A DNA stretch of 64,000 nucleotides from a virus (lineage: Duplodnaviria; Caudoviricetes). The stretch lies in IMG/VR virus record IMGVR_UViG_3300047159_000040, positions 1-64,000 of that record; one strand, written 5' to 3'. The notes under the pieces were generated by a model that saw only the letters and a list, made by a program, of their open reading frames with translations, did not search any database and was not told where the DNA came from. Both the position numbers and the translations under genes were made by a program. Shown here one piece after another: positions 1 through 64,000 of the stretch (positions are counted from its first letter, which is position 1; every line of letters begins with the position of its first letter).

Positions 1-215
1 TATCTCTTCCCCAGCTCCTCGGACAGCATGGACTTCCCGGATCCCGGGGCCCCGACGATGAAGAGGATGTTGCTCCTCCCTTCCTCGAACGCGCCCATGT
101 TGATCGCCTGGTAGGACGACTTCCCCTCGGTGAGGGCGGATCCGTCGGATCCGAAGCCTTCGATCGCCATGATCTCATCCGGGGTTATGTAGTCCAGATC
201 GTATCCTTTGCCCAT
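1..215 (-). CDS. P-loop NTPase / nucleotide kinase-like protein (5' part only; runs off the window)
   Basis: Not in the ORF track. Manual translation from ATG 215 gives MGKGYDLDYITPDEIMAIEG...NILFIVGAPGSGKSMLSEELGKR, with Walker A GAPGSGKS after a hydrophobic strand. The start overlaps the late-promoter-like motif at 214-226. Confidence 0.75.
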   Translation of the reverse strand, partial: MGKGYDLDYITPDEIMAIEGFGSDGSALTEGKSSYQAINMGAFEEGRSNILFIVGAPGSGKSMLSEELGKR

Positions 216-1023
216 AATGCATTGTTGATCCGATCCCTCCGATTCCGGATTTTATTTTTTAGTTCCCACCGGATTCTACGCATTTCCGGAATGGAGGGCT
301 GACCTATCCGACGGATTCGTATGATCCTGCCGTATCCTTGGTCTTACCCTCATAGGAAATAATCCAACGTCATAGGATATCCCGTATATGCAGAATCTGC
401 GCATAGCCGCCTGACCATCACGACGGATTCCTCAGCATCCGCCTATGCCGACGTCGCGGATCCGTTTTATAAAAAGTGCACCCGATCCGGTATAATCCCG
501 CTCATCCATCCGATTCCATCAGGGGATTTTATTTTTTATTTCCTTGGGCGACGGATGCGACGGCCCAGGGATGGGATGCCCCCATATGGGAGAGGGGCCT
601 TATGCATGGCGCGTCGGATACGTCGGCGGAGGGATGGCGGAGATATGGCATGCCATTGCGCTTGGGAGGCGCGTCGGATCCGCCGGGATGGCAATGGGAT
701 GGCATTCCTATGGCATGGGATGACACGAGTCGGATCCGACGTGGGATGGCAGAGCTATGGCATACGATGGCGCTGGAAGACGGACGAGTCGGATACGTCG
801 GCGTCACGGGGCTTCACGCGTGAATTTTGTTCGCTGCTGAGAGAGATTCTTAGAAATCTGATTTTGTTTCTCCCCCGAAAACTATAGTGTTCATCGAATG
901 TTTTTGTCACTTCTAAGTATAGTGTGGCACTATTATGTCATAATTATGACATTATGGAAATAAAATAATATTTCGATGGCGCCTTATGGATAGCTATAGC
1001 ATGTCATAGCAATGCCATTAATT

Positions 1024-1052
1024 ATGACATTATTATGTCATTGGGGTATAAT
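1024..1052 (+). promoter_or_regulatory. sigma70/SigA-type promoter overlapped by an inverted repeat
   Basis: ATGACA (1024-1029), 17-nt spacer, TATAAT (1047-1052). The inverted repeat ATGACAT-tatt-ATGTCAT (1024-1041) covers the -35 box. Confidence 0.55.
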
Positions 1053-1057
1053 GGGAT

Positions 1058-1368
1058 CTGCTTAAGGACGCTTGGCCTCGCCCATGGGGAGAGCCAGGCA
1101 TTTCCGAAGAGCGCTCAGGCCGCCTGCGATGGCTGCCTGCGAATAAGTCGGCGCATCGCGCAAGCGGTCGCGTCGGATCGCCCGGGAGAGAATCCCCACA
1201 AGCGAGCTCGCCCGGCCAAACGCCGTGGCATACGCTGCCCTCGGATCCAGTCAGGAAGCTGGGGGCAGAGCCCGGCCTGGGTCTATGGCCCAACCGGAGG
1301 AAAGCGTCATCCGTCTGGAACGGCGGATGGGAGGAATCGGCGGCCAAGCATGCGGCCGCTTTTCTTTT
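1058..1368 (+). ncRNA. candidate structured non-coding RNA (~310 nt)
   Basis: Lies between the promoter at 1024-1052 and an intrinsic terminator (GCGGCC 1340-1345 / GGCCGC 1354-1359 + TTTTCTTTT). It has several GC-rich helices and no convincing ORF with an RBS. Confidence 0.45.
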
Positions 1369-1698
1369 GCTTAGGCCCGACCAAGGATCCCCATATATCC
1401 CATATGCCATATGGCGTCGTATCCGGACTGATCCGTCATATAGGATATCCCGCCCATCCCATATGGGGGAGGATCCCATGCGCATAGGGCAATGGCATAA
1501 TCATGACGATAAAAATAATATCCAACGGAGGCGCATGCCATCCATGGAATATAGCCTATGACATCCTTGGCGCTCATCTTAATAACTTGATAAGAAACGG
1601 ATCCGACCCATCCGATGAGGCATATTGATCCTCTTGGCCATGATCGTCGTATTCCCTGGGATGCCCGCCATCGCCATCGCCCCATATGGATCCCCGCC

Positions 1699-2034
1699 TC
1701 ACTCAATGATCGTCGTCATCGTCAGCCCGGAGTCGCCTTTGAGCTCCTCGGACACCTCTTCGGCGTTGCCCGGGGACATCAGTGCCTCCAATTCCGAAAT
1801 GGCGTCGGATGCGTCGGACAGCCTGTTGATCGCCATGACCCATCCTTTGCCGATGACCCAATAGATCCTCACCGCACCGGACGAGGGATCCCATTCCGAA
1901 TACGACGGCTTCCCATCCAGCCCGAGGGCCTTCGAGGCGGCGGATGCCATCTTGCTTATGCGGCGGTCGGTGATTCCCATGCCGATATGATAACCCATGC
2001 GGAGGGAAGGATCAACATAAAAGAAAAGGGCCAT
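1699..2034 (-). CDS. hypothetical protein
   Basis: ORF 1699..2076 with likely start MALFFYVD at 2034. It is preceded by a TTGACG-17-CATACT promoter. Confidence 0.5.
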   Translation of the reverse strand: MALFFYVDPSLRMGYHIGMGITDRRISKMASAASKALGLDGKPSYSEWDPSSGAVRIYWVIGKGWVMAINRLSDASDAISELEALMSPGNAEEVSEELKGDSGLTMTTIIE

Positions 2035-2102
2035 CCCTGCCGACGCACTCTCCGGAGGCGATGGACCCGATCCCAAACCCTATCAGGTTTATGTGCGACT
2101 AC

Positions 2103-2131
2103 AGTATGCCACGCATATCGAGTGCCGTCAA
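2103..2131 (-). promoter_or_regulatory. sigma70-type promoter
   Basis: Minus-strand TTGACG (2131-2126), 17-nt spacer, CATACT (2108-2103). Confidence 0.55.
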
Positions 2132-2341
2132 GGGTCTGAACAGGCCGGTCCAGGCGGATGCGCCCTTCCCGGTCAATGCCCCATCATTATACGGCATATG
2201 GCCCCATGGGGCAAGGGCCCTGAAGTCTGCTCCATGCTCCGCTGTGATGAATGGAAGGCCACGCCGCCCCATCCGGGATTTATTTTTTTTATTTCCTTGA
2301 TTATGGATATATCATTCCTGTGCAAAGGAGGGAACGGGCAT

Positions 2342-2467
2342 ATGGCTCCCATCGATTTCGGATGCGGATACAACGCCGACGAGTCCATAATCCGATATCT
2401 GAGGGGTATCGGAACCGATGAGTCGAATATGGCCGCCGACAGGATCCTGCTCGATCTGATGGTCTGA
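2342..2467 (+). CDS. 41-aa mini-paralogue (N-terminal and C-terminal motifs only) of the adjacent repeat family
   Basis: RBS AAGGAGGG at ~2325. The product MAPIDFGCGYNADESIIRYLRGIGTDESNMAADRILLDLMV joins the PIDFGCG start of the 2504/3202 genes directly to the family C-terminus. Confidence 0.6.
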   Translation: MAPIDFGCGYNADESIIRYLRGIGTDESNMAADRILLDLMV

Positions 2468-2503
2468 CGCCCAACCCTCAAGAAAGGAAAATAAAAAATA
2501 AAT

Positions 2504-3172
2504 ATGGAACCCATCGATTTCGGATGCGGCAAGAATCTCAACGAAGGCAACATCAACTCGCCATACAGATACTCCATGGCCTTCATCATGGGGATCCTCA
2601 GAAGCGCCAGGCTCAAAGGCATACAGGCCATCTGCAAGCTCGCGACAAAGCGAAACAGCGAAGAGGATTTCTGGAGAAGCGTCAGCGTCATATTGGGCAC
2701 CGGCGCCAAGAAGATGATATTCATATCCCAGAAGGACGGCTGCTGCCAGGACGATGTCTCATTGGACGCAGAGTCCATAGACTCGGATATGAAAGAGCTC
2801 GGCATGCTTAAGATCGTCCAAGGCAAAGACCGCATATTCTCCGATCCGAAGTATGCCGATATCCTGGCTTACTGCAGCCAGGAAGTCCTGAAGTACGTCG
2901 ATGTCGTGTCGCCTTTGCTGTCCGAGGACATCGGGCAGAAATCCATAGGATTCGCGATCCCGAGGAAAAACTCGTTCCGCGACACGCTGGACGAAGAGTT
3001 CGACGTATCATATGCCTGGAAGATAGACAAGGATATCCTGCCTATCAGGATCATCACCGACAAAGACGCGCGCAGAATGTCTGAAGAATGCGTGATCCCG
3101 TTTCTGAGGGAAATAGGAACATGCGACGCGATTGAGGCGATCGACAGAATATCGATCGACCTCAGGATCTGA
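2504..3172 (+). CDS. paralogue family A member 1, function unknown
   Basis: 222-aa ORF with family motifs ILGTGAK, NSFRDT and C-terminal FLREIG..AIEAIDRISIDLRI. Confidence 0.85.
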   Translation: MEPIDFGCGKNLNEGNINSPYRYSMAFIMGILRSARLKGIQAICKLATKRNSEEDFWRSVSVILGTGAKKMIFISQKDGCCQDDVSLDAESIDSDMKELGMLKIVQGKDRIFSDPKYADILAYCSQEVLKYVDVVSPLLSEDIGQKSIGFAIPRKNSFRDTLDEEFDVSYAWKIDKDILPIRIITDKDARRMSEECVIPFLREIGTCDAIEAIDRISIDLRI

Positions 3173-3201
3173 CCCCTCGGAAAGGAAAATAAAAAATAAA
3201 T

Positions 3202-3879
3202 ATGGAACCCATCGATTTCGGATGCGGATGGAATCTTAACGAGCACTCGAAGGCCAAAGATCGGTACTCGATAAGCCGAATCCGCGAAGTCATAGCCAAG
3301 GCGAGAAGCCTTGGCATACCTGCCATCGCGACCTTGAGATACGACGAAGACAGCGAAGACGGAATCCTCAGAAAGACGAACTTCAACATGGCCGCGCTGC
3401 TGGGGACCGGTGCCAAGAAGATGATATACGAATCGTATATAGACTCTGACAAAAACAGCTCCATGCCGAAGCAACTTCTCGACATCGAATTCGAGATGCG
3501 CGATTCCGGGATGCTTAAAGTCATCGAAGGATCCGACGACGTGAGGATGTATTCCGGGGCGCACGTCATCTCATACTGCAGCAAAGAGGCCATCAAGTAT
3601 TTCGGGATAGTGTCTCCGCTAAAATCTGAATGCGTCGACGAGACGTCGATCGGCGTTCTGCTTCCGAGGGCCAATCTATTCCGCGACACGTTCGATTCGG
3701 AGATCGCCAGCGAATACACTTCGCGAGGAAACAGCAACGTCGTTCCGATCAGACTCATCACGATGCTGTCTCCGTTTAAAAACCAGATCGAAAGAGACGT
3801 CGTGGCCCACCTGCGCGAAATCGGCTCCCAAGACGCCATCGAAGCCATCGCGAGGATAACGCTAGATCTGGAGATCTGA
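3202..3879 (+). CDS. paralogue family A member 2
   Basis: 225 aa. Shares its upstream/5' sequence with 2504 (GAAAGGAAAATAAAAAATAAATATGGAACCCATCGATTTCGGATGCGG). Motifs LLGTGAK and NLFRDT. Confidence 0.85.
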   Translation: MEPIDFGCGWNLNEHSKAKDRYSISRIREVIAKARSLGIPAIATLRYDEDSEDGILRKTNFNMAALLGTGAKKMIYESYIDSDKNSSMPKQLLDIEFEMRDSGMLKVIEGSDDVRMYSGAHVISYCSKEAIKYFGIVSPLKSECVDETSIGVLLPRANLFRDTFDSEIASEYTSRGNSNVVPIRLITMLSPFKNQIERDVVAHLREIGSQDAIEAIARITLDLEI

Positions 3880-3892
3880 CCAAAGAAAGGAG

Positions 3893-4516
3893 ATGATCGA
3901 TATGAAGACTCTGGATGAAATAGATTACAATATCGTGCTAGACGTTCTTAAGAAATCAAGGGCTCATGGCATCCCGGCAATCGCCTCAGTCAATGTGGAA
4001 TGGTTCGGATACTGCGTGGGCGAGAGTGGCCGCATATCGATCGACATCGTCCTTGGCACCGGATCCAAATACTTTAGGATCTCTAGCCGCGTCGTGAACA
4101 GCAAGGACGCCAAGGCAAGCGTCAGACTGTTCGAAGGATACGCAAAAAGCTTTGGCATGTTCAAGGCGTTCGAAGGAGCCGACGATTTAGGGTCTAACCA
4201 ATGCGTGAAATTCATATACGCCACGGAAGAGGCCATCAAATACTTCGACATCATCTCGTTCAAAAATGAAGCATCTTCTTCGGCATACGTCGGATTCAAT
4301 ATCCCAAAAGCTAACGCGTTTCGCGATACCTTGCCTGACGAGATGGCCAAGGATCCTTATGAGAAAGACGAAGATCTTATGCAGATTGTCTGTGCCAAGA
4401 TTTCCGTTACTAAGCAAATGCTAAACGAATCGGCCATATCGTTTCTGAAGCAGCATGGGTCGGATGACTCGTTGGCCGCAGCCGATAGGATAGCCATGTC
4501 TGCGATGCTACTATGA
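3893..4516 (+). CDS. paralogue family A member 3
   Basis: 207 aa with GIPAIA, VLGTGSK and NAFRDT. RBS AAGGAG; the true start may be 3902. Confidence 0.85.
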   Translation: MIDMKTLDEIDYNIVLDVLKKSRAHGIPAIASVNVEWFGYCVGESGRISIDIVLGTGSKYFRISSRVVNSKDAKASVRLFEGYAKSFGMFKAFEGADDLGSNQCVKFIYATEEAIKYFDIISFKNEASSSAYVGFNIPKANAFRDTLPDEMAKDPYEKDEDLMQIVCAKISVTKQMLNESAISFLKQHGSDDSLAAADRIAMSAMLL

Positions 4517-4527
4517 AAGGAGGGCCC

Positions 4528-5169
4528 ATGAAAAAGCTATTGCATGTCGAGAAAGGCGCAAACGAAGGAGAATTCATCGATACGAGCGGCATTCCTTATC
4601 TGCTTAAAGTTATGAAAGAAGCCAGCGCCATGGGAATCGAGGAGATCCTTGTAGTCAGAAGCTTCAAGATCGTATGCGCTTATCTGTATCTCGGATCTGG
4701 ATCCGACAAGATGTACGTCGAAAGCTGCACTAAAGAAGAATCCGATCCTGAGATAATCGAAACCATCAAATCCATAGATTCGGAGGCGTCTGCCTGCGGG
4801 ATGGTGAAAGCCGTCGAAAGCGTTATTGAGCCAGCTGTGTGCTCTATCAGATCAAATGGGTATGCGAGCAAAGGATCGCTTCGCTATCTTGAGATCGGAA
4901 AATTGGGAGATAGAAGCAGTCGCATAACTTTCGATATACCCATCAACTCATCATTCAGAGACTCAATCAACGAAGAAAGAGCATTATCAAAGCTTGCTCC
5001 TATTCCTGAAAACAAATGCCTGCAATTCGGCGTTACGGCGTTTTGCTCAACCTGCTCATCCAGCGGGTCATTCGTCAAAAGGCATGTCTTGGATTTGCTG
5101 AGAAAGTCAGGCTGCGAAGAAGCGATTGCTGTTGCAGATAGGCTTGAAGTCGATTGCAGGATTTTATAG
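4528..5169 (+). CDS. paralogue family A member 4
   Basis: Motifs YLGSGS, NSSFRDS and LRKSGCEEAIAVADRLEVDCRIL. Start moved to ATG 4528, after the RBS GAAAGGAGG. Confidence 0.8.
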   Translation: MKKLLHVEKGANEGEFIDTSGIPYLLKVMKEASAMGIEEILVVRSFKIVCAYLYLGSGSDKMYVESCTKEESDPEIIETIKSIDSEASACGMVKAVESVIEPAVCSIRSNGYASKGSLRYLEIGKLGDRSSRITFDIPINSSFRDSINEERALSKLAPIPENKCLQFGVTAFCSTCSSSGSFVKRHVLDLLRKSGCEEAIAVADRLEVDCRIL

Positions 5170-5188
5170 AGGAAAGGAGGTAAATCCC

Positions 5189-5905
5189 ATGCTATTAGAA
5201 ACTGGGATAGGCTTCGATGTCTATTCCGAAGAGTCGAAGTCGCAATACGCCGAAGTCATGAGCGTGATAGACCTATCTCTTAAGATGGGCATACCCGTAG
5301 TGGCTATCATATCATACGGGCTGAACGCATATCATGCGGGGGCCATTCTCGGAAGCGGGGCCAGCCATATGCTGCTAAAGTCGCAAGACGAAGACTTCCC
5401 TGAAGCAAAGCTAGGAGACGATATCAGATTAGACGGAAGCTGGGATCTTGACGTCCGCAGAAAATCAGATCGCAGCGTCGTCAACGATTTCGTCAAGTTC
5501 GCAAGGGAATGGCATCTCATCGAGGTGGCAAGCTGCATGGACGTGGCCCTTGGGGATAATAAAATTATTTTCGCCAGCGAGGTAGCCATCAAATACATCG
5601 CGATCGAGTGCGACAAAGAGTCTGGGAGAAACATGCTGACTTTCGAATTCCCTAAAGTCAATGACTTCAGAGACACGTTCGAGCAAGAGATCTCCAAATG
5701 CGGCAAATACAAAGGATTGGAATCCCTGTTCATCGAGATCGCCACGATCGGATTCAATTTCGCTTTCACCAGCGATTCGGGCATCAATCTGTCGCAAGAG
5801 CTGCCTAAGACGATCAAGCGCTGCGTATCCGATGTCCTTAGAAGCTCTGGAAACGAAGAGGCCATCAACAAAGCCGATGAGATAGAGCTTGATCTTAAGA
5901 TCTAA
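5189..5905 (+). CDS. paralogue family A member 5
   Basis: Motifs ILGSGASH, NDFRDT and ADEIELDLKI. RBS AAAGGAGG precedes ATG 5189. Confidence 0.85.
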   Translation: MLLETGIGFDVYSEESKSQYAEVMSVIDLSLKMGIPVVAIISYGLNAYHAGAILGSGASHMLLKSQDEDFPEAKLGDDIRLDGSWDLDVRRKSDRSVVNDFVKFAREWHLIEVASCMDVALGDNKIIFASEVAIKYIAIECDKESGRNMLTFEFPKVNDFRDTFEQEISKCGKYKGLESLFIEIATIGFNFAFTSDSGINLSQELPKTIKRCVSDVLRSSGNEEAINKADEIELDLKI

Positions 5906-5922
5906 AGAAAGGAGGCAAACCT

Positions 5923-6612
5923 ATGCATATGATATTATTGGACGATAAATTAGGATATAACATCTATTCTATTGGCGAGCCGAAAGCGCAGTATATCGAA
6001 GTCATTGGAGTGATAGACAGATGCGTCAAACTTGGGATTCCAGTTATTATACGATTGTCATATAGCATAAAGGCATATCAGATAACCGCCATTCTTGGTA
6101 GCGGAGCTAGCCATATGCTGGTTAAATCTGTATCAGATTATTTTCATAATTTTGTGCACGATATCGAAGCAGACAGATCAATCGTCAAATATTTCATTAA
6201 GCGCGCAAAGGAATGGAATCTTATTGAAACCGCCATCGGGGTTGATGCTGATTCAGGGGATAGAACGATTATCTTTGTAAGCGAAAAAGCCATCAAGTAC
6301 ATCACTATAGACAGTTCAGAAACTACTAATGAGAATGCGCGATACATATTCGGATTCGAGCTACCGAAATATAATGACTTCAGAGATACTTTTGAGCATG
6401 AGATGTCATTAAGCGATCAGTATAAGGATGATGACGCAATTTTGATCAAATTCATGACTTTGATATATGAAATAAATGGTTCTCATATTGAGTCATTTCA
6501 TCACCATATCAATGAAACGATCAATAACAGAGTCATCAGTATCCTTCGTAGCTCAGGATGCGCTGAAGCCGTAATAAAAGCCAATGAGCTAGAGCTTGAT
6601 CTTAAGATCTAA
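5923..6612 (+). CDS. paralogue family A member 6
   Basis: Close paralogue of 5189..5905 (ILGSGASH, NDFRDT, ANELELDLKI). RBS AAAGGAGG. Confidence 0.85.
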   Translation: MHMILLDDKLGYNIYSIGEPKAQYIEVIGVIDRCVKLGIPVIIRLSYSIKAYQITAILGSGASHMLVKSVSDYFHNFVHDIEADRSIVKYFIKRAKEWNLIETAIGVDADSGDRTIIFVSEKAIKYITIDSSETTNENARYIFGFELPKYNDFRDTFEHEMSLSDQYKDDDAILIKFMTLIYEINGSHIESFHHHINETINNRVISILRSSGCAEAVIKANELELDLKI

Positions 6613-6624
6613 AGAAAGGAGGAA

Positions 6625-7362
6625 ATGCTTATGCATATTCATGAGCTAGCCGGAAGCTATGCCGGAGTAGAGTTCCCAGACATCAGAGCTAATGAGTGCA
6701 AATACGATCAGGCATTCAATATCTTAGTAGATGCCATCAAATGCGGAGTAAGCGCTTGCGTATCGCTTTCTTACAACAATCTTCTGTACAGAATGCATGC
6801 GCTGCTTGGCACTGGATCGAAATATATGCACATAATGTGCGAACCTACTGAATGCCTAGATTCTACAAAGGTAGGCCTCGAGGATTCCCATAATACACTG
6901 TCGTATATCGTAAGCTCGTTTGACAGCACTATGCGAGATCTCGGGATGCTGTTCATCTGCGAAGGATACGATGACTATACGGGCGAGCATGTTCTGATCT
7001 ATGCTTCCGAGAACGCTGTGAAGTACTTAGATTTCAACGATATCGTATACAATAATGACAACGTATGGGGCAAGATATCGTCTGAGTATCTGAATAAGCC
7101 TGTTTCCATCGGATTTCGCTTTCCTAGGAACAACGATTTCAGGTCGACCACTTCCAAAGAAATGGATAGCTACTCTAACAAGAACGACTGCTTTTTTGTA
7201 AGCATGATCGATATATGCGACGACAAACCTACCAGGCTTCACAGCAATTCAAAGACAGCCTACGAGCGAGCCGAAAGATACGTCATCGGAAATCTCAAAG
7301 CATGCAATAGCGAAGAGGCGAACTTAGCTATCGACAGATTAGAGATGTTCGTCAAGACCTGA
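6625..7362 (+). CDS. paralogue family A member 7
   Basis: Motifs LLGTGSK, NDFRST and AIDRLEMFVKT. RBS AAAGGAGG. Confidence 0.85.
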   Translation: MLMHIHELAGSYAGVEFPDIRANECKYDQAFNILVDAIKCGVSACVSLSYNNLLYRMHALLGTGSKYMHIMCEPTECLDSTKVGLEDSHNTLSYIVSSFDSTMRDLGMLFICEGYDDYTGEHVLIYASENAVKYLDFNDIVYNNDNVWGKISSEYLNKPVSIGFRFPRNNDFRSTTSKEMDSYSNKNDCFFVSMIDICDDKPTRLHSNSKTAYERAERYVIGNLKACNSEEANLAIDRLEMFVKT

Positions 7363-7375
7363 GGAGGATGCTGAT

Positions 7376-8251
7376 ATGTTTCATAGATTTTTGCGAAGGA
7401 TCATGACATCAAAGAAAAGCTTTAAAAACTTATCCGAGATGCGGGTATCGTCTCTTTCTCTGAAAGAGACTGCCCAGTTGAAAGAAACCGGAGTTCTTGA
7501 CTTTGTGCAGTATAAGCAGTCTAACGGAAGCACGCCTATGATCAGAATCGGATATGGATACTCATCGTTTTACGATTCCACTGACGAAAGTGATCATATG
7601 GATCTCTGCCTGATTGATATGCTGAATGATAGAATCAAGTACTCCGGATGCTGCGATGTCGTGTCTCCTGTTAGATACGACGATCGCGAATACGATTTCA
7701 GAGAATACTCGTTCCAAAATGGCATCAAAAGCAAGCGCATCGCCGCATACTTGGCTAAAGTCCTTGTCGATAAATACGGAATGGCGATCGTGTATGATGG
7801 AAAATCATTCATGTTCGAGGAATTCGGATACCATCGCGAGATGATCCTCGTCGGGAAATCCGAAGTTGAAAAAACAAAGATGCTGATCATGGTAGCTGAT
7901 GGAAGAGTGCTGAACATCGATCACATCATATCGCTTAGAAAGCATTTGGTCTGTACGACGAGATATGAAAAAACATACAATCCGTTACGTAAGAAAGTTC
8001 TAGATCATAAGATAATCATGGCGACATTCGTATTCGGAGATTTACACGATAGCGCATGCGAAAAATGCAGCCCAAACAAAGTATGCCCGATGCATAGCGA
8101 CTTCGTTAGGCAGCATTACGGAGTGACCAACTTCTTTAGCTGCGAGCAAGATGCCGCTGAATTCTTCAAAGACAACGTTATCAGCCGTATAGCGCAATAC
8201 AACAAGCCGGCTGCCGATTCGATCGAGCTAAGCCTCAAAGTTTTAGTTTAG
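7376..8251 (+). CDS. family B hypothetical protein with a CxxC..CxxH motif
   Basis: 291-aa ORF with RBS GAGGAGG. Motifs IRIGYGYS and KYGMAIVYDG; C-terminus AADSIELSLKVLV. Confidence 0.8.
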   Translation: MFHRFLRRIMTSKKSFKNLSEMRVSSLSLKETAQLKETGVLDFVQYKQSNGSTPMIRIGYGYSSFYDSTDESDHMDLCLIDMLNDRIKYSGCCDVVSPVRYDDREYDFREYSFQNGIKSKRIAAYLAKVLVDKYGMAIVYDGKSFMFEEFGYHREMILVGKSEVEKTKMLIMVADGRVLNIDHIISLRKHLVCTTRYEKTYNPLRKKVLDHKIIMATFVFGDLHDSACEKCSPNKVCPMHSDFVRQHYGVTNFFSCEQDAAEFFKDNVISRIAQYNKPAADSIELSLKVLV

Positions 8252-9379
8252 CCTTAAGAAAGGAGGCACAATTATGTCAGATGATAGCCATACGATAACA
8301 TTCGTATCGAGAAAGACGTTCAAGCCGCTGTCGAATATGCTGGTGACGAAGATCAGTAAGCGGGACAAGCCCGAGCTAGAGGATATGGGGATTTTAAAAT
8401 AATTTCCGATCGCGAAGCAAAAGGAATCCCGTCAATCGTCAGAATAGGCTATGGGTATTCTAAGACCTATACGACCAATACCTATCACGATACCTATCCT
8501 GGCTTCTTCAAAGCGATCGACGCCAGGGCCAAATACGCAAACAGATGCTACATCGCAATGCCGGCATGCCATGGCGACGTTGATGCCAAGATCAATGACC
8601 GGCGCGGCTATGTCTATGGCTGCTATGCGAGCAACCGTCGCTTGACTGCATACATTGTCAATTACCTCGAAGAGAAATATGGCATGATCGCGGCGTTCGA
8701 TGGATACTCAGGCATGTTCAGAGATTTCGGGTATAAGCGAGAGCTGATCCTGATCGACAAAGAATTATTCAGCAAGATAAAGGTCGTTTTATACGACAGC
8801 AGCGAATCGTATGAGCTATACGAGATAAATGCAGACAATATAGAAGACGATCTTCAGATCGGAGTTTGCACGCTCGATGCCAGAATAGAATCAGAATGCC
8901 GCTAGATCATAAGATAATCATGGCGACATTCGTATTCGGAGATTTACACGATAGCGCATGCGAAAAATGCAGCCCAAACAAAGTATGCCCGATGCATAGC
9001 GACTTCGTTAGGCAGCATTACGGAGTGACCAACTTCTTTAGCTGCGAGCAAGATGCCGCTGAATTCTTCAAAGACAACGTTATCAGCCGTATAGCGCAAT
9101 ACAGCAAGCCGGCTGCCGATTCGATCGAGCTAAGCCTCAAAGTTTAGTTTAGCCTTAAGAAAGGAGGCACAATTATGTCAGATGATAGCCATACGATAAC
9201 ATTCGTATCGAGAAAGACGTTCAAGCCGCTGTCGAATATGCTGGTGACGAAGATCAGTAAGCGGGACAAGCCCGAGCTAGAGGATATGGGGATTTTAAAA
9301 ATAATTTCCGATCGCTAAGCAAAAGGAATCCCGTCAATCGTCAGAATAGGCTATGGGTATTCTAAGACCTATACGACCA
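8000..9379 (+). repeat. 478-bp direct repeat (8000-8477 and 8902-9379)
   Basis: Both copies run from CTAGATCATAAG to ATACGACCA. Four differences were seen by eye: two substitutions and two homopolymer indels. Confidence 0.9.
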
Positions 9380-9526
9380 GGAATGCTTTTTGAGTCGTTA
9401 TTAGACAAAAACGACGAATTCGGAGAGCAAGCATTCTCCAATGTCGTTAAATTCTATTTCTTACCACACATCAAAAAGTTCAACGCTACGCTATGCGATT
9501 CGATATTGCTTGACTTAGGCATATGA
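8274..9526 (+). pseudogene. disrupted family B paralogue
   Basis: RBS AAAGGAGG, then ATG 8274 MSDDSHTITFVSRKTFKPLS... A frameshift at the A4 run ~8396 stops it. Restoring one A gives ...IVRIGYGYSKT...KYGMIAAFDG..., homologous to 7376..8251. It is interrupted at 8902 by a duplicated block, and the C-terminal remnant ...CDSILLDLGI* ends at 9526. Confidence 0.7.
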
Positions 9527-9559
9527 AAAGAACCCGGATCGCTCCGAGTTCTTTTTTTT
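9526..9559. terminator. bidirectional intrinsic terminator
   Basis: AAAAGAACCCGGA-tcgc-TCCGAGTTCTTTTTTTT between convergent genes. Confidence 0.75.
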
Positions 9560-10373
9560 AGATCATCAAGTCCAGATACAGCTCTTGCTTCTCTTCTTCG
9601 CTGAGCCATCCCGGTATGCCGCAAGCCGTCTGATACGCTTCCATCGGATCGTCGTCTATCGTGAAGATGGCTCTTCTATAATCAGCGAGCCTCCCATTCG
9701 ATCCTGGAACTATCGGCCTTGGCATCGCCGCGTAGTACAGCCCAGACTGATATCCGGTTTTGAATTTGCTTTCCAGCGTGACGTATTCGTATCCCGGATC
9801 CCTGGATTCAGGTGCATAGAACTTTCTATCAGGATCGGCGTATGTGGCTTCTGGATGCTTGAGGCAGAACGAATACATGAGATGGCTGCACCCTTTCTTC
9901 AATGGAGTCCCGGGAGTCTTCGGCCAACATAAGACTATGTCTTTTAGGATTTCTTTCTTAACCAAAGCGAAATACGTGCGTTTGTTTGACGATATCGAGA
10001 TCCATCCATCAGGAGGAAGATGATGCAAGTCGATTCCGGTCAGCCTCTTTATGGCCATCAAGCCTTTGCCTGGTATTCTGTAATAGTCATCGTTCCTGTC
10101 GTCGTATCCCACTGGATTTATCCCAGCGATGCGATCATTGTATCTGAAAACCTCGACGGCTTTCTTGAAATGGACTGAATCTGTATCTCGCATGCGCCTA
10201 AGCGTCTGAGGAGAAGCGAATGCCTTGATGAACTCCATCTCATCTGAGCTGAGCATCCCAAGGCTGCTGTAATCCTCGTTTCTATTGTATATGACGTACG
10301 CTACTGGGCGAGACGGGCCTTCGAGGAGATAAGACGCAAGGCTTATGGAATTTATTTTTTTATTCCTCGGCAT
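9558..10373 (-). CDS. hypothetical protein
   Basis: 271-aa ORF 3 nt downstream of 10377..11030; ends QELYLDLMI. Confidence 0.8.
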   Translation of the reverse strand: MPRNKKINSISLASYLLEGPSRPVAYVIYNRNEDYSSLGMLSSDEMEFIKAFASPQTLRRMRDTDSVHFKKAVEVFRYNDRIAGINPVGYDDRNDDYYRIPGKGLMAIKRLTGIDLHHLPPDGWISISSNKRTYFALVKKEILKDIVLCWPKTPGTPLKKGCSHLMYSFCLKHPEATYADPDRKFYAPESRDPGYEYVTLESKFKTGYQSGLYYAAMPRPIVPGSNGRLADYRRAIFTIDDDPMEAYQTACGIPGWLSEEEKQELYLDLMI

Positions 10374-10376
10374 GGA

Positions 10377-11030
10377 TCACAGCCTGATATTGAGCAAAGC
10401 GCTGTCGAATTCTTCTTTGCTGGCTATTCCTTTCGACGTGTTGATGGCTTCGAGTATGTCTTCGTTGCTCAATCCGGAGGCCAATGCGAAGTCCCTTTCG
10501 TTTATCGGAGTCGGATATCGGTATATGAGGTCTCTCGTTCTCTTTCCGTAATACAAAGACATTGGGTCTATCCTTATGTCCCCGACGTACTTTCCTCCTG
10601 ACTTGGCGTTGCGATTTTGGCTAGAGCGGCCTGTTCTTGAAAAGAAGAAGCGGCTGTCTTTGGTCTCCATGGTGAAATACAGGCAATCGATGCATCTCTT
10701 TGAGACGAATATGTGCAGCTCGCTTCCGGAATGGTCGCTTTCGATGTCTATCTCGGCATATCCTTTATTAAGATATCCGTTGGTAGGTATGTCAGTTCCG
10801 TCGTCTGGGTAATACGTGAATATCTTCTTCTCGGAATCGGCGTTGGAGAAAACAGTCTTTATCGAACTGTTGAAATTGCCGCGGCTGATGTCATCGAAAT
10901 AAGGCTGCAGCCAATATACGAAGACAAGGCCGTATCTCGCTTTGTCGCGCTGATGAAAATCAACGAACGAGATCGCGTCTGCGTCTTTGGTTATGCTGGC
11001 TAGGTATATGCTTTCGTTTTCGTTTTCCAT
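10377..11030 (-). CDS. hypothetical protein
   Basis: 217-aa ORF directly behind a sigma70 promoter; ends EFDSALLNIRL. Confidence 0.8.
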   Translation of the reverse strand: MENENESIYLASITKDADAISFVDFHQRDKARYGLVFVYWLQPYFDDISRGNFNSSIKTVFSNADSEKKIFTYYPDDGTDIPTNGYLNKGYAEIDIESDHSGSELHIFVSKRCIDCLYFTMETKDSRFFFSRTGRSSQNRNAKSGGKYVGDIRIDPMSLYYGKRTRDLIYRYPTPINERDFALASGLSNEDILEAINTSKGIASKEEFDSALLNIRL

Positions 11031-11036
11031 GGAAAC

Positions 11037-11065
11037 AATATAACATCACCGATATCTGTTTGCAA
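11037..11065 (-). promoter_or_regulatory. sigma70 promoter with extended -10 (near-leaderless transcript)
   Basis: TTGCAA, 17-nt spacer, TATATT preceded by TGt. The ATG lies 6 nt after the -10 box. Confidence 0.6.
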
Positions 11066-11097
11066 GCAAAGAAAAGCCCAAGCGTCTGCTTGGGCCA

Positions 11098-13539
11098 TCA
11101 ATATCCTTTGCGCATCCAGTTGACGGAGCTTGTCTTGATCTTGATGAGATTGGACTGCTTGGTCGATGACAGGAACTCGGCATTGGTCTTCATGCGGTCC
11201 GAGTCATAGGAGTTCCAGAGCCCATTGCTGACCGCCCCGTTGTCCTGGCCGCTTACCCTGTTGATCATCTGCTTCCAGTAATCGCTCAAGGCAGCTTCGC
11301 TGTCGTCTTTGGCCAAGGCATGAAGCCCGGCCATGCCATCGAGGAACACGGTGTATGACGGATTGGCCGACAGATATGAAAGCCTCTTCGTCATGGCAAG
11401 ATACGGATAGAGATCGTAGATGGTGAACGTTCCGGAGATCGCTCTGGGAAGTCCGTCTTTGGTAAACAGGCCCTGATCTCCTCCTCTGGTCCAGCTCATA
11501 TCGGATATGAGAGCGAGATCGCTGGTGATCAGCCCTGGGATGTCGGCTCTGACGAAGAACGGCGAGACATAGCCATTGGAGTCTGCCTGCCGAGGAAGCG
11601 TGAAGCACAGCAATGCGGCGAATGGAACGTAGACGTATTGGAATATGCTGAGAGGATCTCCATACGGAGAGACGAAGTTGAAGTTCATGTTGATGGCTTT
11701 GCTGTAGCTGGAGTCCCTCCAAAGCTCAGGGAACATGACTCTCATGCCATTGGTGGTCGCGAAGGATTGGATGTAAGCTCCGAAGTCTTCCTGGGTATTG
11801 AGCTTGACGACGTCTTTGGCGGCGCCAATCGCGGCTTTGACGAGCCTGACGATTGTGTTGCCGCTAGAATTGAATCCGGCTTTCATGTTCGTGAACGTGT
11901 CTGAAAGGAAGTTCTGCATCCCGACTGCGGTCTGATAGGTATTGGCCAGGGTTCGGCTTGCGTTCTTGACCGATCCTCCGGTTCCCATCCCAGTAAGATA
12001 GTTTATCTTCTGATAGGCGTCGCTGTTAGCGTTGGCGGTGCTGGCAAGCTCAGATCCAGTATCGGTCTGAGAGTTGGAAACCGATTCGGTTATGCCTCCG
12101 TTCGGATTGACGTAGAATCCGATTGAGGAGCTGTATTTTGATAAGAGCGTCTTATATCCGTCCGGAGACATGCCTGAGTCTGACTTGATGCCGAAGAACG
12201 ACATGATGTCTATCTCATTGTCTCCTTTGGATCCAAGACCCATCTTTATCCAAAGCGTGTTGAGCATGGTCTCAAGATATGCGAAGTAATCCTCGTACTT
12301 GGCTTCGAAGACGTAATATCTCTTGTCTTTTGACGCAAATCCCGAATCAAGGCCGTTCCTAGAAAGATAGGCAAGCATCTCATCGCCGTCGGACAGGGTT
12401 GTCGCCTGCCCATTGGTGGTTCCGATCTGGGTGTAAGCCGATCCGTTGTATTTTGGCATTCCCGGAGTGAGCGAAAGGAATCTCGCGTCTCTTAGGAACG
12501 TCTCGGCCATGGCTCTGTTTCCAGGGTCGGCCAATGAGTTGAACAGAGGCGGGACGCCGAGCATCATCGAGCCATACATGCTCGATCTGTCGGTGCCTGG
12601 GTCAAGCGGCGTGCTGCTGAGGACTGATACCTTGTATATCCTTCCGCTTCCTGACTTGAATGTGTTGAGGAACGAAGTCGACGATTGGTACCAAGACGAT
12701 TCCTGGACTTCTCCGAATGGCATCTCATCGACGCCGTTCTGATACTTTACCAGCGCGGCGGAGAACACCTTCAGCCCCGATTGGATCGCAGCCCCGAAGT
12801 TTGTCCCTGTTCCGATGTACGACGCCCATTCGCTGATGACTCCTGAGATGCTTCCGGCTACTGTGTTGGTCATATCGGCGGTGTAGTTGGCGACCGTGGC
12901 CGCAGCGTTGACGACGCTGTTGATGTCTTTGAGGGCTCTGCCTATCAAGGCATTGCTTCCGTTGTTGCCTGAGACCGAGAAATAAGTCGATATGAAGTTA
13001 GACACGGCTGTCGGAGCCTTTGAGAAGAAGCTCAGGACTGAGTCTTTCTCCGAAGCGAATGTCTTTTCTATCCAATCCTCTCCGGTGTCCATGGCCTTGA
13101 TGAGATTCATGATTATGTCGTCCGTCGTCTGCTTGGCGGTGCTGATCCAGCTCGATTCCTGCTCCGGGACGTCCTGGTAATAGACGTTGGACTGGACGTT
13201 GACGCCTGACACCGAGCTCGTCATCTCGGTGTTGGACAGCACCATGTATGAGATGACTTCGTCTTTGACCGGGGTGACGCCGGAGTAGATCCTCGTCCCG
13301 AGAGATCCGTCGTAATTCATGAATATCGTGCCAGACGCGTCTCCGGATTCCTTGCCTATGACATAGAACGAATCGTTGTATGTCGTGATCATCAGATCGC
13401 TGGCGGGGCCAACGTCCACGCCGTTCACTTTGACGCGCTCGTTGGAATCAACCGTGGCGGCATAGCACTTGGCATAGCTGCTCCACGAATTCTTGACTCC
13501 GCTGTTAGCCTTCACGACCCAATCCGCTGACATTGCCAT
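11098..13539 (-). CDS. putative virion structural protein (baseplate/tail-associated)
   Basis: 813-aa ORF downstream of the tape-measure-like gene, with a late motif at 13542-13554. The C-terminal beta-rich domain (FNFVSPYGDPLSIF...ISDMSWTRGG...GLPRAISGTFTIYDL) is reminiscent of jumbo-phage baseplate proteins; the function is inferred. Confidence 0.55.
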   Translation of the reverse strand: MAMSADWVVKANSGVKNSWSSYAKCYAATVDSNERVKVNGVDVGPASDLMITTYNDSFYVIGKESGDASGTIFMNYDGSLGTRIYSGVTPVKDEVISYMVLSNTEMTSSVSGVNVQSNVYYQDVPEQESSWISTAKQTTDDIIMNLIKAMDTGEDWIEKTFASEKDSVLSFFSKAPTAVSNFISTYFSVSGNNGSNALIGRALKDINSVVNAAATVANYTADMTNTVAGSISGVISEWASYIGTGTNFGAAIQSGLKVFSAALVKYQNGVDEMPFGEVQESSWYQSSTSFLNTFKSGSGRIYKVSVLSSTPLDPGTDRSSMYGSMMLGVPPLFNSLADPGNRAMAETFLRDARFLSLTPGMPKYNGSAYTQIGTTNGQATTLSDGDEMLAYLSRNGLDSGFASKDKRYYVFEAKYEDYFAYLETMLNTLWIKMGLGSKGDNEIDIMSFFGIKSDSGMSPDGYKTLLSKYSSSIGFYVNPNGGITESVSNSQTDTGSELASTANANSDAYQKINYLTGMGTGGSVKNASRTLANTYQTAVGMQNFLSDTFTNMKAGFNSSGNTIVRLVKAAIGAAKDVVKLNTQEDFGAYIQSFATTNGMRVMFPELWRDSSYSKAINMNFNFVSPYGDPLSIFQYVYVPFAALLCFTLPRQADSNGYVSPFFVRADIPGLITSDLALISDMSWTRGGDQGLFTKDGLPRAISGTFTIYDLYPYLAMTKRLSYLSANPSYTVFLDGMAGLHALAKDDSEAALSDYWKQMINRVSGQDNGAVSNGLWNSYDSDRMKTNAEFLSSTKQSNLIKIKTSSVNWMRKGY

Positions 13540-13570
13540 ATATAATGTGTTGATCCTGACGATTTATTTT

Positions 13571-16500
13571 TTATTTTCCTTGGAGGATTGAGTCCAGCGA
13601 CGAAGGGAATCCTCCGGACGAAGATGACGACGACTGAGACCCAGATGACTTGATCGCGCTTGCCGTAGCGGCCGTGTTGGATGCCACTGAGGACATGATC
13701 TGCGTCCCCGATGTCATGATGCTCTCAAGGGATCCGAGCTTCTCGAGCATGCCGGCCATGATCCCGATGACGGATACCTTGGTACCATTGTAGTCGATTT
13801 CGTCGGCGAACGAAGGATTGACGGAATAGACCTTGATGGCCTTCCCGCTTCCGTCGTCCCTGACGTCGGATAGCTGTTTGCTGTATGTGACGAGGTTTCC
13901 GACAATAGACACTCCCATAGCCGAGTTGCGCTCCGAAGAGCCCATCGTCGTGCGATTGGACACTCCGCCGTCATCAGACGCGTCTCCGGTTCCGCCGTTG
14001 GCGTACTTCTGAACTCCTCTGATCTGCGGAATAGGCTTGACTTTGAATTTGCGCTTAGCCCAGTCGATGGAAACCATCTCCTGATTCTGGGATCCGTCTT
14101 CGGAATCTCCGGCGATGAAGTTGCTTGACGCATGGCCGGTTCCGCCTTTGGCGTAGCGCTGCACCTTGATGTCATCACCGACTTTGTTCATCTTGTCCTG
14201 GATTACTCCGATGGCGGTGTCGATCACGGTCTGGATGCCCAATGTCGCAGCAGCTCCAGCCGAAGCCGCGTTGAATGTCAAGCCGGCTTCCTGCAACCCT
14301 GCGAACATGACGGGAAGCGACGTGCTGAGATACGAATAGATCGAGCTTTGCATGTTGGCCATAAGCTGCAGCCTGGCATCAAGGTCGTCTGATATGTATT
14401 CCGTGAATCCGTTGGTGATGAACACGGCGAGGGCGTCGTTTTGATGCGGCTTGTTTGTGTTTCCGTTGACGTTGTATCCTAGCACTCCCTTGAATCCCAG
14501 CTTCTTGGCGGCATGGTTGAAATAGAATCCGCCCGCTTGCTTCTTGTGGGTTTTGGTGTCTTTCTGATACTGCTCGAATTCTTTGTCGGATTCGCTGTCT
14601 TTGTCAGCCTCTGATTTGGCGCCTTCCAAGCTCATGCCTGATATGGCATGCGCTTCCATCTTGTCGGTGAGTTCCTTAAGCTTATCGGGGCTTAATGCAG
14701 TGTCGTATTTCGTGGCTCCGATGACTTGATACCCGCCTAAGATCCAGACTGGAGTAGCATCGAAGGATCCGTCCATCACGGCGGTTCCAACCCCGCCTTT
14801 GACATCAACATGGATGACTCTCGGAGATTCATCGGTCCCGTTTCCTTTTGCCGATCCGCTGCTGACAGCGAGAAGCTTGTTGCCTTTATCCTCATGGTAT
14901 TTCGTCATCGAGGCGTTTCTGGCCTTTTCCCTGGCATCTCTCGCCTCTTTGCGGCTGGCCCCTTTCTTTCTCGACTCTTTGTATGCGGCGTCTCCGAGCT
15001 CTTTCGCTTGCTCGACGGCGGCGTCATACAGGTTGGCATACGTCTTAGCGACGTTGTCGGATCTTATCATATTGAGGTTGTCTTTCTGCTTGGCGCCTCT
15101 GGTCTTAAGGCCGAGGAACATCCTCAGGCTGTCATCCCATGAATTCTGCCCGCCATTGGCTTCGGATCTCTTGGCCTTCTTCTTGGCCGCTATCTTCTCC
15201 TTCTCGGTCATTCCCGCCCACTCGGCATCGGAATATCCGTCGGGCTTGTCGGCGGCTATTCTCTTGAGCGCTTTGTCTTTGTCGGAGACGAGCTTTCCGG
15301 CTACGCCTTGGCCAACGACATAAACGGCCATCGCGTAATTTATGGCATCGGCGTCCGGCTTTCCGTTGTCATCGAGGTGGATGACTGCGTCGTTTGACGT
15401 CCCTGACGCGGCTCCGACTCCACCGGCGTCTTTGAGCGAGGAGAATCCTCCTTTGCTCGATATCCCCGTTATCGACTTATACGCGCTGAGCTGATCGGAC
15501 GCGGCCCTTCCGGCAGTTCTGTTGAAGGTCGGAAGGCGCATCAATCCGCCAGGGCCGGCCCTTCGCATACCGAATTTGCTTCTTTCTTCGGCGCCTTCAA
15601 GCGTGCGGCCTCTTCTCTTGTCGGCGGCCATCGCCCTTAGGATCTCCACCTCAAGGCGCTTGTCGTTGTCTTGGTATCTGGTCCAGTCGACTCCGTATCT
15701 GTCGGCTACGTTGCGAAGCTCTTCCGTGTTCATCCCAGCCAGGACGGAGTTGTCGCTGTTCTGGAGGTTGCGCATCGCCTTGTATCTTCCGAAGAACCAT
15801 CCGCCTTTGGTTCCGGCCAAGCTCTCGAAGTCAGTCCCGAACGTGGCTGATCTCTTGGTCAGCTGGCGCTCGCGCTCCTTCATCCTCTTCTGGGCCTGAC
15901 GGGCCTCCTCGCGCTTCTTCTTTAGCTCGGCCTGGCTCATCGTGTCTTTACCTGCGATGAACGAGAATGACGTCAGCTCAAGGATTTTATTAATATTATC
16001 CCCGACTGCTCCGGCGACTCTCGACGATATGCCGCCTCTGGTCTTTCCTTCGATGGTGGCTACGTAAAGAATGACCTGGTTGCAGATCATGTCGATGATG
16101 TCCGGGCGCCTGGTTCCCTCAGGGAAGTCGATTCCGACTCCCAATGCGGTGTTGGCAAGCTCGACGTTGTTCTGGCCGTTCAGCAGCTGGACCAATTCCC
16201 TGCGAAGCCTTCCGTACTGCCCGGCGATTCCTCGCGGCAGCTTGAATCCCGGCTCCTTGGCCTTGATCGCTTTGACGACTTGGGACGCGCTCTTGGCGTT
16301 GGTGACGGCCGCGTAGGTGTCCTGCATCGTGTTGAGGTTGACGTATCTTGAGTTGCGGCGCTCGGCGTTCTTCTGGGCGGCGTCGATCTGCTTGGTCAGG
16401 CTGGTCTGGACGGTCTTGGCTTTGCCTTCGAGGGCATTGAGCTCATTGGCCGGAAGCCTGATGATCAGCGTCTCGACGAGCTGCTCGTTGAGCATCTCGA

Positions 16501-16771
16501 CGTAGTCTTTCGAGTTCTGCTGAGGCAGCCTGCTGGCGTCTCCGTATTGGCTGATGATGTTCTGTTTGTCCCCGGTTGGCCAGGTGGACACGAGCGAATA
16601 AAGGCTTGCCCTGAGCTTGCCTAATTGGAGATCGTTGAATCTGTTCTGCCGATAAGCGCCCCTGGAGATCTCCGTCTCCAGCATCCTTCCGACATAGGAC
16701 TTTATCTCTGGGTTGCCGGTTCCGACGGAGCCTGTGCCCAAAGGCGTCGTGTTATCGCTTATTCCTGGCAT
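13571..16771 (-). CDS. tape-measure-like / tail-associated protein
   Basis: 1066 aa, helical and K/A/R-rich, with YAKGGTG..FIAGDS..QEMV and YANGGTG motifs typical of tape-measure C-terminal regions. Late motif at 16798-16810. Confidence 0.55.
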   Translation of the reverse strand: MPGISDNTTPLGTGSVGTGNPEIKSYVGRMLETEISRGAYRQNRFNDLQLGKLRASLYSLVSTWPTGDKQNIISQYGDASRLPQQNSKDYVEMLNEQLVETLIIRLPANELNALEGKAKTVQTSLTKQIDAAQKNAERRNSRYVNLNTMQDTYAAVTNAKSASQVVKAIKAKEPGFKLPRGIAGQYGRLRRELVQLLNGQNNVELANTALGVGIDFPEGTRRPDIIDMICNQVILYVATIEGKTRGGISSRVAGAVGDNINKILELTSFSFIAGKDTMSQAELKKKREEARQAQKRMKERERQLTKRSATFGTDFESLAGTKGGWFFGRYKAMRNLQNSDNSVLAGMNTEELRNVADRYGVDWTRYQDNDKRLEVEILRAMAADKRRGRTLEGAEERSKFGMRRAGPGGLMRLPTFNRTAGRAASDQLSAYKSITGISSKGGFSSLKDAGGVGAASGTSNDAVIHLDDNGKPDADAINYAMAVYVVGQGVAGKLVSDKDKALKRIAADKPDGYSDAEWAGMTEKEKIAAKKKAKRSEANGGQNSWDDSLRMFLGLKTRGAKQKDNLNMIRSDNVAKTYANLYDAAVEQAKELGDAAYKESRKKGASRKEARDAREKARNASMTKYHEDKGNKLLAVSSGSAKGNGTDESPRVIHVDVKGGVGTAVMDGSFDATPVWILGGYQVIGATKYDTALSPDKLKELTDKMEAHAISGMSLEGAKSEADKDSESDKEFEQYQKDTKTHKKQAGGFYFNHAAKKLGFKGVLGYNVNGNTNKPHQNDALAVFITNGFTEYISDDLDARLQLMANMQSSIYSYLSTSLPVMFAGLQEAGLTFNAASAGAAATLGIQTVIDTAIGVIQDKMNKVGDDIKVQRYAKGGTGHASSNFIAGDSEDGSQNQEMVSIDWAKRKFKVKPIPQIRGVQKYANGGTGDASDDGGVSNRTTMGSSERNSAMGVSIVGNLVTYSKQLSDVRDDGSGKAIKVYSVNPSFADEIDYNGTKVSVIGIMAGMLEKLGSLESIMTSGTQIMSSVASNTAATASAIKSSGSQSSSSSSGGFPSSLDSILQGK

Positions 16772-16842
16772 TGATTTTCCTCAGACAATATCTCGTCATA
16801 ATCGATTGTTCGGGATGCCTTCTCTTTGCCGGAAATAAAAAA

Positions 16843-16871
16843 ATATCCTCGGATGCGCTCCGAGGATATTC
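16843..16871 (-). terminator. intrinsic terminator
   Basis: AATATCCTCGGA-tgcgc-TCCGAGGATATT hairpin followed by a T-run on the minus strand. Confidence 0.7.
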
Positions 16872-16880
16872 TTTGACGAT

Positions 16881-17294
16881 CTACTCGGCTTTCTTGGCTT
16901 CGACCGGCTCGGCGGCGACTTTGTCTTCCTTGGATTCTTTCTTCAAGGATTCTTCCTTGTCATGCGCTTCCTGGGCGGCTTTCATGTCATACTCGAGCTC
17001 GGCTTTGGCTTTGGCCTCGTTCTTCTGCGAGAGCCGCTCGGCCGACTGAAGCATCTGGAAGATGGTGTTGGCGAATTGGGCCTTAGCCTCCGCCGGGACG
17101 GAATCGGCATTGAACCCTTTGATGATGTCGGAGACGAAGTCGCGCATCGTGACGGAATCGGCGTCGGCGTACCACTTCCAAAGAAGGGAAACGGTACGGC
17201 GCCTCTGCTCGGCATTCATGGCAATATGAGACTTGCCATCCGGAGACAGCTCCGCGTTTTTGGTGATGAAATCGAACATGTCGTCGTAATCCAT
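16881..17294 (-). CDS. hypothetical protein
   Basis: 137-aa ORF with RBS GGAGG upstream and a charged C-terminus. Confidence 0.8.
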   Translation of the reverse strand: MDYDDMFDFITKNAELSPDGKSHIAMNAEQRRRTVSLLWKWYADADSVTMRDFVSDIIKGFNADSVPAEAKAQFANTIFQMLQSAERLSQKNEAKAKAELEYDMKAAQEAHDKEESLKKESKEDKVAAEPVEAKKAE

Positions 17295-17339
17295 AGAGAT
17301 AGTCCTCCTATCTAAGAAGGATTATATCATACAAGAAGG

Positions 17340-19117
17340 CTAATGGATAGTCAGAGTTAGCGTGGTTCCGCTAAGAGACCCAGTCATATTAGCGGTATCG
17401 GCAGTTGCTACAGATATTCCGTTTTGTTTAAGATTTCCTAAGAAATTCCAGATATATGTAGAGTCACTGTACCAAGTTCCATCTGCGTTACATGGAGAAA
17501 AATATAGGCCATCTACTCCGTTTACGCATCCAATTCCACAATATTTTTCGCCTTGGTTATTAAGCATGATCTCAGCATTGTTATATGAATTAGATTGGGC
17601 GCTATTGAAAATTGGAGCAGCATTAAATTTTTGAGATGCTGTCCACGTTTGTGCGATTCCTAGCATGGCCAGGGTTTGCGACCACCCTAGATTAGCGTTT
17701 TGCGTGTTATAGCAAGAAACAACTGCCTTAGCGGTATCTCCAGCAGTACTTAAGCTCAATAGTCCAAGTTTGTCTTGGACTTTTATCCCAAATGAAGGGC
17801 CATAAGTAAGAATGTTAGAGGATTCACTAGCTTCAACTGAATTCCACAGGGCTTCTATCTTAGGACTGAAATCAGTACCAGATGGAAATAGCGATAGTAG
17901 ATTAGCGTTTGTCGATAGATCTCCAGCAAGACTGCCGAGCAGCGAAGTAAGTTCTTTTTCATGAACTACTTCTCCTTCGTACGGCTGATAGGGAAGGGGA
18001 TGGGAACCCTCGTTCAGCATAATGCTGGTAATTGATGCCCCATCTTTAAACCATAATCCTATCGATTTTGTCCCGCTCGGGATGATGAACGATGCTTGAT
18101 TCAATCCTGCGACTAATGGTAGCGACCCAGTGATTGAAGTAGTCGACCCTCCGCTCGGAGTGTAATTGACATGATAATCACCGGAAATGCTTGAATAGAA
18201 TGAGATTGAATGCTGGCCTGAAATAGTGGTCGATGGGATCAAAGTCATTTCTCCTCCGGCCTTTTCAACTTCATTGTCAGACTCCTTTGGCGAAAGGTTC
18301 GCGCTTCTGTCCGCCTCACTCTTCGCATACTCGAGTGCGTATGGCTGAATGCGAGCGAAATGAAGTGGATCATAAGTCTCAGTGGAAGATGACTTTGCTC
18401 GAATTTGTGCAAAGTAATTCCCTGAGAAAAGGAAATTCTTTATGTCGTCAATGGTAGCGGATGCTCCTGGATAGTAGATTTCAATCCAGTTTGAGTAGGA
18501 AGCGATGCTTCTATTGCTACCGGTTCCATAGTAAACGCTGGCTCTATTGCCTGATTGCCCATAATTCGAAATAACGGTATAGGTGTCGTAATACTTCCGA
18601 GGTGGAGCATATTCTTGACGAACTCATCGCTCGCGGTGGTGCGCTCGGAGGCGAGATCATCCACGTCCGGGACGTCCTTCCCGTTCTTTTGCAATCCGCC
18701 AGTGAAATTCTGCGCGGCTGCCCACGTATTCGGATTGGACAGATTGATCCCGATGGTTCCGGTGTCGGTGATCGTCCCTCCGGTGAGAGTGGCATCCGTG
18801 CTTATCGAAGATATCGAATGCTTGACGAACGCGTATCCGTCGTCATCGATGTACACCGGTGCTGTCGCATCGTCGCTCATGTCGTATTTCGTCTTTATCC
18901 CGCCCAGCTGCGAGACGCTGGCAGGCGCCAGTTTGTATTCGCCATCCTCCTGATAGAACCCCTCTCCGAGATTCTCCCTGATGATGTAGATGCCGTCGCT
19001 GTCCCAGGTATATGTCGTTCCATTGTATGTCACAGAGCCCGTCTTGGCCCCGTCTTTGTACAATGCGTCATATTCTTCTTTGGTGACGACGTAAATGCGC
19101 TTCTTGCCAGTTTCCAT
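17340..19117 (-). CDS. tail fibre / receptor-binding protein B (one gene split by a frameshift at ~18594)
   Basis: ORF 19117..18440 has the fibre-anchor N-terminus shared with the 27468 gene and QLGGIKT. After NMLHLG a shifted frame reads YYDTYTVISNY...TETYDPLHFARIQPYALEYAKSEADRSAN and runs in frame into ORF 18248..17340. Confidence 0.75.
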
Positions 19118-19138
19118 GATTTTGCTCGAAAGCGTTCG

Positions 19139-20203
19139 CTAGCCTAAAGCAACTGCTTTCCTTGCCGCCTTCAGTGTCGGGTACAGATACATTCTCTTGA
19201 TCTTCTCGGAATCGGAATTGTCGGCTTCGCCTTTCATGGACATGAGACGCCTAGCTAGGCTTTTAGGTATCTTCGTCCCTTTCCTGATGAATCCCATCAC
19301 TCTGAGCGCAGTCCTTCTCAGGTATTTGAAATTGCGCTTTCGTATCCTGGTCCATCCCCGGCAGACCTGATAGCCAACGAAATCGATCCTCTCTCCGACG
19401 ATGGCCCCTGATTTGTCGTCATAGGCCACTCTGATGACTTCCTCATTGCCGTGGATTGAGACGTTGAGCTTTGATTTAAGCATCGATCCTATGACGGCCT
19501 TCGCCAGAAGAAGCTTGCGTCTGCTGCCGTCCAGGATCTCTATGTTGTCGCAGTATCTTATGAGATGCCTGACCCGCATGGTCTCTTTGAGGTAATGGTC
19601 GACGGAGTCCAGATAGAAATTGGCCAGTTCCTGCGATGGATAGCATCCGAGGGGAAGGCCTATCTGAGTCGTGTCGATGATCTCTCCGAGGATATCCAAT
19701 ACGCGTTTGTCTCTGAATACCTTGGCGAGCATCTTTTTGAGAATGGCGTGATCGATCGAATCGTAGAAATGCCTGACGTCCAATTGAATCGAGTATCTCG
19801 TTCCTTTGGGGTCTCCCCTGACCATGGATTGCAGCACGTTCTTGGCGTAGATGACGCCTTTGACTTTCTTGCCGGAGCAGCTGTAGGCGTATTCCCGTCT
19901 CTGGAGGTAAGGCTCTATGACGCGCATCACCATATGATGGAATATCTGATCGTAGACGAATGGGGGTATCAGTATGTTTCTTGTCTTCATGCTCGGAAAA
20001 TCGACGATGGTCTCTTTGGTGTAGATCCCAAGGGAGTATCTGTGAAGGACGATATCCGTATAAACCTGCCGCTTGTTCATGAATGCCATCTTGACCGTCT
20101 TCCGGCCTGTCTTGCCTTTGGCGGCCTCGTTCAGGGCTTTCACGAAATTGCTGTAGCGATAGATCTTCTCGTATATGCCTTCGCTTATTCCGTATGATCT
20201 CAT
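19139..20203 (-). CDS. DGR reverse transcriptase
   Basis: 354 aa. RT motifs LDVRHFYDSIDH, GLPLGCYPSQELANFYL (DGR-type LGxxxSQ), RYCDN (YxDD position) and IDFVGY. No maturase or endonuclease domain; a TR/VR pair is adjacent. Confidence 0.95.
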   Translation of the reverse strand: MRSYGISEGIYEKIYRYSNFVKALNEAAKGKTGRKTVKMAFMNKRQVYTDIVLHRYSLGIYTKETIVDFPSMKTRNILIPPFVYDQIFHHMVMRVIEPYLQRREYAYSCSGKKVKGVIYAKNVLQSMVRGDPKGTRYSIQLDVRHFYDSIDHAILKKMLAKVFRDKRVLDILGEIIDTTQIGLPLGCYPSQELANFYLDSVDHYLKETMRVRHLIRYCDNIEILDGSRRKLLLAKAVIGSMLKSKLNVSIHGNEEVIRVAYDDKSGAIVGERIDFVGYQVCRGWTRIRKRNFKYLRRTALRVMGFIRKGTKIPKSLARRLMSMKGEADNSDSEKIKRMYLYPTLKAARKAVALG

Positions 20204-20359
20204 ATTGATACCTTGCGCTTCTTTCTTTTTACCGTACGGGCGTTTGCGCTGTCGCTACTGGTCCGCTTGACTTGGCAATATCTTAGGGTATGTACCCAAG
20301 GAATGCAGCATCTGTAATTAATGATGATAGTCTTAGGCATGAAGCGAATCCTGCTAAAG

Positions 20360-20470
20360 AGAAATGGCGGGCGGAGATGTTGATGTTGCCGTTGCCCCAA
20401 CCGTTGTTCAGGTTGAAACAGCCGACTGGACCCGCGTTGCCCCTGTTGTCAGCGTTACCACCGGCGAGGA
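20360..20470 (-). repeat. DGR template repeat (TR)
   Basis: 111 nt, rich in AAC codons (reads LAGGNADNRGNAGPVGCFNLNNGWGNGNINISARHF). It matches the VR at 20685-20796 with all differences at TR adenines. Confidence 0.95.
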
Positions 20471-20634
20471 AGATAACTCGGAAAACGTCAGCGCCCAGGT
20501 GATGCATCCCTATGCTATATTAAGTCCAAACTGTCGGCATGCATTCTATTTCCTAACGTCATCATGCTACCAGACGTCTCGGAGATAATCAACAGGAATT
20601 TATTTTTTTATTTCCCGAAGACGCGGATTTACTA

Positions 20635-20662
20635 CAGCGAAAGGGGAGATCCCCCTTCGCTG
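20635..20662 (-). promoter_or_regulatory. GC-rich hairpin just downstream of the VR/IMH (DGR homing hairpin and/or terminator)
   Basis: CAGCGAAGGGGG-ATCT-CCCCTTTCGCTG, a 12-bp stem with one G-T pair and a 4-nt loop, ~10 nt after the target stop codon. Confidence 0.7.
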
Positions 20663-20670
20663 CTTCCTCC

Positions 20671-23221
20671 CTAGTCAATCTCTAAGAAAGGGCGGGCGGA
20701 GAGGTCGATGCGGCCGCCGCCCCAACCGCTGGTCAGGCGTGAAACAGCCGACCGGACCCGCGTAGCCCCAGTCGTCAGCGCCACCACCGGCGAGGACTTC
20801 GTAATACGACGTGCCGTCTGATGTCCTTGCCGTGCTCCACGTATAGTCATCCATGCAGTATCTGCTTGATCCGACGGTTTGCGGCAGCATCTTGTTTCTG
20901 TAGAACTGAAGCGTCTGGGTCCATCCGCTCGTCGTCGGGGCGGCGAGCCCGGTTCGCTTCCAATCGCCTGACCCTGGGCTGTACGTGCAGCCTTTCTTGA
21001 AGACGATGAACTCATTCGACGCCGCGCTGTTGGCGTACTTCGACTCCATCGCGATGTCGTCCAAGGTGTTCCAGAACTTGCCGTACGGATTCTCGATGTA
21101 TCTCCAGCGATTGGCCCAGAGCCCGTCCCTCGACGCCCCGCCTATTCCGCTCGGGGACGGAAGGTCGTCCGTGGATCCCGCCGGGCACGCCTGGTTGCAT
21201 CCGATGTAGTATCCGGAGTTCGCCTTCCACGTCACGGCGTCTCCGTCGAACGTGACCTTGGTGTATCCGGAATCGGCGCTGAGCGCTTCGACGGCGGTGA
21301 CGTTTCTCCTCGTCCACAGCGTCGATCCCCATCCGAGATAGAAGGACACCGTCGACTGGTTGTACCCGGATGAGCTCAGCCAGGTGCTGACGAGGGTGCT
21401 GCTCGTGGGGACGACGACGTAATTGACGGCATCCGTCGAGTTATGCGACAGCAACGCCGTGTCCATGTATCGGTATTCGTCCTGGGTGTGGCCTTGGCCG
21501 AGCCAGTTCTGGATGTTGGCCATGCCGGACTCGATCATCATGAGGATGGCCCTGTCAGACCAGATGTCTATGGTCTCGGCTGGGCGGAGCTGTTTGTAGA
21601 TCGGAGACGAAGACGTCCCGACGTTAACGTATCCCATCTTGGACCAGGAATCGGCCGTCTGGTTGTACATGCTCTGCATATTGAAGTTGCAGTAGTTCGG
21701 CTGGCCGCTGACGCTGCCGAGATAAGTCGTGTCGCTGTTCTGGGCGGTGGTCAGTTGATACGCCCCGACGAGAAGGCCGGACGGGACATGCCCGTCTCTG
21801 GATGTGTAGTAAGGGACGAATCCTTTCCTCGGGGTCAGGCTCGCCATCGGATAGATGTTGGTTCCGTCTGTGTACACCCTGGTGTAATGCCTCGGGATGT
21901 AAACGAGATGGTTGTAGACGCCGCTGAGAGCCGTGCCTGAAGCATCGGTGTAGAACTGATAGTCGGCGGCTTTTATCTGACTGAGGATCGAGTCGTTGTC
22001 AAAGTCATTCGAGACGGCGGATCCGCCTTTCCTCGATATATTGGCAGTAGTCCTTCCGTAAGCGGCTCCCGTCCTGGTTCCCTTATCGCCAGTGCCAGCG
22101 GTCTCGCTTATGGACAGCCCGATGAAGTTATCGATGCCTTTTATGGATGACAGGTCGTACTTGTTGAGCATCTCGTTCTCATGAACTAGCTTCTCCTTCG
22201 TATGGCTGATAGGGAAGGGGATGGGAACCCTCATTAAGCATAATATTAGCTATAGGTTACGGTTATTCCAGATGTTGCTGCCGATAAAATGAATCCAAAC
22301 CTTATGAAGACTTTCACACGATTGCCTGGTGTAACAAACGAGAAATTATTTGAACCCATGTATGAAGATAGAACTTAACGGCGGTTGTCTGATGTCAAGG
22401 TCAAATGTACTGGTTATAGCAAGTATTTCCATTTACTGAATATGCATGCCGTTTCCTGATACAGATTACCCATATGACCAAGTAATATTTCGTGTTAGGT
22501 TTTAAAACCACATCAGAATAATATGTTTGCGAAGGAACATAATTTCGGAACACTTGCTCCAACATAGTAGTCGATATCAGTACCAGTAGAAAGAAGAGAT
22601 ATTGAATCGTTTGACTGCGACGAAATATTGACTCCGGAAAGGTTAGGCCAGCAGCCGATTGCGTTTCCGTTAAAATGATATATGTTGCTACTTCTGTCCG
22701 CCTCTTTCTTCGCGTACTCCAAAGCGTAGGGCTGAATCCGAGCGAAATGAAGCGGGTCGTAGGTCTCGGTATAAGAATAGGCGGATAGTTTGTATTGAAC
22801 GAAAATAGGGCATATAGACATGAAACCTTCCATCGAAGAAATATCATTATCTCCAACGGAAATATTTCCATTATCTTGAAAAGTGATTGATTTGTTTTGT
22901 GCCCAATAAAGTTCAGCGTAGAAAACTTTGTAATTTTTGTTAACACTAGAATCGATAAATGATCCATAAGTAACGCCGTTAATCATAGGGCTTGCGATAT
23001 GTCGCTCAAGTGGCGAGAATTGACTTGGAACAAACCACCAGTTGGATTTAAAAATCGCGGTGATAAGGTTGGATGAGTCTCCAATCTTTAAATACCCCGT
23101 CTGTCTTGTCACCGACGTAGTTCCCATTGTCGTCTATCGTATAAGTGTCGAATGCCCCAAGATGGAGCATCTCGTTGACTGACCCTTTGGCATACGTTCT
23201 GATCTCTTTGATATCGTTCAT
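20671..23221 (-). CDS. DGR target: tail fibre / receptor-binding protein A with a C-terminal CLec (FGE/Mtd-like) domain; several frameshifts as assembled
   Basis: RBS GAGGAG and ATG 23221 (MNDIKEIRTYAKGSVNEMLHLGAFDTYT). It continues via ORFs 22513..23127, 22401..22967 and 20675..22234 (NRWRYIENPYGKFWNTLDD...VLAGGGADDWGYAGPVGCF). Frameshifts at ~23112, ~22550-22250, 22189 and ~20739. Confidence 0.8.
20685..20796 (-). repeat. DGR variable repeat (VR) at the 3' end of the target gene
   Basis: About 16 changes versus the TR, all at A positions, one of them including a 1-nt insertion (TR TTC-AA-CCTG vs VR TTC-ACG-CCTG). Confidence 0.95.
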
Positions 23222-23393
23222 TGTCGATTCTCCTCGGTGGCTCGTTTTTTCGGGGCGGCGGGCGGGGGCTCATAACGGCTTACATGAAACGGAATTAAAA
23301 ATAAAAGCCGTGCTGTGAGTTGTTTGTCGTCATCCGTATCATCACATAATCTATTGTTAAGGGTAGAATTCGTGCTTAAGGTGGTCTATGTGA

Positions 23394-23855
23394 CCTTCAT
23401 TTGGGATAAAAGTCCAAGACAAACTTGGACTATTGAGCTTAAGTACTGCTGGAGATACCGCTAAGGCAGTTGTTTCTTGCTATAACACGCAAAACGCTAA
23501 TCTAGGGTGGTCGCAAACCCTGGCCATGCTAGGAATCGCACAAACGTGGACAGCTCAGCAAACATTCAATCAGCCTTCGGTATTCAATAGTTACATAGCA
23601 CTAGCTAATGATGTTCCAGGAAACAGTGAGACGTACTATGGACTTTATACGGATAAAATTTCAGGAGTAGGAACTGCTACGTGCTTGTCATCTACTGATA
23701 ATTATTTCGGATTGATGCGGGCCGGGCATTATGGAGTTAGGCTTCTAATACATTCCGGATATCTTCCAACCGTTGAGCTTCCTACTGAGAGCGGATCTTT
23801 GCTAATAGGATCGTTAAACGGTACTACTCTAACCGTAACTCTTCCTTCAGCATAA
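23394..23855 (+). other. silent alternative tail-fibre C-terminal cassette
   Basis: No RBS or ATG. It begins with the 161-bp IR arm, then ~100 codons ending IGSLNGTTLTVTLPSA, compared with TGSLSGTTLTLTIH at the end of fibre B. Confidence 0.8.
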
Positions 23856-23892
23856 AAATAAGCGGCAGGCCATTACGGCTTGCCGCTTTTGT
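23854..23892. terminator. bidirectional terminator
   Basis: AAGCGGCAGGCC-atta-c-GGCTTGCCGCTTT with A/T runs on both sides, between convergent ORFs. Confidence 0.75.
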
Positions 23893-26800
23893 TACGCAAC
23901 GTTATAGACGATGTTGAACTGGACGACGTCGCTTTGGACCCAGCCATACATCCTGACGTAATCGTATGCCCCGCTCGATGACACGTCCATCGGCATCATG
24001 GCGTTTCCGTCGCTTGTGACGATTCCCATGATCCCGCCTCTGTACACGGCGCTCAATGCCGTTCCGGCGGCGTTGACCATCGCCGAATGCGGAAGCGTTA
24101 TGACCGGGGCGGACGCCGACGTCGAATACGACACCGTGACCGTTCCCATGACCTTGACGATCTGAGACGCCGGCACGCAATATGCCGTCACCGTTCCCGA
24201 GCAGTTGCTGAGAGTGGGCATGATCGCGTTGCTGGCGGCCAGATACCTGGACGCGGCGACTCCGCCCAGCGACGCCGAGTTTACGGCGGTTCCGTCGTAT
24301 GAGAGATACGACGCGTTGACGTTGGATAGGCCATTGTAAGGCGATGTCGTGACGACCGATCCGTTCGAGTACCCGTATACCGTGAAAGTGCTCATCGATG
24401 ATGCCGTGAGATACGCCGTCACCGTCCCGGCGGTGACGTGCCCGTAGGAATCGACGTTGATCCCGGAGTTGATCCCCGTCCTCGGGGTGTATGTGGCGTG
24501 GCTGATCGTCACCGTGTTGGGGTTGGCGTTTGCTCCGATGACGCTGACTCCGGCGTTGGCGCCGATGATCGACACGCCATAATCGGATCCGAGCTGGGTC
24601 CCTCCGGCCGTGATCGGCCTGTAGGACGACGCGATGGTGACGACCCCGGCCGCCGAGGTCAGAGTGACGTGGAGCCCTTCGGAAATATTTAAATAATTCA
24701 GATCGGAGCTGGCTCTGACGGTTGCGTTGTTCACGCGGATCTCGCGCATGGCCAGGAAGTTGCCCGAAGTGTATCCCGAATCCTCCAATCCGACGATCTC
24801 GGTGCTCCACATCGGGATGTGATTGTCGGACCAAAGCGACTGCGACGTCCTGACGACGAGCGGCATCAGAGTGTCTATCGAGGAGGTGATGCTCCCATCG
24901 GCCAGCCCGGAGGAGATGTCGCCGATATAAGCGGTTCCGGTGCTGTCCCATCCGAAGAACCCGTCATTGGTTCCGTCGTAGAGAGGAACCCTGGTTCCGA
25001 CCATCGACGTGAGGGCGGCGGTGTTTCCTCCGGCCAGGGTTATGACATAATCGGCGACTGAGACGTTCGTCTTGTTGATGACGTTCGAGGATCCGCTGAT
25101 GTTCAGGGATCCGGTGATCGTGAGATCTCCGTCATACACGTTGGTACCGGATGCCTTGAGATACCCGGTGGCGACGGCTGCCGTCCCGGCGTTGGCGGCG
25201 TAAGAAACGGATAGCTCGCTTTCGGATTTATTATTTAATTTCCCCGCGCTGGCGGCATACACGGCTGACACCGCCGTGCCATTCGATGCCAGGAAAGAGG
25301 CTGCCGAATATGACGCGGCCGTTCCCAAAGCGGACTTTAGGGCATATGACGAAGCGGCGACTCCGCCGAGCGACGCGGCCGTTCCGGCCGATGCCGAGTA
25401 GATGGCCGACAGAGCGGTTCCGTTAGAGGCCAATAGATTCATCGTCCTTCCGGCTGTAACGTTGTATATCGCCGTGGCCACTAGAGTGGTCGATGTGGCG
25501 GAGGTATACGAATACGTGTTGATCGTCATCGCCAGCAGCGACGCGATCTTGGCATAGCTGGCCGCAGCGATTCCTCCGAGGGAATCAGCATTGGCGGCAG
25601 CTCCGGCATTATCGGCGTATCTAACGGATATGTTTGCCTGAGTCGTGGATGAGCTTACCCCGGTTCCGCCATTAACTACCGACAGCTTTCCAGCAAGAGT
25701 GAGAGTGGAATCGGAAACTCCGATCCCCGTGCTTCCTGAGAATGCGAGATCCGCGGTGGTGACGACAAGGCTCTTGGCCGATGCCAAAGCGGTGGCTGTT
25801 CCGGCAGCGGTGGCGTATCTCACGGAGATATCCGCTTGGGTGGTTGACGAATTGACCCCGGTTCCGCCGCGATCGACTGAAAGAACCCCGGTTGCTGATC
25901 CAAGGGCATGGAGATTGGCCGTGCTCTCGCCGCCGACCGTTCCAGCGTTGCCGGCATAAGACACGCTGAGAAGGCTGGCGGACGTCACGCCATACGCATA
26001 ACTAGATGATACTGCATATGGGACCGTGATATCGGTGACCGACGCCGAGTAGTTTGCGAAATGAAGCTGATTATTAGACGACGTTAGGGAAATATTTTTT
26101 AAATCCGTGAAAGCGTCGGAGATATTGCTGTTGGTGCCATCGAACCATCCATTCGTATCAGGGAACATCTCCTTAAGGAGAGCGTCCATGTACGCCTTGT
26201 CAGGCTCATTGCCCGCGCCGAAGGCGGCGGTTAAATCAACCCACACAACATCGGTTAAATAAATCGGAGTCCAGTCGGATGTACGAGGATCGTCGGAAAA
26301 TACATAGTTAGTGGAGGGCCCAGCTGTCATGATTCCAGACAAGGTTTGCCACTCGCTGCTGCCATTACTATGTAGAACAAAATCGTAAGTAGTTCCATTA
26401 TACCCCAAAAGCCTTAATGAAGTTGAATCCGACTTCAATCTCTGGCGAACATAAACCTTATGGCCTGAAATATTCTTCAACGAATCCATTGAACTAGAAT
26501 GTGCTGTAGCATATTGTCTTTTAGCAGTATATGCAAGAATATTATTAGATACCGACATCGTAACACCGTTCTGCAATCCATCCCGTCGTCCCGTTAGCGA
26601 AATTACCGTTTGTGACAAGATTGGTAAGCTTGAATCTGTTGGCGTGGGGATCCACTTCCGTCCACTTCGCGACGTTGTTGATATGAACGGCGTCGATTAG
26701 CTTGTTCGTCGATGAATCGAACTTAGCGACGTATCCATCGCTCATGTCGGATCTGGTGGCGATCTTCTGAAGATTCGTCGATGCGGACGTAAGATCGATG

Positions 26801-27468
26801 CTTCCGTTGCTTAGAGCGACGTCTCCGACGTATGCGAAGCCATCTTTGTCGTATACCATGGCTCCATAGTTCGTCCCGTCGTATTTAGGGGTTACCAATC
26901 CTGCCGGGCTCGTGAGAGCCGCGGTGTTTCCGGACGCTACCTCGATGAGGTTGTCTTTGATTGCGAGGTTGTTTGAGCTGATCGTCGTGGTCCCGCCTTT
27001 GATGACGAGATTCCCTCCGACGGTGACGTCCCCAGAAGTAATGACCGATGCGGCGTTGACAGCCCCGGTAACCGTCAGGCTGCCGGTTAGGGTGTCCGTG
27101 GTGTTCTTTAGAGCGGTGTATCCGAGAGCGGATGACACGGCAGCCGCCGTGATGTCGGTCCATGGGACGTTGACATAAGCGTTTCCGCTAGAGTCAAGAG
27201 TTACTTTGTAGTTCCTAGACGCGGATGAAGACACGAATCCGGTTTTGATTCCGCCAAGCTCGGAATCCTGGGCCGATTTGATGCTGACGACTCCGAATGA
27301 TGAGCTGATGCCAGATCCGTAGAGCTCAGGAGGGATGACGTAGAGAGCCGACGTGTTCCATGAGTATGAAACGCTGTTTTTTGTTATGGTGCCGTCTTTG
27401 GCGCCTTTGTCGTACAGAGTCTCGTAGTTTGCCCGAGATATGTAATAGATCTTCTTGTAATCAGACAT
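23892..27468 (-). CDS. long tail fibre protein (one gene split by a frameshift at ~26571)
   Basis: ORFs 27468..26545 and 26618..23892 overlap at NGNFANGTTGW(IA)/NGVTMSVSNN. Features include SELGGIKT, S/T/A/G-rich repeats (SVxxGGTGVxSSTTQAxISVRYA x2; LASNGTAxSAxYxASAG x2) and a carbohydrate-binding-like module (VDLTAAFGAGNEP). Confidence 0.75.
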
Positions 27469-27624
27469 TCACATGTTCCTCGGGATTTTATTTTTTTTCG
27501 ATGCAACACGGATAATTGATTGTTGCCCACGAATTGCGCCCGAACTTAGCGTGAAGACTGAGTCTCTAACCGCTAATACATGCAGGATCAATAGATTATC
27601 GCGTCAAACGCCAGGAGTGTTAAA

Positions 27625-28203
27625 ATGTTCCATCATAATCACGAAGACGACACCAAGCTTCCGAAGAAACCAAGATTCGAGCACGTCACGGCTGCCGAAG
27701 CCGAAGCCGATCTCCAGAAAGCATGCATCAGATACGCCAAAGACGGATCGTCCGTCTGGAGAGTCATCAGCGGAAAGATCGGGGATGAGCTCAACGCCAT
27801 CGGAGACATGGAAAGCCAGCCGCTTCCTACCAGAGCCACCAAATCAAGCGCCGGATATGATTTCTACATGCCGTTCACCATCGATGTCGCCGCGGGGCAG
27901 ACTCTCAGATTCCCGACTTTCGTCAAGTGCGTCAATATGCCTGACGACGATGTTCTCCTCATCAACAACAGATCAAGCCTTGCCTTGAACAAAGGGATCG
28001 CCCTTGACAATGGCATCGGAATCATCGACGCCGATTTCAACAGCGACATCTGGGTCCAAATCACCAATCACAGCCATCAGTCCGTCACCCTCAGCAAAGG
28101 CGATCGCATCTGCCAGGGCATCCTCGTCCATTACGACACCGTCGAGAACGACGTCGTCATCAGCCAAGACAGAGACGGCGGAATCGGCTCGACGGGAAAA
28201 TAA
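27625..28203 (+). CDS. dut: trimeric dUTPase
   Basis: All five motifs are present: ATKSSAGYD, RSSLA, GIIDADF, GDRICQG and RDGGIGSTG. Confidence 0.93.
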   Translation: MFHHNHEDDTKLPKKPRFEHVTAAEAEADLQKACIRYAKDGSSVWRVISGKIGDELNAIGDMESQPLPTRATKSSAGYDFYMPFTIDVAAGQTLRFPTFVKCVNMPDDDVLLINNRSSLALNKGIALDNGIGIIDADFNSDIWVQITNHSHQSVTLSKGDRICQGILVHYDTVENDVVISQDRDGGIGSTGK

Positions 28204-28219
28204 AAATAATTTCCATTTG

Positions 28220-28245
28220 AAAGGGTTCGAGATCCGAACCCTTTT
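28220..28245. terminator. bidirectional terminator
   Basis: AAAAGGGTTCG-agatc-CGAACCCTTTT between convergent genes. Confidence 0.75.
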
Positions 28246-28251
28246 GAGCGC

Positions 28252-28956
28252 TTAAAGCAAAGTCTTGTAGCTGTTTGCTATCCTGGTCCTGATCTTCTCG
28301 CGTATCTCGACGCGTTTGGCTCTGTTCTTCGTATGCAGAGCGAATAGCTTAGGCAGACATTCGGGATCCCTTCTCAGAATCCTGACAAGGCACCAATCAT
28401 AGATTATAGGCATAAATATGAAGTCGGCTATCGATGGGAACAGAACGTTGTTTCCGAACAGCAGAACGTAGCAATATGGCTGCGCCTGAGCTGGCGTGAA
28501 CAGCTGATTGAACATCCTGGAATATATCTCAGACCATCTCTGAACGTCGTTGGCGTAAGCCCCCACTCCGATGTCTCCCCAGGCCATGAACAAGCCATAT
28601 CCGTACGACGCCATCCTGATACCTCCGAAGAGAAGTATCATCAGGACTGACGCCATAAGGAATCTTCCTCTCCTGGACATGACTGAGAATATGCTTCCCA
28701 CGAACGGGGCGGCCATGGTGAATGGAACCCACATACCGTCTCTTATCCCCCAAACCGCAAGAGATAGCATGGTAGTGCATACGGAATACAGGAATCCGCA
28801 TTCGGCTCCGACCACTCTGGTCGCCATTGCTCCGAACATAGCTAGAAGAAGCATGTTGTACGAAGCATCTATTCCAAACGGGCGCAATATGAGCAATATG
28901 GCTGTCTGAACAGCCAATATCAGAGACATCTTGCAGATTTTTCTGGTATCGTTCAT
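28252..28956 (-). CDS. multi-pass membrane protein
   Basis: 234 aa with about 5-6 hydrophobic segments and a basic C-terminal tail. Confidence 0.75.
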   Translation of the reverse strand: MNDTRKICKMSLILAVQTAILLILRPFGIDASYNMLLLAMFGAMATRVVGAECGFLYSVCTTMLSLAVWGIRDGMWVPFTMAAPFVGSIFSVMSRRGRFLMASVLMILLFGGIRMASYGYGLFMAWGDIGVGAYANDVQRWSEIYSRMFNQLFTPAQAQPYCYVLLFGNNVLFPSIADFIFMPIIYDWCLVRILRRDPECLPKLFALHTKNRAKRVEIREKIRTRIANSYKTLL

Positions 28957-28975
28957 ACCGTGCCTCCAGGATCAA

Positions 28976-31900
28976 TCAGGTCAGATCGACTATCATATTG
29001 TCAATATCGGATTTCAGAGGTATCTCGGTGTAGGAAGCCTGGCTTCCGTTAGCCGAGTAATAAGGATGATCAAGAGCTCCTCTGAACACAAGAGGATACC
29101 CCCAATCATTGACCGTGAGAGACTTATATGACGAGCTGACCGTTGCGTTGCTGACGAATCCGAAGATAGTCTGGCTTCCGATGTTGATGTCAGAGGTCGT
29201 GTCTTTGAACACTATTCCTTTGCCGTCTCCGGCCGCGATCGTGATCGCTCCGGTCATCTCTCCTCCGACTTTGGCCAAGAACTTGCTATCGGACAAAGCC
29301 TTCGTATAAGCGTCGGAGATATGATAGCCTGACAGCGTCGTAGGAGCGGCGGCGCTCGATGCGGTATAGACATCGGAGAACGTGACTTTATGCGGGTTTC
29401 CGGAAGTGGTCTGGCTATGATCATAGGCGATCTTTCCTTTATCTCCGTAATAAGCGTTGGTGCTTAATTCCCCAAGCTCAGGAGCGAGCGGGACATAAGA
29501 CGTTCCAGTATATCTGTACAAGCCTTTTCCTGCGATGTAAAGCCTGTCTGTTCCGCTTCCTCCGGCAGGGAGATCGGCGTAGGCATCGACCCAATAAGTC
29601 TTGCTGAAATCAGTGGGGACTTCTTCGTCCACAAGCTTTCCGGATGAGCTGAGCTGAGCGATTCCTTTGATGACGTTGCTGTTGGCATCGGTATGAGTGG
29701 TCGATCCGATCTGCCCTTGGATCGCCGTGTTGATGTTGTCGGCGTATGCTTTTGCCACCTTGTTCTGAACGGGATTGGTGGAAGTCGTGCTCATGACGGC
29801 GTCGACGTAGACGACGCCAAGAGACGAAGCCGTCGCCTGAGACAAACTGAGAGTGGCGCTGCTCAGATTGGCATTGGCGGTATTGACGAGATTGATCGGC
29901 CAAGAAACTGTGCTTGATCCGTATGACGCGGATCCAAGTGTGATCTTTACGCCTACGAGATTGTATAACGTGTCGCTTGAGACAACATGATCGGCGTTTC
30001 CGCTGATGAATGACGTATCGAAGACAAGGGTCTTCTGCTTTCCGGAGACAGCGGTCTGAAGATTGGCGATCGCCGTTGCGTTGGCAGCGCCTTTGTCTCC
30101 GGCGTATGCGGTTGAGCTTGTTTCGCCGAGAGCGAGAGTCTCGCTGATGACGGCAAAGGTTGACCCGGACCAACGATATGTCTTCGATGTATTGAGATCG
30201 ACGTAGATCTTTCCGGTCTCTCCGGATACCTCAGCCGTGTGAGAGCTGTCGGAATAAAATTTATTTTCCGACAGATATCCTTCGATGACATCGTCGACGT
30301 ATGAAGGAAGATACGCCTGAGGAACCTTGGCGTCGGTGCCAAGAGGAGCGATGCCCCAGCTTCCTGACGAATTGGCGGTCGCGGCTGATCCGACCAGATT
30401 CTTGATATCTGTCTCGGCTCCGCTCTTGGCGGCATTCGCTTTGCTGGTTGCGTCTGACGCCGCCGTTGATATGGCTGACGCTTTGGCAGTTGCGACATTG
30501 CTGTCGGTCTCGGTCTTCGTGTATGCGTCGGTGATTCCGAATCCGGCCACGGTGGTCGGCTTGCTTGCGATATTGGCGAACGTTGTCTTATGCGGATTGG
30601 TTCCGTCGGTGATCTGGCTGTGGTCATACGCGGTCTTTCCGATGATCTTAAACGTCGAATCGGTCGTGTAGTATCTGTAGGCGTTCCAGGTATCTTTTGT
30701 GATATAGACTGCGTTTGAGTCAGGCGATGACATCGACGCCAATTCCGAATAAGACGAAACGAGAACCACTCGGGCGTTCGCATACGCCTCGTAATTGGTC
30801 TTGGTGGTTGCCGATGCCGTGTCCGTATAGGAATTGGCTGAGCTGATAGCCTCTGACTTCTTAGTGTCGGCATACGTTTCATAAGCGGTTGTGAGGGAAG
30901 CTGCTTTGCTATCGGCGTATCCTTTAGCCGAATCGATTGCCGAGTTCATGCTCGTCGTGATGCTGCCTTCAAGGGTCTTGGCTTCCGTATCCAAGGACTT
31001 GATGGCATTCTCGACATTGAACGGAGCCGCTATGTAATTGAGGCTGAGAGTGGAAGGAATGGCAATCTCATTCGCATTGAGATCAAGGGTTGTGAGAACT
31101 CTGCTGCTCTTCCAATAGAGTCCTCCATCCGACATGAATGCCAATCCTTTGGCATGATCGGTGTCCCCGTTGATGGAAATGACGAATGCGGTTCCTCCGG
31201 CAAGGAGGGTGTCATATCCGATCTCCGGGGCGAAGTTATTCATCTCGGACCATTTGACGAAAACGCTGGCGTCGTAATCATAACCATGTGAAGCAGTCAT
31301 CGTGATGCTGCCCTTCATGGTTCCGCCATTGATAGGAAGCTTAGTGGCTTCGGCATCAGTGGCTCTGGTTATCTCATTGGCTATCTTAGCCGAGTTAGTA
31401 GAAGCGACATTCTCGACATCGCCAAGCCTTGAGACCATCTTCTTGGTCATCAATCCATCTTGGGTGGTGCTGGCTAATCCGACGGTGCTTCCTAAGCTAT
31501 CCCAGGCAGTTCCGTTCCAAACGTAGTCGACGTTTGATTCTACAGGATTGCCGGATTCGTCTTTGTCGGATAGATATTTGACGTTATAGACGTCTCCGAG
31601 AGTAGCTCCGGTAGGAAGACCTGATGCGTAATCCACGCTTCCTTTATAATTGAATATCTTGCTGGCTGACTGGCTTAGGGCATACACATCCGAATCAAGC
31701 TGAGTCAATGACGACTGCACGTTGGTATCGGAAGCGATGTAATGGCTTCCGGTATTCGAAGCGGCTACATTAACAGCCGACAGATTATCTATTCTTGAAC
31801 TGATCGATGACTCGACCCCTTTGGCTCTGGTCGTTTCATCGGAGATGGCCGACACGTTAGTAGCTATCTCGCTGGCGAATGTGTTGTTTGTTGTATTCTG

Positions 31901-34900
31901 ATCCGAGATATGATTGGCTAAATTAGTCTGGATGCTCGATATCTGAGTCGCGTTGGACGAAACGTTGGAATTAGTTTGCTTCTCAGCTGCCAAAGCCCTT
32001 GCCGATTCCGTTGATATGGCGGAAGCATTGGCGTCGATAGACGACTGAAGCGCATTGTCTCTTGACAGTCTGGCGGCTGACTCATCGGAGTCGGCTTTGT
32101 TAAGCGCAGTTACTTTGGTGTCGATCTCGGTTTTGGTGTAGGCGTCGGTGATTCCGAATCCGGAAACGGTGGTCGGTTTCGATGCCAAGTTGGCGAACGT
32201 CGTGTTATGAGGGTTGGTTCCGTCGGTGATCTGGCTGTGGGCGAACGCCGTTAGATCAAGATGCTTGTACGTCGAGTCTGTGTGAGACCAGTAGTATGCG
32301 TCTGATTTGCTAAGATCAACGTAGATGTAGTGGATGTCTCCGGCATCGACGCCCTGATCGTTCTTTGGGAAATCCGATCTTGTGGCATATTGGAATAATC
32401 CGCTCCAAGCGTGAGTAGTCGTGAGAGCAGAGCTTATCGCTGCGGCCTTGGCTGCGTCGACGTATGCTTTTACGACGCTGTTTTGAACAGGATTATACGA
32501 GGCATCGGACATGGCCTTATCGACAGCCACGATTCCGACTGACGTGTCGGTGGCGCGATTGAAGGTGAATGTCAGATCGTTTCCTATCTTAGCGTTTTCG
32601 GCATTGACTAGATGGAGCCCTATCTTGTAATAATAGTTATAGATAGTCCCATCGGATCTTGTGTCATATCCCGTCTGAGTTCCGCCGAAATCGGCTAAGT
32701 CGATCGGAACGTACTTCTCCAATCCGCCGCTGGTTACTGGATTGGCCGAGTCCTTTGTAGGAGTCGCATCGAAAGTAAGATTATTCTGTTTGCTGCTCTG
32801 AAGATTCGCTATGTCTGAGTCATTTGAAGCGATGTTGTCTGCATTTACTTTCTCGGCGGCTTTGGCTCTGGATATCTCGTTGGCGATATCGGTTCTATTG
32901 GTGGAGATATCGGATTCGTTCTTGGTGACTCTGGTCTCAAGGGAGGTGGCTCTGCTGGCATTGCTTTGCGATCTTGAATCGGTCGTGATTAGCTCATTGA
33001 CGAAGTCTTTGCTCATCAAGCCATCGTTGGTTGTCGTCGCCAGCTGCACATCGTGGCCAAGATCATCCCACGACGATCCGTTCCAGACGTAATCGACGTT
33101 TGTGGCTGTGGTTCCGGAAACGCCGTCTGAAGAGCTTCCGTCATTCTCGACGGTTTCTACGACATAGACGTCTCCTACAGACATCCCGGTCAAGGCAAGC
33201 AAAGCTGCGTATGTGCTTACTTTTCCTCTGTATGTATAGGCGATGGCGGCTTTGTCGGCCACCGCTTTGAGCTGGGTATCAAGCGCCAGTATCGAAGTCT
33301 GAACGTTCGATTTTGATTTGTCTGAATCTGTAGGAAGATAGTTGCTTCCTGAATTGCTGACAGCGATATCCGCGGCAGTCAGGGAATTTATTTTATTTTC
33401 CAGATCGGTGTCTTTATTTGCTCTCGCGGTCTGCTCGTTGTCTATCCTGACGCCTAGCGCATTGTCCGCCGAGACTCTGCTATTCGTCTCCGTGGCGATA
33501 TTCGAGGCGTTCTTTGAGATATTGGAAGCATTGGCTGAGATATTTGCGGCGTTGGTTTGCTCAGCGGCTCTGGCTGTCGACGCCTCGCTCTCAAGCGACG
33601 ACTGCAAAGAGTCATCCTTGGCTTTGCGTGCGGCAGCTTCCGTTTTATCGGCGGAGTCTCTGGCTGTGGTCTCAGCCGTTAGGGCGCTGATGGTGTCGGC
33701 TGCGGTAGTGTCTATTCTCTCCAGAATAGAGGATATCTTATTGATGGTCTGCTGAACATTCTCTGAACTGTAGAGAAGGTAATCCTCAACGACATTTCCA
33801 GACTCATCGGTCGTGTAGTTATTGGCATAGATCTGAGAAGCGCTGAGCGCATTCATATGCGTCCAGATGGCATTGTCATTCGTCTCTCGAGTCTTGGCTT
33901 CGGTGCTGATATCGGTGAGAAGCTCTTGTCTCTTGATTGAGATATCGTCGCTAAGATCCTTCTTTAGGATCGTGTCTTGGCTGTCGGCATATGCTCTTGA
34001 GTTTGTTTCAGACGTATCGGTGTACGCCTTAAGCTCGGTTCTCAATGAATTATCGGCATTGGCTCTGTTGGTCGCCTCTGACGTGATGTCAGAAGATATT
34101 GATTTAATGGCTGCCGCGTTTACCAAGACATCGACTTTTATGTCATTTTCATTGGCTCTGGCCAGACTGGCTTCGGCATCGAGATTCGATTTAGCGGTGG
34201 TCGCATAAGACTCATCTTGCTGATCAACGTATTTCTTGGCAGTAACAAGAGAAGCGCTAGCCGATGCGTCGGTATATGACTTCGATGACGCCAGGTTGGC
34301 ATCGCTGTAAGCTTCGGCGGTTATGATGGTTTCGGCATCGGCTTGAATGCGGGCGGTCTTTTCTGAAGATACCGCAGCCGCGGCAGCCGATTCAACGCTG
34401 GCTATCGAAGAGTTTATAGTATCGAGAGCCGCGGTAAGCTTGGCAATCGTCGATTCCTCGAGAGTGCTTATGCTTCCGGTTCCTTCGCTCCAGATAGCTG
34501 CGACCTTGGCTATGGTCTCGGCTTGGGTTGCTGATAGAAGGCTTGAATTGGTAAGGTATTTCTTGACATCAGATCTCGTCGCTTCGATGGTCTCGGCAAT
34601 GCTGTCAGCGGAGATCGATCCGTTGGTCTTATTGGCGGCAAGCTCGGCTTTGTAGATGGCGTAATACTGCTTGAAGTACTGCTCGTATATGCGCTTGAAG
34701 TTAAGTACTTTCGATACCTGGGTCTTATAGTCGTCGTTAGTGAAGGCGATGTTATAGTCGGTAAGGATGTCCTTGGCGGCGAGTTCCTCTATCTTGGCGT
34801 TGATCTCAGTCTCAGACGTCACCTCAGCCGAAAGAGGCGAGTCGGCGTTTGATCGCAGTTCAGCGACCATCGCATCGAAATCATAGACGTATTTGTCAGT

Positions 34901-34996
34901 GAACGTTAAAGACACGGACGAAGTAGCGGCCGTCGTTTCAGTGGTTGTCGTAGTAGCGGAAGACTTCAATCCGGTGGTGCCTAACTTCAATGACAT
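28976..34996 (-). CDS. giant (2006 aa) tail fibre / adhesin protein
   Basis: Coiled-coil ExxxRxxAD repeats; HSQxTxGxNPHxxTFxx..PTTxxGxxIxDAYTK x3; YxGxV..GDVYxV..NVDYVWNGxxWDxLG x2; KVPQAYLPSYVDDVIEG. Late motif at 35027-35039. Confidence 0.85.
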   Translation of the reverse strand: MSLKLGTTGLKSSATTTTTETTAATSSVSLTFTDKYVYDFDAMVAELRSNADSPLSAEVTSETEINAKIEELAAKDILTDYNIAFTNDDYKTQVSKVLNFKRIYEQYFKQYYAIYKAELAANKTNGSISADSIAETIEATRSDVKKYLTNSSLLSATQAETIAKVAAIWSEGTGSISTLEESTIAKLTAALDTINSSIASVESAAAAAVSSEKTARIQADAETIITAEAYSDANLASSKSYTDASASASLVTAKKYVDQQDESYATTAKSNLDAEASLARANENDIKVDVLVNAAAIKSISSDITSEATNRANADNSLRTELKAYTDTSETNSRAYADSQDTILKKDLSDDISIKRQELLTDISTEAKTRETNDNAIWTHMNALSASQIYANNYTTDESGNVVEDYLLYSSENVQQTINKISSILERIDTTAADTISALTAETTARDSADKTEAAARKAKDDSLQSSLESEASTARAAEQTNAANISANASNISKNASNIATETNSRVSADNALGVRIDNEQTARANKDTDLENKINSLTAADIAVSNSGSNYLPTDSDKSKSNVQTSILALDTQLKAVADKAAIAYTYRGKVSTYAALLALTGMSVGDVYVVETVENDGSSSDGVSGTTATNVDYVWNGSSWDDLGHDVQLATTTNDGLMSKDFVNELITTDSRSQSNASRATSLETRVTKNESDISTNRTDIANEISRAKAAEKVNADNIASNDSDIANLQSSKQNNLTFDATPTKDSANPVTSGGLEKYVPIDLADFGGTQTGYDTRSDGTIYNYYYKIGLHLVNAENAKIGNDLTFTFNRATDTSVGIVAVDKAMSDASYNPVQNSVVKAYVDAAKAAAISSALTTTHAWSGLFQYATRSDFPKNDQGVDAGDIHYIYVDLSKSDAYYWSHTDSTYKHLDLTAFAHSQITDGTNPHNTTFANLASKPTTVSGFGITDAYTKTEIDTKVTALNKADSDESAARLSRDNALQSSIDANASAISTESARALAAEKQTNSNVSSNATQISSIQTNLANHISDQNTTNNTFASEIATNVSAISDETTRAKGVESSISSRIDNLSAVNVAASNTGSHYIASDTNVQSSLTQLDSDVYALSQSASKIFNYKGSVDYASGLPTGATLGDVYNVKYLSDKDESGNPVESNVDYVWNGTAWDSLGSTVGLASTTQDGLMTKKMVSRLGDVENVASTNSAKIANEITRATDAEATKLPINGGTMKGSITMTASHGYDYDASVFVKWSEMNNFAPEIGYDTLLAGGTAFVISINGDTDHAKGLAFMSDGGLYWKSSRVLTTLDLNANEIAIPSTLSLNYIAAPFNVENAIKSLDTEAKTLEGSITTSMNSAIDSAKGYADSKAASLTTAYETYADTKKSEAISSANSYTDTASATTKTNYEAYANARVVLVSSYSELASMSSPDSNAVYITKDTWNAYRYYTTDSTFKIIGKTAYDHSQITDGTNPHKTTFANIASKPTTVAGFGITDAYTKTETDSNVATAKASAISTAASDATSKANAAKSGAETDIKNLVGSAATANSSGSWGIAPLGTDAKVPQAYLPSYVDDVIEGYLSENKFYSDSSHTAEVSGETGKIYVDLNTSKTYRWSGSTFAVISETLALGETSSTAYAGDKGAANATAIANLQTAVSGKQKTLVFDTSFISGNADHVVSSDTLYNLVGVKITLGSASYGSSTVSWPINLVNTANANLSSATLSLSQATASSLGVVYVDAVMSTTSTNPVQNKVAKAYADNINTAIQGQIGSTTHTDANSNVIKGIAQLSSSGKLVDEEVPTDFSKTYWVDAYADLPAGGSGTDRLYIAGKGLYRYTGTSYVPLAPELGELSTNAYYGDKGKIAYDHSQTTSGNPHKVTFSDVYTASSAAAPTTLSGYHISDAYTKALSDSKFLAKVGGEMTGAITIAAGDGKGIVFKDTTSDINIGSQTIFGFVSNATVSSSYKSLTVNDWGYPLVFRGALDHPYYSANGSQASYTEIPLKSDIDNMIVDLT

Positions 34997-35136
34997 GTAT
35001 GAATCCTCTTAACGAAATACGCGTTGATAATCAATTGTTCAAGACGACCAGATTCCAACGAGCCAAATCAAGAATTTGATATTTGGGCGAGAATAAGAAT
35101 ATATGATTTATCAAATAACAAGGAGGCATACAAGGT

Positions 35137-35265
35137 ATGCTAAAGAAAGATTCTAGCAGATACGACTGGTTAGACAATACGTCTAATCCAAAGTTGGCGG
35201 AGGCTTATTGCCGTCGTCAGCAGAATCAGAATACTAAAATCAACGAGGCCGTGAAGGCCAAGTAA
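35137..35265 (+). CDS. 42-aa small protein
   Basis: Below the ORF-track cutoff. RBS AAGGAGG at 35120; product MLKKDSSRYDWLDNTSNPKLAEAYCRRQQNQNTKINEAVKAK; terminator hairpin at ~35270-35300. Confidence 0.55.
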   Translation: MLKKDSSRYDWLDNTSNPKLAEAYCRRQQNQNTKINEAVKAK

Positions 35266-35320
35266 AAAGAAAGGTCCTGACGCAAGCCAGGATCTTTTTT
35301 TTATTTTCCGGACTGACGGA

Positions 35321-35509
35321 TCAAATCTTCTTAGACAGCCAGATTTGACCGATGGCCGGATTGTCTGGATTGGGGTTCTCCCCATCGGAGTACTCATGAA
35401 CCTGAGCCACGAGAGGAGCCGTCGAATTGAGACGAGATCCCGCCTTGATCTGATCGAGATTGTAAGTAGTCCCTGGGGTTCCTTTGATTCCGATAGTTCT
35501 TTTTGCCAT
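35321..35509 (-). CDS. small virion-associated protein
   Basis: 62 aa, coupled to 35511..36524, with a PDNPAIGQIWL motif of the kind seen in fibre-associated proteins. Confidence 0.65.
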   Translation of the reverse strand: MAKRTIGIKGTPGTTYNLDQIKAGSRLNSTAPLVAQVHEYSDGENPNPDNPAIGQIWLSKKI

Positions 35510-35510
35510 T

Positions 35511-36524
35511 TTACATGACCTTCCTGATAATGATCATTAATCTTCCGTCTATGTTCGACGGATCTACTTTCTTGCCCGTCCAGTCGACGAGAGAGAACTT
35601 GACGTATCCTGCTTTCATCGTATTATCCGAGACGTCAGACGAAACCGATGTTATCGAATATCCTGAGAATCTGTTGTATCCCACGATCTTATTCGTGTTG
35701 ATCTGAACCTCAAACTTGGGCTCAGCCATCGAATCCCCTAGAACGTCATTCTGAGCATCCCTCTCAATGGAGAATTCCATGAGCTTGGTGTCATAGAAGC
35801 ACTGGATTCCCGCTCCGCTTATCTTTGGGAGCTCGACCCATCTTAGCTTAGTCCCGGTATTCTTGCAAACAGGCTTTGCCTCATATATCCCATACGCGGC
35901 TACCTTGAGAGTGGCTATTCCGATCATCTCAGACGGATCTTCTTCTTCGGATTCGCTCGGACCGACCTCTACCTCTATTTCCTCTATGACTATGCTTGAT
36001 ATGGCGATCTTTCCGCAAGTGAAATAGAGCATTGCCTCAGTTCCATAAGATCTGAACACTCCATGGCATGCGACGGTCTCATAAGTCCCGGACAGGTCCC
36101 TCTTAAGGACAAGATCGTTGACGTCATTTGAAACAGTGATGCTGCGATCATTGGTTATCTCGATGGGAAGATTGGTCTTGCCGGCGTCCTTAGCTTTGAC
36201 CGTCAGCTGGTAGAACGTTCCTTTCTTTAGACCAAGGATATCGAAATTGAAGGTAAGCATGTCAGGCTCGAAATTAGGAGAGTTGTAAATGCTTCCGCCA
36301 TCCTCGACTGAATAGAACATTCCCTTTCCCATGTATCCGCCAGGGGTGACGATGGCTTTGGTGGTGTCGGTCGTCTTGAAAGAGGTCGTGAATTCGCTGA
36401 TTCCGTTTCTGATTGAGAACTCGTCCTTGTCTTCAAGGACGCAGTTCGAGAAATTCATATTATAGATAGTCTGCGTGATCTTCTTGACTTGTGAGGCCGT
36501 TTCTTTATCGTTCATGTTTATCAC
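35511..36524 (-). CDS. hypothetical beta-rich protein (probably structural)
   Basis: 337-aa ORF in a tightly coupled operon behind a late motif. Confidence 0.75.
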   Translation of the reverse strand: MINMNDKETASQVKKITQTIYNMNFSNCVLEDKDEFSIRNGISEFTTSFKTTDTTKAIVTPGGYMGKGMFYSVEDGGSIYNSPNFEPDMLTFNFDILGLKKGTFYQLTVKAKDAGKTNLPIEITNDRSITVSNDVNDLVLKRDLSGTYETVACHGVFRSYGTEAMLYFTCGKIAISSIVIEEIEVEVGPSESEEEDPSEMIGIATLKVAAYGIYEAKPVCKNTGTKLRWVELPKISGAGIQCFYDTKLMEFSIERDAQNDVLGDSMAEPKFEVQINTNKIVGYNRFSGYSITSVSSDVSDNTMKAGYVKFSLVDWTGKKVDPSNIDGRLMIIIRKVM

Positions 36525-36525
36525 C

Positions 36526-38082
36526 TCACTTCATATACAGCTGATTCTTATGCACGACCACGCCTCGGATGACGTTTCCTTCCGGAACGGTCAAGCGAAG
36601 GGTTATCTGCGATGAAGGAGATTGCTGCAGCATTTTGATGACGTGCCTGGTCTCTTTTTTGTCGGATGATTGAAGGACTAGATGGAGAGTAGGCTCGATG
36701 ATGACATCGTTTTCGTCGTAGAACTCAAGCCCTTCTCCTCCCTCTCCGTCAACCATGACGTCGATGTTGTTGCATGGAGTCTCGCTTATTAGCATCGTCA
36801 CGTCGTGGCTAGACGAAAGCTTTGGGATCGAATACTTGACGACGGTTCCTTCGGATATCGCATAGAACGAATCCTTTATCATAAGCATTCCGCTTAGATC
36901 ATATTCTTTGGCTATGATGCTGGCCCCGATCGTTCCGTCAGGGTTTCCGGCGAGTATGCGATCTTTGATGCTAAACCAGAATTTATTGTCGTATACGCTG
37001 AAGAACCCGAGGTCATCATACTCAGCGGATATTCCATACTGGTCGTATATGACCTCTGATGGGGCTTGGCCAGGAAGGTCGAGATTGTATTCCCATACGA
37101 ACGGAGATCCGTTCTTTACTCCCAATATCCAGGCATATCTGCCATTATTGCAGAGATATTTAGCCTGATACGCGAAGTCTTCCTTGGCAGGATGCGTAAT
37201 CGGATCAAGCAATTCTAGCCCAGCTCCGGCGGCGTCCTTTTTCCACACGTGAAGAATGCGACCATTCTGGCAAGGGCTGTATGATCTTCCAAGAACCGCG
37301 AATCCGACGTATCCTATCTTCTGCATGGCGATAGGAAGCTGATATCCGGATCTTCTAAGGCAATCGTATGACGCGTACTTGCATCCGGTCTCGAAGTCAC
37401 CGATGATGACCCCGTCTCTGTTGTCAGAAACCGTTATGGCGACTTTTCCGTCTCCGAGATCCTTGATTCCGATGACGTTCGGGATCTGGAACTTAAGCTC
37501 GTATAAGTCTATCGTAGGATCGAAATAGAACACTCCGTCAGATTCGGTTGCGATAAGGAACCCGCTTCCATGGGAATCGAAGTCTGATATCGAATTAGAA
37601 TCCGACACCGCTCTTTGGAACTTGTCTTTGATGGCGGTAACCGCCTGAACCGTAGAGACAAGCTTTCCGGTGGATACCTCGATCTTAGAGACGCTTCCGT
37701 CCTCGCTGAGAGCGAGAATGAATCCATCGTCCGACAATTTGATCTTGGTTATCTTCGAATCAGGGACGAACACGATGTCGGCATTCGATTCCATAGCCGC
37801 CGATGGGAAGAAGCTTGGCTTCGATTCCCCGACGATCATCTGGCGGTCAAACGCGGACATGTAATCTATATCCGATCTCAAAAGATGCTTCAGCATTCCG
37901 GCAATCTCGTCGGCTTTGTACACCGTGCGCATGAAGGACTCGTTTACGTATCTAGTCGAGAAAGCGGTGCCGTTGTAGCAGACTATGCCGCCAAGATCAG
38001 GGCTGTACCCAGCCTTGAGATTCTCGAACTGATTGAGCTTGTCGATGACTTTCTGGTCAAGCTCTTTTTCCTGAACCTTCAT
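36526..38082 (-). CDS. beta-propeller-like protein
   Basis: 518 aa with repeated blade-like segments (ITKIKLSDDGFILALSEDGSVSKIE; ISDFDSHGSGFLIATESDGVFYFD). Late motif at 38104-38116. Confidence 0.7.
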   Translation of the reverse strand: MKVQEKELDQKVIDKLNQFENLKAGYSPDLGGIVCYNGTAFSTRYVNESFMRTVYKADEIAGMLKHLLRSDIDYMSAFDRQMIVGESKPSFFPSAAMESNADIVFVPDSKITKIKLSDDGFILALSEDGSVSKIEVSTGKLVSTVQAVTAIKDKFQRAVSDSNSISDFDSHGSGFLIATESDGVFYFDPTIDLYELKFQIPNVIGIKDLGDGKVAITVSDNRDGVIIGDFETGCKYASYDCLRRSGYQLPIAMQKIGYVGFAVLGRSYSPCQNGRILHVWKKDAAGAGLELLDPITHPAKEDFAYQAKYLCNNGRYAWILGVKNGSPFVWEYNLDLPGQAPSEVIYDQYGISAEYDDLGFFSVYDNKFWFSIKDRILAGNPDGTIGASIIAKEYDLSGMLMIKDSFYAISEGTVVKYSIPKLSSSHDVTMLISETPCNNIDVMVDGEGGEGLEFYDENDVIIEPTLHLVLQSSDKKETRHVIKMLQQSPSSQITLRLTVPEGNVIRGVVVHKNQLYMK

Positions 38083-38187
38083 TTATAGCGCCTCGATGAA
38101 TGCATAATCAATTGTTCGAGAGGCTATATCAGGCCAAATCTGGGATTTATTTATTTTTTTCCGCGATGGCGGCTCAAACAACCGATT

Positions 38188-38682
38188 ATGGCAACAAAAA
38201 CACACAATCCATCAGTTACTAAGACAATTACTATACAGTTCGACACCGAGCCAATAGCTTATGCCCGTGAGAGATTCACCAAGTTCGGAGGAGCCGGGCA
38301 TGGCAGATTCTACAATCCAAGGGCATCCGTCATCGACGCTTACAACAAAGCTGCCAAAGCGATGCTAAGCGACGAAGACCGATCGTTTCTCGATGCGCTG
38401 ATCAACGACAAAGCCGCTGACTATCAGCTAGAGATCAGCGGAAAGTTTTACGTTGCCATCCCTAAATCAGCTCCTGAGTGGAAGAAGAAGCTTATGGAGG
38501 ATGGCAGCATCCGCCCTTGCATCAGGCCAGACGTCGATAACTTCATAAAGCTCATATTAGACGCCATGCACGGAGTCCTATACGAAGACGATAAGAGAGT
38601 CGTGTCTATCTCATCTAATAAATTCTATTCCGAAAGCCCACGAACCGAGCTGACTGTAAAAGTATCGGTGTTTAAGAACTAG
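38188..38682 (+). CDS. rusA: RusA-family Holliday junction resolvase
   Basis: RPDVDNFIKLILDAMHGVLYEDDKRVV matches the RusA catalytic D-x-D-N-x-x-K...D...DD motif. Confidence 0.88.
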   Translation: MATKTHNPSVTKTITIQFDTEPIAYARERFTKFGGAGHGRFYNPRASVIDAYNKAAKAMLSDEDRSFLDALINDKAADYQLEISGKFYVAIPKSAPEWKKKLMEDGSIRPCIRPDVDNFIKLILDAMHGVLYEDDKRVVSISSNKFYSESPRTELTVKVSVFKN

Positions 38683-38723
38683 CCCGCCGATGTTATAATA
38701 TCCGTACGAAAGGACTAAAAATT

Positions 38724-39552
38724 ATGAAAAAGTATTTCTTAATCAGCGATATCCATGGCTTCTATGACGCGATGACCGAGTCATTGACCGAAGCCGGATA
38801 TGACCCAAAAAAACAAAGATCACGTCCTTGTAGTCCTTGGCGATCTCTTCGACAGAGGAGACAACCCCAAGGAGATCAAGGCATACCTTGATGAGATCCC
38901 TGATGAGCGCAAGATCCTCATTCGCGGAAACCACGAGGCTCTTTTCCGTGATCTCATCAGAAGAAAAGCCGTTTATAACATCGATATCTCAAACGGAACG
39001 TTCAGCACTCTCTGCGATTTCTGCGGATATCATGGATGCTATGACTATTTCGACAAAGACCCCAGCATGGGAAAGTTCGCATCGATGTGCGACCAATGCA
39101 AGTGGTATATCGACTGGGTATTCGGAAAAGACTCGAAGTGGGTAAATTATTTCGAGCTTGGTAACTACATCATGGTTCATAGCTGGGTTCCTATCTTAAT
39201 CCCTAACGACGACATGATCTACGACGGAGATCTCATTCTGGCAAGCTACAACCCAGATTGGCGCAAAGCAAGCCAGCATGACTGGGAGATGGCGGCTTGG
39301 GTATGGCCAATCAGAGCCATCTATAAGAAGCTTCTTCCTCCAAAGAAGACCATGATCTTCGGCCACTGGTGCACAAGCGATCTCCATAGCGAGTTCGATG
39401 AGCCTAAGCCGTGCTTTGAAGACAATACCACGTTCGTTGGAAAGAGATGCATCGGACTCGATGCGACAACGGTGGTTAGCGGATATTGCAACGTCGTCGT
39501 ATTAGAGCAGTCCGATGATGGAAAAGTTCGTCGTCTTCCTATCAAAGACTAA
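38724..39552 (+). CDS. calcineurin-like metallophosphoesterase (frameshift in the A7 run 38807-38813)
   Basis: ATG 38724 gives MKKYFLISDIHGFYD (DxH). The next frame carries GDLFDRG, RGNHE, MVHS and FGHW. TGtTATAAT lies upstream. Confidence 0.85.
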
Positions 39553-39589
39553 AAAAGACCTGGCATCGAGCCAGGCCTTTTCTTTTTGA

Positions 39590-41218
39590 TCACATGCTCG
39601 ACTTGATCTGCAGAAGCATTGAATCTAGCTCCGTCTTGCCTATAAGGCTTCGGCTGGCAAGCGTCTCAGACGCCATCCTTAGCTTGGTCTCGAACAAAGC
39701 GTCATCCATAGACATCGTGGAAAGAACGGTGCAGTCGCTGGTATTGGAGGCGTCATCCCCATTATTGAGGCGTTTAAGATCCGAATCGGATATCCCGATT
39801 ATCCCGAAAGCGCCTGACTTGGTTGATATATGCCTGAAGTTGCCATACTTCTTCTTGTTTCCGATGCATAGCGCAAGATAAGAGAACACATCAGGGCTCT
39901 CTGGCTTTTTATTTCCGTGGAGGCCATTGATCGAATTATTCTCTTTTTCGTCTATGACGTCTATCCGGCACAGCATTAGGCTGCGCCTTACTCTCGAAGA
40001 AACGTACACCGAGAATCCTTCGACGAACTTGAATCTTGAGTCTTTCTTGTTCATCAGGGAAACGATCTTATCAACGGTGTCTCTGTTAAAGTAGTAGTTT
40101 GAGTTATCGGACATGGCGTACTTATCGGCGGTGCTAGTGTCAGTATCTACCCTGAACTGAGTGCATATCGATCCTTTGTGCTGATAGAATACCCTGACGA
40201 ATCTGTTCGATCCGCTGAACTCAGTTCCGACTTTGATGGCTACGCATTTATCGACTCCGTTGAGCTTCTTGTAGTATTTGATCTTCTCATTTTTGACTAT
40301 GGCGCGCATGCTTTTAATGACATCGGGAGGGATCAGATCGTATGATCTGTCGTCTATGAGTTTGATCTCATGGAAGTCATCGTCATCCAAGGTTCTAGGG
40401 AACTTCAGCTTGTATATCTCGCAGCTCATCTCAGCCATCGTGCTATACGACCCATGCTGACTGGTGGCGTCTATGGCATAGTCAAAGACAAAAGTGCCTA
40501 ATTCCTTTTTTCTGATGCTGACGTCCTGCCCGACTGAATCTGGTGTTCCGTAGCACATACGACCTTTTGAGAATTCAAGATTGACATATGTTCCGACTAC
40601 GTCATAAAGGCCGGTCGAGAAAATGCTTATGGATGAGGATGAGTTTTCGATATTGAACTTGGCGAATCGGAAATTATTTTTTATTTCATCGAAAAGATGC
40701 TCATCGTTCTTGTGGCATGAGCCGAATGTTATGAGAGAGATGCTGTCCATCCAGCTGATGATTCTGCTCTCAATGAGATCTTCTGACGAGTTGGGATCCT
40801 CGTTGCTTCTTCGATAAAGCATTATCTCAGTCTCTATGACGATCTGACGCATCTGCGATCCTCTGTCAAGATTGGATCTTTCATCCGTGAAGATATTGAC
40901 GATGTTGGTTGGGCATACGATTATGAACGGGTATCTGTCAGCTGATCTGCTGCGGCATGGCATCTCGATCTGATCCGTAAGAAGAAGCGATGCCGGCGTG
41001 GCCGATCCATTGGAAGAGCTGGAGATCATGGACTCGTCATTTTTCTTAGCATCCGACGCGGTATCCTTCAAAGGCGGATACCCATAGCAAAGTATCGCCG
41101 AGTAACTGTATCTGTTGCTCGTCTTGTTGTAGATATATTCCATCAGCTCTGAAGAAGTTATCATATCATCCGTCCTTAGCAACACAAGCATAACATCTTG
41201 AATCGGCATTTGCAACAA
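39590..41218 (-). CDS. hypothetical protein
   Basis: 542-aa ORF with an uncertain start; ends ELDSMLLQIKSSM. Terminator at 39551-39587. Confidence 0.7.
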   Translation of the reverse strand: MLQMPIQDVMLVLLRTDDMITSSELMEYIYNKTSNRYSYSAILCYGYPPLKDTASDAKKNDESMISSSSNGSATPASLLLTDQIEMPCRSRSADRYPFIIVCPTNIVNIFTDERSNLDRGSQMRQIVIETEIMLYRRSNEDPNSSEDLIESRIISWMDSISLITFGSCHKNDEHLFDEIKNNFRFAKFNIENSSSSISIFSTGLYDVVGTYVNLEFSKGRMCYGTPDSVGQDVSIRKKELGTFVFDYAIDATSQHGSYSTMAEMSCEIYKLKFPRTLDDDDFHEIKLIDDRSYDLIPPDVIKSMRAIVKNEKIKYYKKLNGVDKCVAIKVGTEFSGSNRFVRVFYQHKGSICTQFRVDTDTSTADKYAMSDNSNYYFNRDTVDKIVSLMNKKDSRFKFVEGFSVYVSSRVRRSLMLCRIDVIDEKENNSINGLHGNKKPESPDVFSYLALCIGNKKKYGNFRHISTKSGAFGIIGISDSDLKRLNNGDDASNTSDCTVLSTMSMDDALFETKLRMASETLASRSLIGKTELDSMLLQIKSSM

Positions 41219-41263
41219 TACGCAGATACCTTCTGGGGAACTTTCTCACGTCAACAATGAATT

Positions 41264-43681
41264 ATGCCAGATATAAGGCTTCATGACATTCCTCTGGGTA
41301 CTTTCCTGAAGTATTTCACCAGCGACGATTACAGCAAAGAATCAAGCACGGCGTATTATGACAACGCCTGCGTTTTCTATAAGAAGAAGGCCGATTATAC
41401 CGTCAATTCCAAGACCGTTTCATATTACAAATACTCGATAATCTACATGCTCAGCAATAACAGCCCGTCGACGTGGATTGCACTTCCATCGAAGACAAAG
41501 GCTTATTTCAATCCTATGGTTATTGAGACGATGAGCAACTATGACTCGGTCATCGACAACGACGCCGCCCAATACAGAACCGGATCGAATGATTCCGTAT
41601 CAGTGACGACTAATCCGGATCAGGTTGACGATTCATATGCTATAGCCGTGAGCAGCAAAGCAGTCTCCGATGTCGGGAACATCTTCATGGAGTCATCTTC
41701 CATAACGCCTTTTCAGTACGAATACCTAAATCTGGACAGCGGACATTGCTATTCGCAAGTTGTTTACGACAGCTCGTCGGCTACGATATATGACGCATCC
41801 ATGCATGACTATTTCACTGACAAATCATTAGATATCATAAAGTCTGGAGTGACGATCTCCGAAATAGCCAACGGCAGCGATTACATGCCTTATAAGATCA
41901 ATGACGCCACATCATACGCTGTGTATCTGAAAGGATCCGTCATAGGAATCCTTTATAAAAACAAAGAGATCGTCATAGCGAAGCGAGATCAACTGACCGA
42001 CGCCATAAGCGTCGTCGGATCCGATGGGGTCAGCACGCTTGAGAGATATGCGGACTCTCTAAGAAAATACTCCGGAATCGGATCTGAGGAAGCCCTCTTG
42101 GCGTCAAAGCTCCTGGACGGGACGTTCGGAATGGTATATGACTATAAGTCAATGTCATTCTGCATAGGATTCGCCGAAACGGCGTCATGCCAGACGCTGT
42201 ACACGAGAAAGCCATATACCGACGATCTTGAGAAATCGGCATATCTCGGGTATCTTCCCGATGACATCGTATCAGGAGAATCAACGAACAAGTCGTACAC
42301 CAGCTACGTCAGAAACGGAATAATAGCCGTTGACTCCAGCTATGGATTCAGAGATCTTGGGTATTGCTCGTCTTATGCCTATTCAGGGGACGATATGACT
42401 TGCGTCATACCTTCGACGATCTATGTGAATTCCGGAGAGATAATCCGGATAAAAAATAAAAAATCCGGATCTGGCGTAGTCAAGGAATTCTACGGAAAGG
42501 TATCATCGATTTCGGCATCGTCGAGCAGCCAGACGATCACGCTAAGCAAAATCACCGTTGGAACCAAAGACACCTGCGACTTCGTCACGGCTAACCTTCC
42601 GCTGTCAGACATGCTTGACGTGTCCAATGAGGTAAGCAACGTAACCGTAACGACGGCTTATCAGTATGACACATCAAAGATAGCATCAGTCATGAATTAC
42701 TTCAATATATCCGGAATGGCGGCGTCATATTCAATATCGATTCCTTTTGAGTTCTCGGATATCGTGGCTTACTTCGGAACGAATGCGATACCGTCTCTTG
42801 AATCTGGATCCAGAGGCTCGCTTCTAAGCGAATACGACGTCTATCAAAGACGCGGAAACGCCATAAATGGCATCATCGATGGAAAGCTTCTCCCAGGATC
42901 CAATGGGTCATTCGCAGGAGATATTTCCTACGGCATGTCAGACAGCCTTCTAAAAATGGATATCATATGCAATGGCATAACGTCATTGCTCGAGAATGAC
43001 CAAGTCAAAACCGATTATGCGTATCCTGCGATTTTCAATAAGCTATCGACGAAATCAAATGCCGTCAAGCTTATCAAGAAAGACAGCTCTTCTTATTCGG
43101 ACTACTCCATCAAAGGTCTCAGCGATTTCGTTGCTGAGGCCAGATCGACTCCGTCTGACATGGCCGAAGCCGATCTAAAGATGCAGAAGATGAACGCCTA
43201 TGCCAGACTGTTCGATTACTACAAAGACCAAACCGATGAGGATATCAAAGGCCGCTATATTGACAGCATCGCCATGAAGAACCACTCTGAGTCAGCTAAT
43301 TCGTCAAGCATAAGCTACTCGCAGTCGGATTCCGCCGATATCAAAAAGAATTATAAGTACCAGACCAAAGACATCGCCGACATGTATGACTCGATTTCGT
43401 CGATGATAAAGTCCGCTTATTCAGAATCATACTCAGACGCTGCCACATACATGGAGTCGGATGACGGATCCGGAAAAGACGTCTCGATCAGGAAATCCTA
43501 TGAGAGATTCATCAAGTCTAAGATAACCGAGGCCATGAAGTTCAACGAGCAGTCTATAGACGAAATGTACGGAAACACGGTTCCTTACGTGTCTCTGTCC
43601 AAGATATCCGCCGATAATTTCGAATCGATCGAGAAGAAGATATTGTCAGGCGATTACAGCATCGCCATAAGAAGGGAATGA
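41264..43681 (+). CDS. putative virion structural protein
   Basis: 805 aa, S/Y/D-rich; the start overlaps the late motif AACAATGAATTATG. Confidence 0.75.
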   Translation: MPDIRLHDIPLGTFLKYFTSDDYSKESSTAYYDNACVFYKKKADYTVNSKTVSYYKYSIIYMLSNNSPSTWIALPSKTKAYFNPMVIETMSNYDSVIDNDAAQYRTGSNDSVSVTTNPDQVDDSYAIAVSSKAVSDVGNIFMESSSITPFQYEYLNLDSGHCYSQVVYDSSSATIYDASMHDYFTDKSLDIIKSGVTISEIANGSDYMPYKINDATSYAVYLKGSVIGILYKNKEIVIAKRDQLTDAISVVGSDGVSTLERYADSLRKYSGIGSEEALLASKLLDGTFGMVYDYKSMSFCIGFAETASCQTLYTRKPYTDDLEKSAYLGYLPDDIVSGESTNKSYTSYVRNGIIAVDSSYGFRDLGYCSSYAYSGDDMTCVIPSTIYVNSGEIIRIKNKKSGSGVVKEFYGKVSSISASSSSQTITLSKITVGTKDTCDFVTANLPLSDMLDVSNEVSNVTVTTAYQYDTSKIASVMNYFNISGMAASYSISIPFEFSDIVAYFGTNAIPSLESGSRGSLLSEYDVYQRRGNAINGIIDGKLLPGSNGSFAGDISYGMSDSLLKMDIICNGITSLLENDQVKTDYAYPAIFNKLSTKSNAVKLIKKDSSSYSDYSIKGLSDFVAEARSTPSDMAEADLKMQKMNAYARLFDYYKDQTDEDIKGRYIDSIAMKNHSESANSSSISYSQSDSADIKKNYKYQTKDIADMYDSISSMIKSAYSESYSDAATYMESDDGSGKDVSIRKSYERFIKSKITEAMKFNEQSIDEMYGNTVPYVSLSKISADNFESIEKKILSGDYSIAIRRE

Positions 43682-43682
43682 C

Positions 43683-43907
43683 ATGGCAAGCACCGTAAGC
43701 ACAACCGCGACTTCAACAACAGGATCATCTTCCACCAAAACGACCGCCGATTACATCGCGGACTATAAAACGGCTTGCAGCGACATGATAGACTCAGCCA
43801 GGGATTATATGTCCGAATATTCGTCCTATTGCACGAAGTCAGGAAAAGACGTCAAGTCGCTTAAGACGAAGATGAAAGAGAAGATAGCCAGAGGAATCTC
43901 GCAATGA
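43683..43907 (+). CDS. hypothetical protein
   Basis: 74-aa ORF coupled to both neighbours. Confidence 0.7.
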   Translation: MASTVSTTATSTTGSSSTKTTADYIADYKTACSDMIDSARDYMSEYSSYCTKSGKDVKSLKTKMKEKIARGISQ

Positions 43908-44566
43908 ATATAAACACCCTTAAGCAATCTATCGTTTCTTATTACGCGGCATCAAATGCCTTCGCCGATGACGAATATTCCGATCAAGACAGAATATTGT
44001 CTTCGTGCATGATGTTCGAATATGCCATGCGGGTGTCGGAATCAGGAAAGTCAGCCACCGCAAGCGATGTCGTTTCGTCATATGCCGACACCTTCTCTGG
44101 AAAGATAATCGATATGCGAGACAGCAGCACCGGATACTGGGAAGCCGCCGACTCATTGAAATCAACTGGGAAAGATGACTTCCTTCAGCTAAACAGCGCC
44201 GAGATATCCAACATATGCGCCATTCTGTCAAACAGCGTGGCAAAAGCTCCGTTCTCCATAAGCAAGTTCGACGAGACCACATACGGATTCTCCGATCTTC
44301 CGATCGACAAGATCTCTTATCTGAATTCGATGCACAACTCGGTAATGGCCACGATAGCGAAGTACTTCGTGTTTTACTTCGGAATAAAAGAATCGGATGT
44401 CCATATCGACTATGCCAGCGATGGGATGTACCCTGGAAGGGAGATCTGGTTCCATATCGATGGGATAAGCCTTCCTAAGATCATCAGATCGATACGGAAT
44501 GACATCGGAATAAGCTTATTCTCATATGAGATAAGATCTGGGTCGATACGGGTGATCGCAGCATAG
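43904..44566 (+). CDS. hypothetical protein
   Basis: 220 aa with an ATGA overlap; followed by a terminator at 44567-44600. Confidence 0.75.
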   Translation: MNINTLKQSIVSYYAASNAFADDEYSDQDRILSSCMMFEYAMRVSESGKSATASDVVSSYADTFSGKIIDMRDSSTGYWEAADSLKSTGKDDFLQLNSAEISNICAILSNSVAKAPFSISKFDETTYGFSDLPIDKISYLNSMHNSVMATIAKYFVFYFGIKESDVHIDYASDGMYPGREIWFHIDGISLPKIIRSIRNDIGISLFSYEIRSGSIRVIAA

Positions 44567-44599
44567 AAAAAGCGGAATGCCGAAGCACTCCGCTTTATT

Positions 44600-45778
44600 T
44601 TATTTTTTCGGAGACGCCGATATCGACGGAGGCATAAGCTCTGTTATGTCCGTTGGGGCTGAGCTGATCTGAGACAGCTTCTTCGCCTTACCGCTTTCGA
44701 CGTCTTTGATGGCCTGCTCAGGAACGGCATCTTGCTGAGCCTGAGCCGGAACGGCGTATTTCGCATTAAGACGGCGCAGGATCTGATCCCAGGTTTCGAT
44801 CTCCGATTCGAATCCGCAGGACGATCTTGCGATCTGTCTCTCGGTGTCTTTGAGATCAAGCACCTCGTTATGGGCGCATCTTTCGAACGCATCCTGATAC
44901 TTCAGGACGAAGTCATAGAAGATCTTCTCGTCTTCCTCGCGAAGCTTGGCGGCTTCCGGATCTGGGTTGTTCCAGAATGGGCATTGCAGCAAGTAATAGA
45001 CGTAGAACATCGCCCCGATGACGTGAAGATCGCGTCCAGGGGTATGGCGTCTGTCGTATTCGGCGACGAGAAGCTCGGTCGATTTGATGAGCTCCGGGAT
45101 CGCTTCCATGAGGAATCCGAACTTCGATTTGCGCTTGGTTGTGCTGTTCGGGTTATAGACCCAGACATACGTCGCGCATTCGAACATGATCTGATCCTTG
45201 GTGCATGCCAAGACGAGGGAATTGTAATAGGAGTCCTCATGATGGCGAAGCTCTTTCGGGAATCTGAAGTTGCCTTCGACGAGGAATTGACGCCTCCAGA
45301 ATCTGCCATGGAGGAACGTGTTGTCGGGATTGTGCCGATAGAAAACGGTGTCTCCGGTTTTGGGATCGATGATCTGCTCGATGAAATACGAGTTGACGAT
45401 GTCGTGGAAGCTGTCTTGATTCTTGACGAACTGCTGGAATTCGCGCATCTCGGTGATCGTGCAAAGGCAGTCGTCCGCATCGACGAAGAACACATAATCT
45501 GCATGCGATGCGTCGATTCCGTCTTGCCGCATGGTTCCAGGACCGCAGTCTTCAGTGCGGATGATCTGGGTGAAAGTCGTTCCTGAAATGTTGTTGCGGA
45601 ACTGATCAAGATACTTCTCGCTGACGGGATCGCCTCCGCCGTCGGTAACGAGGATGACCCCAAGGGTCTTGTATTTGATTCCGATCTGAGACGCAAGCAT
45701 GGAGAAGAGGCCGAACATCTGAGCCTCGGTCTCTTTGTAATGCGGGATGATGACGTCAATCGTAGGTGTGTCTGCCAT
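44600..45778 (-). CDS. glycosyltransferase family 2
   Basis: IDVIIPHYKE, LVTDGG, GPGTMRQDGID, YVFFVDADD (DxD) and HEDSYY are GT-A fold motifs. Confidence 0.9.
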   Translation of the reverse strand: MADTPTIDVIIPHYKETEAQMFGLFSMLASQIGIKYKTLGVILVTDGGGDPVSEKYLDQFRNNISGTTFTQIIRTEDCGPGTMRQDGIDASHADYVFFVDADDCLCTITEMREFQQFVKNQDSFHDIVNSYFIEQIIDPKTGDTVFYRHNPDNTFLHGRFWRRQFLVEGNFRFPKELRHHEDSYYNSLVLACTKDQIMFECATYVWVYNPNSTTKRKSKFGFLMEAIPELIKSTELLVAEYDRRHTPGRDLHVIGAMFYVYYLLQCPFWNNPDPEAAKLREEDEKIFYDFVLKYQDAFERCAHNEVLDLKDTERQIARSSCGFESEIETWDQILRRLNAKYAVPAQAQQDAVPEQAIKDVESGKAKKLSQISSAPTDITELMPPSISASPKK

Positions 45779-45815
45779 TAAATTAGTCCTTCTTCAAAGA
45801 TATTCTAATCTTCGC

Positions 45816-46577
45816 CTATTTCGTTTGCAACGGGAAGATTTTATTTATTTTTTCCGCATATAGGCGATTCTGCTCGTCGGTGAGCTTCGGATCCTGCATG
45901 AGGATCTCAAGGCGGGAGACCACGTTGTCGGCGAACAGCTCGCAGTTCTCTTTGCGTTTGCGGCGAAGGCAGCATTCCTCAAACGAATGGAAGAAATCAT
46001 GGATTCTCGGGATGATCGTGACGAGGGCGTCCTCATGCGATTTGATCGCCGAATAATCAAGCCCTTTGACGATTCCGGATTCGACGAACTTCTTGGTGTC
46101 GTAGAAATCTGGCTTTGAGAAAGGGGAAGCCGCCATCTTGGCGATGACGTTCAATTCCTTGGCCTCGACGACTTGGGTGTGAGCCTGGCGCTTCGAAGGA
46201 TCCTTTCCTCCATTCTTGAGCAGGCTTGCCTTGGCCACCGAATACGTGGCGTCCAGAGACTGAAGCCTGAACATCCACGCATTGATCGGCATTGGGTTTG
46301 ACTTGCCTTTCGGATCGAGGATGAGATCGGGATTCTCTTTCTTGAATTCTTCGAATCCGGAAACGCTGCGATTGGAGATGATGTAGTACATCTCCGTTTG
46401 CTGGGCGGCGTTCATCGCCGGAATGAATCTTCGAAGTCTGAGAACCGCGCTCATGGCTTTGTCTCCATCGTCTTCTTTGTCGATCTTCTCCAAGAAATCG
46501 ACGAGCTTGAAAAAGACGTCCGAGGACAGATCTTTCAATTTGTCGCTATTGGCTGGATTAGGATTTTGTTGTTCCAT
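45816..46577 (-). CDS. hypothetical protein
   Basis: ORF 45816..46604, with likely start MEQQ at 46577 just after the upstream stop. Confidence 0.75.
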   Translation of the reverse strand: MEQQNPNPANSDKLKDLSSDVFFKLVDFLEKIDKEDDGDKAMSAVLRLRRFIPAMNAAQQTEMYYIISNRSVSGFEEFKKENPDLILDPKGKSNPMPINAWMFRLQSLDATYSVAKASLLKNGGKDPSKRQAHTQVVEAKELNVIAKMAASPFSKPDFYDTKKFVESGIVKGLDYSAIKSHEDALVTIIPRIHDFFHSFEECCLRRKRKENCELFADNVVSRLEILMQDPKLTDEQNRLYAEKINKIFPLQTK

Positions 46578-46581
46578 TGGA

Positions 46582-47427
46582 TTACCCCGCGATGCTGAGA
46601 TCATCGAGAATGACCATTCTCAGGTCGTTCTTGAAGTTAGAGAACGCCGACGGATCATTGAGCACGGACAGATAGAGATCAGCCGCATCCTGGTCGTCGA
46701 CGATGGCGATTCCGGATCCGTAGTTGTCCAGGAGCTCGAGCAGCCTGGAATTGTACTCTTCGTACATATCCATGTTGGCGATCTGGTGGAATAGATCGGT
46801 TCCGCTGTCGATATTCGATTTGATGTCGTCGACCATCTCAGGCATGAAGTGGATGAGGATGGCCAGATCATAGTTCTTGAACTTCTTCTTGTCTTGCTGC
46901 ATGAAGAGGTCGTCGACGTACTCAGAGCTCTGGGAGATCGTCTTATAGCGGTCGATGAACTCGTCTTCGCGCTCTTCGAGCTTGGATCTGAAGTAGTCCA
47001 GGAGATTCTGATAGTTGCGGACGAAGAAGAACTCATAGAGGGTTTCGAGATGATCGAGGGTGTCTTCGGTTGAAACGATGCTGAGATCATCGCCGGTGCA
47101 GACGGCGTATTTCTTGCGGAGGCCGTCATTGACAAGCGAAGCGAGCTCGGCGACGTCGTCTTTCATCGCCGCGAGCTCATCGTCTCCGGCACCATTGGCC
47201 AAACGGAGATACTTCTCTTTGAAGTTGGTGACGTAGTTGATTCTTGTGTTGGTCGGAGTTTTCTCGTCGATGATGTCCGAGATGTTGTCAAAGATGATGT
47301 CTTTTGACAGCTCATCCTCGATATTGAGGATCCTGGTGGCCGTGTCATAAACCTCGGTGTCAAGATACGTGCTCGCATAGCTCTTATTGGTAGGAATAGC
47401 CGATTCGGATTTGTTTTCTTCTTCCAT
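46582..47427 (-). CDS. acidic hypothetical protein downstream of the terminase
   Basis: 281-aa ORF in the terminase operon. Confidence 0.8.
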   Translation of the reverse strand: MEEENKSESAIPTNKSYASTYLDTEVYDTATRILNIEDELSKDIIFDNISDIIDEKTPTNTRINYVTNFKEKYLRLANGAGDDELAAMKDDVAELASLVNDGLRKKYAVCTGDDLSIVSTEDTLDHLETLYEFFFVRNYQNLLDYFRSKLEEREDEFIDRYKTISQSSEYVDDLFMQQDKKKFKNYDLAILIHFMPEMVDDIKSNIDSGTDLFHQIANMDMYEEYNSRLLELLDNYGSGIAIVDDQDAADLYLSVLNDPSAFSNFKNDLRMVILDDLSIAG

Positions 47428-47467
47428 GGCAGATTGCCCTCTATGATGGATTTATTTAATTATTTCC

Positions 47468-49462
47468 CTAATTATTGTCGTCGTTGCCGTTCATGTCGCA
47501 GATCGATCTGAAGAACGATGAGTCATCGCTGGATTTGTCAGGTCCTTTCTTTGAGGCGGCTAAGTCGGAGTTGATCTTATGCTGGTCTTCGACGATAGCC
47601 TGAGACCAGTATCCTCCGAGCGATCCTCCAGCCATGACGTTCTCGTTCTGGATGATCGTTTTGACCATTGCCCTTGAGTCAGCCGATCCGGCTCCTCTGG
47701 CATTGGCTTCGGTTGCGATGGCGCTGATATGATAAAGCTTCTGGAAGTTCTGGCCGTACTGAAGGGCGTATCTGAAAATAAGATAGCTCATCAAAACGTC
47801 GTCGTGCTCGCCGGTGGCAGCCTCTATCTTGCCATTGCGCCCTCTGGCTAGGTTCTTGATGTCGTCGTACAGCCATGGCGAGACGATCTTGTCGTATTCG
47901 TCAGCGACGATTCCTCCAAGAAGATCATACATCGCCGCACGGGACTCTTTCGTAGTATCGACGCCATAGACGATCGTCTTGGTCTTTCTCTTGACGGTCA
48001 ATCCGCTGACCTGGGTCTTCTCGGCTTGCTTATCCTTGGTCTCGCGATAAATTCGCGGCTCAAGCTCCGGGTCTTTGATCAGAGCGTCCAGAATATTAAG
48101 TCCATAGCTGTTCTTTTCGACAACCAATATCGCATGATTGAAGAAAAGCTTCATCAGAGTCTTTATGAGATTCTTGAACTCTTCGGTGTCGATTCTCGAG
48201 TTCTTGAAGCATCCGACCATATGGAAATCAATCGGGCTTATGATCGAGATAACCGAGTTATCTTGAGAAAGTCCGCCCGATACGTCGCAGCTAAGGATGT
48301 AGTTCATCGACAGATCCGGATCTTCGTAGAATTCGATTCCGTATCCGCTTACGTTAAGATGAAGCTTCGGCTGTTTGACATAGTGATAGATCCTATCAAG
48401 CTGGTCTTCTGAGAAGACGTTGTTGACGTCGGTCTTCGGCCATTCGAGAAGGAAGTCTCTCTTGAGAATGAACGTGTCGTTGAGCTCACGGGCCTTGGCT
48501 TGGATCCAAGTCTCGGAGTATCCGAGCGCCTTATAATCGTACTCTATATAGACGATATCGTTGCTTGATGTCTTCTTGATGTAATCCTCAAGCTCGGCAT
48601 CGGTCATGTCGTACATTCTCTCGTCGAATCTGGCCGAGCTTCCGATGATCGTGTTCTTGACGTATTCGCCAGTCGATCCCTTATAGATGTTTCCAGGGGT
48701 CGTCGTGATCGATATGCCGCGAGGGCCGCCAGTGCTCTTGGCTATTTCAGCTGCCTTAGACCAAGCCGGGACTGCCGCGCCCCAAATGGTCTTATTGTGC
48801 GCCATGAAGGCGATTTCGTCGAGATAAAGAAACGGGACGGTAAGTCCGCGTCCGATCTTATCCGCCATCTCATCGCTTGAGGCCGATGCCTTGCATACCA
48901 TGACGTTATTTAGTTTGGCGGTGCGCTTAGACTCCATGTTATCCGTGTCGCTGTCGCTTCCGACTATGGCAAGAAGCCATTTGGGGAGCAACTCGCGGAT
49001 GTCCTTATAGCGTCTAAGGTTCTCCAAGGCGTTGTCGCTTTGCTTGTTGAGATAGACGAAAGTGCTGTTCTCGGCTCCGAAGTTCATCAGCCAAGTGTCG
49101 TAGGCGATCGTGCCGATGGTCTTTCCTGCCTGACGCATGAGAATGGCTATGAAGTTTATGCTCTTCCATTTGCAGAAGCTGATCGCAAGGTTTCCCAAAT
49201 TAAGGCCGTATCGGGATCCGCCTGTTACGTTAGGCTGAGGTATTCTGACTACTTCCCTTAGATAATACCAAGGATTTCTGATGATCTCGTTGAAGATCTT
49301 GACTTGCTGCTCCATCGTGAGATTCGCAGAGAAAGGATCAACTCCGACAAGAGAGCTGTCATACAAGGCAAGCATGAATTTGTTGTTATTGATGCCCTTT
49401 AGTCTGAGAACCTTCGAGACTTCGAGGAACGATAAGTTTTTGGTTGTTGTGTCGTAAATCAT
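47468..49462 (-). CDS. terL: terminase large subunit
   Basis: Walker A MRQAGKT, Walker B LYLDEIAF, motif III ITTTPG, and nuclease motifs SCDVSGG, VVEKNSYG and HDDVLM. Confidence 0.93.
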   Translation of the reverse strand: MIYDTTTKNLSFLEVSKVLRLKGINNNKFMLALYDSSLVGVDPFSANLTMEQQVKIFNEIIRNPWYYLREVVRIPQPNVTGGSRYGLNLGNLAISFCKWKSINFIAILMRQAGKTIGTIAYDTWLMNFGAENSTFVYLNKQSDNALENLRRYKDIRELLPKWLLAIVGSDSDTDNMESKRTAKLNNVMVCKASASSDEMADKIGRGLTVPFLYLDEIAFMAHNKTIWGAAVPAWSKAAEIAKSTGGPRGISITTTPGNIYKGSTGEYVKNTIIGSSARFDERMYDMTDAELEDYIKKTSSNDIVYIEYDYKALGYSETWIQAKARELNDTFILKRDFLLEWPKTDVNNVFSEDQLDRIYHYVKQPKLHLNVSGYGIEFYEDPDLSMNYILSCDVSGGLSQDNSVISIISPIDFHMVGCFKNSRIDTEEFKNLIKTLMKLFFNHAILVVEKNSYGLNILDALIKDPELEPRIYRETKDKQAEKTQVSGLTVKRKTKTIVYGVDTTKESRAAMYDLLGGIVADEYDKIVSPWLYDDIKNLARGRNGKIEAATGEHDDVLMSYLIFRYALQYGQNFQKLYHISAIATEANARGAGSADSRAMVKTIIQNENVMAGGSLGGYWSQAIVEDQHKINSDLAASKKGPDKSSDDSSFFRSICDMNGNDDNN

Positions 49463-49630
49463 GATGTTTGTCCGAAAATTATTTTTATTTCGGCGTGGCT
49501 AATGATTTGTTGAAGCCATTTTAGCCAAAAATGTAGATCCCGACCCCTCCGCCTGACGAACAATTGATTATAGAAAATCGGCGAATTCCCATGATTGGGC
49601 CATCGCAAGATATCCGGAGGACCAGATATA

Positions 49631-51613
49631 ATGTCAAATACATACACGTTTCCGCATGTGAATGTCACTTCTTACGCGAAGATTCACGCAGCGGCCGAAG
49701 CCGAGGAGAGCACTGCAACCACGATGTTCGCTCCGTTCGTTTCGTCAAAAGGACCGGAGAACACCATCGTCAAAGTGGCCACTTATTCCGACTTCGTTTC
49801 GATGTTCGGAACCCTGGATTTCAAAGATCAGGGGCAAATGGTTCTCAATATCGGCCAGTGGCTCACCGGAGGCGGAGTCGTATACGCTTATCGTATGACG
49901 AAGGCCGCGACGAGCTATACCGCCGACCTTGAATGCAAGAAAGAGAAGAATACCAGCGGCGCAACCGTTTTCAATTATTATGCCGAGGTCAATGACAGCA
50001 GCACTTCGATTCAGATCAGCGGAATCGGAATCGGCCTTAAGCTGCATTCCGAAAGCGCTGATGCGATTCCTTATCTCACTTATACGATAATCGAGTCCGG
50101 ATCTTCTTCTGACACTGGCATAGTCGCCGGGTCTGTCGGAGTGAAAACCACCGACGACTCTTATAGCACGAAGCTTTCCGCTCTTTACGTGTCGCTCGGA
50201 GAAAGCGAAGGAACCACCGGAGAAACGGCTGCTTCATCAACCAACTATGGCGTTTCGCAAATCAAGATAAGAAACAGCAAATACTACCTCATCTTGAACA
50301 ACGAGTCGATCTTAAGGGATACCAATGTGTCGGTTTCCGATGCCATAAGCGCCAAGCTTGCCATCACGACTGGAACTGATGTCTTGGTCGGAGGAGTTGA
50401 TTCTGGAATCAAAGTCCTCGCCGATGGGATCAAAGCTTCAGGAACCTGCTACGACTATATCACTAAGGCCGCCAGAAAGGATACCATCACCGCCAAGTAC
50501 AGCGGAACGTATTACAACGGAGTGAGCGTTCGCATCATCGGAACGTCTGACACCGCGATGACAATTTACGTCTACGTCAATGGAAGCGACTATCCTGTCG
50601 AATCGTATAAGGGAATCACCAAAGACACCTTATACAAAGTCAGCGACGCATCCGATTATGTCGGAGCGATCAAACTTGATTCCACCACCGGAATAACCAC
50701 GAGCCTCTCGATCAAAGCCGACTTGTCTGGAGGAACCGATATCAGCTACAGCGAGGATCTCATGATCAGCGCCGTCGAAGAAGGACTTAAGTCAAGGCTT
50801 GAGACTCCTGTCGACGTGTTCCTCGATCCTGGATATTCGTTCGACTCCAAGATTCGCCTTATCGACGAATTCTGCGGAACGACCGATACCACCGCCCCAA
50901 GAGATGATGTCACGCTCGTCTTGTCTGAATACGCCTATGATCTGACCGACGGATCCATGAAAGACGCGATGTCGTCATTCAGCTGGCCTACTTCATATGA
51001 CGGAGTCATCATGGATTACACCAACTGCTCGATGTACGATCAGTATCTCGTGGTCGTCGATAAATACTCTGCTTCTCAAGGAAGCGAGGTTTACGTGACT
51101 CCGACTTATTTCCTTGCCAATCTTCTTCCGTACAACGACGCGGTCTATGGACTGCAATGGCCGACCGCCGGGCTTTCGAGAGGAGTCCTTCCGAACAGCG
51201 ATGTGAAAGCCATCAATGCCGTTTTATCAAACGCCGAGAAGCAATCTGACTTCGATTCCGCCATCAACTACATCGAAAAAGATTCTCGCCATTATGCGTT
51301 TATGTGCCAGAGAACCGGAGTTCAGGACAATACAGCTCTTCAGTATCTCAACAACGCCCGTGTCCTCAAGAGAATGGCGCGTGAGCTTGATTCCCTCGCA
51401 AGAGGATATCTGCACGAGTTCCTCGACGCCGAGACCATTCAGATCGTCAACAAGACTCTCAATAACTACGTCGCTAACTGGGTTTCCAACAGAACTCTTA
51501 CTTATGGCAACGTAAGCGTCGCTGCCGAAGGTGACAACGCCTTGGGAATCGATTTGGATGTCAAGTTCGCAGGAACCATCGAGCTCATCAATGTCAGAAT
51601 CGTCGTCGAATAG
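49631..51613 (+). CDS. contractile tail sheath protein
   Basis: N-terminus TFPHVNV...FAPFVSSKGP...TYSDFVSMFG; WPTAGLSRG; LQYLNNARVL...HEFLD; C-terminal VKFAGTIELINVRIVVE. Confidence 0.88.
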   Translation: MSNTYTFPHVNVTSYAKIHAAAEAEESTATTMFAPFVSSKGPENTIVKVATYSDFVSMFGTLDFKDQGQMVLNIGQWLTGGGVVYAYRMTKAATSYTADLECKKEKNTSGATVFNYYAEVNDSSTSIQISGIGIGLKLHSESADAIPYLTYTIIESGSSSDTGIVAGSVGVKTTDDSYSTKLSALYVSLGESEGTTGETAASSTNYGVSQIKIRNSKYYLILNNESILRDTNVSVSDAISAKLAITTGTDVLVGGVDSGIKVLADGIKASGTCYDYITKAARKDTITAKYSGTYYNGVSVRIIGTSDTAMTIYVYVNGSDYPVESYKGITKDTLYKVSDASDYVGAIKLDSTTGITTSLSIKADLSGGTDISYSEDLMISAVEEGLKSRLETPVDVFLDPGYSFDSKIRLIDEFCGTTDTTAPRDDVTLVLSEYAYDLTDGSMKDAMSSFSWPTSYDGVIMDYTNCSMYDQYLVVVDKYSASQGSEVYVTPTYFLANLLPYNDAVYGLQWPTAGLSRGVLPNSDVKAINAVLSNAEKQSDFDSAINYIEKDSRHYAFMCQRTGVQDNTALQYLNNARVLKRMARELDSLARGYLHEFLDAETIQIVNKTLNNYVANWVSNRTLTYGNVSVAAEGDNALGIDLDVKFAGTIELINVRIVVE

Positions 51614-51687
51614 TCGATTTCTGGCTTGAACAAGAGATTATACGCGCACTTTATTAATGTTTAGCTATTTCATCGGAGGCATCGACA

Positions 51688-52521
51688 ATGGCTGATGCAA
51701 AAAAGATTATATTCGCCGACAGGAAAGACAACCCGCTCGACTCCGTGGTTGGAGCTACAAGCCCGTTCATGACCGGCGAAACGGATACCCTTACGCCTGT
51801 TCTTGACCCGATGGTCAACGGGTATTCGTTCATCTACTGGGTTGAACTGCCTTCGTGGTTCGAGAAAGATCCTGACCTCAAATACTTCAAGATCCTCTCT
51901 CAGAAGAACTTCAAAGCCTTCCAGAACATTGCGGATATCGATCTTCAGTCGACCCCGCATCAGACCGGATTCGCTGGCAATGAAGTCGATACGATCACCG
52001 GCATTCAGAGAAACAACACCGAATTCTCGATGCGCCATATCGAATACAGCGGCGGCGTCATGAGAAAGATGTATCAGAAGTGGATCTCTTATATCCGTGA
52101 TCCGCAGACGGGAATCGCGACTTATCCTAAGCTGTTCAACGTCGAATACGGCGCCCGCAACCATACCGGGCAGCTGCTCTACGTTCAGACCAGACCGGAT
52201 GCCACCAATACCTCAAGCGACATCATCGAATACGCAGCGTTCTATTCCAACGTCTTCCCGACCAACATCCCGCTGTCGGCTCTGTACAACTATGAGCTTG
52301 GCCAGCAAGAAAGCCCGGAGATCGATATCACCTTCAAAGGATTCCCGACCATTTCGCCTGAAGTCGAGACCTACGCCAAGAAAGTGATGAAAGAGAACGT
52401 CATCTACAACGGATCCAACAACGGCATCGCGTTCATCGATTCTCTCAACACCGATGACACCGCCAAGTCCGTCGCTACCGTCGGAACGCTCAAAGACATC
52501 TTCAATCCGTCTTCGAACTGA
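51688..52521 (+). CDS. tail tube protein
   Basis: Follows the sheath gene, with gp19-like YQKWISYIRDP, YAAFYSNVFPTNIP and EIDITFKG. Confidence 0.8.
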   Translation: MADAKKIIFADRKDNPLDSVVGATSPFMTGETDTLTPVLDPMVNGYSFIYWVELPSWFEKDPDLKYFKILSQKNFKAFQNIADIDLQSTPHQTGFAGNEVDTITGIQRNNTEFSMRHIEYSGGVMRKMYQKWISYIRDPQTGIATYPKLFNVEYGARNHTGQLLYVQTRPDATNTSSDIIEYAAFYSNVFPTNIPLSALYNYELGQQESPEIDITFKGFPTISPEVETYAKKVMKENVIYNGSNNGIAFIDSLNTDDTAKSVATVGTLKDIFNPSSN

Positions 52522-52542
52522 TCCGATCATCCAAAGACAAAC

Positions 52543-52575
52543 GAAAGCCTGGGTCTCAACGACTCAGGCTTTTAT
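52543..52575. terminator. bidirectional terminator
   Basis: AAAGCCTGGGTC-tcaac-GACTCAGGCTTTT. Confidence 0.7.
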
Positions 52576-52593
52576 TTTATTTTCCCCGGAAAT

Positions 52594-55104
52594 CTACTGC
52601 TGCCCGTTTCCGAAAGACGGATCCATGCCGTTGGCCATGCCGATGGCGTTATCCTTGGCTTCCTTGGCCTTCTTGTCGATCTTGGACTTCGGGGTATCGT
52701 CCTCATTGATCTTCTTGACAAACTCGTCATACTTGTCCCAAGGAACAGCTTTGAGATTCTCCCTGGCGATTGCGCCAGTGAGCTTTCCGCGCTTCTCCTC
52801 GTATTCAAGATCGCCGTTTGCCACAGGAGGAAGCATGATGTCGGTTAGCTTGGTGGCATTGTCGAGAGCCGTGTTGATCATATCGGCAAGATTGCTTTGA
52901 TTGAGGGTGCTCGGGCTCGGGAACGAGATTTCTATCGTCATGGCCTTGTCGATGGCGGCTTGCTTGTCATCGCTGCTAGATCCGACGTTGCACTGCTCAT
53001 TGATGAAAAGCTTTCTCATCATGACAGTGAACGGCTCGGTCAATAGCTTCTGATAGAATATGACGCCGCGCACGAACTGCGAATTCTGAGCCGAAAGCGT
53101 TCTGGCGTAATCGACTTCGGCCAAGGCGTCGATCAGATTCTTAGGAACGTTCATGCCTGAAAGCATGGACCCTTTAAGATCATTGAGGAATTGGTCGTTC
53201 TCATCGGCGTTCATGCCCTGAAGGGAATCGATCTCAATCGGGCGGTCGCCGCCAGCGGTCATCGGGATGAAGTAATCATCGAATTGGCCGGGGCTGTTGC
53301 TGAGAATAGTGCTGATGTCGTTGATGTTCGACATCTTGTATTCTTTGCTCTTGATGTTCTGAATAACGGTTGAGATAGCTTGCTCATAGTCGGCGTCAGG
53401 CCCTGATGCGACATAGAAGATTCTCTTGTCGTGGCTGCGTCCGAGCTTGATGAGCAATGAGTTATTAAGGACGGCGAGATAGAGTTTGGCGAAGAACACG
53501 ATCTTTCTATAGATCGAAGGAACCTTGAAATGAATGACCTCGTCAGGCGAGAAGAAGACGACGCGAACGCCTTTCTTCATCATGTAGTCCTGCTTTAGCA
53601 AGGCATACATCATGTCTTTCAGATCCTTGTTGTGCTTGAGATACGGCTTAGACATCTTCTTTGAGATTCCATCGAGGAACAGCTTTGCGATCAGCTGCAT
53701 CTTCTGGTCGCTCACCTGAGCTTCCTGAGCGGCTGCGGTCGACGCGTTAGCCAATGGCTTATTGGCTCCGTTTAGCTGGTTCGACGAAAGATTCAATCCG
53801 CCTTGGCTTGGCTGATAAGTTGTGGCGGTTCCGAGATATCCGCTGTTGGCTGGGGCGGCATTAGACGTATCGCCGAGGAAATAGAAATAGCCATACGAGA
53901 CATCGTCGACTGAAAGATCGACGACTTTTTCGGCGTCAAGATGGCGGACGACCGATCCGAGGATTCCCAGCGACTCGGTTCCGGCGCCGTCTTTGGCGGC
54001 ATCGGTTGTCTTCTTATACACGAGATCGGGAATATCGGATTGCGCCTCGTGATCCTTCGTGTTGTCTTTCGAAAGATCCGCTTCGAATCTTTCGGTCAGG
54101 ATGGCGGCCGCAGGAAGCACTTTGAAATTATCGTTTATGCATTTGCTGATGGCGTCTCCGATCTTCTTGGAGTAAATCATGGCGGCGGCTTTTGATTCCG
54201 TCTTGCCATCGCTTCCGACTACCGAAGACTGCTCATCTTTGCTGAGCGTGACGAATTCCTCTTTGAGGATATTGCGCTCATCCGAGCTCATTGAGAGATA
54301 TTGCTCTTTGGTGATTATGTCGTTGGCGGTCATTCCGCCGAGCATGGAATAATTATTATTTTCCATTCCTTCCATGATGGAAGTCATGCTCTCAAGAAGG
54401 GCTTCTTTAGAAACCGTAAATGACTCATTGAGGGTCTTGGCTGACTTTCCGGCATAGATCGGATCAGAAATCATGCTGCTCATCTCGCGATCGAGCGAAA
54501 GAACGGCTTCGTAGTCATCGCCTAAGATAAGCGTTTTCTCTACGATGTCTCCGATCTTGTCCTCGATCTTGTATTTCTTGATGATCTGTTTGCACTGATC
54601 CTCGATTAGCTCCGACTCCTTCTCGGTTTTGTCGTTGCAGCTGACGGTGAAGATGGATTTGGTGTAGTCATCAGGGCTCATGATGTTGTCTTTGTAGATA
54701 TCGAGGGCAGTAGCGCATTCAGGGATGTGCTCGAAGATGGCTTCATAGTTTTGATAATTAAGGATTCTGGCCGTGTCGCTCTGCAAGATCGACGACGCCG
54801 CCGAAACGTTTTCGGAATTGAGCATCTTCTTGATTGAGTTGTTGGCATCGAAAATGGCTTTGGTGGCATCATCGTGGCGCATCGCAAGCCCGAGGGAAAC
54901 CTCGGTGAAGTGGTCGATTACGTCGGTTCCGGTATGGAGGCCGTACTTCTTTCTTGTGTCTTCGGCTGTCTTGCGGGCGATTAGCTCGATCGTGCTGTCA
55001 TCGTCGCTGAGACGGTTATCGGATCCGAATATTGCCTCGGATGACTTGTTGGACAGCCCTTTGATCGTGGCTATTCCGACGTTGTTGTTCTGCTCATTTG
55101 CCAT
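52594..55104 (-). CDS. portal protein (T4 gp20-like)
   Basis: HIPECATALDIYKDNIMSPD, KRIFYV, DDYFIP..GGDRPIEIDSLQG and GMNVP follow the gp20-type motif order. Confidence 0.8.
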   Translation of the reverse strand: MANEQNNNVGIATIKGLSNKSSEAIFGSDNRLSDDDSTIELIARKTAEDTRKKYGLHTGTDVIDHFTEVSLGLAMRHDDATKAIFDANNSIKKMLNSENVSAASSILQSDTARILNYQNYEAIFEHIPECATALDIYKDNIMSPDDYTKSIFTVSCNDKTEKESELIEDQCKQIIKKYKIEDKIGDIVEKTLILGDDYEAVLSLDREMSSMISDPIYAGKSAKTLNESFTVSKEALLESMTSIMEGMENNNYSMLGGMTANDIITKEQYLSMSSDERNILKEEFVTLSKDEQSSVVGSDGKTESKAAAMIYSKKIGDAISKCINDNFKVLPAAAILTERFEADLSKDNTKDHEAQSDIPDLVYKKTTDAAKDGAGTESLGILGSVVRHLDAEKVVDLSVDDVSYGYFYFLGDTSNAAPANSGYLGTATTYQPSQGGLNLSSNQLNGANKPLANASTAAAQEAQVSDQKMQLIAKLFLDGISKKMSKPYLKHNKDLKDMMYALLKQDYMMKKGVRVVFFSPDEVIHFKVPSIYRKIVFFAKLYLAVLNNSLLIKLGRSHDKRIFYVASGPDADYEQAISTVIQNIKSKEYKMSNINDISTILSNSPGQFDDYFIPMTAGGDRPIEIDSLQGMNADENDQFLNDLKGSMLSGMNVPKNLIDALAEVDYARTLSAQNSQFVRGVIFYQKLLTEPFTVMMRKLFINEQCNVGSSSDDKQAAIDKAMTIEISFPSPSTLNQSNLADMINTALDNATKLTDIMLPPVANGDLEYEEKRGKLTGAIARENLKAVPWDKYDEFVKKINEDDTPKSKIDKKAKEAKDNAIGMANGMDPSFGNGQQ

Positions 55105-55127
55105 AGTGATGCCTCAATTTAATTCAC

Positions 55128-55961
55128 TTAATCGATTGTTCGGGACGATATTTTGCGTAAGGCGGATACAAGATGCGTGTAATTCGACATCGAAACCTTA
55201 GCCAGTATCTGACTGGAATACATATAGATATTTCCATTCGGAAACACCGTTGAGTTTGTGAAAGAAGACGTATCCATCGAAGAGTCTATCCTGTCGTAAT
55301 TTAGAATGGCTGACGCTCTGATGATCGCTCCGCTCATCTCGACGAGCGATCTTTCGTCGTTGATTCTCTCAAATGATTCGTAGAAATCGGGGAATCCGGC
55401 AGTCTCGGAATATTCGGTTCCGTGGATAACCCACCAGGATATCTTCTTCTCATCGTCGGTAAGGACATCGAATATCGAAGAGAATTCATCCTTGATGTTA
55501 TCAAGATCCTTATAGGAATCTCCGACTCCTTTTCCGTAGTATGCACTGACGACGTAATCCCTGGCGTGCTTTATGGCAACCGATGATCTGGCGCTAAGAA
55601 CGGTGAATCCCTCATTCGCCAGGATGAAGCAATAAAGCTCATCTCTGGCCTTATCCTCGTCTGAAACTCCGAAGAGGCTGAATGAGAGGCTATCGCTTAT
55701 GACATCGTCTATCGACAGATATTCGTTGAACAGCATATAGCACACGTATGTGCAAAGATCTTTATTGGATATCGAAGCCAGAGCAGCGTATTTAGCTGCG
55801 GTGCTTCTGGTCATTATCACCTGGAAAAAATATTTTATTTCCTCAGGAGAGATGGATCTGAGGATATAGTTTCTTAGATCGGTGTAATTGTATTGGTCTA
55901 TCGCAGATCCGGCAAGAAGCGCCTTGGCGTTGAAGCGGATGTTTCTTGATCCGATTGTCAT
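55128..55961 (-). CDS. hypothetical protein (probably structural)
   Basis: 277 aa in a coupled operon upstream of the portal. Confidence 0.75.
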   Translation of the reverse strand: MTIGSRNIRFNAKALLAGSAIDQYNYTDLRNYILRSISPEEIKYFFQVIMTRSTAAKYAALASISNKDLCTYVCYMLFNEYLSIDDVISDSLSFSLFGVSDEDKARDELYCFILANEGFTVLSARSSVAIKHARDYVVSAYYGKGVGDSYKDLDNIKDEFSSIFDVLTDDEKKISWWVIHGTEYSETAGFPDFYESFERINDERSLVEMSGAIIRASAILNYDRIDSSMDTSSFTNSTVFPNGNIYMYSSQILAKVSMSNYTHLVSALRKISSRTID

Positions 55962-58558
55962 ATTTTCTTGATCCCCCTTCCTCCGCCTCCGAATTTGGCC
56001 CGTCCGTTCCTTGCTGAACTGAATGCGTCATCATGGTATGTCTTAGGTTCTTCATACGTCGCTGGAAGATGAGGAACCCTCGTCACGGTAGTGGATCCTA
56101 ATCCATAATGCCATGAGAAATAGCTTTCGGTATATGACGAAACGCGCCTTGATTCGATCAAAGACCTTCTTAGGAATTCAAGCATGGCCATCAATCTGAA
56201 TCCATCATGCCCGAAGCATGGCTTGAATGTTATGGCATCGCTTTCTAGGTTTCCGGAGCATCCGTAATACATATCCTCGGACGTCATGCTGCCGAACATG
56301 AACAGAAGATATTGCTCGAACATATCGCAATACATCAATCTCTTGATCTTATCTGAGAATGATCTTATTCCTGACACATCGATGAGCTTATCGTGAACCG
56401 AATTGATGAGAAGACGGGCATATGCCCTTCGCTCAGTGTCAGTGTCAAGATCAAATTTGTTGTATGTGTCTAATCCGGCATTGGATATCATCGTCTGAAT
56501 CGTGGTGCAGAAAGCATCGAATCCGCTCAGGAACTCATTGCTCAGCTTAGATATCGCGTAATTTCTTGTCCCGGAATACTCGACTCCGAACTTGAGGGCG
56601 GTCCCCATCAGATCTTTATAGTCTGACGAATCCGATCTCATGATGATATCTGGAGAGATTCTGCCGTAATCTGAGCTCAGATTGTCTCCGAACGCCGAAT
56701 ATATCTTGTCGTTTACGAGCGATATGGCTACTGCGGCTGCCGATTTAACTATGTTTCCGGCGATCGATATCGTAGAGAATATCGTTGGGATGTACTCACG
56801 AGAGTCGTACGTATTTACGTACGCGCCCAAAGTGCTGGTTACAGATGACTTCATGGCCGATGAGCTGCAGGCCGTGGATGCGACATAATGCCTGAAGAAG
56901 CTTACCGTGGATCCGCTGACGCTCACCGACAATCCAGATTCCGGATGGATATAGGATCCATTCGAATAAAACGCGTAATCCCCCATGATGAGAGGACGGA
57001 CGCTGATTTTCGTTCCGGTGCTTGTCGAAGCGTGATATCCGGCAGATACGGATGCCGATGCCCAGTAAGTCTCATAGCCTCCGTTGGCATATCCCGAAGG
57101 AAGGATCATCGTCGACAGATACCTATCGGCATAGGCCGGAGTTCCGACTTCGCATCCATTCAGATCGTCGGAATCCGAAGATCTCAGCGACGATGATATC
57201 ACAGGATGGAACACTTCTTTTATCGCAGTCTGGAAATTCCATTCCATCAAGGCTCCGAGATGATCTTTGCTCGTTACGATGCTGGCGTTTTTGGCTGGGT
57301 ATACCTTGGTCTCGTCATAGAACGACATGAATGTGGTAGGAAACAGATTGCTCGATGAAAGGCTATCGGTTCCAAGAGCCGATCCGCTATGCTCATAAAG
57401 AGATCTGACATAAGCCGCTGACTTGTAATAGTCGAGTATCGCGGTTGAGTTGCTGTCGAACAATTCAGAGCTGCGGCTTCCGGATCCGTCTATGTTCGCC
57501 GTTTCGAAAGCGTATGCGCTGACGACTCGGTTCATGGCCATCTTGTAGAATTCTTTGACGTTGAGCGAATATCTTGGGCCAACCGATACCGACGCCCCGT
57601 AATTGATGCAAGTGTTGTAGTAATTATCGTAATCTCCGGAATATATCGTATCGTATAAGCTTGCCAGATATCCGATGGATACCGACGCCCTTACCGTGCC
57701 GTCGTCATATGACGAAGACTGCCCGAGGTATATCCCTTCGACGACATCGATTATGCTTCTGGTGGAAGCGGACAGATACCCTCTCATCACCGAAAATAGA
57801 GCGATATGGCCATCCCTGGCGTATTCAGTGCTGACGGAAATATTATATTTTTCCGGGATTAGAGAACCGAGGCGATATGCCGGTATCTTCGGTTTCACAT
57901 GCGAGCTTGTCCATTGATTAGGCGTATGAGGAAGAAGGCCGTTAATGATGATCTGGTCGCTCATCGTATGGCTTGAGTATGCACTATAGAACACTTTATC
58001 TTGGCTTACTTTGGCAAGCTCTTTCTCGGCGGTTAGAGAATGATCGGAGTCGTAATCCGGAGAATTGGAAAGGAATACGCTGGAAGACAATCCGTTTGAT
58101 GATCTGGCGAAGTTGCTGATTATGTCAGGCCTGTCGCTGTTGCTTCTCAGTTTCTCAAGGATGAGATTGATTCTTCCAGACACCGTATTATCGCTTAGGA
58201 AATCGGAGACATCGGATGCCGTCATATCCCCTGAGTAGATAAGATAAGCCAGCGCCAGAACGGCATATCCGTTTATCGATGCGAAAACCGACTCGTTGTT
58301 GAGGGCTTCTTCTCCGAGTCCGAAAGTATCCGATATCTTTGCTCTGATGTCGGAATAGCTATAATGCGGAATGGTGTATCCCATCTTGGCGAAAAAGTTT
58401 CCGTTGGCCGTTCCGACCGAAGCTGCCTCGGCATCGGATGCCTTGGAATAGCTCGAGTTCAAAAGACCCGATCTGAGATACTCCGCTGTTATCAGAGTCT
58501 CGTTTCCGGATTCGTCCTTAAGATAGTATGCCATTGTCGCCTTCCTTGAACCTGTCAT
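55958..58558 (-). CDS. hypothetical protein (probably structural)
   Basis: 866-aa ORF; the start is probably MAYYLKD at ~58534. Confidence 0.75.
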   Translation of the reverse strand: MTGSRKATMAYYLKDESGNETLITAEYLRSGLLNSSYSKASDAEAASVGTANGNFFAKMGYTIPHYSYSDIRAKISDTFGLGEEALNNESVFASINGYAVLALAYLIYSGDMTASDVSDFLSDNTVSGRINLILEKLRSNSDRPDIISNFARSSNGLSSSVFLSNSPDYDSDHSLTAEKELAKVSQDKVFYSAYSSHTMSDQIIINGLLPHTPNQWTSSHVKPKIPAYRLGSLIPEKYNISVSTEYARDGHIALFSVMRGYLSASTRSIIDVVEGIYLGQSSSYDDGTVRASVSIGYLASLYDTIYSGDYDNYYNTCINYGASVSVGPRYSLNVKEFYKMAMNRVVSAYAFETANIDGSGSRSSELFDSNSTAILDYYKSAAYVRSLYEHSGSALGTDSLSSSNLFPTTFMSFYDETKVYPAKNASIVTSKDHLGALMEWNFQTAIKEVFHPVISSSLRSSDSDDLNGCEVGTPAYADRYLSTMILPSGYANGGYETYWASASVSAGYHASTSTGTKISVRPLIMGDYAFYSNGSYIHPESGLSVSVSGSTVSFFRHYVASTACSSSAMKSSVTSTLGAYVNTYDSREYIPTIFSTISIAGNIVKSAAAVAISLVNDKIYSAFGDNLSSDYGRISPDIIMRSDSSDYKDLMGTALKFGVEYSGTRNYAISKLSNEFLSGFDAFCTTIQTMISNAGLDTYNKFDLDTDTERRAYARLLINSVHDKLIDVSGIRSFSDKIKRLMYCDMFEQYLLFMFGSMTSEDMYYGCSGNLESDAITFKPCFGHDGFRLMAMLEFLRRSLIESRRVSSYTESYFSWHYGLGSTTVTRVPHLPATYEEPKTYHDDAFSSARNGRAKFGGGGRGIKKI

Positions 58559-59798
58559 CTTTTAGGATGAAGGCTCTTGCCTTGATGAGATAGTCTTTTA
58601 TCGTGTCAAGAGATCCTTCGGCTAATACGCTGAGCTCTTTTGATGGAACCGGCAGATTATTGACGAAATAGTCGATCAGCAACGCTGATTTTATCTTTGC
58701 GATGTCGTCTATTCCATCGATATTGCTTGACGATGTCGCGTTGGCGGTATCAAACGACAACGCCGTGAAAGGAGAATACGATTTGATGAAATCCTGGAAA
58801 GGTATCATCGCTGAGTCATCGTAGTAATAGTCTTTTCCATCGCTCGACTCGGATAGCATGAGCTTGTCGATATACCTGACGAAATCAAGCATGAATGAAT
58901 CGATGTAGCCATCAACCATTTCTGGAGAAAGCATTCTGTATCTTCCTCCGATGACGCTTACGGCTATCGAGTCAAGATGACCGTCATTGGCTAATCCGTT
59001 CTTGAATCCTGGTTCGTACAAGAACAGCGGATGATATTCAGATCCGTCATCGATTCGTTTGCATGACAGATCGCATATCTTCTTCATCCTTTCGGAGAAT
59101 TCGTTGGTCATTCCGGAAAGCGACGATGCAGATAGCTCGGAATAGGATGACATGTCCTGATAATATGTTGTTTCGGCGTCTCTCACGCTTCTGAAGCACT
59201 CGCCGGATCCTACCGCCAAAGGGCAGATGTCAGGATACACCAAATAGTTCTTCTCATACACGGAAGTGAATCCGCATGGGAACGAATTGAAGTATCCGTC
59301 TATGAAAGGCCTTAGGCTTCTAAGCGTCCCGTTTATCGAAACGTTGAATTGGGTGAGCTTCCTCTTAATGCGGCTTTCTTTGTCTTTGACTATGGCGTCA
59401 TATCCCATTCCGTCGAGCATGACCAGAAGATCATATGACGGAGTCGACGCGCCGATATCGACTAATTTCATGATGTCGTAGAAGCTTAGATCGCCGTCGG
59501 ATATTCCATAGAATATGTCATACACGGCAGCCTCATATGACGAATCGATTACCGATGCGTCGAACAACGCGATCATATCATCGGCATATCCAAGAAGATC
59601 GTCTCTATGAGATGTCTCATCGCTTGTCACGTCGTCGACGGTCTCTTTAGACACTAGAGAATCGGCGTATTTCTGATTGATGTCGGCTATGGCGTTCGAA
59701 GCCCTGGCATTGACGAATGCCTTATAGCCTCTGTATTCCGAAGCGAGGATCTTATAGCCGTTCTTGTTTATGTATGACTTGACTGGCATGGTTATCAA
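58518..59798 (-). CDS. hypothetical protein
   Basis: 426-aa ORF overlapping its neighbours. Confidence 0.75.
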   Translation of the reverse strand: MITMPVKSYINKNGYKILASEYRGYKAFVNARASNAIADINQKYADSLVSKETVDDVTSDETSHRDDLLGYADDMIALFDASVIDSSYEAAVYDIFYGISDGDLSFYDIMKLVDIGASTPSYDLLVMLDGMGYDAIVKDKESRIKRKLTQFNVSINGTLRSLRPFIDGYFNSFPCGFTSVYEKNYLVYPDICPLAVGSGECFRSVRDAETTYYQDMSSYSELSASSLSGMTNEFSERMKKICDLSCKRIDDGSEYHPLFLYEPGFKNGLANDGHLDSIAVSVIGGRYRMLSPEMVDGYIDSFMLDFVRYIDKLMLSESSDGKDYYYDDSAMIPFQDFIKSYSPFTALSFDTANATSSSNIDGIDDIAKIKSALLIDYFVNNLPVPSKELSVLAEGSLDTIKDYLIKARAFILKDDRFKEGDNGILS

Positions 59799-60409
59799 TC
59801 CTTCGGAAGCCTGAGATACTCCGCCAGGGATTTTATTTTTTTAATCCCCTCGACGGACAGGTCGTTCCTGTTCATGAAATCTATGTCGACCTGATTGAGG
59901 ACGATATGATCGTAATCCACCGGTATGACGTAATCGTTTATCGACATCAGCCAGTGAGACGCGTCTCCGGCCGATATGGCTCCGCTTAGAAGATCTGAAT
60001 ATAGCTTCTTTCGGCAGGCATCGGTTATCGGGTCTCCGGTAGAGCTCTGGGACACGAGCGAGAAAAGGATGTTATTGATTTCCTCAGTCTTCTCATCCAT
60101 ATACCCAGAATCGCCTTTCACGATTCCGTACTTCTGGATATCAGTCGCCGCCCTGAATTCGGCAAGCCTGGACATCTCGGTATAAAGCTCATTCTGGGTC
60201 TCGATGGACTCAGCTATAGCTTTGCCTATCGCGCTATCGGAGAACACTGGCTCGAAATCGGATATCTTCAGATCTCCTTCAAGAATGAGCTCCATGATCT
60301 TAGAGAACACGGAATCGTCGAGATAGTCGCACAGCATGTTTAGGGTGTCGTAGTCTTTCTCGCATATCCTCATCGAGTCTATGCCATCAATGATTCCTTG
60401 CTTTGTCAT
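59795..60409 (-). CDS. hypothetical protein
   Basis: 204 aa with ATGA overlaps. Confidence 0.75.
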   Translation of the reverse strand: MTKQGIIDGIDSMRICEKDYDTLNMLCDYLDDSVFSKIMELILEGDLKISDFEPVFSDSAIGKAIAESIETQNELYTEMSRLAEFRAATDIQKYGIVKGDSGYMDEKTEEINNILFSLVSQSSTGDPITDACRKKLYSDLLSGAISAGDASHWLMSINDYVIPVDYDHIVLNQVDIDFMNRNDLSVEGIKKIKSLAEYLRLPKD

Positions 60410-63400
60410 GCTACCAGGTCCTTGAATGATCCGGACAATGCCGAATTGCTTCCATTAACGATGTCATTGATGATGATATTTCCGTCAGTGTCGAATGAGT
60501 AAAAGAATTTCCAGACGTTTAAATACGTCGAAAGAACGTCTTTTATGGTTGAAGCATAAGACGATGAGCTGACTATGGCTTCCGTGATCTCAGATGAGCT
60601 TGTGTATTCTGAGGCGTCCGTTATCCCATATAACGAAAAGATGGCGTTGTATGCCGGGCTGTATTTAGACCCCGTCTCGTACGCGGCCATGGCGAACTTC
60701 TTAAGCGATTCAGACAATCCGGCCATGAATAAAATCGATCTGGGCGACATGCTGGTGCTTGATGCCGCTTTCATAGACGACACGATCTTGGGAATCATAT
60801 CGTTGACGTCATCTGGGCTTATGGCTGATATATAGCTATCCCACACCTCTTCCATCTTGTCGGTTACCTCGTCGTAATAATCAGACGCTGAATCTGATGT
60901 TATGAGAGTGGATAGCGTCTTCTCGAGATCGACGGAATTTAAGCTTATAGATCCTGGGATAGAAGATACCAACGCATATGGAAGCTTTGATTGATTGATG
61001 TTTCTGGAAACGAGAAGGCCATGATCTTTAAGAAGAGATCTCTCATCCTCCATGATCTTGATGCATCTCCCGCTTACGAGTTTGTTAGACAAGCCTTTGT
61101 TTTCAATGAGATCCTTTACGATATAAGACCCGATCGATTTAATGGAGTCCTTCATAACGGAGAATTCATCATCGCCTCTATCTGGGATGTGGTGAAGGAT
61201 GGCATAAGCCATAAACGCCATGTATGCGTCAAGCTTGGTCCCGTCTGTGAATTCGATGAATGCCTTAGTCCAAGATTCATAGTCTTCATCCGAATCAAAA
61301 GACATTTTATAGATCTTGGTTCCGCTGTATTCGATCGACTTCAGATCAGACGTGCTTCCGGTAAGGGCTTCTACTAACGTAGACCCGCTTGTGTATGACT
61401 TAGTCATGTACTTGCTTTGATCCGGGCATAAAAGCATGCCGTCTCTGCTGATGATATCGCTGACATCCATTATCTGAGAGCAGATGCTCACGATTGCTGA
61501 ATCGGCGAGTCCTTCGGCTTTATTGACGGAAGCTTTGGCTGATTCGATGTCTGAGTTAGATGAGATGTCTTCTACGCTCATGTCGTCAACGCTTGTGATG
61601 TTTCCGATATATCCCTGAGCGGTCGAGATCTCGTTTGATATGTCTTCTACCAGCGAATCATCGTACCCTGAGTCATTGGTCGATAGCGACGAATTGGCAT
61701 TTACGAATGTCGAAAGAACCCCGCTTATGCCGGAGATGGAAGACATGATGCTTGATTTTTTGCTTCCGGATATGATCGACATGTCGGTTAAGGCTGACAT
61801 AACGACTTGCTTTGAGCTCTCATAATTAGCCGAATTGAGATAGAAAGCAGCCGAAGTCCAGTCTTTTATTCCGATGATCTTAGACAAATCCGATACATAA
61901 GCAGCATCGGCGTCTTCATCGGCAAGGCTATCGCCAGACGCTCTAGACGATATCGATGTGCTTCCGACATTAGCGGGAGACTGGCTCATGGCGGCTGGAA
62001 CGAGATCGTCGTCCATATGCGCTTGATTAGAAGTAACCTCTGGATCGGCGATGATGTCGTATATCGGAGATCCGTTGTTGTACTTGACTCTGAGATAGAC
62101 CTCCTCATTGACGGAAGACGACCCCGAATCGGTGGCGTCTTTCACAGTGAGAGATCCGTGATAAATCGTATATCCGTAAACTTGGTTTCCTGTTTCCGGA
62201 TCCGCCAGAGGAGACACTCCGGACTCTGAGCTGACCTTGCCAAGAGTTCCGGTGCACGTGAATGCCGTAGTCGATCCATGCTTTATGACGCGGTTAACGC
62301 TGATGCTATCAGACAGCGCCTGAGGCTTGTTCTGATCGAATGAAGCGAAATCCATTGTAAGAGTGTCGTAGTAATCGAAAGGAGACGACTTGTTGGTCGC
62401 TGTCTCGATATGGTACTTCCCTGAGAATCTGACGGCGTTTGATTTGTCCCTGATGATGTACATGCTTCCATCATCTTTGGTGGCCCATCTTGAATCGCTT
62501 CCGAAAAACCAATGCGGATTGAAATAAAGCTCTGATGTTATCTTTCCGCCTTCCTCGGTCGGAGCCGGATCTTCGAATGTCGCCGTATACAGAGCTTTGC
62601 TCCAGAAGATGAGAACCGGCTGGCTTGTCTCCACGAACTTGACGTTGTTGATATGAAGAAGGCATGAGCTGACGTATATGCTTTTGAGATCGCTTTCGGT
62701 GATGTTTGACAGATCTGTTATCTCATTGGCGGTATGAAGGGTTATCAGCATATCGGCGGTCTGCCCGACGAGAGACGACGTGCTTACCTTTGACGGGAGA
62801 AGGAAAATATTTTTAATTTCCCCGGATATGATGTTCTTTCTCGTCACGGTAACATTTCCAGATGAATCGTGGGATATGGAAGGAACCACTTCGCCATTAT
62901 TCCTTGCAGAATTAACGTAATTCTCTAGAATCGCTCTGATATTCTCAATGACGTCGAATGCGTCGGTCCTGTATTTTGAAACGATGCTCGAAGACTCTCC
63001 GTTCTTAACGGAGTCGCCATACAGGGCGATATCGTCATATAGTTTTTTCAAAAGAGACGATATCGACGATGAGCTATCTGAAGACACGCTGGAATATGCG
63101 GAGATGTCTCTGCTTAGATTGGTGAATCCATTATCGGCCATGGCAAGATAGTATTCAGCCATCTCAGCAAGGCCAAGATTCTCGGCAAGGACGAATCTTC
63201 TCTTGTGAAGATTTGCCAAAGCGGTTTGAAGGGATTTCCATTTGTCAACGACATCTTCAAATTTTGTCTTCAGCGAGCTAACGTCTTCAGACGCTGACGT
63301 GTCAGATGCTTCTGAATTAAACGAGTTCTGCAGGGATTTCAGCTGAGATAGTATGGAATCTGACGAAACGGCCATCTCGCTTGTGGAATCAGTCGATGAC

Positions 63401-63561
63401 GTAATCCCCGGATATTTTAAAATATTTGGCGAATCGACGTTTTTGACAAGGGTGTTTTTAATCTCGCTCGAATTCGAGTATGCGTCAAGTATCTGGGTTG
63501 ATAGGGTTTTGAAATTAGCGTTAAAGTTGTATCTCATAAGCTTACCAAAGCCATAATTCAT
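60406..63561 (-). CDS. large hypothetical protein (probably structural)
   Basis: 1051 aa, S/D-rich. A late motif at 63553-63565 overlaps the called start, so the true start may be slightly downstream. Confidence 0.75.
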   Translation of the reverse strand: MNYGFGKLMRYNFNANFKTLSTQILDAYSNSSEIKNTLVKNVDSPNILKYPGITSSTDSTSEMAVSSDSILSQLKSLQNSFNSEASDTSASEDVSSLKTKFEDVVDKWKSLQTALANLHKRRFVLAENLGLAEMAEYYLAMADNGFTNLSRDISAYSSVSSDSSSSISSLLKKLYDDIALYGDSVKNGESSSIVSKYRTDAFDVIENIRAILENYVNSARNNGEVVPSISHDSSGNVTVTRKNIISGEIKNIFLLPSKVSTSSLVGQTADMLITLHTANEITDLSNITESDLKSIYVSSCLLHINNVKFVETSQPVLIFWSKALYTATFEDPAPTEEGGKITSELYFNPHWFFGSDSRWATKDDGSMYIIRDKSNAVRFSGKYHIETATNKSSPFDYYDTLTMDFASFDQNKPQALSDSISVNRVIKHGSTTAFTCTGTLGKVSSESGVSPLADPETGNQVYGYTIYHGSLTVKDATDSGSSSVNEEVYLRVKYNNGSPIYDIIADPEVTSNQAHMDDDLVPAAMSQSPANVGSTSISSRASGDSLADEDADAAYVSDLSKIIGIKDWTSAAFYLNSANYESSKQVVMSALTDMSIISGSKKSSIMSSISGISGVLSTFVNANSSLSTNDSGYDDSLVEDISNEISTAQGYIGNITSVDDMSVEDISSNSDIESAKASVNKAEGLADSAIVSICSQIMDVSDIISRDGMLLCPDQSKYMTKSYTSGSTLVEALTGSTSDLKSIEYSGTKIYKMSFDSDEDYESWTKAFIEFTDGTKLDAYMAFMAYAILHHIPDRGDDEFSVMKDSIKSIGSYIVKDLIENKGLSNKLVSGRCIKIMEDERSLLKDHGLLVSRNINQSKLPYALVSSIPGSISLNSVDLEKTLSTLITSDSASDYYDEVTDKMEEVWDSYISAISPDDVNDMIPKIVSSMKAASSTSMSPRSILFMAGLSESLKKFAMAAYETGSKYSPAYNAIFSLYGITDASEYTSSSEITEAIVSSSSYASTIKDVLSTYLNVWKFFYSFDTDGNIIINDIVNGSNSALSGSFKDLVA

Positions 63562-63617
63562 TGTTGACGGCTATGTTTCAGGTAGCGGAAAAAAGCGACC
63601 CTGGCTAGCAGGATCGC

Positions 63618-64000
63618 TCAGACTTTCTCGATGGCTCTTATGATCGCGTTGTTGTATCTATCGTACCCGACGCATATCTTGTAATCCGAAGCGTTCGAAG
63701 CCCCTTCTCGAACAAGGCCTATGTATCCAATGCCATACTGAGTCTTTATTCTCAGGCTCATTCTGACGTCTGATGACGCCATTTCCGTCGAATCTCTGAA
63801 CGAATACACCCTGACAGGAAGATCGACTGTCGTCCCATCGGTTCCGGTATATGTGAAATGCATGACGGACATCGCATTGTCAGCGAAGAAGAACGTGTCG
63901 CTTGCTTCCGCTTTGAGCAACGATTCAAGCAAGGCACGATTGACATAGACGTCAATGACGAAATCGCCATCTATTCCTCCGCTGATGCTGAGAGTCATAT
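63618..64000 (-). CDS. hypothetical protein (3' part)
   Basis: The ORF is open to the window edge and is followed by a terminator hairpin at ~63590-63618. Confidence 0.6.
   Translation of the reverse strand, partial: MTLSISGGIDGDFVIDVYVNRALLESLLKAEASDTFFFADNAMSVMHFTYTGTDGTTVDLPVRVYSFRDSTEMASSDVRMSLRIKTQYGIGYIGLVREGASNASDYKICVGYDRYNNAIIRAIEKV

Follow-up and report, generated by a model that had tools for sequence, protein, structure and literature searches.

Evenly spaced, GC-clamped A/T boxes in an AR9-type jumbo phage: candidate signals for the phage RNA polymerases

The question raised by this phage DNA is why, at a GC content of ~50%, it should be punctuated by A/T-only runs of nearly constant length, bounded by GG and CC and placed also in protein-coding sequence. 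The window, the whole stretch of 64,000 nucleotides that was analysed, begins a record of 145,948 bp. Coordinates are those of the window unless given as record positions, and the strand of each box (+, - or.) follows in brackets; W is A or T.

A length-restricted and evenly spaced A/T box

In the window 38 pure A/T runs measured 13-18 bp, and the run-length histogram was bimodal (two runs of 11 nt, none of 12, then 3, 4, 7, 20, 2 and 2 of 13 to 18 nt). The whole record held 84 such boxes (9, 10, 20, 37, 6 and 2 of 13 to 18 nt), with a mode at 16 and a sharp upper limit, 37 boxes of 16 bp being followed by six of 17. The run-length histogram of G/C runs had no comparable peak. GG..CC flanks were found at 41 of the 84 boxes, compared with ~0.5% of short A/T runs, and the run began with A and ended with T in 64 of the 84, in agreement with the pseudo-palindromic flanks described in an earlier note. 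Within the run A/T composition alone was conserved, at ~1.0-1.4 bits per position. Exact GGA-W14-TCC sites occurred 12 times in the window, starting at 524, 9290, 10347, 15982, 25224, 28195, 38143, 42447, 47448, 55823, 59828 and 62802. All coordinates in the earlier note were correct, including its 16-mers with variant flanks, its 15- and 17-mers and a one-mismatch copy at 35290; nine further runs, at 249, 1509, 2488, 3186, 16833, 23293, 27485, 44594 and 52570, had been overlooked.

GG-W15/16-CC sites numbered 35 against none in a first-order Markov genome, and 37 runs were seen within ORFs, of which synonymous codon shuffling within genes left 8.9 (maximum 19, 200 shuffles). The boxes occur in all three codon phases, confirming that they are written into coding sequence, and these controls, together with the run-length histogram, bear out the proposal of a selected element of fixed length. 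The boxes were identical across nine independent assemblies of the same phage, and are therefore not an assembly artefact.

Box spacing was 1755 +/- 925 bp, with a coefficient of variation (CV) of 0.53 against 0.99 under a Poisson model. Simulations that allowed for a preference for gene junctions gave a mean CV of 0.94 (minimum 0.66), and the observed value was reached in 0 of 5000 runs. With the junction copies held fixed the expected CV was 0.89; gaps >3 kb numbered six against 13.3 expected (P = 2e-4) and gaps <500 bp four against 14, the otherwise long gaps being filled by copies within ORFs. The even spacing is not accounted for by gene structure, and it fits no known promoter or terminator class.

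Gene context and strand of the boxes

The earlier note saw no link to gene starts. This was contradicted on three counts: 45% of boxes lay <=30 nt from a gene boundary against 10% expected; in the 100 nt ahead of genes only three motifs were enriched, namely the box, the late promoter and the Shine-Dalgarno sequence; and the boxes follow a strand rule. In 51 boxes the sense strand was A-rich and in 16 it was T-rich, many of these after hairpins, so that T-rich-sense copies without a hairpin numbered at most four against ~50 A-rich-sense copies. Where genes are locally inverted, the rule follows them (42449; record positions 125140 and 94256). Intergenic copies had a purine at +6 after the box in 35 of 43 cases (p = 9e-5). 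The late promoter of this phage is a separate AR9-type motif, AACAATNGATTA; identity of the box with the late promoter was thereby ruled out, and the boxes would form a second class of signal.

Near the contig start, gene context is uncertain for the W13 run at 249..261 (-, A-rich), small ORFs whose status is uncertain contain or neighbour the canonical GG-W16-CC copy at 526..541 (-, A-rich), and gene assignment is ambiguous for a GG-W17-CC copy at 2278..2294 (-, A-rich). A W16 box at 958..973 (+) is intergenic, 61 nt before the next plus-strand feature. GG-W16-CC copies occupy the junction of the minus-strand genes 10377..11030 and 9558..10373 (10349..10364, -), the 22 nt from the terminase stop to the next gene start (47450..47465, -) and the final codons of 59795..60409, with 58518..59798 lying 32 nt downstream (59830..59845, -). 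One W16 box lies at an operon-internal junction, where it overlaps the stop of 13571..16771 and 11098..13539 follows after 22 nt (13562..13577, -); another occupies the final codons of 45816..46604, with 44600..45778 lying 59 nt downstream (45838..45853, -). A GG-W17-CC copy (20597..20613, -) follows gene 20675..22234 and precedes the non-coding stretch ahead of a reverse-transcriptase gene.

Translation-initiation regions hold ~24 boxes. Some precede the ATG by 12-26 nt, and the Shine-Dalgarno sequence then lies between the two; others adjoin the ATG, as do the A-rich W18 box at 2488..2505 (+) and its identical copy at 3186..3203 (+), ahead of the paralogue genes 2504..3172 and 3202..3879, or occupy codons 2-7 of genes whose start is well supported (record positions 84919, 103351 and 109012). 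Boxes found 5-14 nt downstream of late-promoter start points are certainly transcribed. These comprise a W16 box in the terminase leader (49475..49490, -; 9 nt past the late promoter 49500-49511, with the ATG 12 nt on), an A-rich W14 box in the 5' leader between the late promoter 27513-27524 and the ATG at 27468 (27485..27498, -), and the boxes of the portal and terminase genes of the related phage L009. A W14 box at 23293..23306 (+) lies in the leader downstream of the minus-strand late promoter 23347-23358, and is T-rich in that transcript. Such positions, with the A-rich strand as sense, would suit an unstructured A-rich patch in GC-rich mRNA, which would help ribosomes to load or translation to begin beside the Shine-Dalgarno sequence, or would let an RNA-binding protein or RNase enter. 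We regard a role at the RNA level as improbable: a box near the start is found in only about one gene in four, and the fixed length, the GG/CC clamps, the gap-filling spacing, the copies deep in ORFs and the A-to-T swaps between relatives would all go unexplained. So would copies in untranscribed spacers upstream of promoters, such as the GG-W16-CC box at 38145..38160 (-), between the divergent late promoters 38105-38116 (-) and 38177-38188 (+), and the copy at record position 80425.

On the T-rich strand, some 10-13 boxes come immediately after a strong GC hairpin. These sites are found where operons end and at convergent junctions; several are bidirectional, and relatives keep their positions. 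By their sequence anatomy, T-rich-sense boxes with a hairpin directly upstream are the U-tracts of intrinsic terminators. They include a W14 box in a minus-strand terminator, with the late promoter 16799-16810 22 nt downstream (16833..16846, -), a GG-W16-CC box at the convergent junction after gene 28252..28956, in a bidirectional terminator (28197..28212, -), a W15 box after 43904..44566, also at a convergent junction (44594..44608, +), and a W14 box after the tail-tube gene (52570..52583, +), whose length is 14 or 15 bp among strains. An intergenic W13 box at 1509..1521 (+) has a strong hairpin on its 3' side, of terminator type on the other strand, and another at 35295..35307 (-), the one-mismatch copy mentioned above, is flanked by a hairpin. 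Whereas the ordinary terminators of this genome have 6-9 T, the U-tract of a box runs for 14-16 nt, its T interrupted by A and its end closed by CC, and ~70 boxes lack a hairpin and have the A-rich orientation.

The strand rule, the regular spacing independent of genes and the use of the same sequence class as a terminator U-tract would also fit an orientation-dependent insulator, which transcription passes when the A-rich strand is sense and at which an antisense polymerase stops on the 16-nt U-rich tract, with no need of a hairpin. Oligo-T termination is known for RNA polymerase III, archaeal RNA polymerase and the poxvirus early system, and boxes just past late-promoter start points would shield the promoter from antisense polymerases. 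This we consider very unlikely. Boxes of balanced composition within ORFs would act weakly in both directions, and T-rich-sense copies occur in the last codons of one L009 gene and in a late-gene leader (record position 90258), the latter only 5 nt from the start point, so that no upstream hairpin is possible. Antisense initiation should moreover be rare, as the strong late promoters are specific, and hairpin-independent termination is undocumented for these polymerases.

Copies deep within genes and in related phages

Approximately 26-30 boxes lie deep within ORFs and are as canonical as the intergenic copies; 14 of the 34 in-ORF boxes are balanced in A and T. A 1066-aa ORF carries a GG-W16-CC copy 772 nt from its start (15984..15999, -; GDNINKIL), and the 908-aa ORF 23892..26618 has three boxes: W16 (24683..24698,., balanced), GG-W16-CC (25226..25241, -; GKLNNKS) and GG-W15-CC (26090..26104,., balanced). 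Two GG-W15-CC copies lie in a 2006-aa ORF (30253..30267,., balanced; 33385..33399, -, near consensus, ENKINS) and one in an 866-aa ORF (57838..57852, -). ORF 39590..41218 holds a W16 box near consensus (40671..40686, -; DEIKNNF), the plus-strand ORF 41264..43681 a GG-W16-CC box whose A-rich strand matches the local gene strand (42449..42464, +), and ORF 55128..55961 a balanced GG-W16-CC box (55825..55840,.; EEIKYFF). In a 1051-aa ORF, GG-W16-CC (62804..62819, -; GEIKNIF) and W16 (63412..63427,.) boxes were found. A balanced GG-W15-CC box (8391..8405,.) lies within a direct repeat of ~275-300 bp, and the second repeat copy has GG-W16-CC (9292..9307,.), with one extra A.

The W16 box in ORF 5189..5905 (5556..5571,.; GDNKIIF) is missing from the paralogue 5923..6612, as the earlier note had reported; five point changes (DRTIIF to DNKIIF) produced it, and no insertion. 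Related phages of 53-59% GC have the same boxes, with turnover of sites: positions change and A and T are exchanged, and the runs stay A/T-only. In L009 five of ten sites were common to both phages (those at 44594, 47450 and 52570 among them), and density was kept. The L009 codons homologous to the 45838 box remain A/T-only despite a Lys-to-Phe change, and the strand skew of one box is reversed. The GG-W15-CC box of the portal ORF (54348..54362, -; MENNNYS) lies within a lineage-specific insertion and is not present in a 70%-identical homologue. No boxes were found in L017, a relative of 55% GC.

These data would also be compatible with a duplex-level architectural or protein-binding site, a close rival that we nevertheless hold to be doubtful and that takes up the dimeric-protein or melting site proposed in the earlier note. 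A dimeric DNA-binding protein of phage or host would bind GGA-W14-TCC, or the site would serve as a point of melting, torsional relief, nicking or cleavage, needed every few kb of a ~250-kb genome for condensation, packaging, ejection or replication. It would account for even spacing that genes do not explain, with internal copies filling long gaps, for the sharp length limit and strict, symmetric flanks, for canonical in-ORF copies in all codon phases, and for the conservation of A/T-ness alone at constant density, the Lys-to-Phe change included. The mixed contexts (leaders and early codons, either side of late promoters, ahead of terminators) are in keeping with it, as is the end of the match between contig L027 and the window exactly at the GGA boundary of the 63412 box, although this single breakpoint may be an assembly join. 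The A-rich-sense bias would be a by-product of selection against U-rich mRNA tracts and Phe/Leu-rich peptides, and such passive counter-selection fits the T-rich-sense leader copy at record position 90258. However, so strong an orientation rule and a four-fold boundary enrichment need this secondary argument, L017 lacks boxes, phages offer no precedent and no HU/IHF-type gene was found within 57% of the genome. Sites of the Fis/IHF style have G/C bounds and an A/T-rich centre read via groove shape. The box resembles them in its symmetric G...C bounds and A/T-only centre of free sequence, but it spans 20 bp rather than ~15 bp, a candidate binding protein was not found, and it has a transcription-tied strand rule and regular genome-wide spacing. 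Its half-sites are ~17 bp apart, which places GGA and TCC on different helix faces.

Candidate signals for the phage RNA polymerases

Judged by its sequence, this is a jumbo phage of the AR9/PBS1 type that encodes both virion and non-virion multisubunit RNA polymerases (RNAPs); the AR9 virion RNAP subunit g264 is matched by the gene at record position 85644, and the non-virion subunits g154 and g270 by those at 110601 and 117657. The best reading, if a tentative one, is that the boxes are GC-clamped melting sites of 15-16 bp, cis-acting signals at which the phage's own AR9-type RNAPs would start and, behind hairpins, stop. It is supported by the presence of both RNAP sets and of an all-A/T early element in AR9, by the enrichment upstream of genes, boundary proximity, A-rich-sense rule and +6 purine, by the hairpin-plus-box terminators, and by a separate late promoter, both motifs being found in L009 and L036. 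Both non-virion RNAP genes have a box 15-21 nt upstream, and at record positions 101169 and 110564 the box is the sole conserved element between a terminator and the following gene.

The earlier note knew of no described equivalent, which needs qualification, since intrinsic-terminator U-tracts and the virion-RNAP promoters of AR9 and phiKZ-type phages (PMC5312081, PMC7598289) relate to parts of the pattern. In the AR9 early element six bases separate the 13-nt all-A/T core from the starting G (PMC5312081, PMC7598289). Like the AR9/PBS1 and phiKZ-type early promoters, the boxes belong to a lineage with both RNAP types, are extended all-A/T elements of similar length, lie sense-oriented upstream of genes that include those for the non-virion RNAP, and have a purine 6-7 nt downstream. 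They differ in conserving composition and GG/CC clamps only, with no base sequence, and in a much shorter distance to the start codon.

Several observations speak against this RNAP-signal reading. The AR9 early promoter is reportedly highly sequence-sensitive, and the box run conserves A/T composition only. A-for-T swaps, Lys-to-Phe included, and one skew reversal separate relatives. Box density is ~3-4x that of the 41 AR9 early promoters, with no difference between late structural operons and the rest; the deep in-ORF copies fill gaps and do not precede genes. Codons 2-7, a position 14 nt ahead of a terminator (record position 112822) and sites just past late-promoter starts are ill suited to a promoter, and a start 6-7 nt after the box would remove the Shine-Dalgarno sequence of several genes.

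Promoter arrays of the T7 type place a promoter every few kb in co-directional blocks, some at gene ends or inside genes, and yield overlapping transcripts in the direction of the genes. The boxes are arranged similarly, but a T7 promoter is a specific sequence of 23 bp read by a single-subunit RNAP, and is neither composition-only nor gap-filling in long ORFs. Poxviruses, with a virion-packaged multisubunit RNAP, have an A-rich early promoter core of ~16 bp and a T5NT early terminator. The pairing of an A-rich ~16-bp start with a T-rich stop is alike, as an analogy only, since virus and host are unrelated and poxvirus signals are gene-specific and unevenly spaced.

Initiation at the box, the RNAP that would use it and the location of the start point are what we infer under the RNAP-signal reading. 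Recognition seems to depend mainly on duplex properties, easy melting and fixed length, and less on exact base sequence. With the A-rich strand as sense, an RNAP would load or start at the box. In this GC-rich genome the box would correspond to the extended AT-rich promoters that serve the virion RNAP in AR9 and phiKZ phages, and copies every 0.5-3 kb along long co-directional gene arrays may allow transcription to start or restart throughout, very long genes included.

An A/T box of defined length in an AR9/PBS1-like phage

Every maximal A/T run in the window was scanned, and the coordinates listed in an earlier note on this DNA were all correct. The element it described (the box) is an A/T-only run clamped by GG and CC, and the 12 exact GG-W16-CC sites (W = A/T) claimed for it were recovered independently. 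The number of A/T runs in the window decayed smoothly to a length of 11 bp (n = 2) and was zero at 12 bp, after which a second peak followed, with 3, 4, 7, 20, 2 and 2 runs for 13 to 18 bp respectively. The whole record contained 84 runs of at least 13 bp, again with a peak at 16 bp (9, 10, 20, 37, 6 and 2 runs for 13–18 bp), and G/C runs in the record showed nothing comparable. GG..CC flanks bordered 41 of the 84 boxes, whereas any flank pair accounted for no more than about 3% of short A/T runs, and the first and last bases of the run were A and T in 64/84. GG-W15/16-CC sites numbered 35, against none in a first-order Markov genome. When synonymous codons were shuffled within each gene, which retained the unusual peptides, 8.9 in-ORF runs were left (maximum 19 in 200 shuffles) compared with the 37 observed.

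Oriented by the gene strand, the boxes follow a loose consensus of GG, three or four A, T, five to seven A, T, three A, T and CC. The two G carry 1.6 and 0.9 bits and the two C 1.3 and 0.65 bits; positions inside the run carry 1.0–1.4 bits, barely above A/T composition alone, only about 17–20 copies have a loose pattern in common, and no conservation was found outside GG-W16-CC. The upper edge of the length distribution is sharp (37 runs of 16 bp and 6 of 17) and the lower tail softer; the flanks therefore belong to the site and are not merely the end of an A/T run. The flanks, GGA and TCC, form a symmetric pair, and the run between them is modestly more palindromic than expected from shuffling (81/123 versus 65). 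A hairpin or cruciform around the box was rejected, as stems continued past GG/CC at chance level (10/41).

The same phage had been assembled independently nine times from other samples, and these assemblies were 99.96–100% identical over the region and carried the same boxes. Strain variants this similar yield few differences; the sole length polymorphism between strains in this region to fall in a box, an extra T at 52579 (14 versus 15 bp), lies in the terminator U-tract after the tube gene. In L027, an independent assembly otherwise 99.99% identical, the match ends exactly at the GGA boundary of box 63412 and gives way beyond its position of about 1692 to unrelated sequence with a TROVE-domain gene. 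The breakpoint could reflect recombination or a physical end at the box, or else an assembly join.

The whole record, of which the window is the first 64 kb, comprises 145,948 bp at 49% GC and is estimated to be 57% complete. Its large terminase has 40% identity to those of the Bacillus jumbo phages BpSp, Goe21, AR9 and PBS1, and its genes include a T4-type portal and major capsid protein, tail sheath, tube, DNA polymerase and helicases. Three split RNA polymerase (RNAP) subunits are encoded, comprising a virion beta C-terminal subunit at record position 85644 (matching AR9 g264, 36% identity), a non-virion beta-prime C-terminal subunit at 110601 (AR9 g154) and a non-virion beta-prime N-terminal subunit at 117657 (AR9 g270). 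Judged from the terminase similarity and the RNAP subunit matches to AR9, the window phage is a GC-rich AR9/PBS1-like jumbo phage, predicted to bring its own RNAPs. No tRNA genes are present, and ThyA, ThyX and an HU/IHF-type gene were not found in the 57% complete genome. A reverse-transcriptase gene (PHROG 1423; 19139–20203, minus strand) adjoins tail-fibre-like genes, an arrangement that would suit a diversity-generating retroelement.

Among related phages, the motif was present on the contigs L009–L011 (70%-identical portal, 59% GC), where ten boxes occur in 14.6 kb with a mode of 15 bp, GGG..CC flanks and no runs between 12 and 13 bp. Three more were found on L036, a 5-kb contig of 53% GC with a capsid gene about 76–77% identical. 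The turnover of sites that the earlier note had proposed to look for was also detected. Five of the ten L009 positions were matched in the window phage, all of them junctions, five were unmatched, and two window boxes were unmatched in L009; density is therefore maintained although individual positions change. Where a position is shared, A/T order is free and length differs by one or two bp, with pure A/T retained; in the homologous codons for INKIFP and INFIFP a Lys-to-Phe change (AAA to TTT) retains the run and flips its strand skew. The more distant L017 (IMG/VR 3300042363_001848; 55% GC, 39% portal identity) is without 15–16-bp boxes, but several of its gene junctions have A/T boxes of 8–12 bp, perhaps the same signal in shorter form; the 15–16-bp clamped form is therefore specific to the lineage of the window phage. 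Other relatives found by portal or capsid protein were mostly of 26–36% GC, at which the box signal is not visible. A terminase-based search of viral contigs found no relatives, a metagenome scan for the capsid protein (76%-identical) gave a single unrelated match of 41%, a scan of viral contigs for the box pattern gave AT-rich chance matches only, and nothing relevant emerged when the literature was searched for AT-rich phage elements at even spacing. The element is genuine, under strong selection and common to a small lineage.

Placement and spacing of the boxes

The claim that the boxes have no link to gene starts did not hold, as 45% lie within 30 nt of a gene boundary compared with 10% at random. 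The usual junction runs stop codon, box, Shine-Dalgarno sequence and ATG, with 12–26 nt from box end to start; boxes 2488 and 3186 directly abut the ATG, and those at record positions 84919, 103351 and 109012 fall in codons 2–7 after a well-supported start. On the sense strand 51 boxes are A-rich, 17 balanced and 16 T-rich. Boxes track locally inverted genes in the left arm (42449, 2488 and 3186, plus strand) and in the right arm (record positions 125140 and 94256, minus strand). They thus obey the local gene strand, which is evidence against a replication-oriented skewed motif (Chi/KOPS-like) or an Okazaki priming site.

About 26–30 boxes lie deep in ORFs, in all three codon phases, and match the intergenic ones in canonical length and flanks; A/T-balanced boxes make up 14/34 of those in ORFs and 3/39 of those between genes. 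An internal translation start after the in-ORF box was rejected, as no consistent in-frame start follows and all three phases are used. The difference noted earlier between the paralogous ORFs 5189..5905, with box 5556, and 5923..6612, without it, was borne out: the aligned codons differ there by five point substitutions, which means that boxes are made in place within coding sequence. With this in-ORF copy made by substitution, no conservation past the core and no extended stems, a mobile miniature repeat (REP/MITE-like) was rejected. The box in the portal ORF lies within a lineage-specific insertion, and the 70%-identical homologue has no box. Structural operons driven by late promoters are equally dense in boxes, also inside their ORFs. 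The copies closest to the consensus are spread over ORFs, terminators and junctions, and a sequence-defined subclass tied to early genes was therefore rejected. In four long genes the in-ORF boxes (15984, 54348, 57838 and 62804) lie 706–772 nt from the gene start, which may be coincidence. At the end of an array of eight paralogous genes of ∼230 aa (2504–8251), direct repeats of ∼275–300 bp and 99% identity (8000–8299/8902–9200 and 8203–8477/9105–9379) hold one box per copy, at 8391 and 9292.

Spacing of roughly 2 kb had been proposed, and the measured mean was 1755 bp with a coefficient of variation (CV) of 0.53, compared with 0.99 for a Poisson model. In a simulation that assigned as many boxes as observed at junctions to randomly chosen gene junctions and spread the others uniformly, the CV averaged 0.94 and was never below 0.66 in 5000 runs. 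A second simulation kept the junction copies fixed and randomised the internal copies alone. The CV was then 0.89 (P = 0 of 5000), with 13.3 gaps over 3 kb where 6 were observed (P = 2e-4) and 14 gaps under 500 bp where 4 were observed (P < 2e-4). Internal boxes therefore fill stretches otherwise without a box; the proposed spacing is supported, and gene length does not explain it.

Late promoters and terminators

The late promoter of AR9, used by its non-virion RNAP, lies upstream of late genes and follows the pattern AACA-N6-TA/G, in which the C sits at −9 and the T directly precedes a purine start. Of 133 loose matches to this pattern, 26 lay 0–80 nt upstream of same-strand starts, whereas shifted or permuted control patterns gave 2–14 matches at such positions. 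The true sites share a tighter form, AACAATNGATTA, which fits the AR9 consensus AACA-N6-TA, has 30 strong copies in the 146-kb record and is found too in L009 and L036. It precedes the terminase, sheath, tube and portal genes, those for proteins of 2006 and 1066 aa, and others. Window copies lie on the plus strand at 38177–38188, 41253–41264, 49559–49570 and 51629–51640, and on the minus strand at 16799–16810, 23347–23358, 27513–27524, 35028–35039, 38105–38116, 49500–49511, 55129–55140 and 63554–63565. That the box itself is the AR9-type late promoter was rejected, as boxes contain no C and AACAATNGATTA fills the role. When k-mers were surveyed in the 100 nt ahead of every gene, only three signals proved enriched, namely the late promoter, the box and the Shine-Dalgarno sequence.

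Many late promoters are fused to the ATG, the final TTA continuing into TG (38177–38190, 41253–41266 and 63551–63565 in the window; record positions 138242, 135469, 124403 and 105019). The predicted start point is therefore the A of the ATG, implying that many late mRNAs would be leaderless. A box stands between the predicted late start point of the terminase gene, 9 nt ahead of it, and the ATG, 12 nt beyond it; being 3′ of that start point, it should therefore be transcribed. In L009 boxes follow the late start point of the portal gene by 7 nt and that of the terminase gene by 5 nt, precede the tube promoter by 5 nt, and also form terminator U-tracts. No periodic placement of boxes from late start points was found. 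At record positions 89540–90238 (minus) and 90239–90712 (plus), two divergent and apparently real genes have abutting start codons and one box in common, and the late promoter and leader of the former lie inside the first codons of the latter.

About 10–13 boxes are assigned as predicted U-tracts of intrinsic terminators, often bidirectional, because a strong hairpin directly precedes them (fold energy at or below the 5th percentile of background); those in the window are 16833, 28197, 44594 and 52570. Boxes with such a hairpin include many of the T-rich-sense class and several at convergent junctions. Roughly 70 boxes have no such hairpin, and ordinary terminators with short T runs are also present in the genome. 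Elsewhere in the record, a segment of ∼135 bp occurs twice with 98% identity (102473–102604 and 124405–124539), with a different 14-bp A/T run and a TATAAT-like box first and a GC-rich structured stretch after them; it may be a duplicated small RNA gene.

Candidate roles of the boxes

The known promoter and terminator classes of AR9/PBS1-like phages leave the box unexplained, although parts overlap both. Known biology nevertheless gives a strong prior for a transcription signal, and the reading ranked first, tentatively, is a signal for phage RNAP in which a melting-box start site would double as terminator U-tract. The AR9 early promoter has a 13-nt all-A/T core, then six bases and a G start (PMC5312081, PMC7598289). 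Several observations are consistent with transcription initiating at boxes, as we infer from the genome. A gene for a virion multisubunit RNAP is present in the window phage, no other A/T-rich motif is enriched upstream of genes, both non-virion RNAP genes are preceded by a box, and two intervals between a terminator and the following gene have a box as their sole conserved element. A purine is found at +6 in 35/43 intergenic copies compared with 16/28 ORF copies, and AR9/phiKZ-type early promoters start at a purine 6–7 nt downstream and work early, with no need of protein synthesis. However, those promoters have highly conserved bases and lie upstream of early genes, outside late operons, whereas the box is an all-A/T 15–16-mer of 1.0–1.4 bits per position, equally dense in late operons. 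A classical promoter is also difficult to reconcile with an at least threefold excess over the 41 early promoters of AR9, with canonical boxes placed deep in ORFs as if to fill gaps, with boxes after start codons, before terminators or just downstream of late start points, and with A/T swaps between relatives; start-point geometry would moreover cut off several Shine-Dalgarno sequences. Boxes as UP elements of sigma-A/sigma-70 promoters were rejected, a good −35/−10 pair following 4/83 (4.8% versus 1.3% background).

The features that misfit a classical promoter would suit a site read at the level of the duplex (A/T-only, of fixed length and with symmetric clamps), and the reading ranked second, possible though doubtful, is that the boxes are GC-clamped 16-bp sites bound by a protein or serving as points of melting, nicking or cleavage in genome compaction, packaging, ejection or replication. 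Selection would keep them at 0.5–3 kb intervals along a genome of roughly 250 kb regardless of genes, and write them into coding sequence where no spacer was available. Transcription would dictate only which strand is T-rich, a passive bias, since U-rich tracts terminate transcription and Phe/Leu-rich peptides are costly. The one T-rich-sense box found in a leader (record position 90258) begins 5 nt from the start point, with no room for an upstream hairpin, which is in keeping with such a passive bias. The failure to find an HU/IHF-fold gene in the partial genome says little about a dimeric-protein site. On a rough likelihood tally this reading and the RNAP signal are about level. A role at the RNA level appears improbable, and an antisense insulator more improbable still.

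Jumbo phages that encode multisubunit RNAPs of their own serve as models of transcription independent of the host. To our knowledge, their promoter logic has been worked out in no more than a few AT-rich genomes, in which background composition hides A/T-rich signals. The GC-rich lineage exposes all A/T-dependent signals together, namely an AR9-type late promoter, terminators with long U-tracts and the boxes, a third and far commoner class whose conserved features are solely A/T purity, length and GC clamps and whose spacing rule prevails even over protein coding. Should the boxes be RNAP start sites, promoters would be recognised by duplex properties and transcription restarted every 2 kb. 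If they are not, they would be a new kind of phage chromosome-organising signal, and a genome-architecture element of a kind undescribed for phages is a possibility we hold with some doubt. On either reading there would be about 145 defined sites per genome, providing a simple sequence signature for this lineage in metagenomes.

Follow-up and report, generated by a model that had tools for sequence, protein, structure and literature searches.

The 64,000-nucleotide window that we analysed belongs to a contig of 145,948 bp (146 kb), about 57% of the genome of a jumbo phage from wastewater or sludge. Repeat search and alignment recovered two perfect arms in this window, identical at 161 of 161 positions and inverted relative to each other (17638-17798 and 23394-23554), as a preliminary description had claimed. 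Weaker similarity extends beyond the arms on the tip side only, to 17602 and 23590 (197 nt, 93%), and self-BLAST revealed no other long inverted repeat in the 146-kb contig. The left arm, read on the minus strand, encodes PSFGIKVQDK...IAQTWTA, and the right arm, on the plus strand, has an in-frame TGA (23391-23393) just upstream. The sequence also shows a palindrome, GTCCAAG-N5-CTTGGAC (7-5-7; 17762-17780), close to the arm's inner end. Between the arms lie the 5' part of the gene for fibre B, a promoter-like motif and a DGR made up of an RT, a TR and a VR within fibre A, in the geometry first described.

The 5' body of fibre B (17799-19117, minus strand) is split between a 225-aa ORF (19117-18440) and the start of a 302-aa ORF (from 18248). 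The full gene runs from 19117 to 17340 and is interrupted in the present contig by two extra bases; these bases, at 18594/5, are missing from contigs of other sequencing runs (X1, X2 and X4), and their deletion restores a single ORF of 591 aa. What had been called fibre B is only the 3' part of this longer gene. Downstream, the ORF list places a 137-aa gene (16881-17294, minus strand) that always lies 3' of the tip of fibre B, including in the relatives L003 and L004, and that gave no lead in Pfam, PHROG or Atlas. At the head of the operon, on the minus strand, stands the promoter-like motif AACAATAGATTAT (23346-23358); its pattern, AACAATNGATTAT, has 16 matches in the window against 1.6 expected. 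A further copy at 16798-16810 lies upstream of a 1066-aa gene, and the 137-aa gene is preceded by a promoter-like extended -10 of the TGnTATAAT type (17329-17321), recognised by inspection. With these separate promoter-like signals, a flip of the segment need not silence the downstream genes.

Different fibre tips lie outside the two arms. Tip A (17340-17637, minus strand) is the expressed C-terminal part of fibre B, about 99 aa long, and the alternative tip (23555-23855, plus strand) is a silent, startless stretch of about 100 aa whose frame stays open for 100 codons in DNA of 41% GC. The cassette of the alternative tip has no start because the in-frame TGA directly precedes the right arm. 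The two tips share 55% identity in protein and 51% in DNA, beside arms that are 100% identical, and end in ...TGSLSGTTLTLTIH and ...IGSLNGTTLTVTLPSA, which bears out the original description of different tips of about 100 aa with similar ends. Tip A is a member of a conserved knob family (PIFGY...GIG...FGPCNA.GTW) whose proteins match PHROG tail-fibre families. A feature search in Atlas gave weak leads from the tip to gp34/gp37-like fibre families (0.87-0.91), and AlphaFold, with a 12-row alignment of the arm plus tip A, returned a poor model (pLDDT 57). Between the alternative tip and a convergent 908-aa gene lies a two-way intrinsic terminator (23860-23893, both strands). Folding of the hairpin at 23860-23888 with its U-run gave -26.2 kcal/mol (z -5.5) on the plus strand and -20.4 kcal/mol (z -3.9) on the minus strand, so that the terminator proposed after the silent tip proves to be strong. 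A consensus terminator scan had missed this hairpin.

The DGR reverse transcriptase (354 aa; 19139-20203, minus strand) matches phrog_1423 (3e-68) and, weakly, Pfam RVT_1 (E 2.2e-06, 28 bits, below the 29.6-bit cut-off). Its motif LGCYPSQ fits [LIV]GxxxSQ, and its catalytic box reads YCDN instead of YxDD. The template repeat (TR) occupies 20360-20470 on the minus strand, and the target is fibre A, a 519-aa ORF (20675-22234, minus strand) that matches the tail protein family phrog_5302 (1.3e-17) and carries the VR at its 3' end (20685-20796). All 16 mismatches between TR and VR in the 111-nt core fall at TR adenines, as do 16 of the 17 VR sites that vary between or within runs X1-X4, with hardly any variation in the flanks; the DGR is thus active in nature. 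An Avd or HRDC accessory protein was not found between VR and RT, where the only ORFs are TR-overlapping frames; it may lie elsewhere. The reported placement of a DGR inside the segment, with fibre A as its target, is borne out by the RT, the TR and the adenine-only VR differences, and the gene model of fibre A needed correction. Its 5' kilobase (22235-23221, minus strand), paralogous to the fibre B body according to tblastn and the direct repeats D1 and D4, is broken across three frames in a three-frame translation, and the VR in the window contains one extra base that contigs from X1, X3 and X4 lack. In all, the fibre genes of the window contain three indels (18594/5, 20738-40 and 22187-9) that are missing from other samples. 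Given that fibre B is split by two bases and fibre A is fragmented, the present genome may be partly decayed or mis-called at the fibre locus.

The preliminary description had predicted that inversion would join fibre B in frame to the alternative tip. On paper this works: codons 1-150 from 18248 to 17799, continued by 23394-23855, form an open hybrid frame of 303 codons, and the alternative tips, in opposite orientations, both join one constant part in frame. The predicted hybrid gene exists in nature. The joint that leads from the 5' part of fibre B through the arm to the alternative tip occurs in contigs of two independent wastewater runs, X1 and X2, which come from different studies. A 626-nt contig of X1 reads from 23829 to 23394 and then from 17799 to 17988, without a mismatch over the 436 nt of arm and tip (23394-23829). 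An alignment artefact of the repeat as the source of the hybrid joints is excluded by 190 nt and 275 nt of unique sequence on the two sides. The silent arrangement, in which 23361-23393 is followed by the arm and the alternative tip, is reproduced without a mismatch in a Logan contig of X3. For the window's left junction, which joins tip A through the arm to the fibre B body, the runs examined gave no independent support, and the reciprocal junction (tip A, arm, 23393) is absent from the contigs of all four runs. For all four, Logan contigs rather than raw reads were examined, and these allow no judgement on frequency, on rare orientations or on absence; uncovered stretches in X1-X3 (for example 17513-18708 in X3, or 22327-22613) are not evidence by themselves.

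These contigs speak for different strains more than for flipped copies of one genome. Contigs of X1, X2 and X3 pass through the arm unbroken, and in a k=31 graph this means a single arm context per sample, as expected of locked mosaic strains and not of flips. X1 also lacks, at 90% identity, both 23188-23393 and the 908-aa gene, which again points to different mosaic strains. Single-arm strains occur in both states: X3 has the silent arm alone, X1 and X2 the expressed arm alone. In X2 and X4 the silent cassette is missing altogether from the dominant strains (joint 23388 to 23800) and is therefore dispensable. The three stacked diversification mechanisms put forward initially are supported in part: DGR activity and module shuffling hold, the in-frame swap works on paper, and the contigs show one of the two junctions expected of inversion.

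Repeat- and linker-mediated mosaicism is evident in the present lineage. The relatives L003 and L004 are 99.9% identical downstream and carry another fibre body on the same tip A, confirming the earlier suggestion of module shuffling; the body swap falls exactly at the distal QTWTA end of the arm, at 17652. A comparable motif, NTWAAAQ, occurs in the 225-aa part of fibre B. Among relatives, tip A is 94-100% identical to the P0002 tip. A 479-bp direct repeat is single-copy in L003, so other repeat-mediated strain differences also occur, and strains that are 99.9% identical differ in whether they have the DGR and the cassettes. Beyond this lineage, an IMG/VR search with fibre B, its 908-aa neighbour and the RT yielded no loci but L001 and L002, which are unrelated or distant and lack the repeat. 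The arm with the alternative tip had no match in JGI metagenome contigs or among 5.8 billion proteins, and blastn against GenBank phages gave none either. A contig of 1.3 kb holds the single near relative of the RT.

Profile searches of the 146-kb contig gave no match for a serine recombinase (PF00239 or PF07508), a tyrosine recombinase of the Rci or integrase family (PF00589) or a DEDD recombinase of the IS110-family/Piv type (PF01548). TnpB was considered as an invertase and rejected, being an RNA-guided nuclease with its copies 50-100 kb away. RecA, RecT, ERF and YqaJ likewise had no match in the 146 kb, where AAA_24 matched only weakly, in a DnaB-like ORF; host RecA or the rest of the genome could supply such a function. 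The observation that no invertase is visible thus extends to 146 kb, and it is not settled for the whole genome because the contig is only about 57% complete. The accompanying statement that classical invertase systems use short sites was too strong, with the P1 C segment as a counterexample, which has inverted repeats of about 0.6 kb with cix sites at their ends.

Taken together, this is a real tip-swap cassette, probably driven by recombination, inside a very mosaic fibre locus. More specifically, we put at roughly one half the probability that it is a tail-fibre tip cassette flipped by homologous recombination between the arms. The expressed fibre B and the 5'-truncated, startless alternative tip have an identical 161-bp coding stretch in opposite orientation, and under this model a crossover could occur anywhere within it through general homologous recombination, by host RecA or some phage function. 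The crossover would invert a 5.6-kb segment with the promoter-like motif, fibre A and its DGR, and the fibre B body. Fibre B would then end in the alternative tip and stop at the terminator (23860-23893); tip A would become the silent cassette, and the DGR would be carried along unchanged. A flip in the present genotype would be reversible and homology-driven, and the two tips presumably bind different receptors. The cassette reading draws support from perfect arms beside tips that are only 51% identical in DNA, and from the layout of the silent copy, which is truncated precisely at the arm, has a TGA before it and a strong terminator after it, and yet keeps a 100-codon frame open. A role for homology is favoured by the finding of no site-specific recombinase in 146 kb. 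Against flipping count the reciprocal junction, seen in none of the four runs, and the lack of RecA, RecT, ERF and YqaJ matches in the contig. The fullest form of the idea, a recombinase-free, homology-driven phase switch of a lytic jumbo phage in which operon, promoter and active DGR flip together between tips lying outside, seems to us rather unlikely.

The strains of X1-X3 appear to be locked variants, and the inverted repeat in the present genome may have arisen as a side effect of module exchange, with no selected or frequent switching; to this account we give a substantial minority of the weight. The silent arm and alternative tip would be the remnant of an older fibre end beside the terminator, and the present fibre B body, together with its arm, would have come from a strain in which fibre B, arm and alternative tip form the normal gene, by recombination at the QTWTA linker. 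The occurrence of single-arm strains in both states, the deletion of the cassette in the dominant X2 and X4 strains and the body swap at 17652 in L003 and L004 all fit such a history. The limits of the arms would need no more than a truncation point and a module boundary to explain them, and the arms' complete identity would be expected if both copies derive from one 99.9%-identical gene pool. However, an inverted, in-frame, open cassette before a terminator requires at least one past inversion between arm copies, recombination is to be expected between perfect 161-bp inverted arms when phage DNA replicates, and the product of inversion is a gene found in nature.

Two further explanations carry little weight. 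Site-specific inversion of the Gin/Cin/Hin or shufflon type, at a short site inside the arm such as near the palindrome at 17762-17780, would place the invertase in the host or in the missing 43% or so of the genome. Although alternative tips in opposite orientation follow the logic of Mu G and P1 C (bioRxiv 10.1101/2022.07.24.501295), programmed fibre inversions normally come with a recombinase (PMC9881135), the contig is only 57% complete and the palindrome is close to the arm's inner end, we consider this improbable: the four recombinase profiles had no match in 146 kb, and the invertase adjoins its segment in known systems. Serine-invertase sites have a 2-bp core, unlike the 5-nt spacer of the palindrome. 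The least probable account, which we regard as very unlikely, is an assembly artefact, with arms collapsed or mis-joined, or with the segment oriented arbitrarily. The three indels at the locus, missing from other runs' contigs, the left junction without independent support, and the inability of k-mers alone to orient a segment between 161-bp arms in a short-read assembly would be consistent with it. Nevertheless, the right junction is reproduced in X3, unique sequence lies on all four sides, and mis-orientation would leave the inverted repeat real. A chimeric origin of the left junction is ruled out, as the arm and the tip-A strains have no more than 15 nt in common.

The proposed tip cassette resembles several known systems and departs from each. 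In Mu (G/Gin), P1 (C/Cin) and their relatives e14 and p15B Min, two C-terminal receptor-binding tips likewise lie in opposite orientation, and in Mu G and P1 C inversion joins a constant fibre body to either tip, with one late promoter serving both states (bioRxiv 10.1101/2022.07.24.501295). Here, in contrast, the segment contains the body, the promoter, a second fibre gene and the DGR, and the tips flank it; the alternative tip lacks a paired chaperone gene, the 146 kb yielded no serine invertase, and the arms are a 161-bp perfect coding repeat without a recognised crossover site. Anabaena cyanophages, including A-1(L) and A-Lf14, have a segment of about 30 kb flanked by inverted repeats that takes two isomeric forms with no dedicated recombinase involved; PCR and read mapping proved both forms, recombination-prone replication was proposed as the driver, and no gene is rebuilt (bioRxiv 10.64898/2026.02.14.705889). 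The present locus shares with them a phage segment bounded by inverted repeats and lacking an obvious invertase, whereas its flip would rebuild a fibre gene in frame, and in each of X1, X2 and X3 the arm stands in a single context.

The DGR itself is similar to those of Bordetella BPP-1 Mtd and the Bacteroides Hankyphage in its [LIV]GxxxSQ RT, its TR beside the RT, its VR at the 3' end of a tail gene and its adenine-specific, population-level variation. Unlike them, it has no visible Avd-like gene, carries YCDN for YxDD and sits between the inverted-repeat arms of a neighbouring fibre gene. As with T-even gp37/gp38 and lambdoid stf, near-identical strains bear the same tip on different bodies, with a breakpoint at a short motif (QTWTA). 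The difference is that two exchangeable tips are kept inverted in one genome here, so that the exchange could be intramolecular.

Even if the locus is static, it provides a well-resolved case of fibre mosaicism, with one tip on different bodies and with cassettes and a DGR present or absent. If the flip is real, a host-range switch would arise from a duplicated coding stretch and general recombination alone, with a DGR nested within it, and a single genome would combine a binary choice of tip, hypermutation of a second fibre at adenines and module exchange through linkers. Inverton searches that seek short repeats beside an invertase would miss such switches. Since current tools depend on short inverted repeats with invertases nearby, phase variation in viral metagenomes would have to be sought more widely. 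This natural, layered diversification of receptor binding would also offer a model for engineered host-range libraries.

Alignment placed the perfect core of the inverted repeat at 17638-17798 and 23394-23554, exactly as in the preliminary description, and a repeat search including weaker similarity extended the two arms to 17602-17798 and 23394-23590 (197 nt, 93%). The arm homology stops abruptly at the inner side (17798/23394) and fades gradually toward the tips; the perfect arms are 100% identical, whereas tip identity is only 51% at the DNA level and 55% at the protein level. When the whole 145,948-bp contig was compared with itself by BLAST, no other long inverted repeat appeared. Near its inner end, the arm contains a palindrome, GTCCAAG-TTTGT-CTTGGAC (17762-17780, mirrored in 23412-23430).

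Between the arms, an operon on the minus strand is headed by the promoter-like motif AACAATAGATTAT (23358-23346), which is enriched (16 matches, where shuffled sequence gives an expectation of 1.6). The operon opens with fibre A, whose 5' part is fragmented (23221-22235) and whose 519-aa ORF matches the tail protein phrog_5302 (1.3e-17) and contains the variable repeat (VR, 20796-20685). The template repeat (TR, 20470-20360) comes next, and then the reverse transcriptase (RT, 20203-19139; phrog_1423, 3e-68; LGCYPSQ motif), whose match to Pfam RVT_1 is weak (E 2.2e-06; 28 bits, below the 29.6-bit cut-off). The fibre B body (19117-17799) then enters the left arm and ends in tip A (17637-17340), beyond which lies a 137-aa gene. 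The plus strand carries the right arm, which starts directly after an in-frame TGA (23391-23393), and 3' of it the silent alternative tip (23555-23855); a two-way terminator (-26.2 kcal/mol, z -5.5) separates this tip from a convergent 908-aa gene, whose 3' end faces it. A Shine-Dalgarno-like AAGGTGG followed by an ATG-TGA start-stop pair (23379-23393) abuts the right arm, and a weak sigma-70-like site (23341-23369, plus strand) is directed into the silent cassette. Tip A aligns to a knob family with conserved sequence (…GGTxTGxLxVNxPIFGY…GIG…FGPCNAxGTW…), and some proteins of this family match PHROG tail-fibre families. The alternative tip keeps the knob entry motif and diverges beyond it. 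No further tip cassette was found on the contig. Joining 18248->17799 to 23394->23855 yields a hybrid without interruption, as anticipated from the sequence alone.

We consider a homology-driven inversion that swaps the fibre B tip to have a probability of about one half. General homologous recombination would produce a crossover within the identical 161-bp stretch, inverting the 5.6-kb segment and exchanging the tip, and the promoter-like motif and the diversity-generating retroelement (DGR) would move along with it. The 1066-aa gene would retain its own copy of AACAATAGATTAT directly upstream, and an extended -10 TGnTATAAT box (TGATATAAT, minus strand, 17329-17321) lies ahead of the 137-aa gene, after the fibre B stop, and suggests that this gene has a promoter independent of segment orientation; the flip therefore need not cost downstream expression.

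Orientation in nature was examined in Logan contigs of four wastewater or sludge runs (X1-X4). The window carries junctions a (tip A-arm-17799…) and b (…23393-arm-alternative tip), and a flipped genome would carry c (tip A-arm-23393…) and d (17799…-arm-alternative tip). Junction d is present in X1, in a 626-nt contig of depth 9.7 that reads 23829->23394 followed by 17799->17988, with 0 mismatches over the 436 nt of arm and tip (23394-23829), and in X2 at depth 7.8; the hybrid gene predicted earlier thus exists. Junction b occurs in X3 (23361-23829, 0 mismatches), so that in nature either segment end attaches to the alternative tip. Junction c was not seen in the Logan contigs of any of the four runs. 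The arrangement given in the preliminary description holds as an observation, and its interpretation as a switch is partly supported, with d seen and c never seen.

The main rival, which we regard as somewhat less probable, is a static reading: module exchange would have left the inverted repeat behind as a by-product, and the silent cassette would be a remnant being lost. The junction-bearing contigs of X1, X2 and X3 all cross the arm unbroken, which in a k=31 de Bruijn graph requires a single arm context per sample, and at 90% identity X1 has neither 23188-23393 nor the 908-aa gene; from these contigs, the strains that bear the junctions are judged to be one-arm strains locked in one state rather than flipped copies of the window genome. 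The silent cassette is wholly absent from the dominant strains of X2 (66x) and X4 (28x), where the joint 23388->23800, a 411-base deletion, takes out the right arm and all of the alternative tip but its last 56 nt, leaving the terminator in place; this variant also occurs in X3. An assembly artefact is the least probable account. Junction a had no independent support in the Logan contigs of the four runs; a chimeric origin for it was ruled out because tip-A strains have only 15 nt in common with the arm. A site-specific invertase encoded elsewhere is scarcely more probable than an artefact. The IMG/VR virus record, whose first 64 kb form the window, is ~57% complete by CheckV, with 43% of the genome missing, and six-frame searches of the whole contig gave no match to PF00239 (resolvase/invertase), PF00589 (phage integrase), PF07508 (large serine recombinase domain), PF01548 (IS110/Piv transposase), RecA, RecT, ERF or YqaJ; AAA_24 matched weakly in a DnaB-like ORF. 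The earlier statement that no invertase is visible thus extends to all 145,948 bp of this incomplete record, and looking beyond the window for a recombinase or RecA returned none.

The inversion reading shares its logic with Mu G/Gin and P1 C/Cin, in which one fibre body is served by two opposed tips and one promoter (bioRxiv 10.1101/2022.07.24.501295). Unlike in those systems, the segment here encloses the constant part together with the promoter, another fibre gene and the DGR, the second tip has no paired chaperone, the arms consist of a long coding repeat without mismatches, and no invertase was found on the ~57% complete contig. The P1 C segment has repeats of ~0.6 kb, so arm length by itself does not set this locus apart. 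In bacteria, programmed fibre inversions are common and usually adjoin a recombinase (PMC9881135). Inverted-repeat-flanked isomers have been shown in Anabaena cyanophages without a dedicated recombinase (bioRxiv 10.64898/2026.02.14.705889), but there no gene is rebuilt by the flip, in contrast to what is proposed here for fibre B. Our literature search found no report of a DGR within an invertible fibre segment.

The DGR itself is judged real and active from its variation pattern. All TR/VR mismatches in the 111-nt core fall at TR adenines (16/16), and in the contigs of the four runs, which come from different studies, 16 of the 17 VR positions varying between or within runs do so as well, with near-invariant flanks. 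No Avd-like gene is visible at the DGR. The RT box reads YCDN against the usual YxDD; the VR is nonetheless variable at TR adenines across samples. In X1 and X2, the joint 19409->20524 omits 1,114 bases, among them the TR and the greater part of the RT. Its depth is 24-40, compared with 3-12 within the RT, and its shorter side measures only 29-30 nt; the joint suggests that DGR presence is polymorphic among near-identical strains.

Three small insertions in the window (2, 1 and 1 bases) are absent from the contigs of other runs. Without the 2 bases at 18594/5 (extra relative to X1, X2 and X4), the 225-aa and 302-aa ORFs fuse into one 591-aa fibre gene; without the base at 20738-40 in the VR (X1, X3 and X4), the TR-collinear reading …GCFxLTSGWGGGRIDLSARPFLEID* returns; and without the base at 22187-9 (all four runs), …IMLNEGSHPLPYQPYEGE connects to VHENEM… of fibre A. 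The insertions may be true defects of this genome or errors in the consensus of a strain-variable region; whichever their origin, fibre B as annotated is the 3' portion of a longer predicted gene. The N-terminal ~100 residues of that gene resemble those of the 307-aa ORF at 27468-26545 (36% identity), probably reflecting a shared anchor domain. The 307-aa and 908-aa ORFs (23892-27468) overlap by 74 nt in different frames, and together they may represent one more long fibre gene, the third, which might likewise be split.

Elsewhere on the contig, Pfam matches to Gp23 capsid, prohead protease, T4 baseplate, a divergent family-B polymerase, DnaB, an RNA polymerase domain, PhoH, DAC and TnpB indicate a jumbo phage whose capsid is of the T4 type. 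The TnpB-type element has two direct 1.3-kb copies (71980-73286 and 123040-124340, 99% identical) and a partial third (102270-102472, 203 bp); its ORF is shorter in the 72-kb copy (251 aa) than in the 123-kb copy (448 aa), and one ORF of the set including 71997-72752 matches a Cas12f1-like TnpB domain.

Two related JGI contigs (L003 and L004) match the window at 99.9% identity from position 17652 towards lower coordinates, a stretch that takes in tip A, the genes of 137, 1066 and 813 aa and more. Upstream of 17652, they carry a different fibre body, a 266-aa protein (P0002) with a start similar to part of the 225-aa ORF; still further upstream, their DNA includes a holin and is unrelated to the window. 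The breakpoint falls at the QTWTA codons at the distal arm end, and similar motifs, such as NTWAAAQNF, occur in other modules. Further joints in the runs suggest recombinants between the paralogous fibre A and fibre B blocks. A 479-bp direct repeat (99% identical) has two copies in the window (8000-8477 and 8902-9379) and one in L003, and this single copy marks the difference as a repeat-mediated insertion or deletion polymorphism. Judged from these genome comparisons, this lineage clearly undergoes recombination mediated by repeats and linkers.
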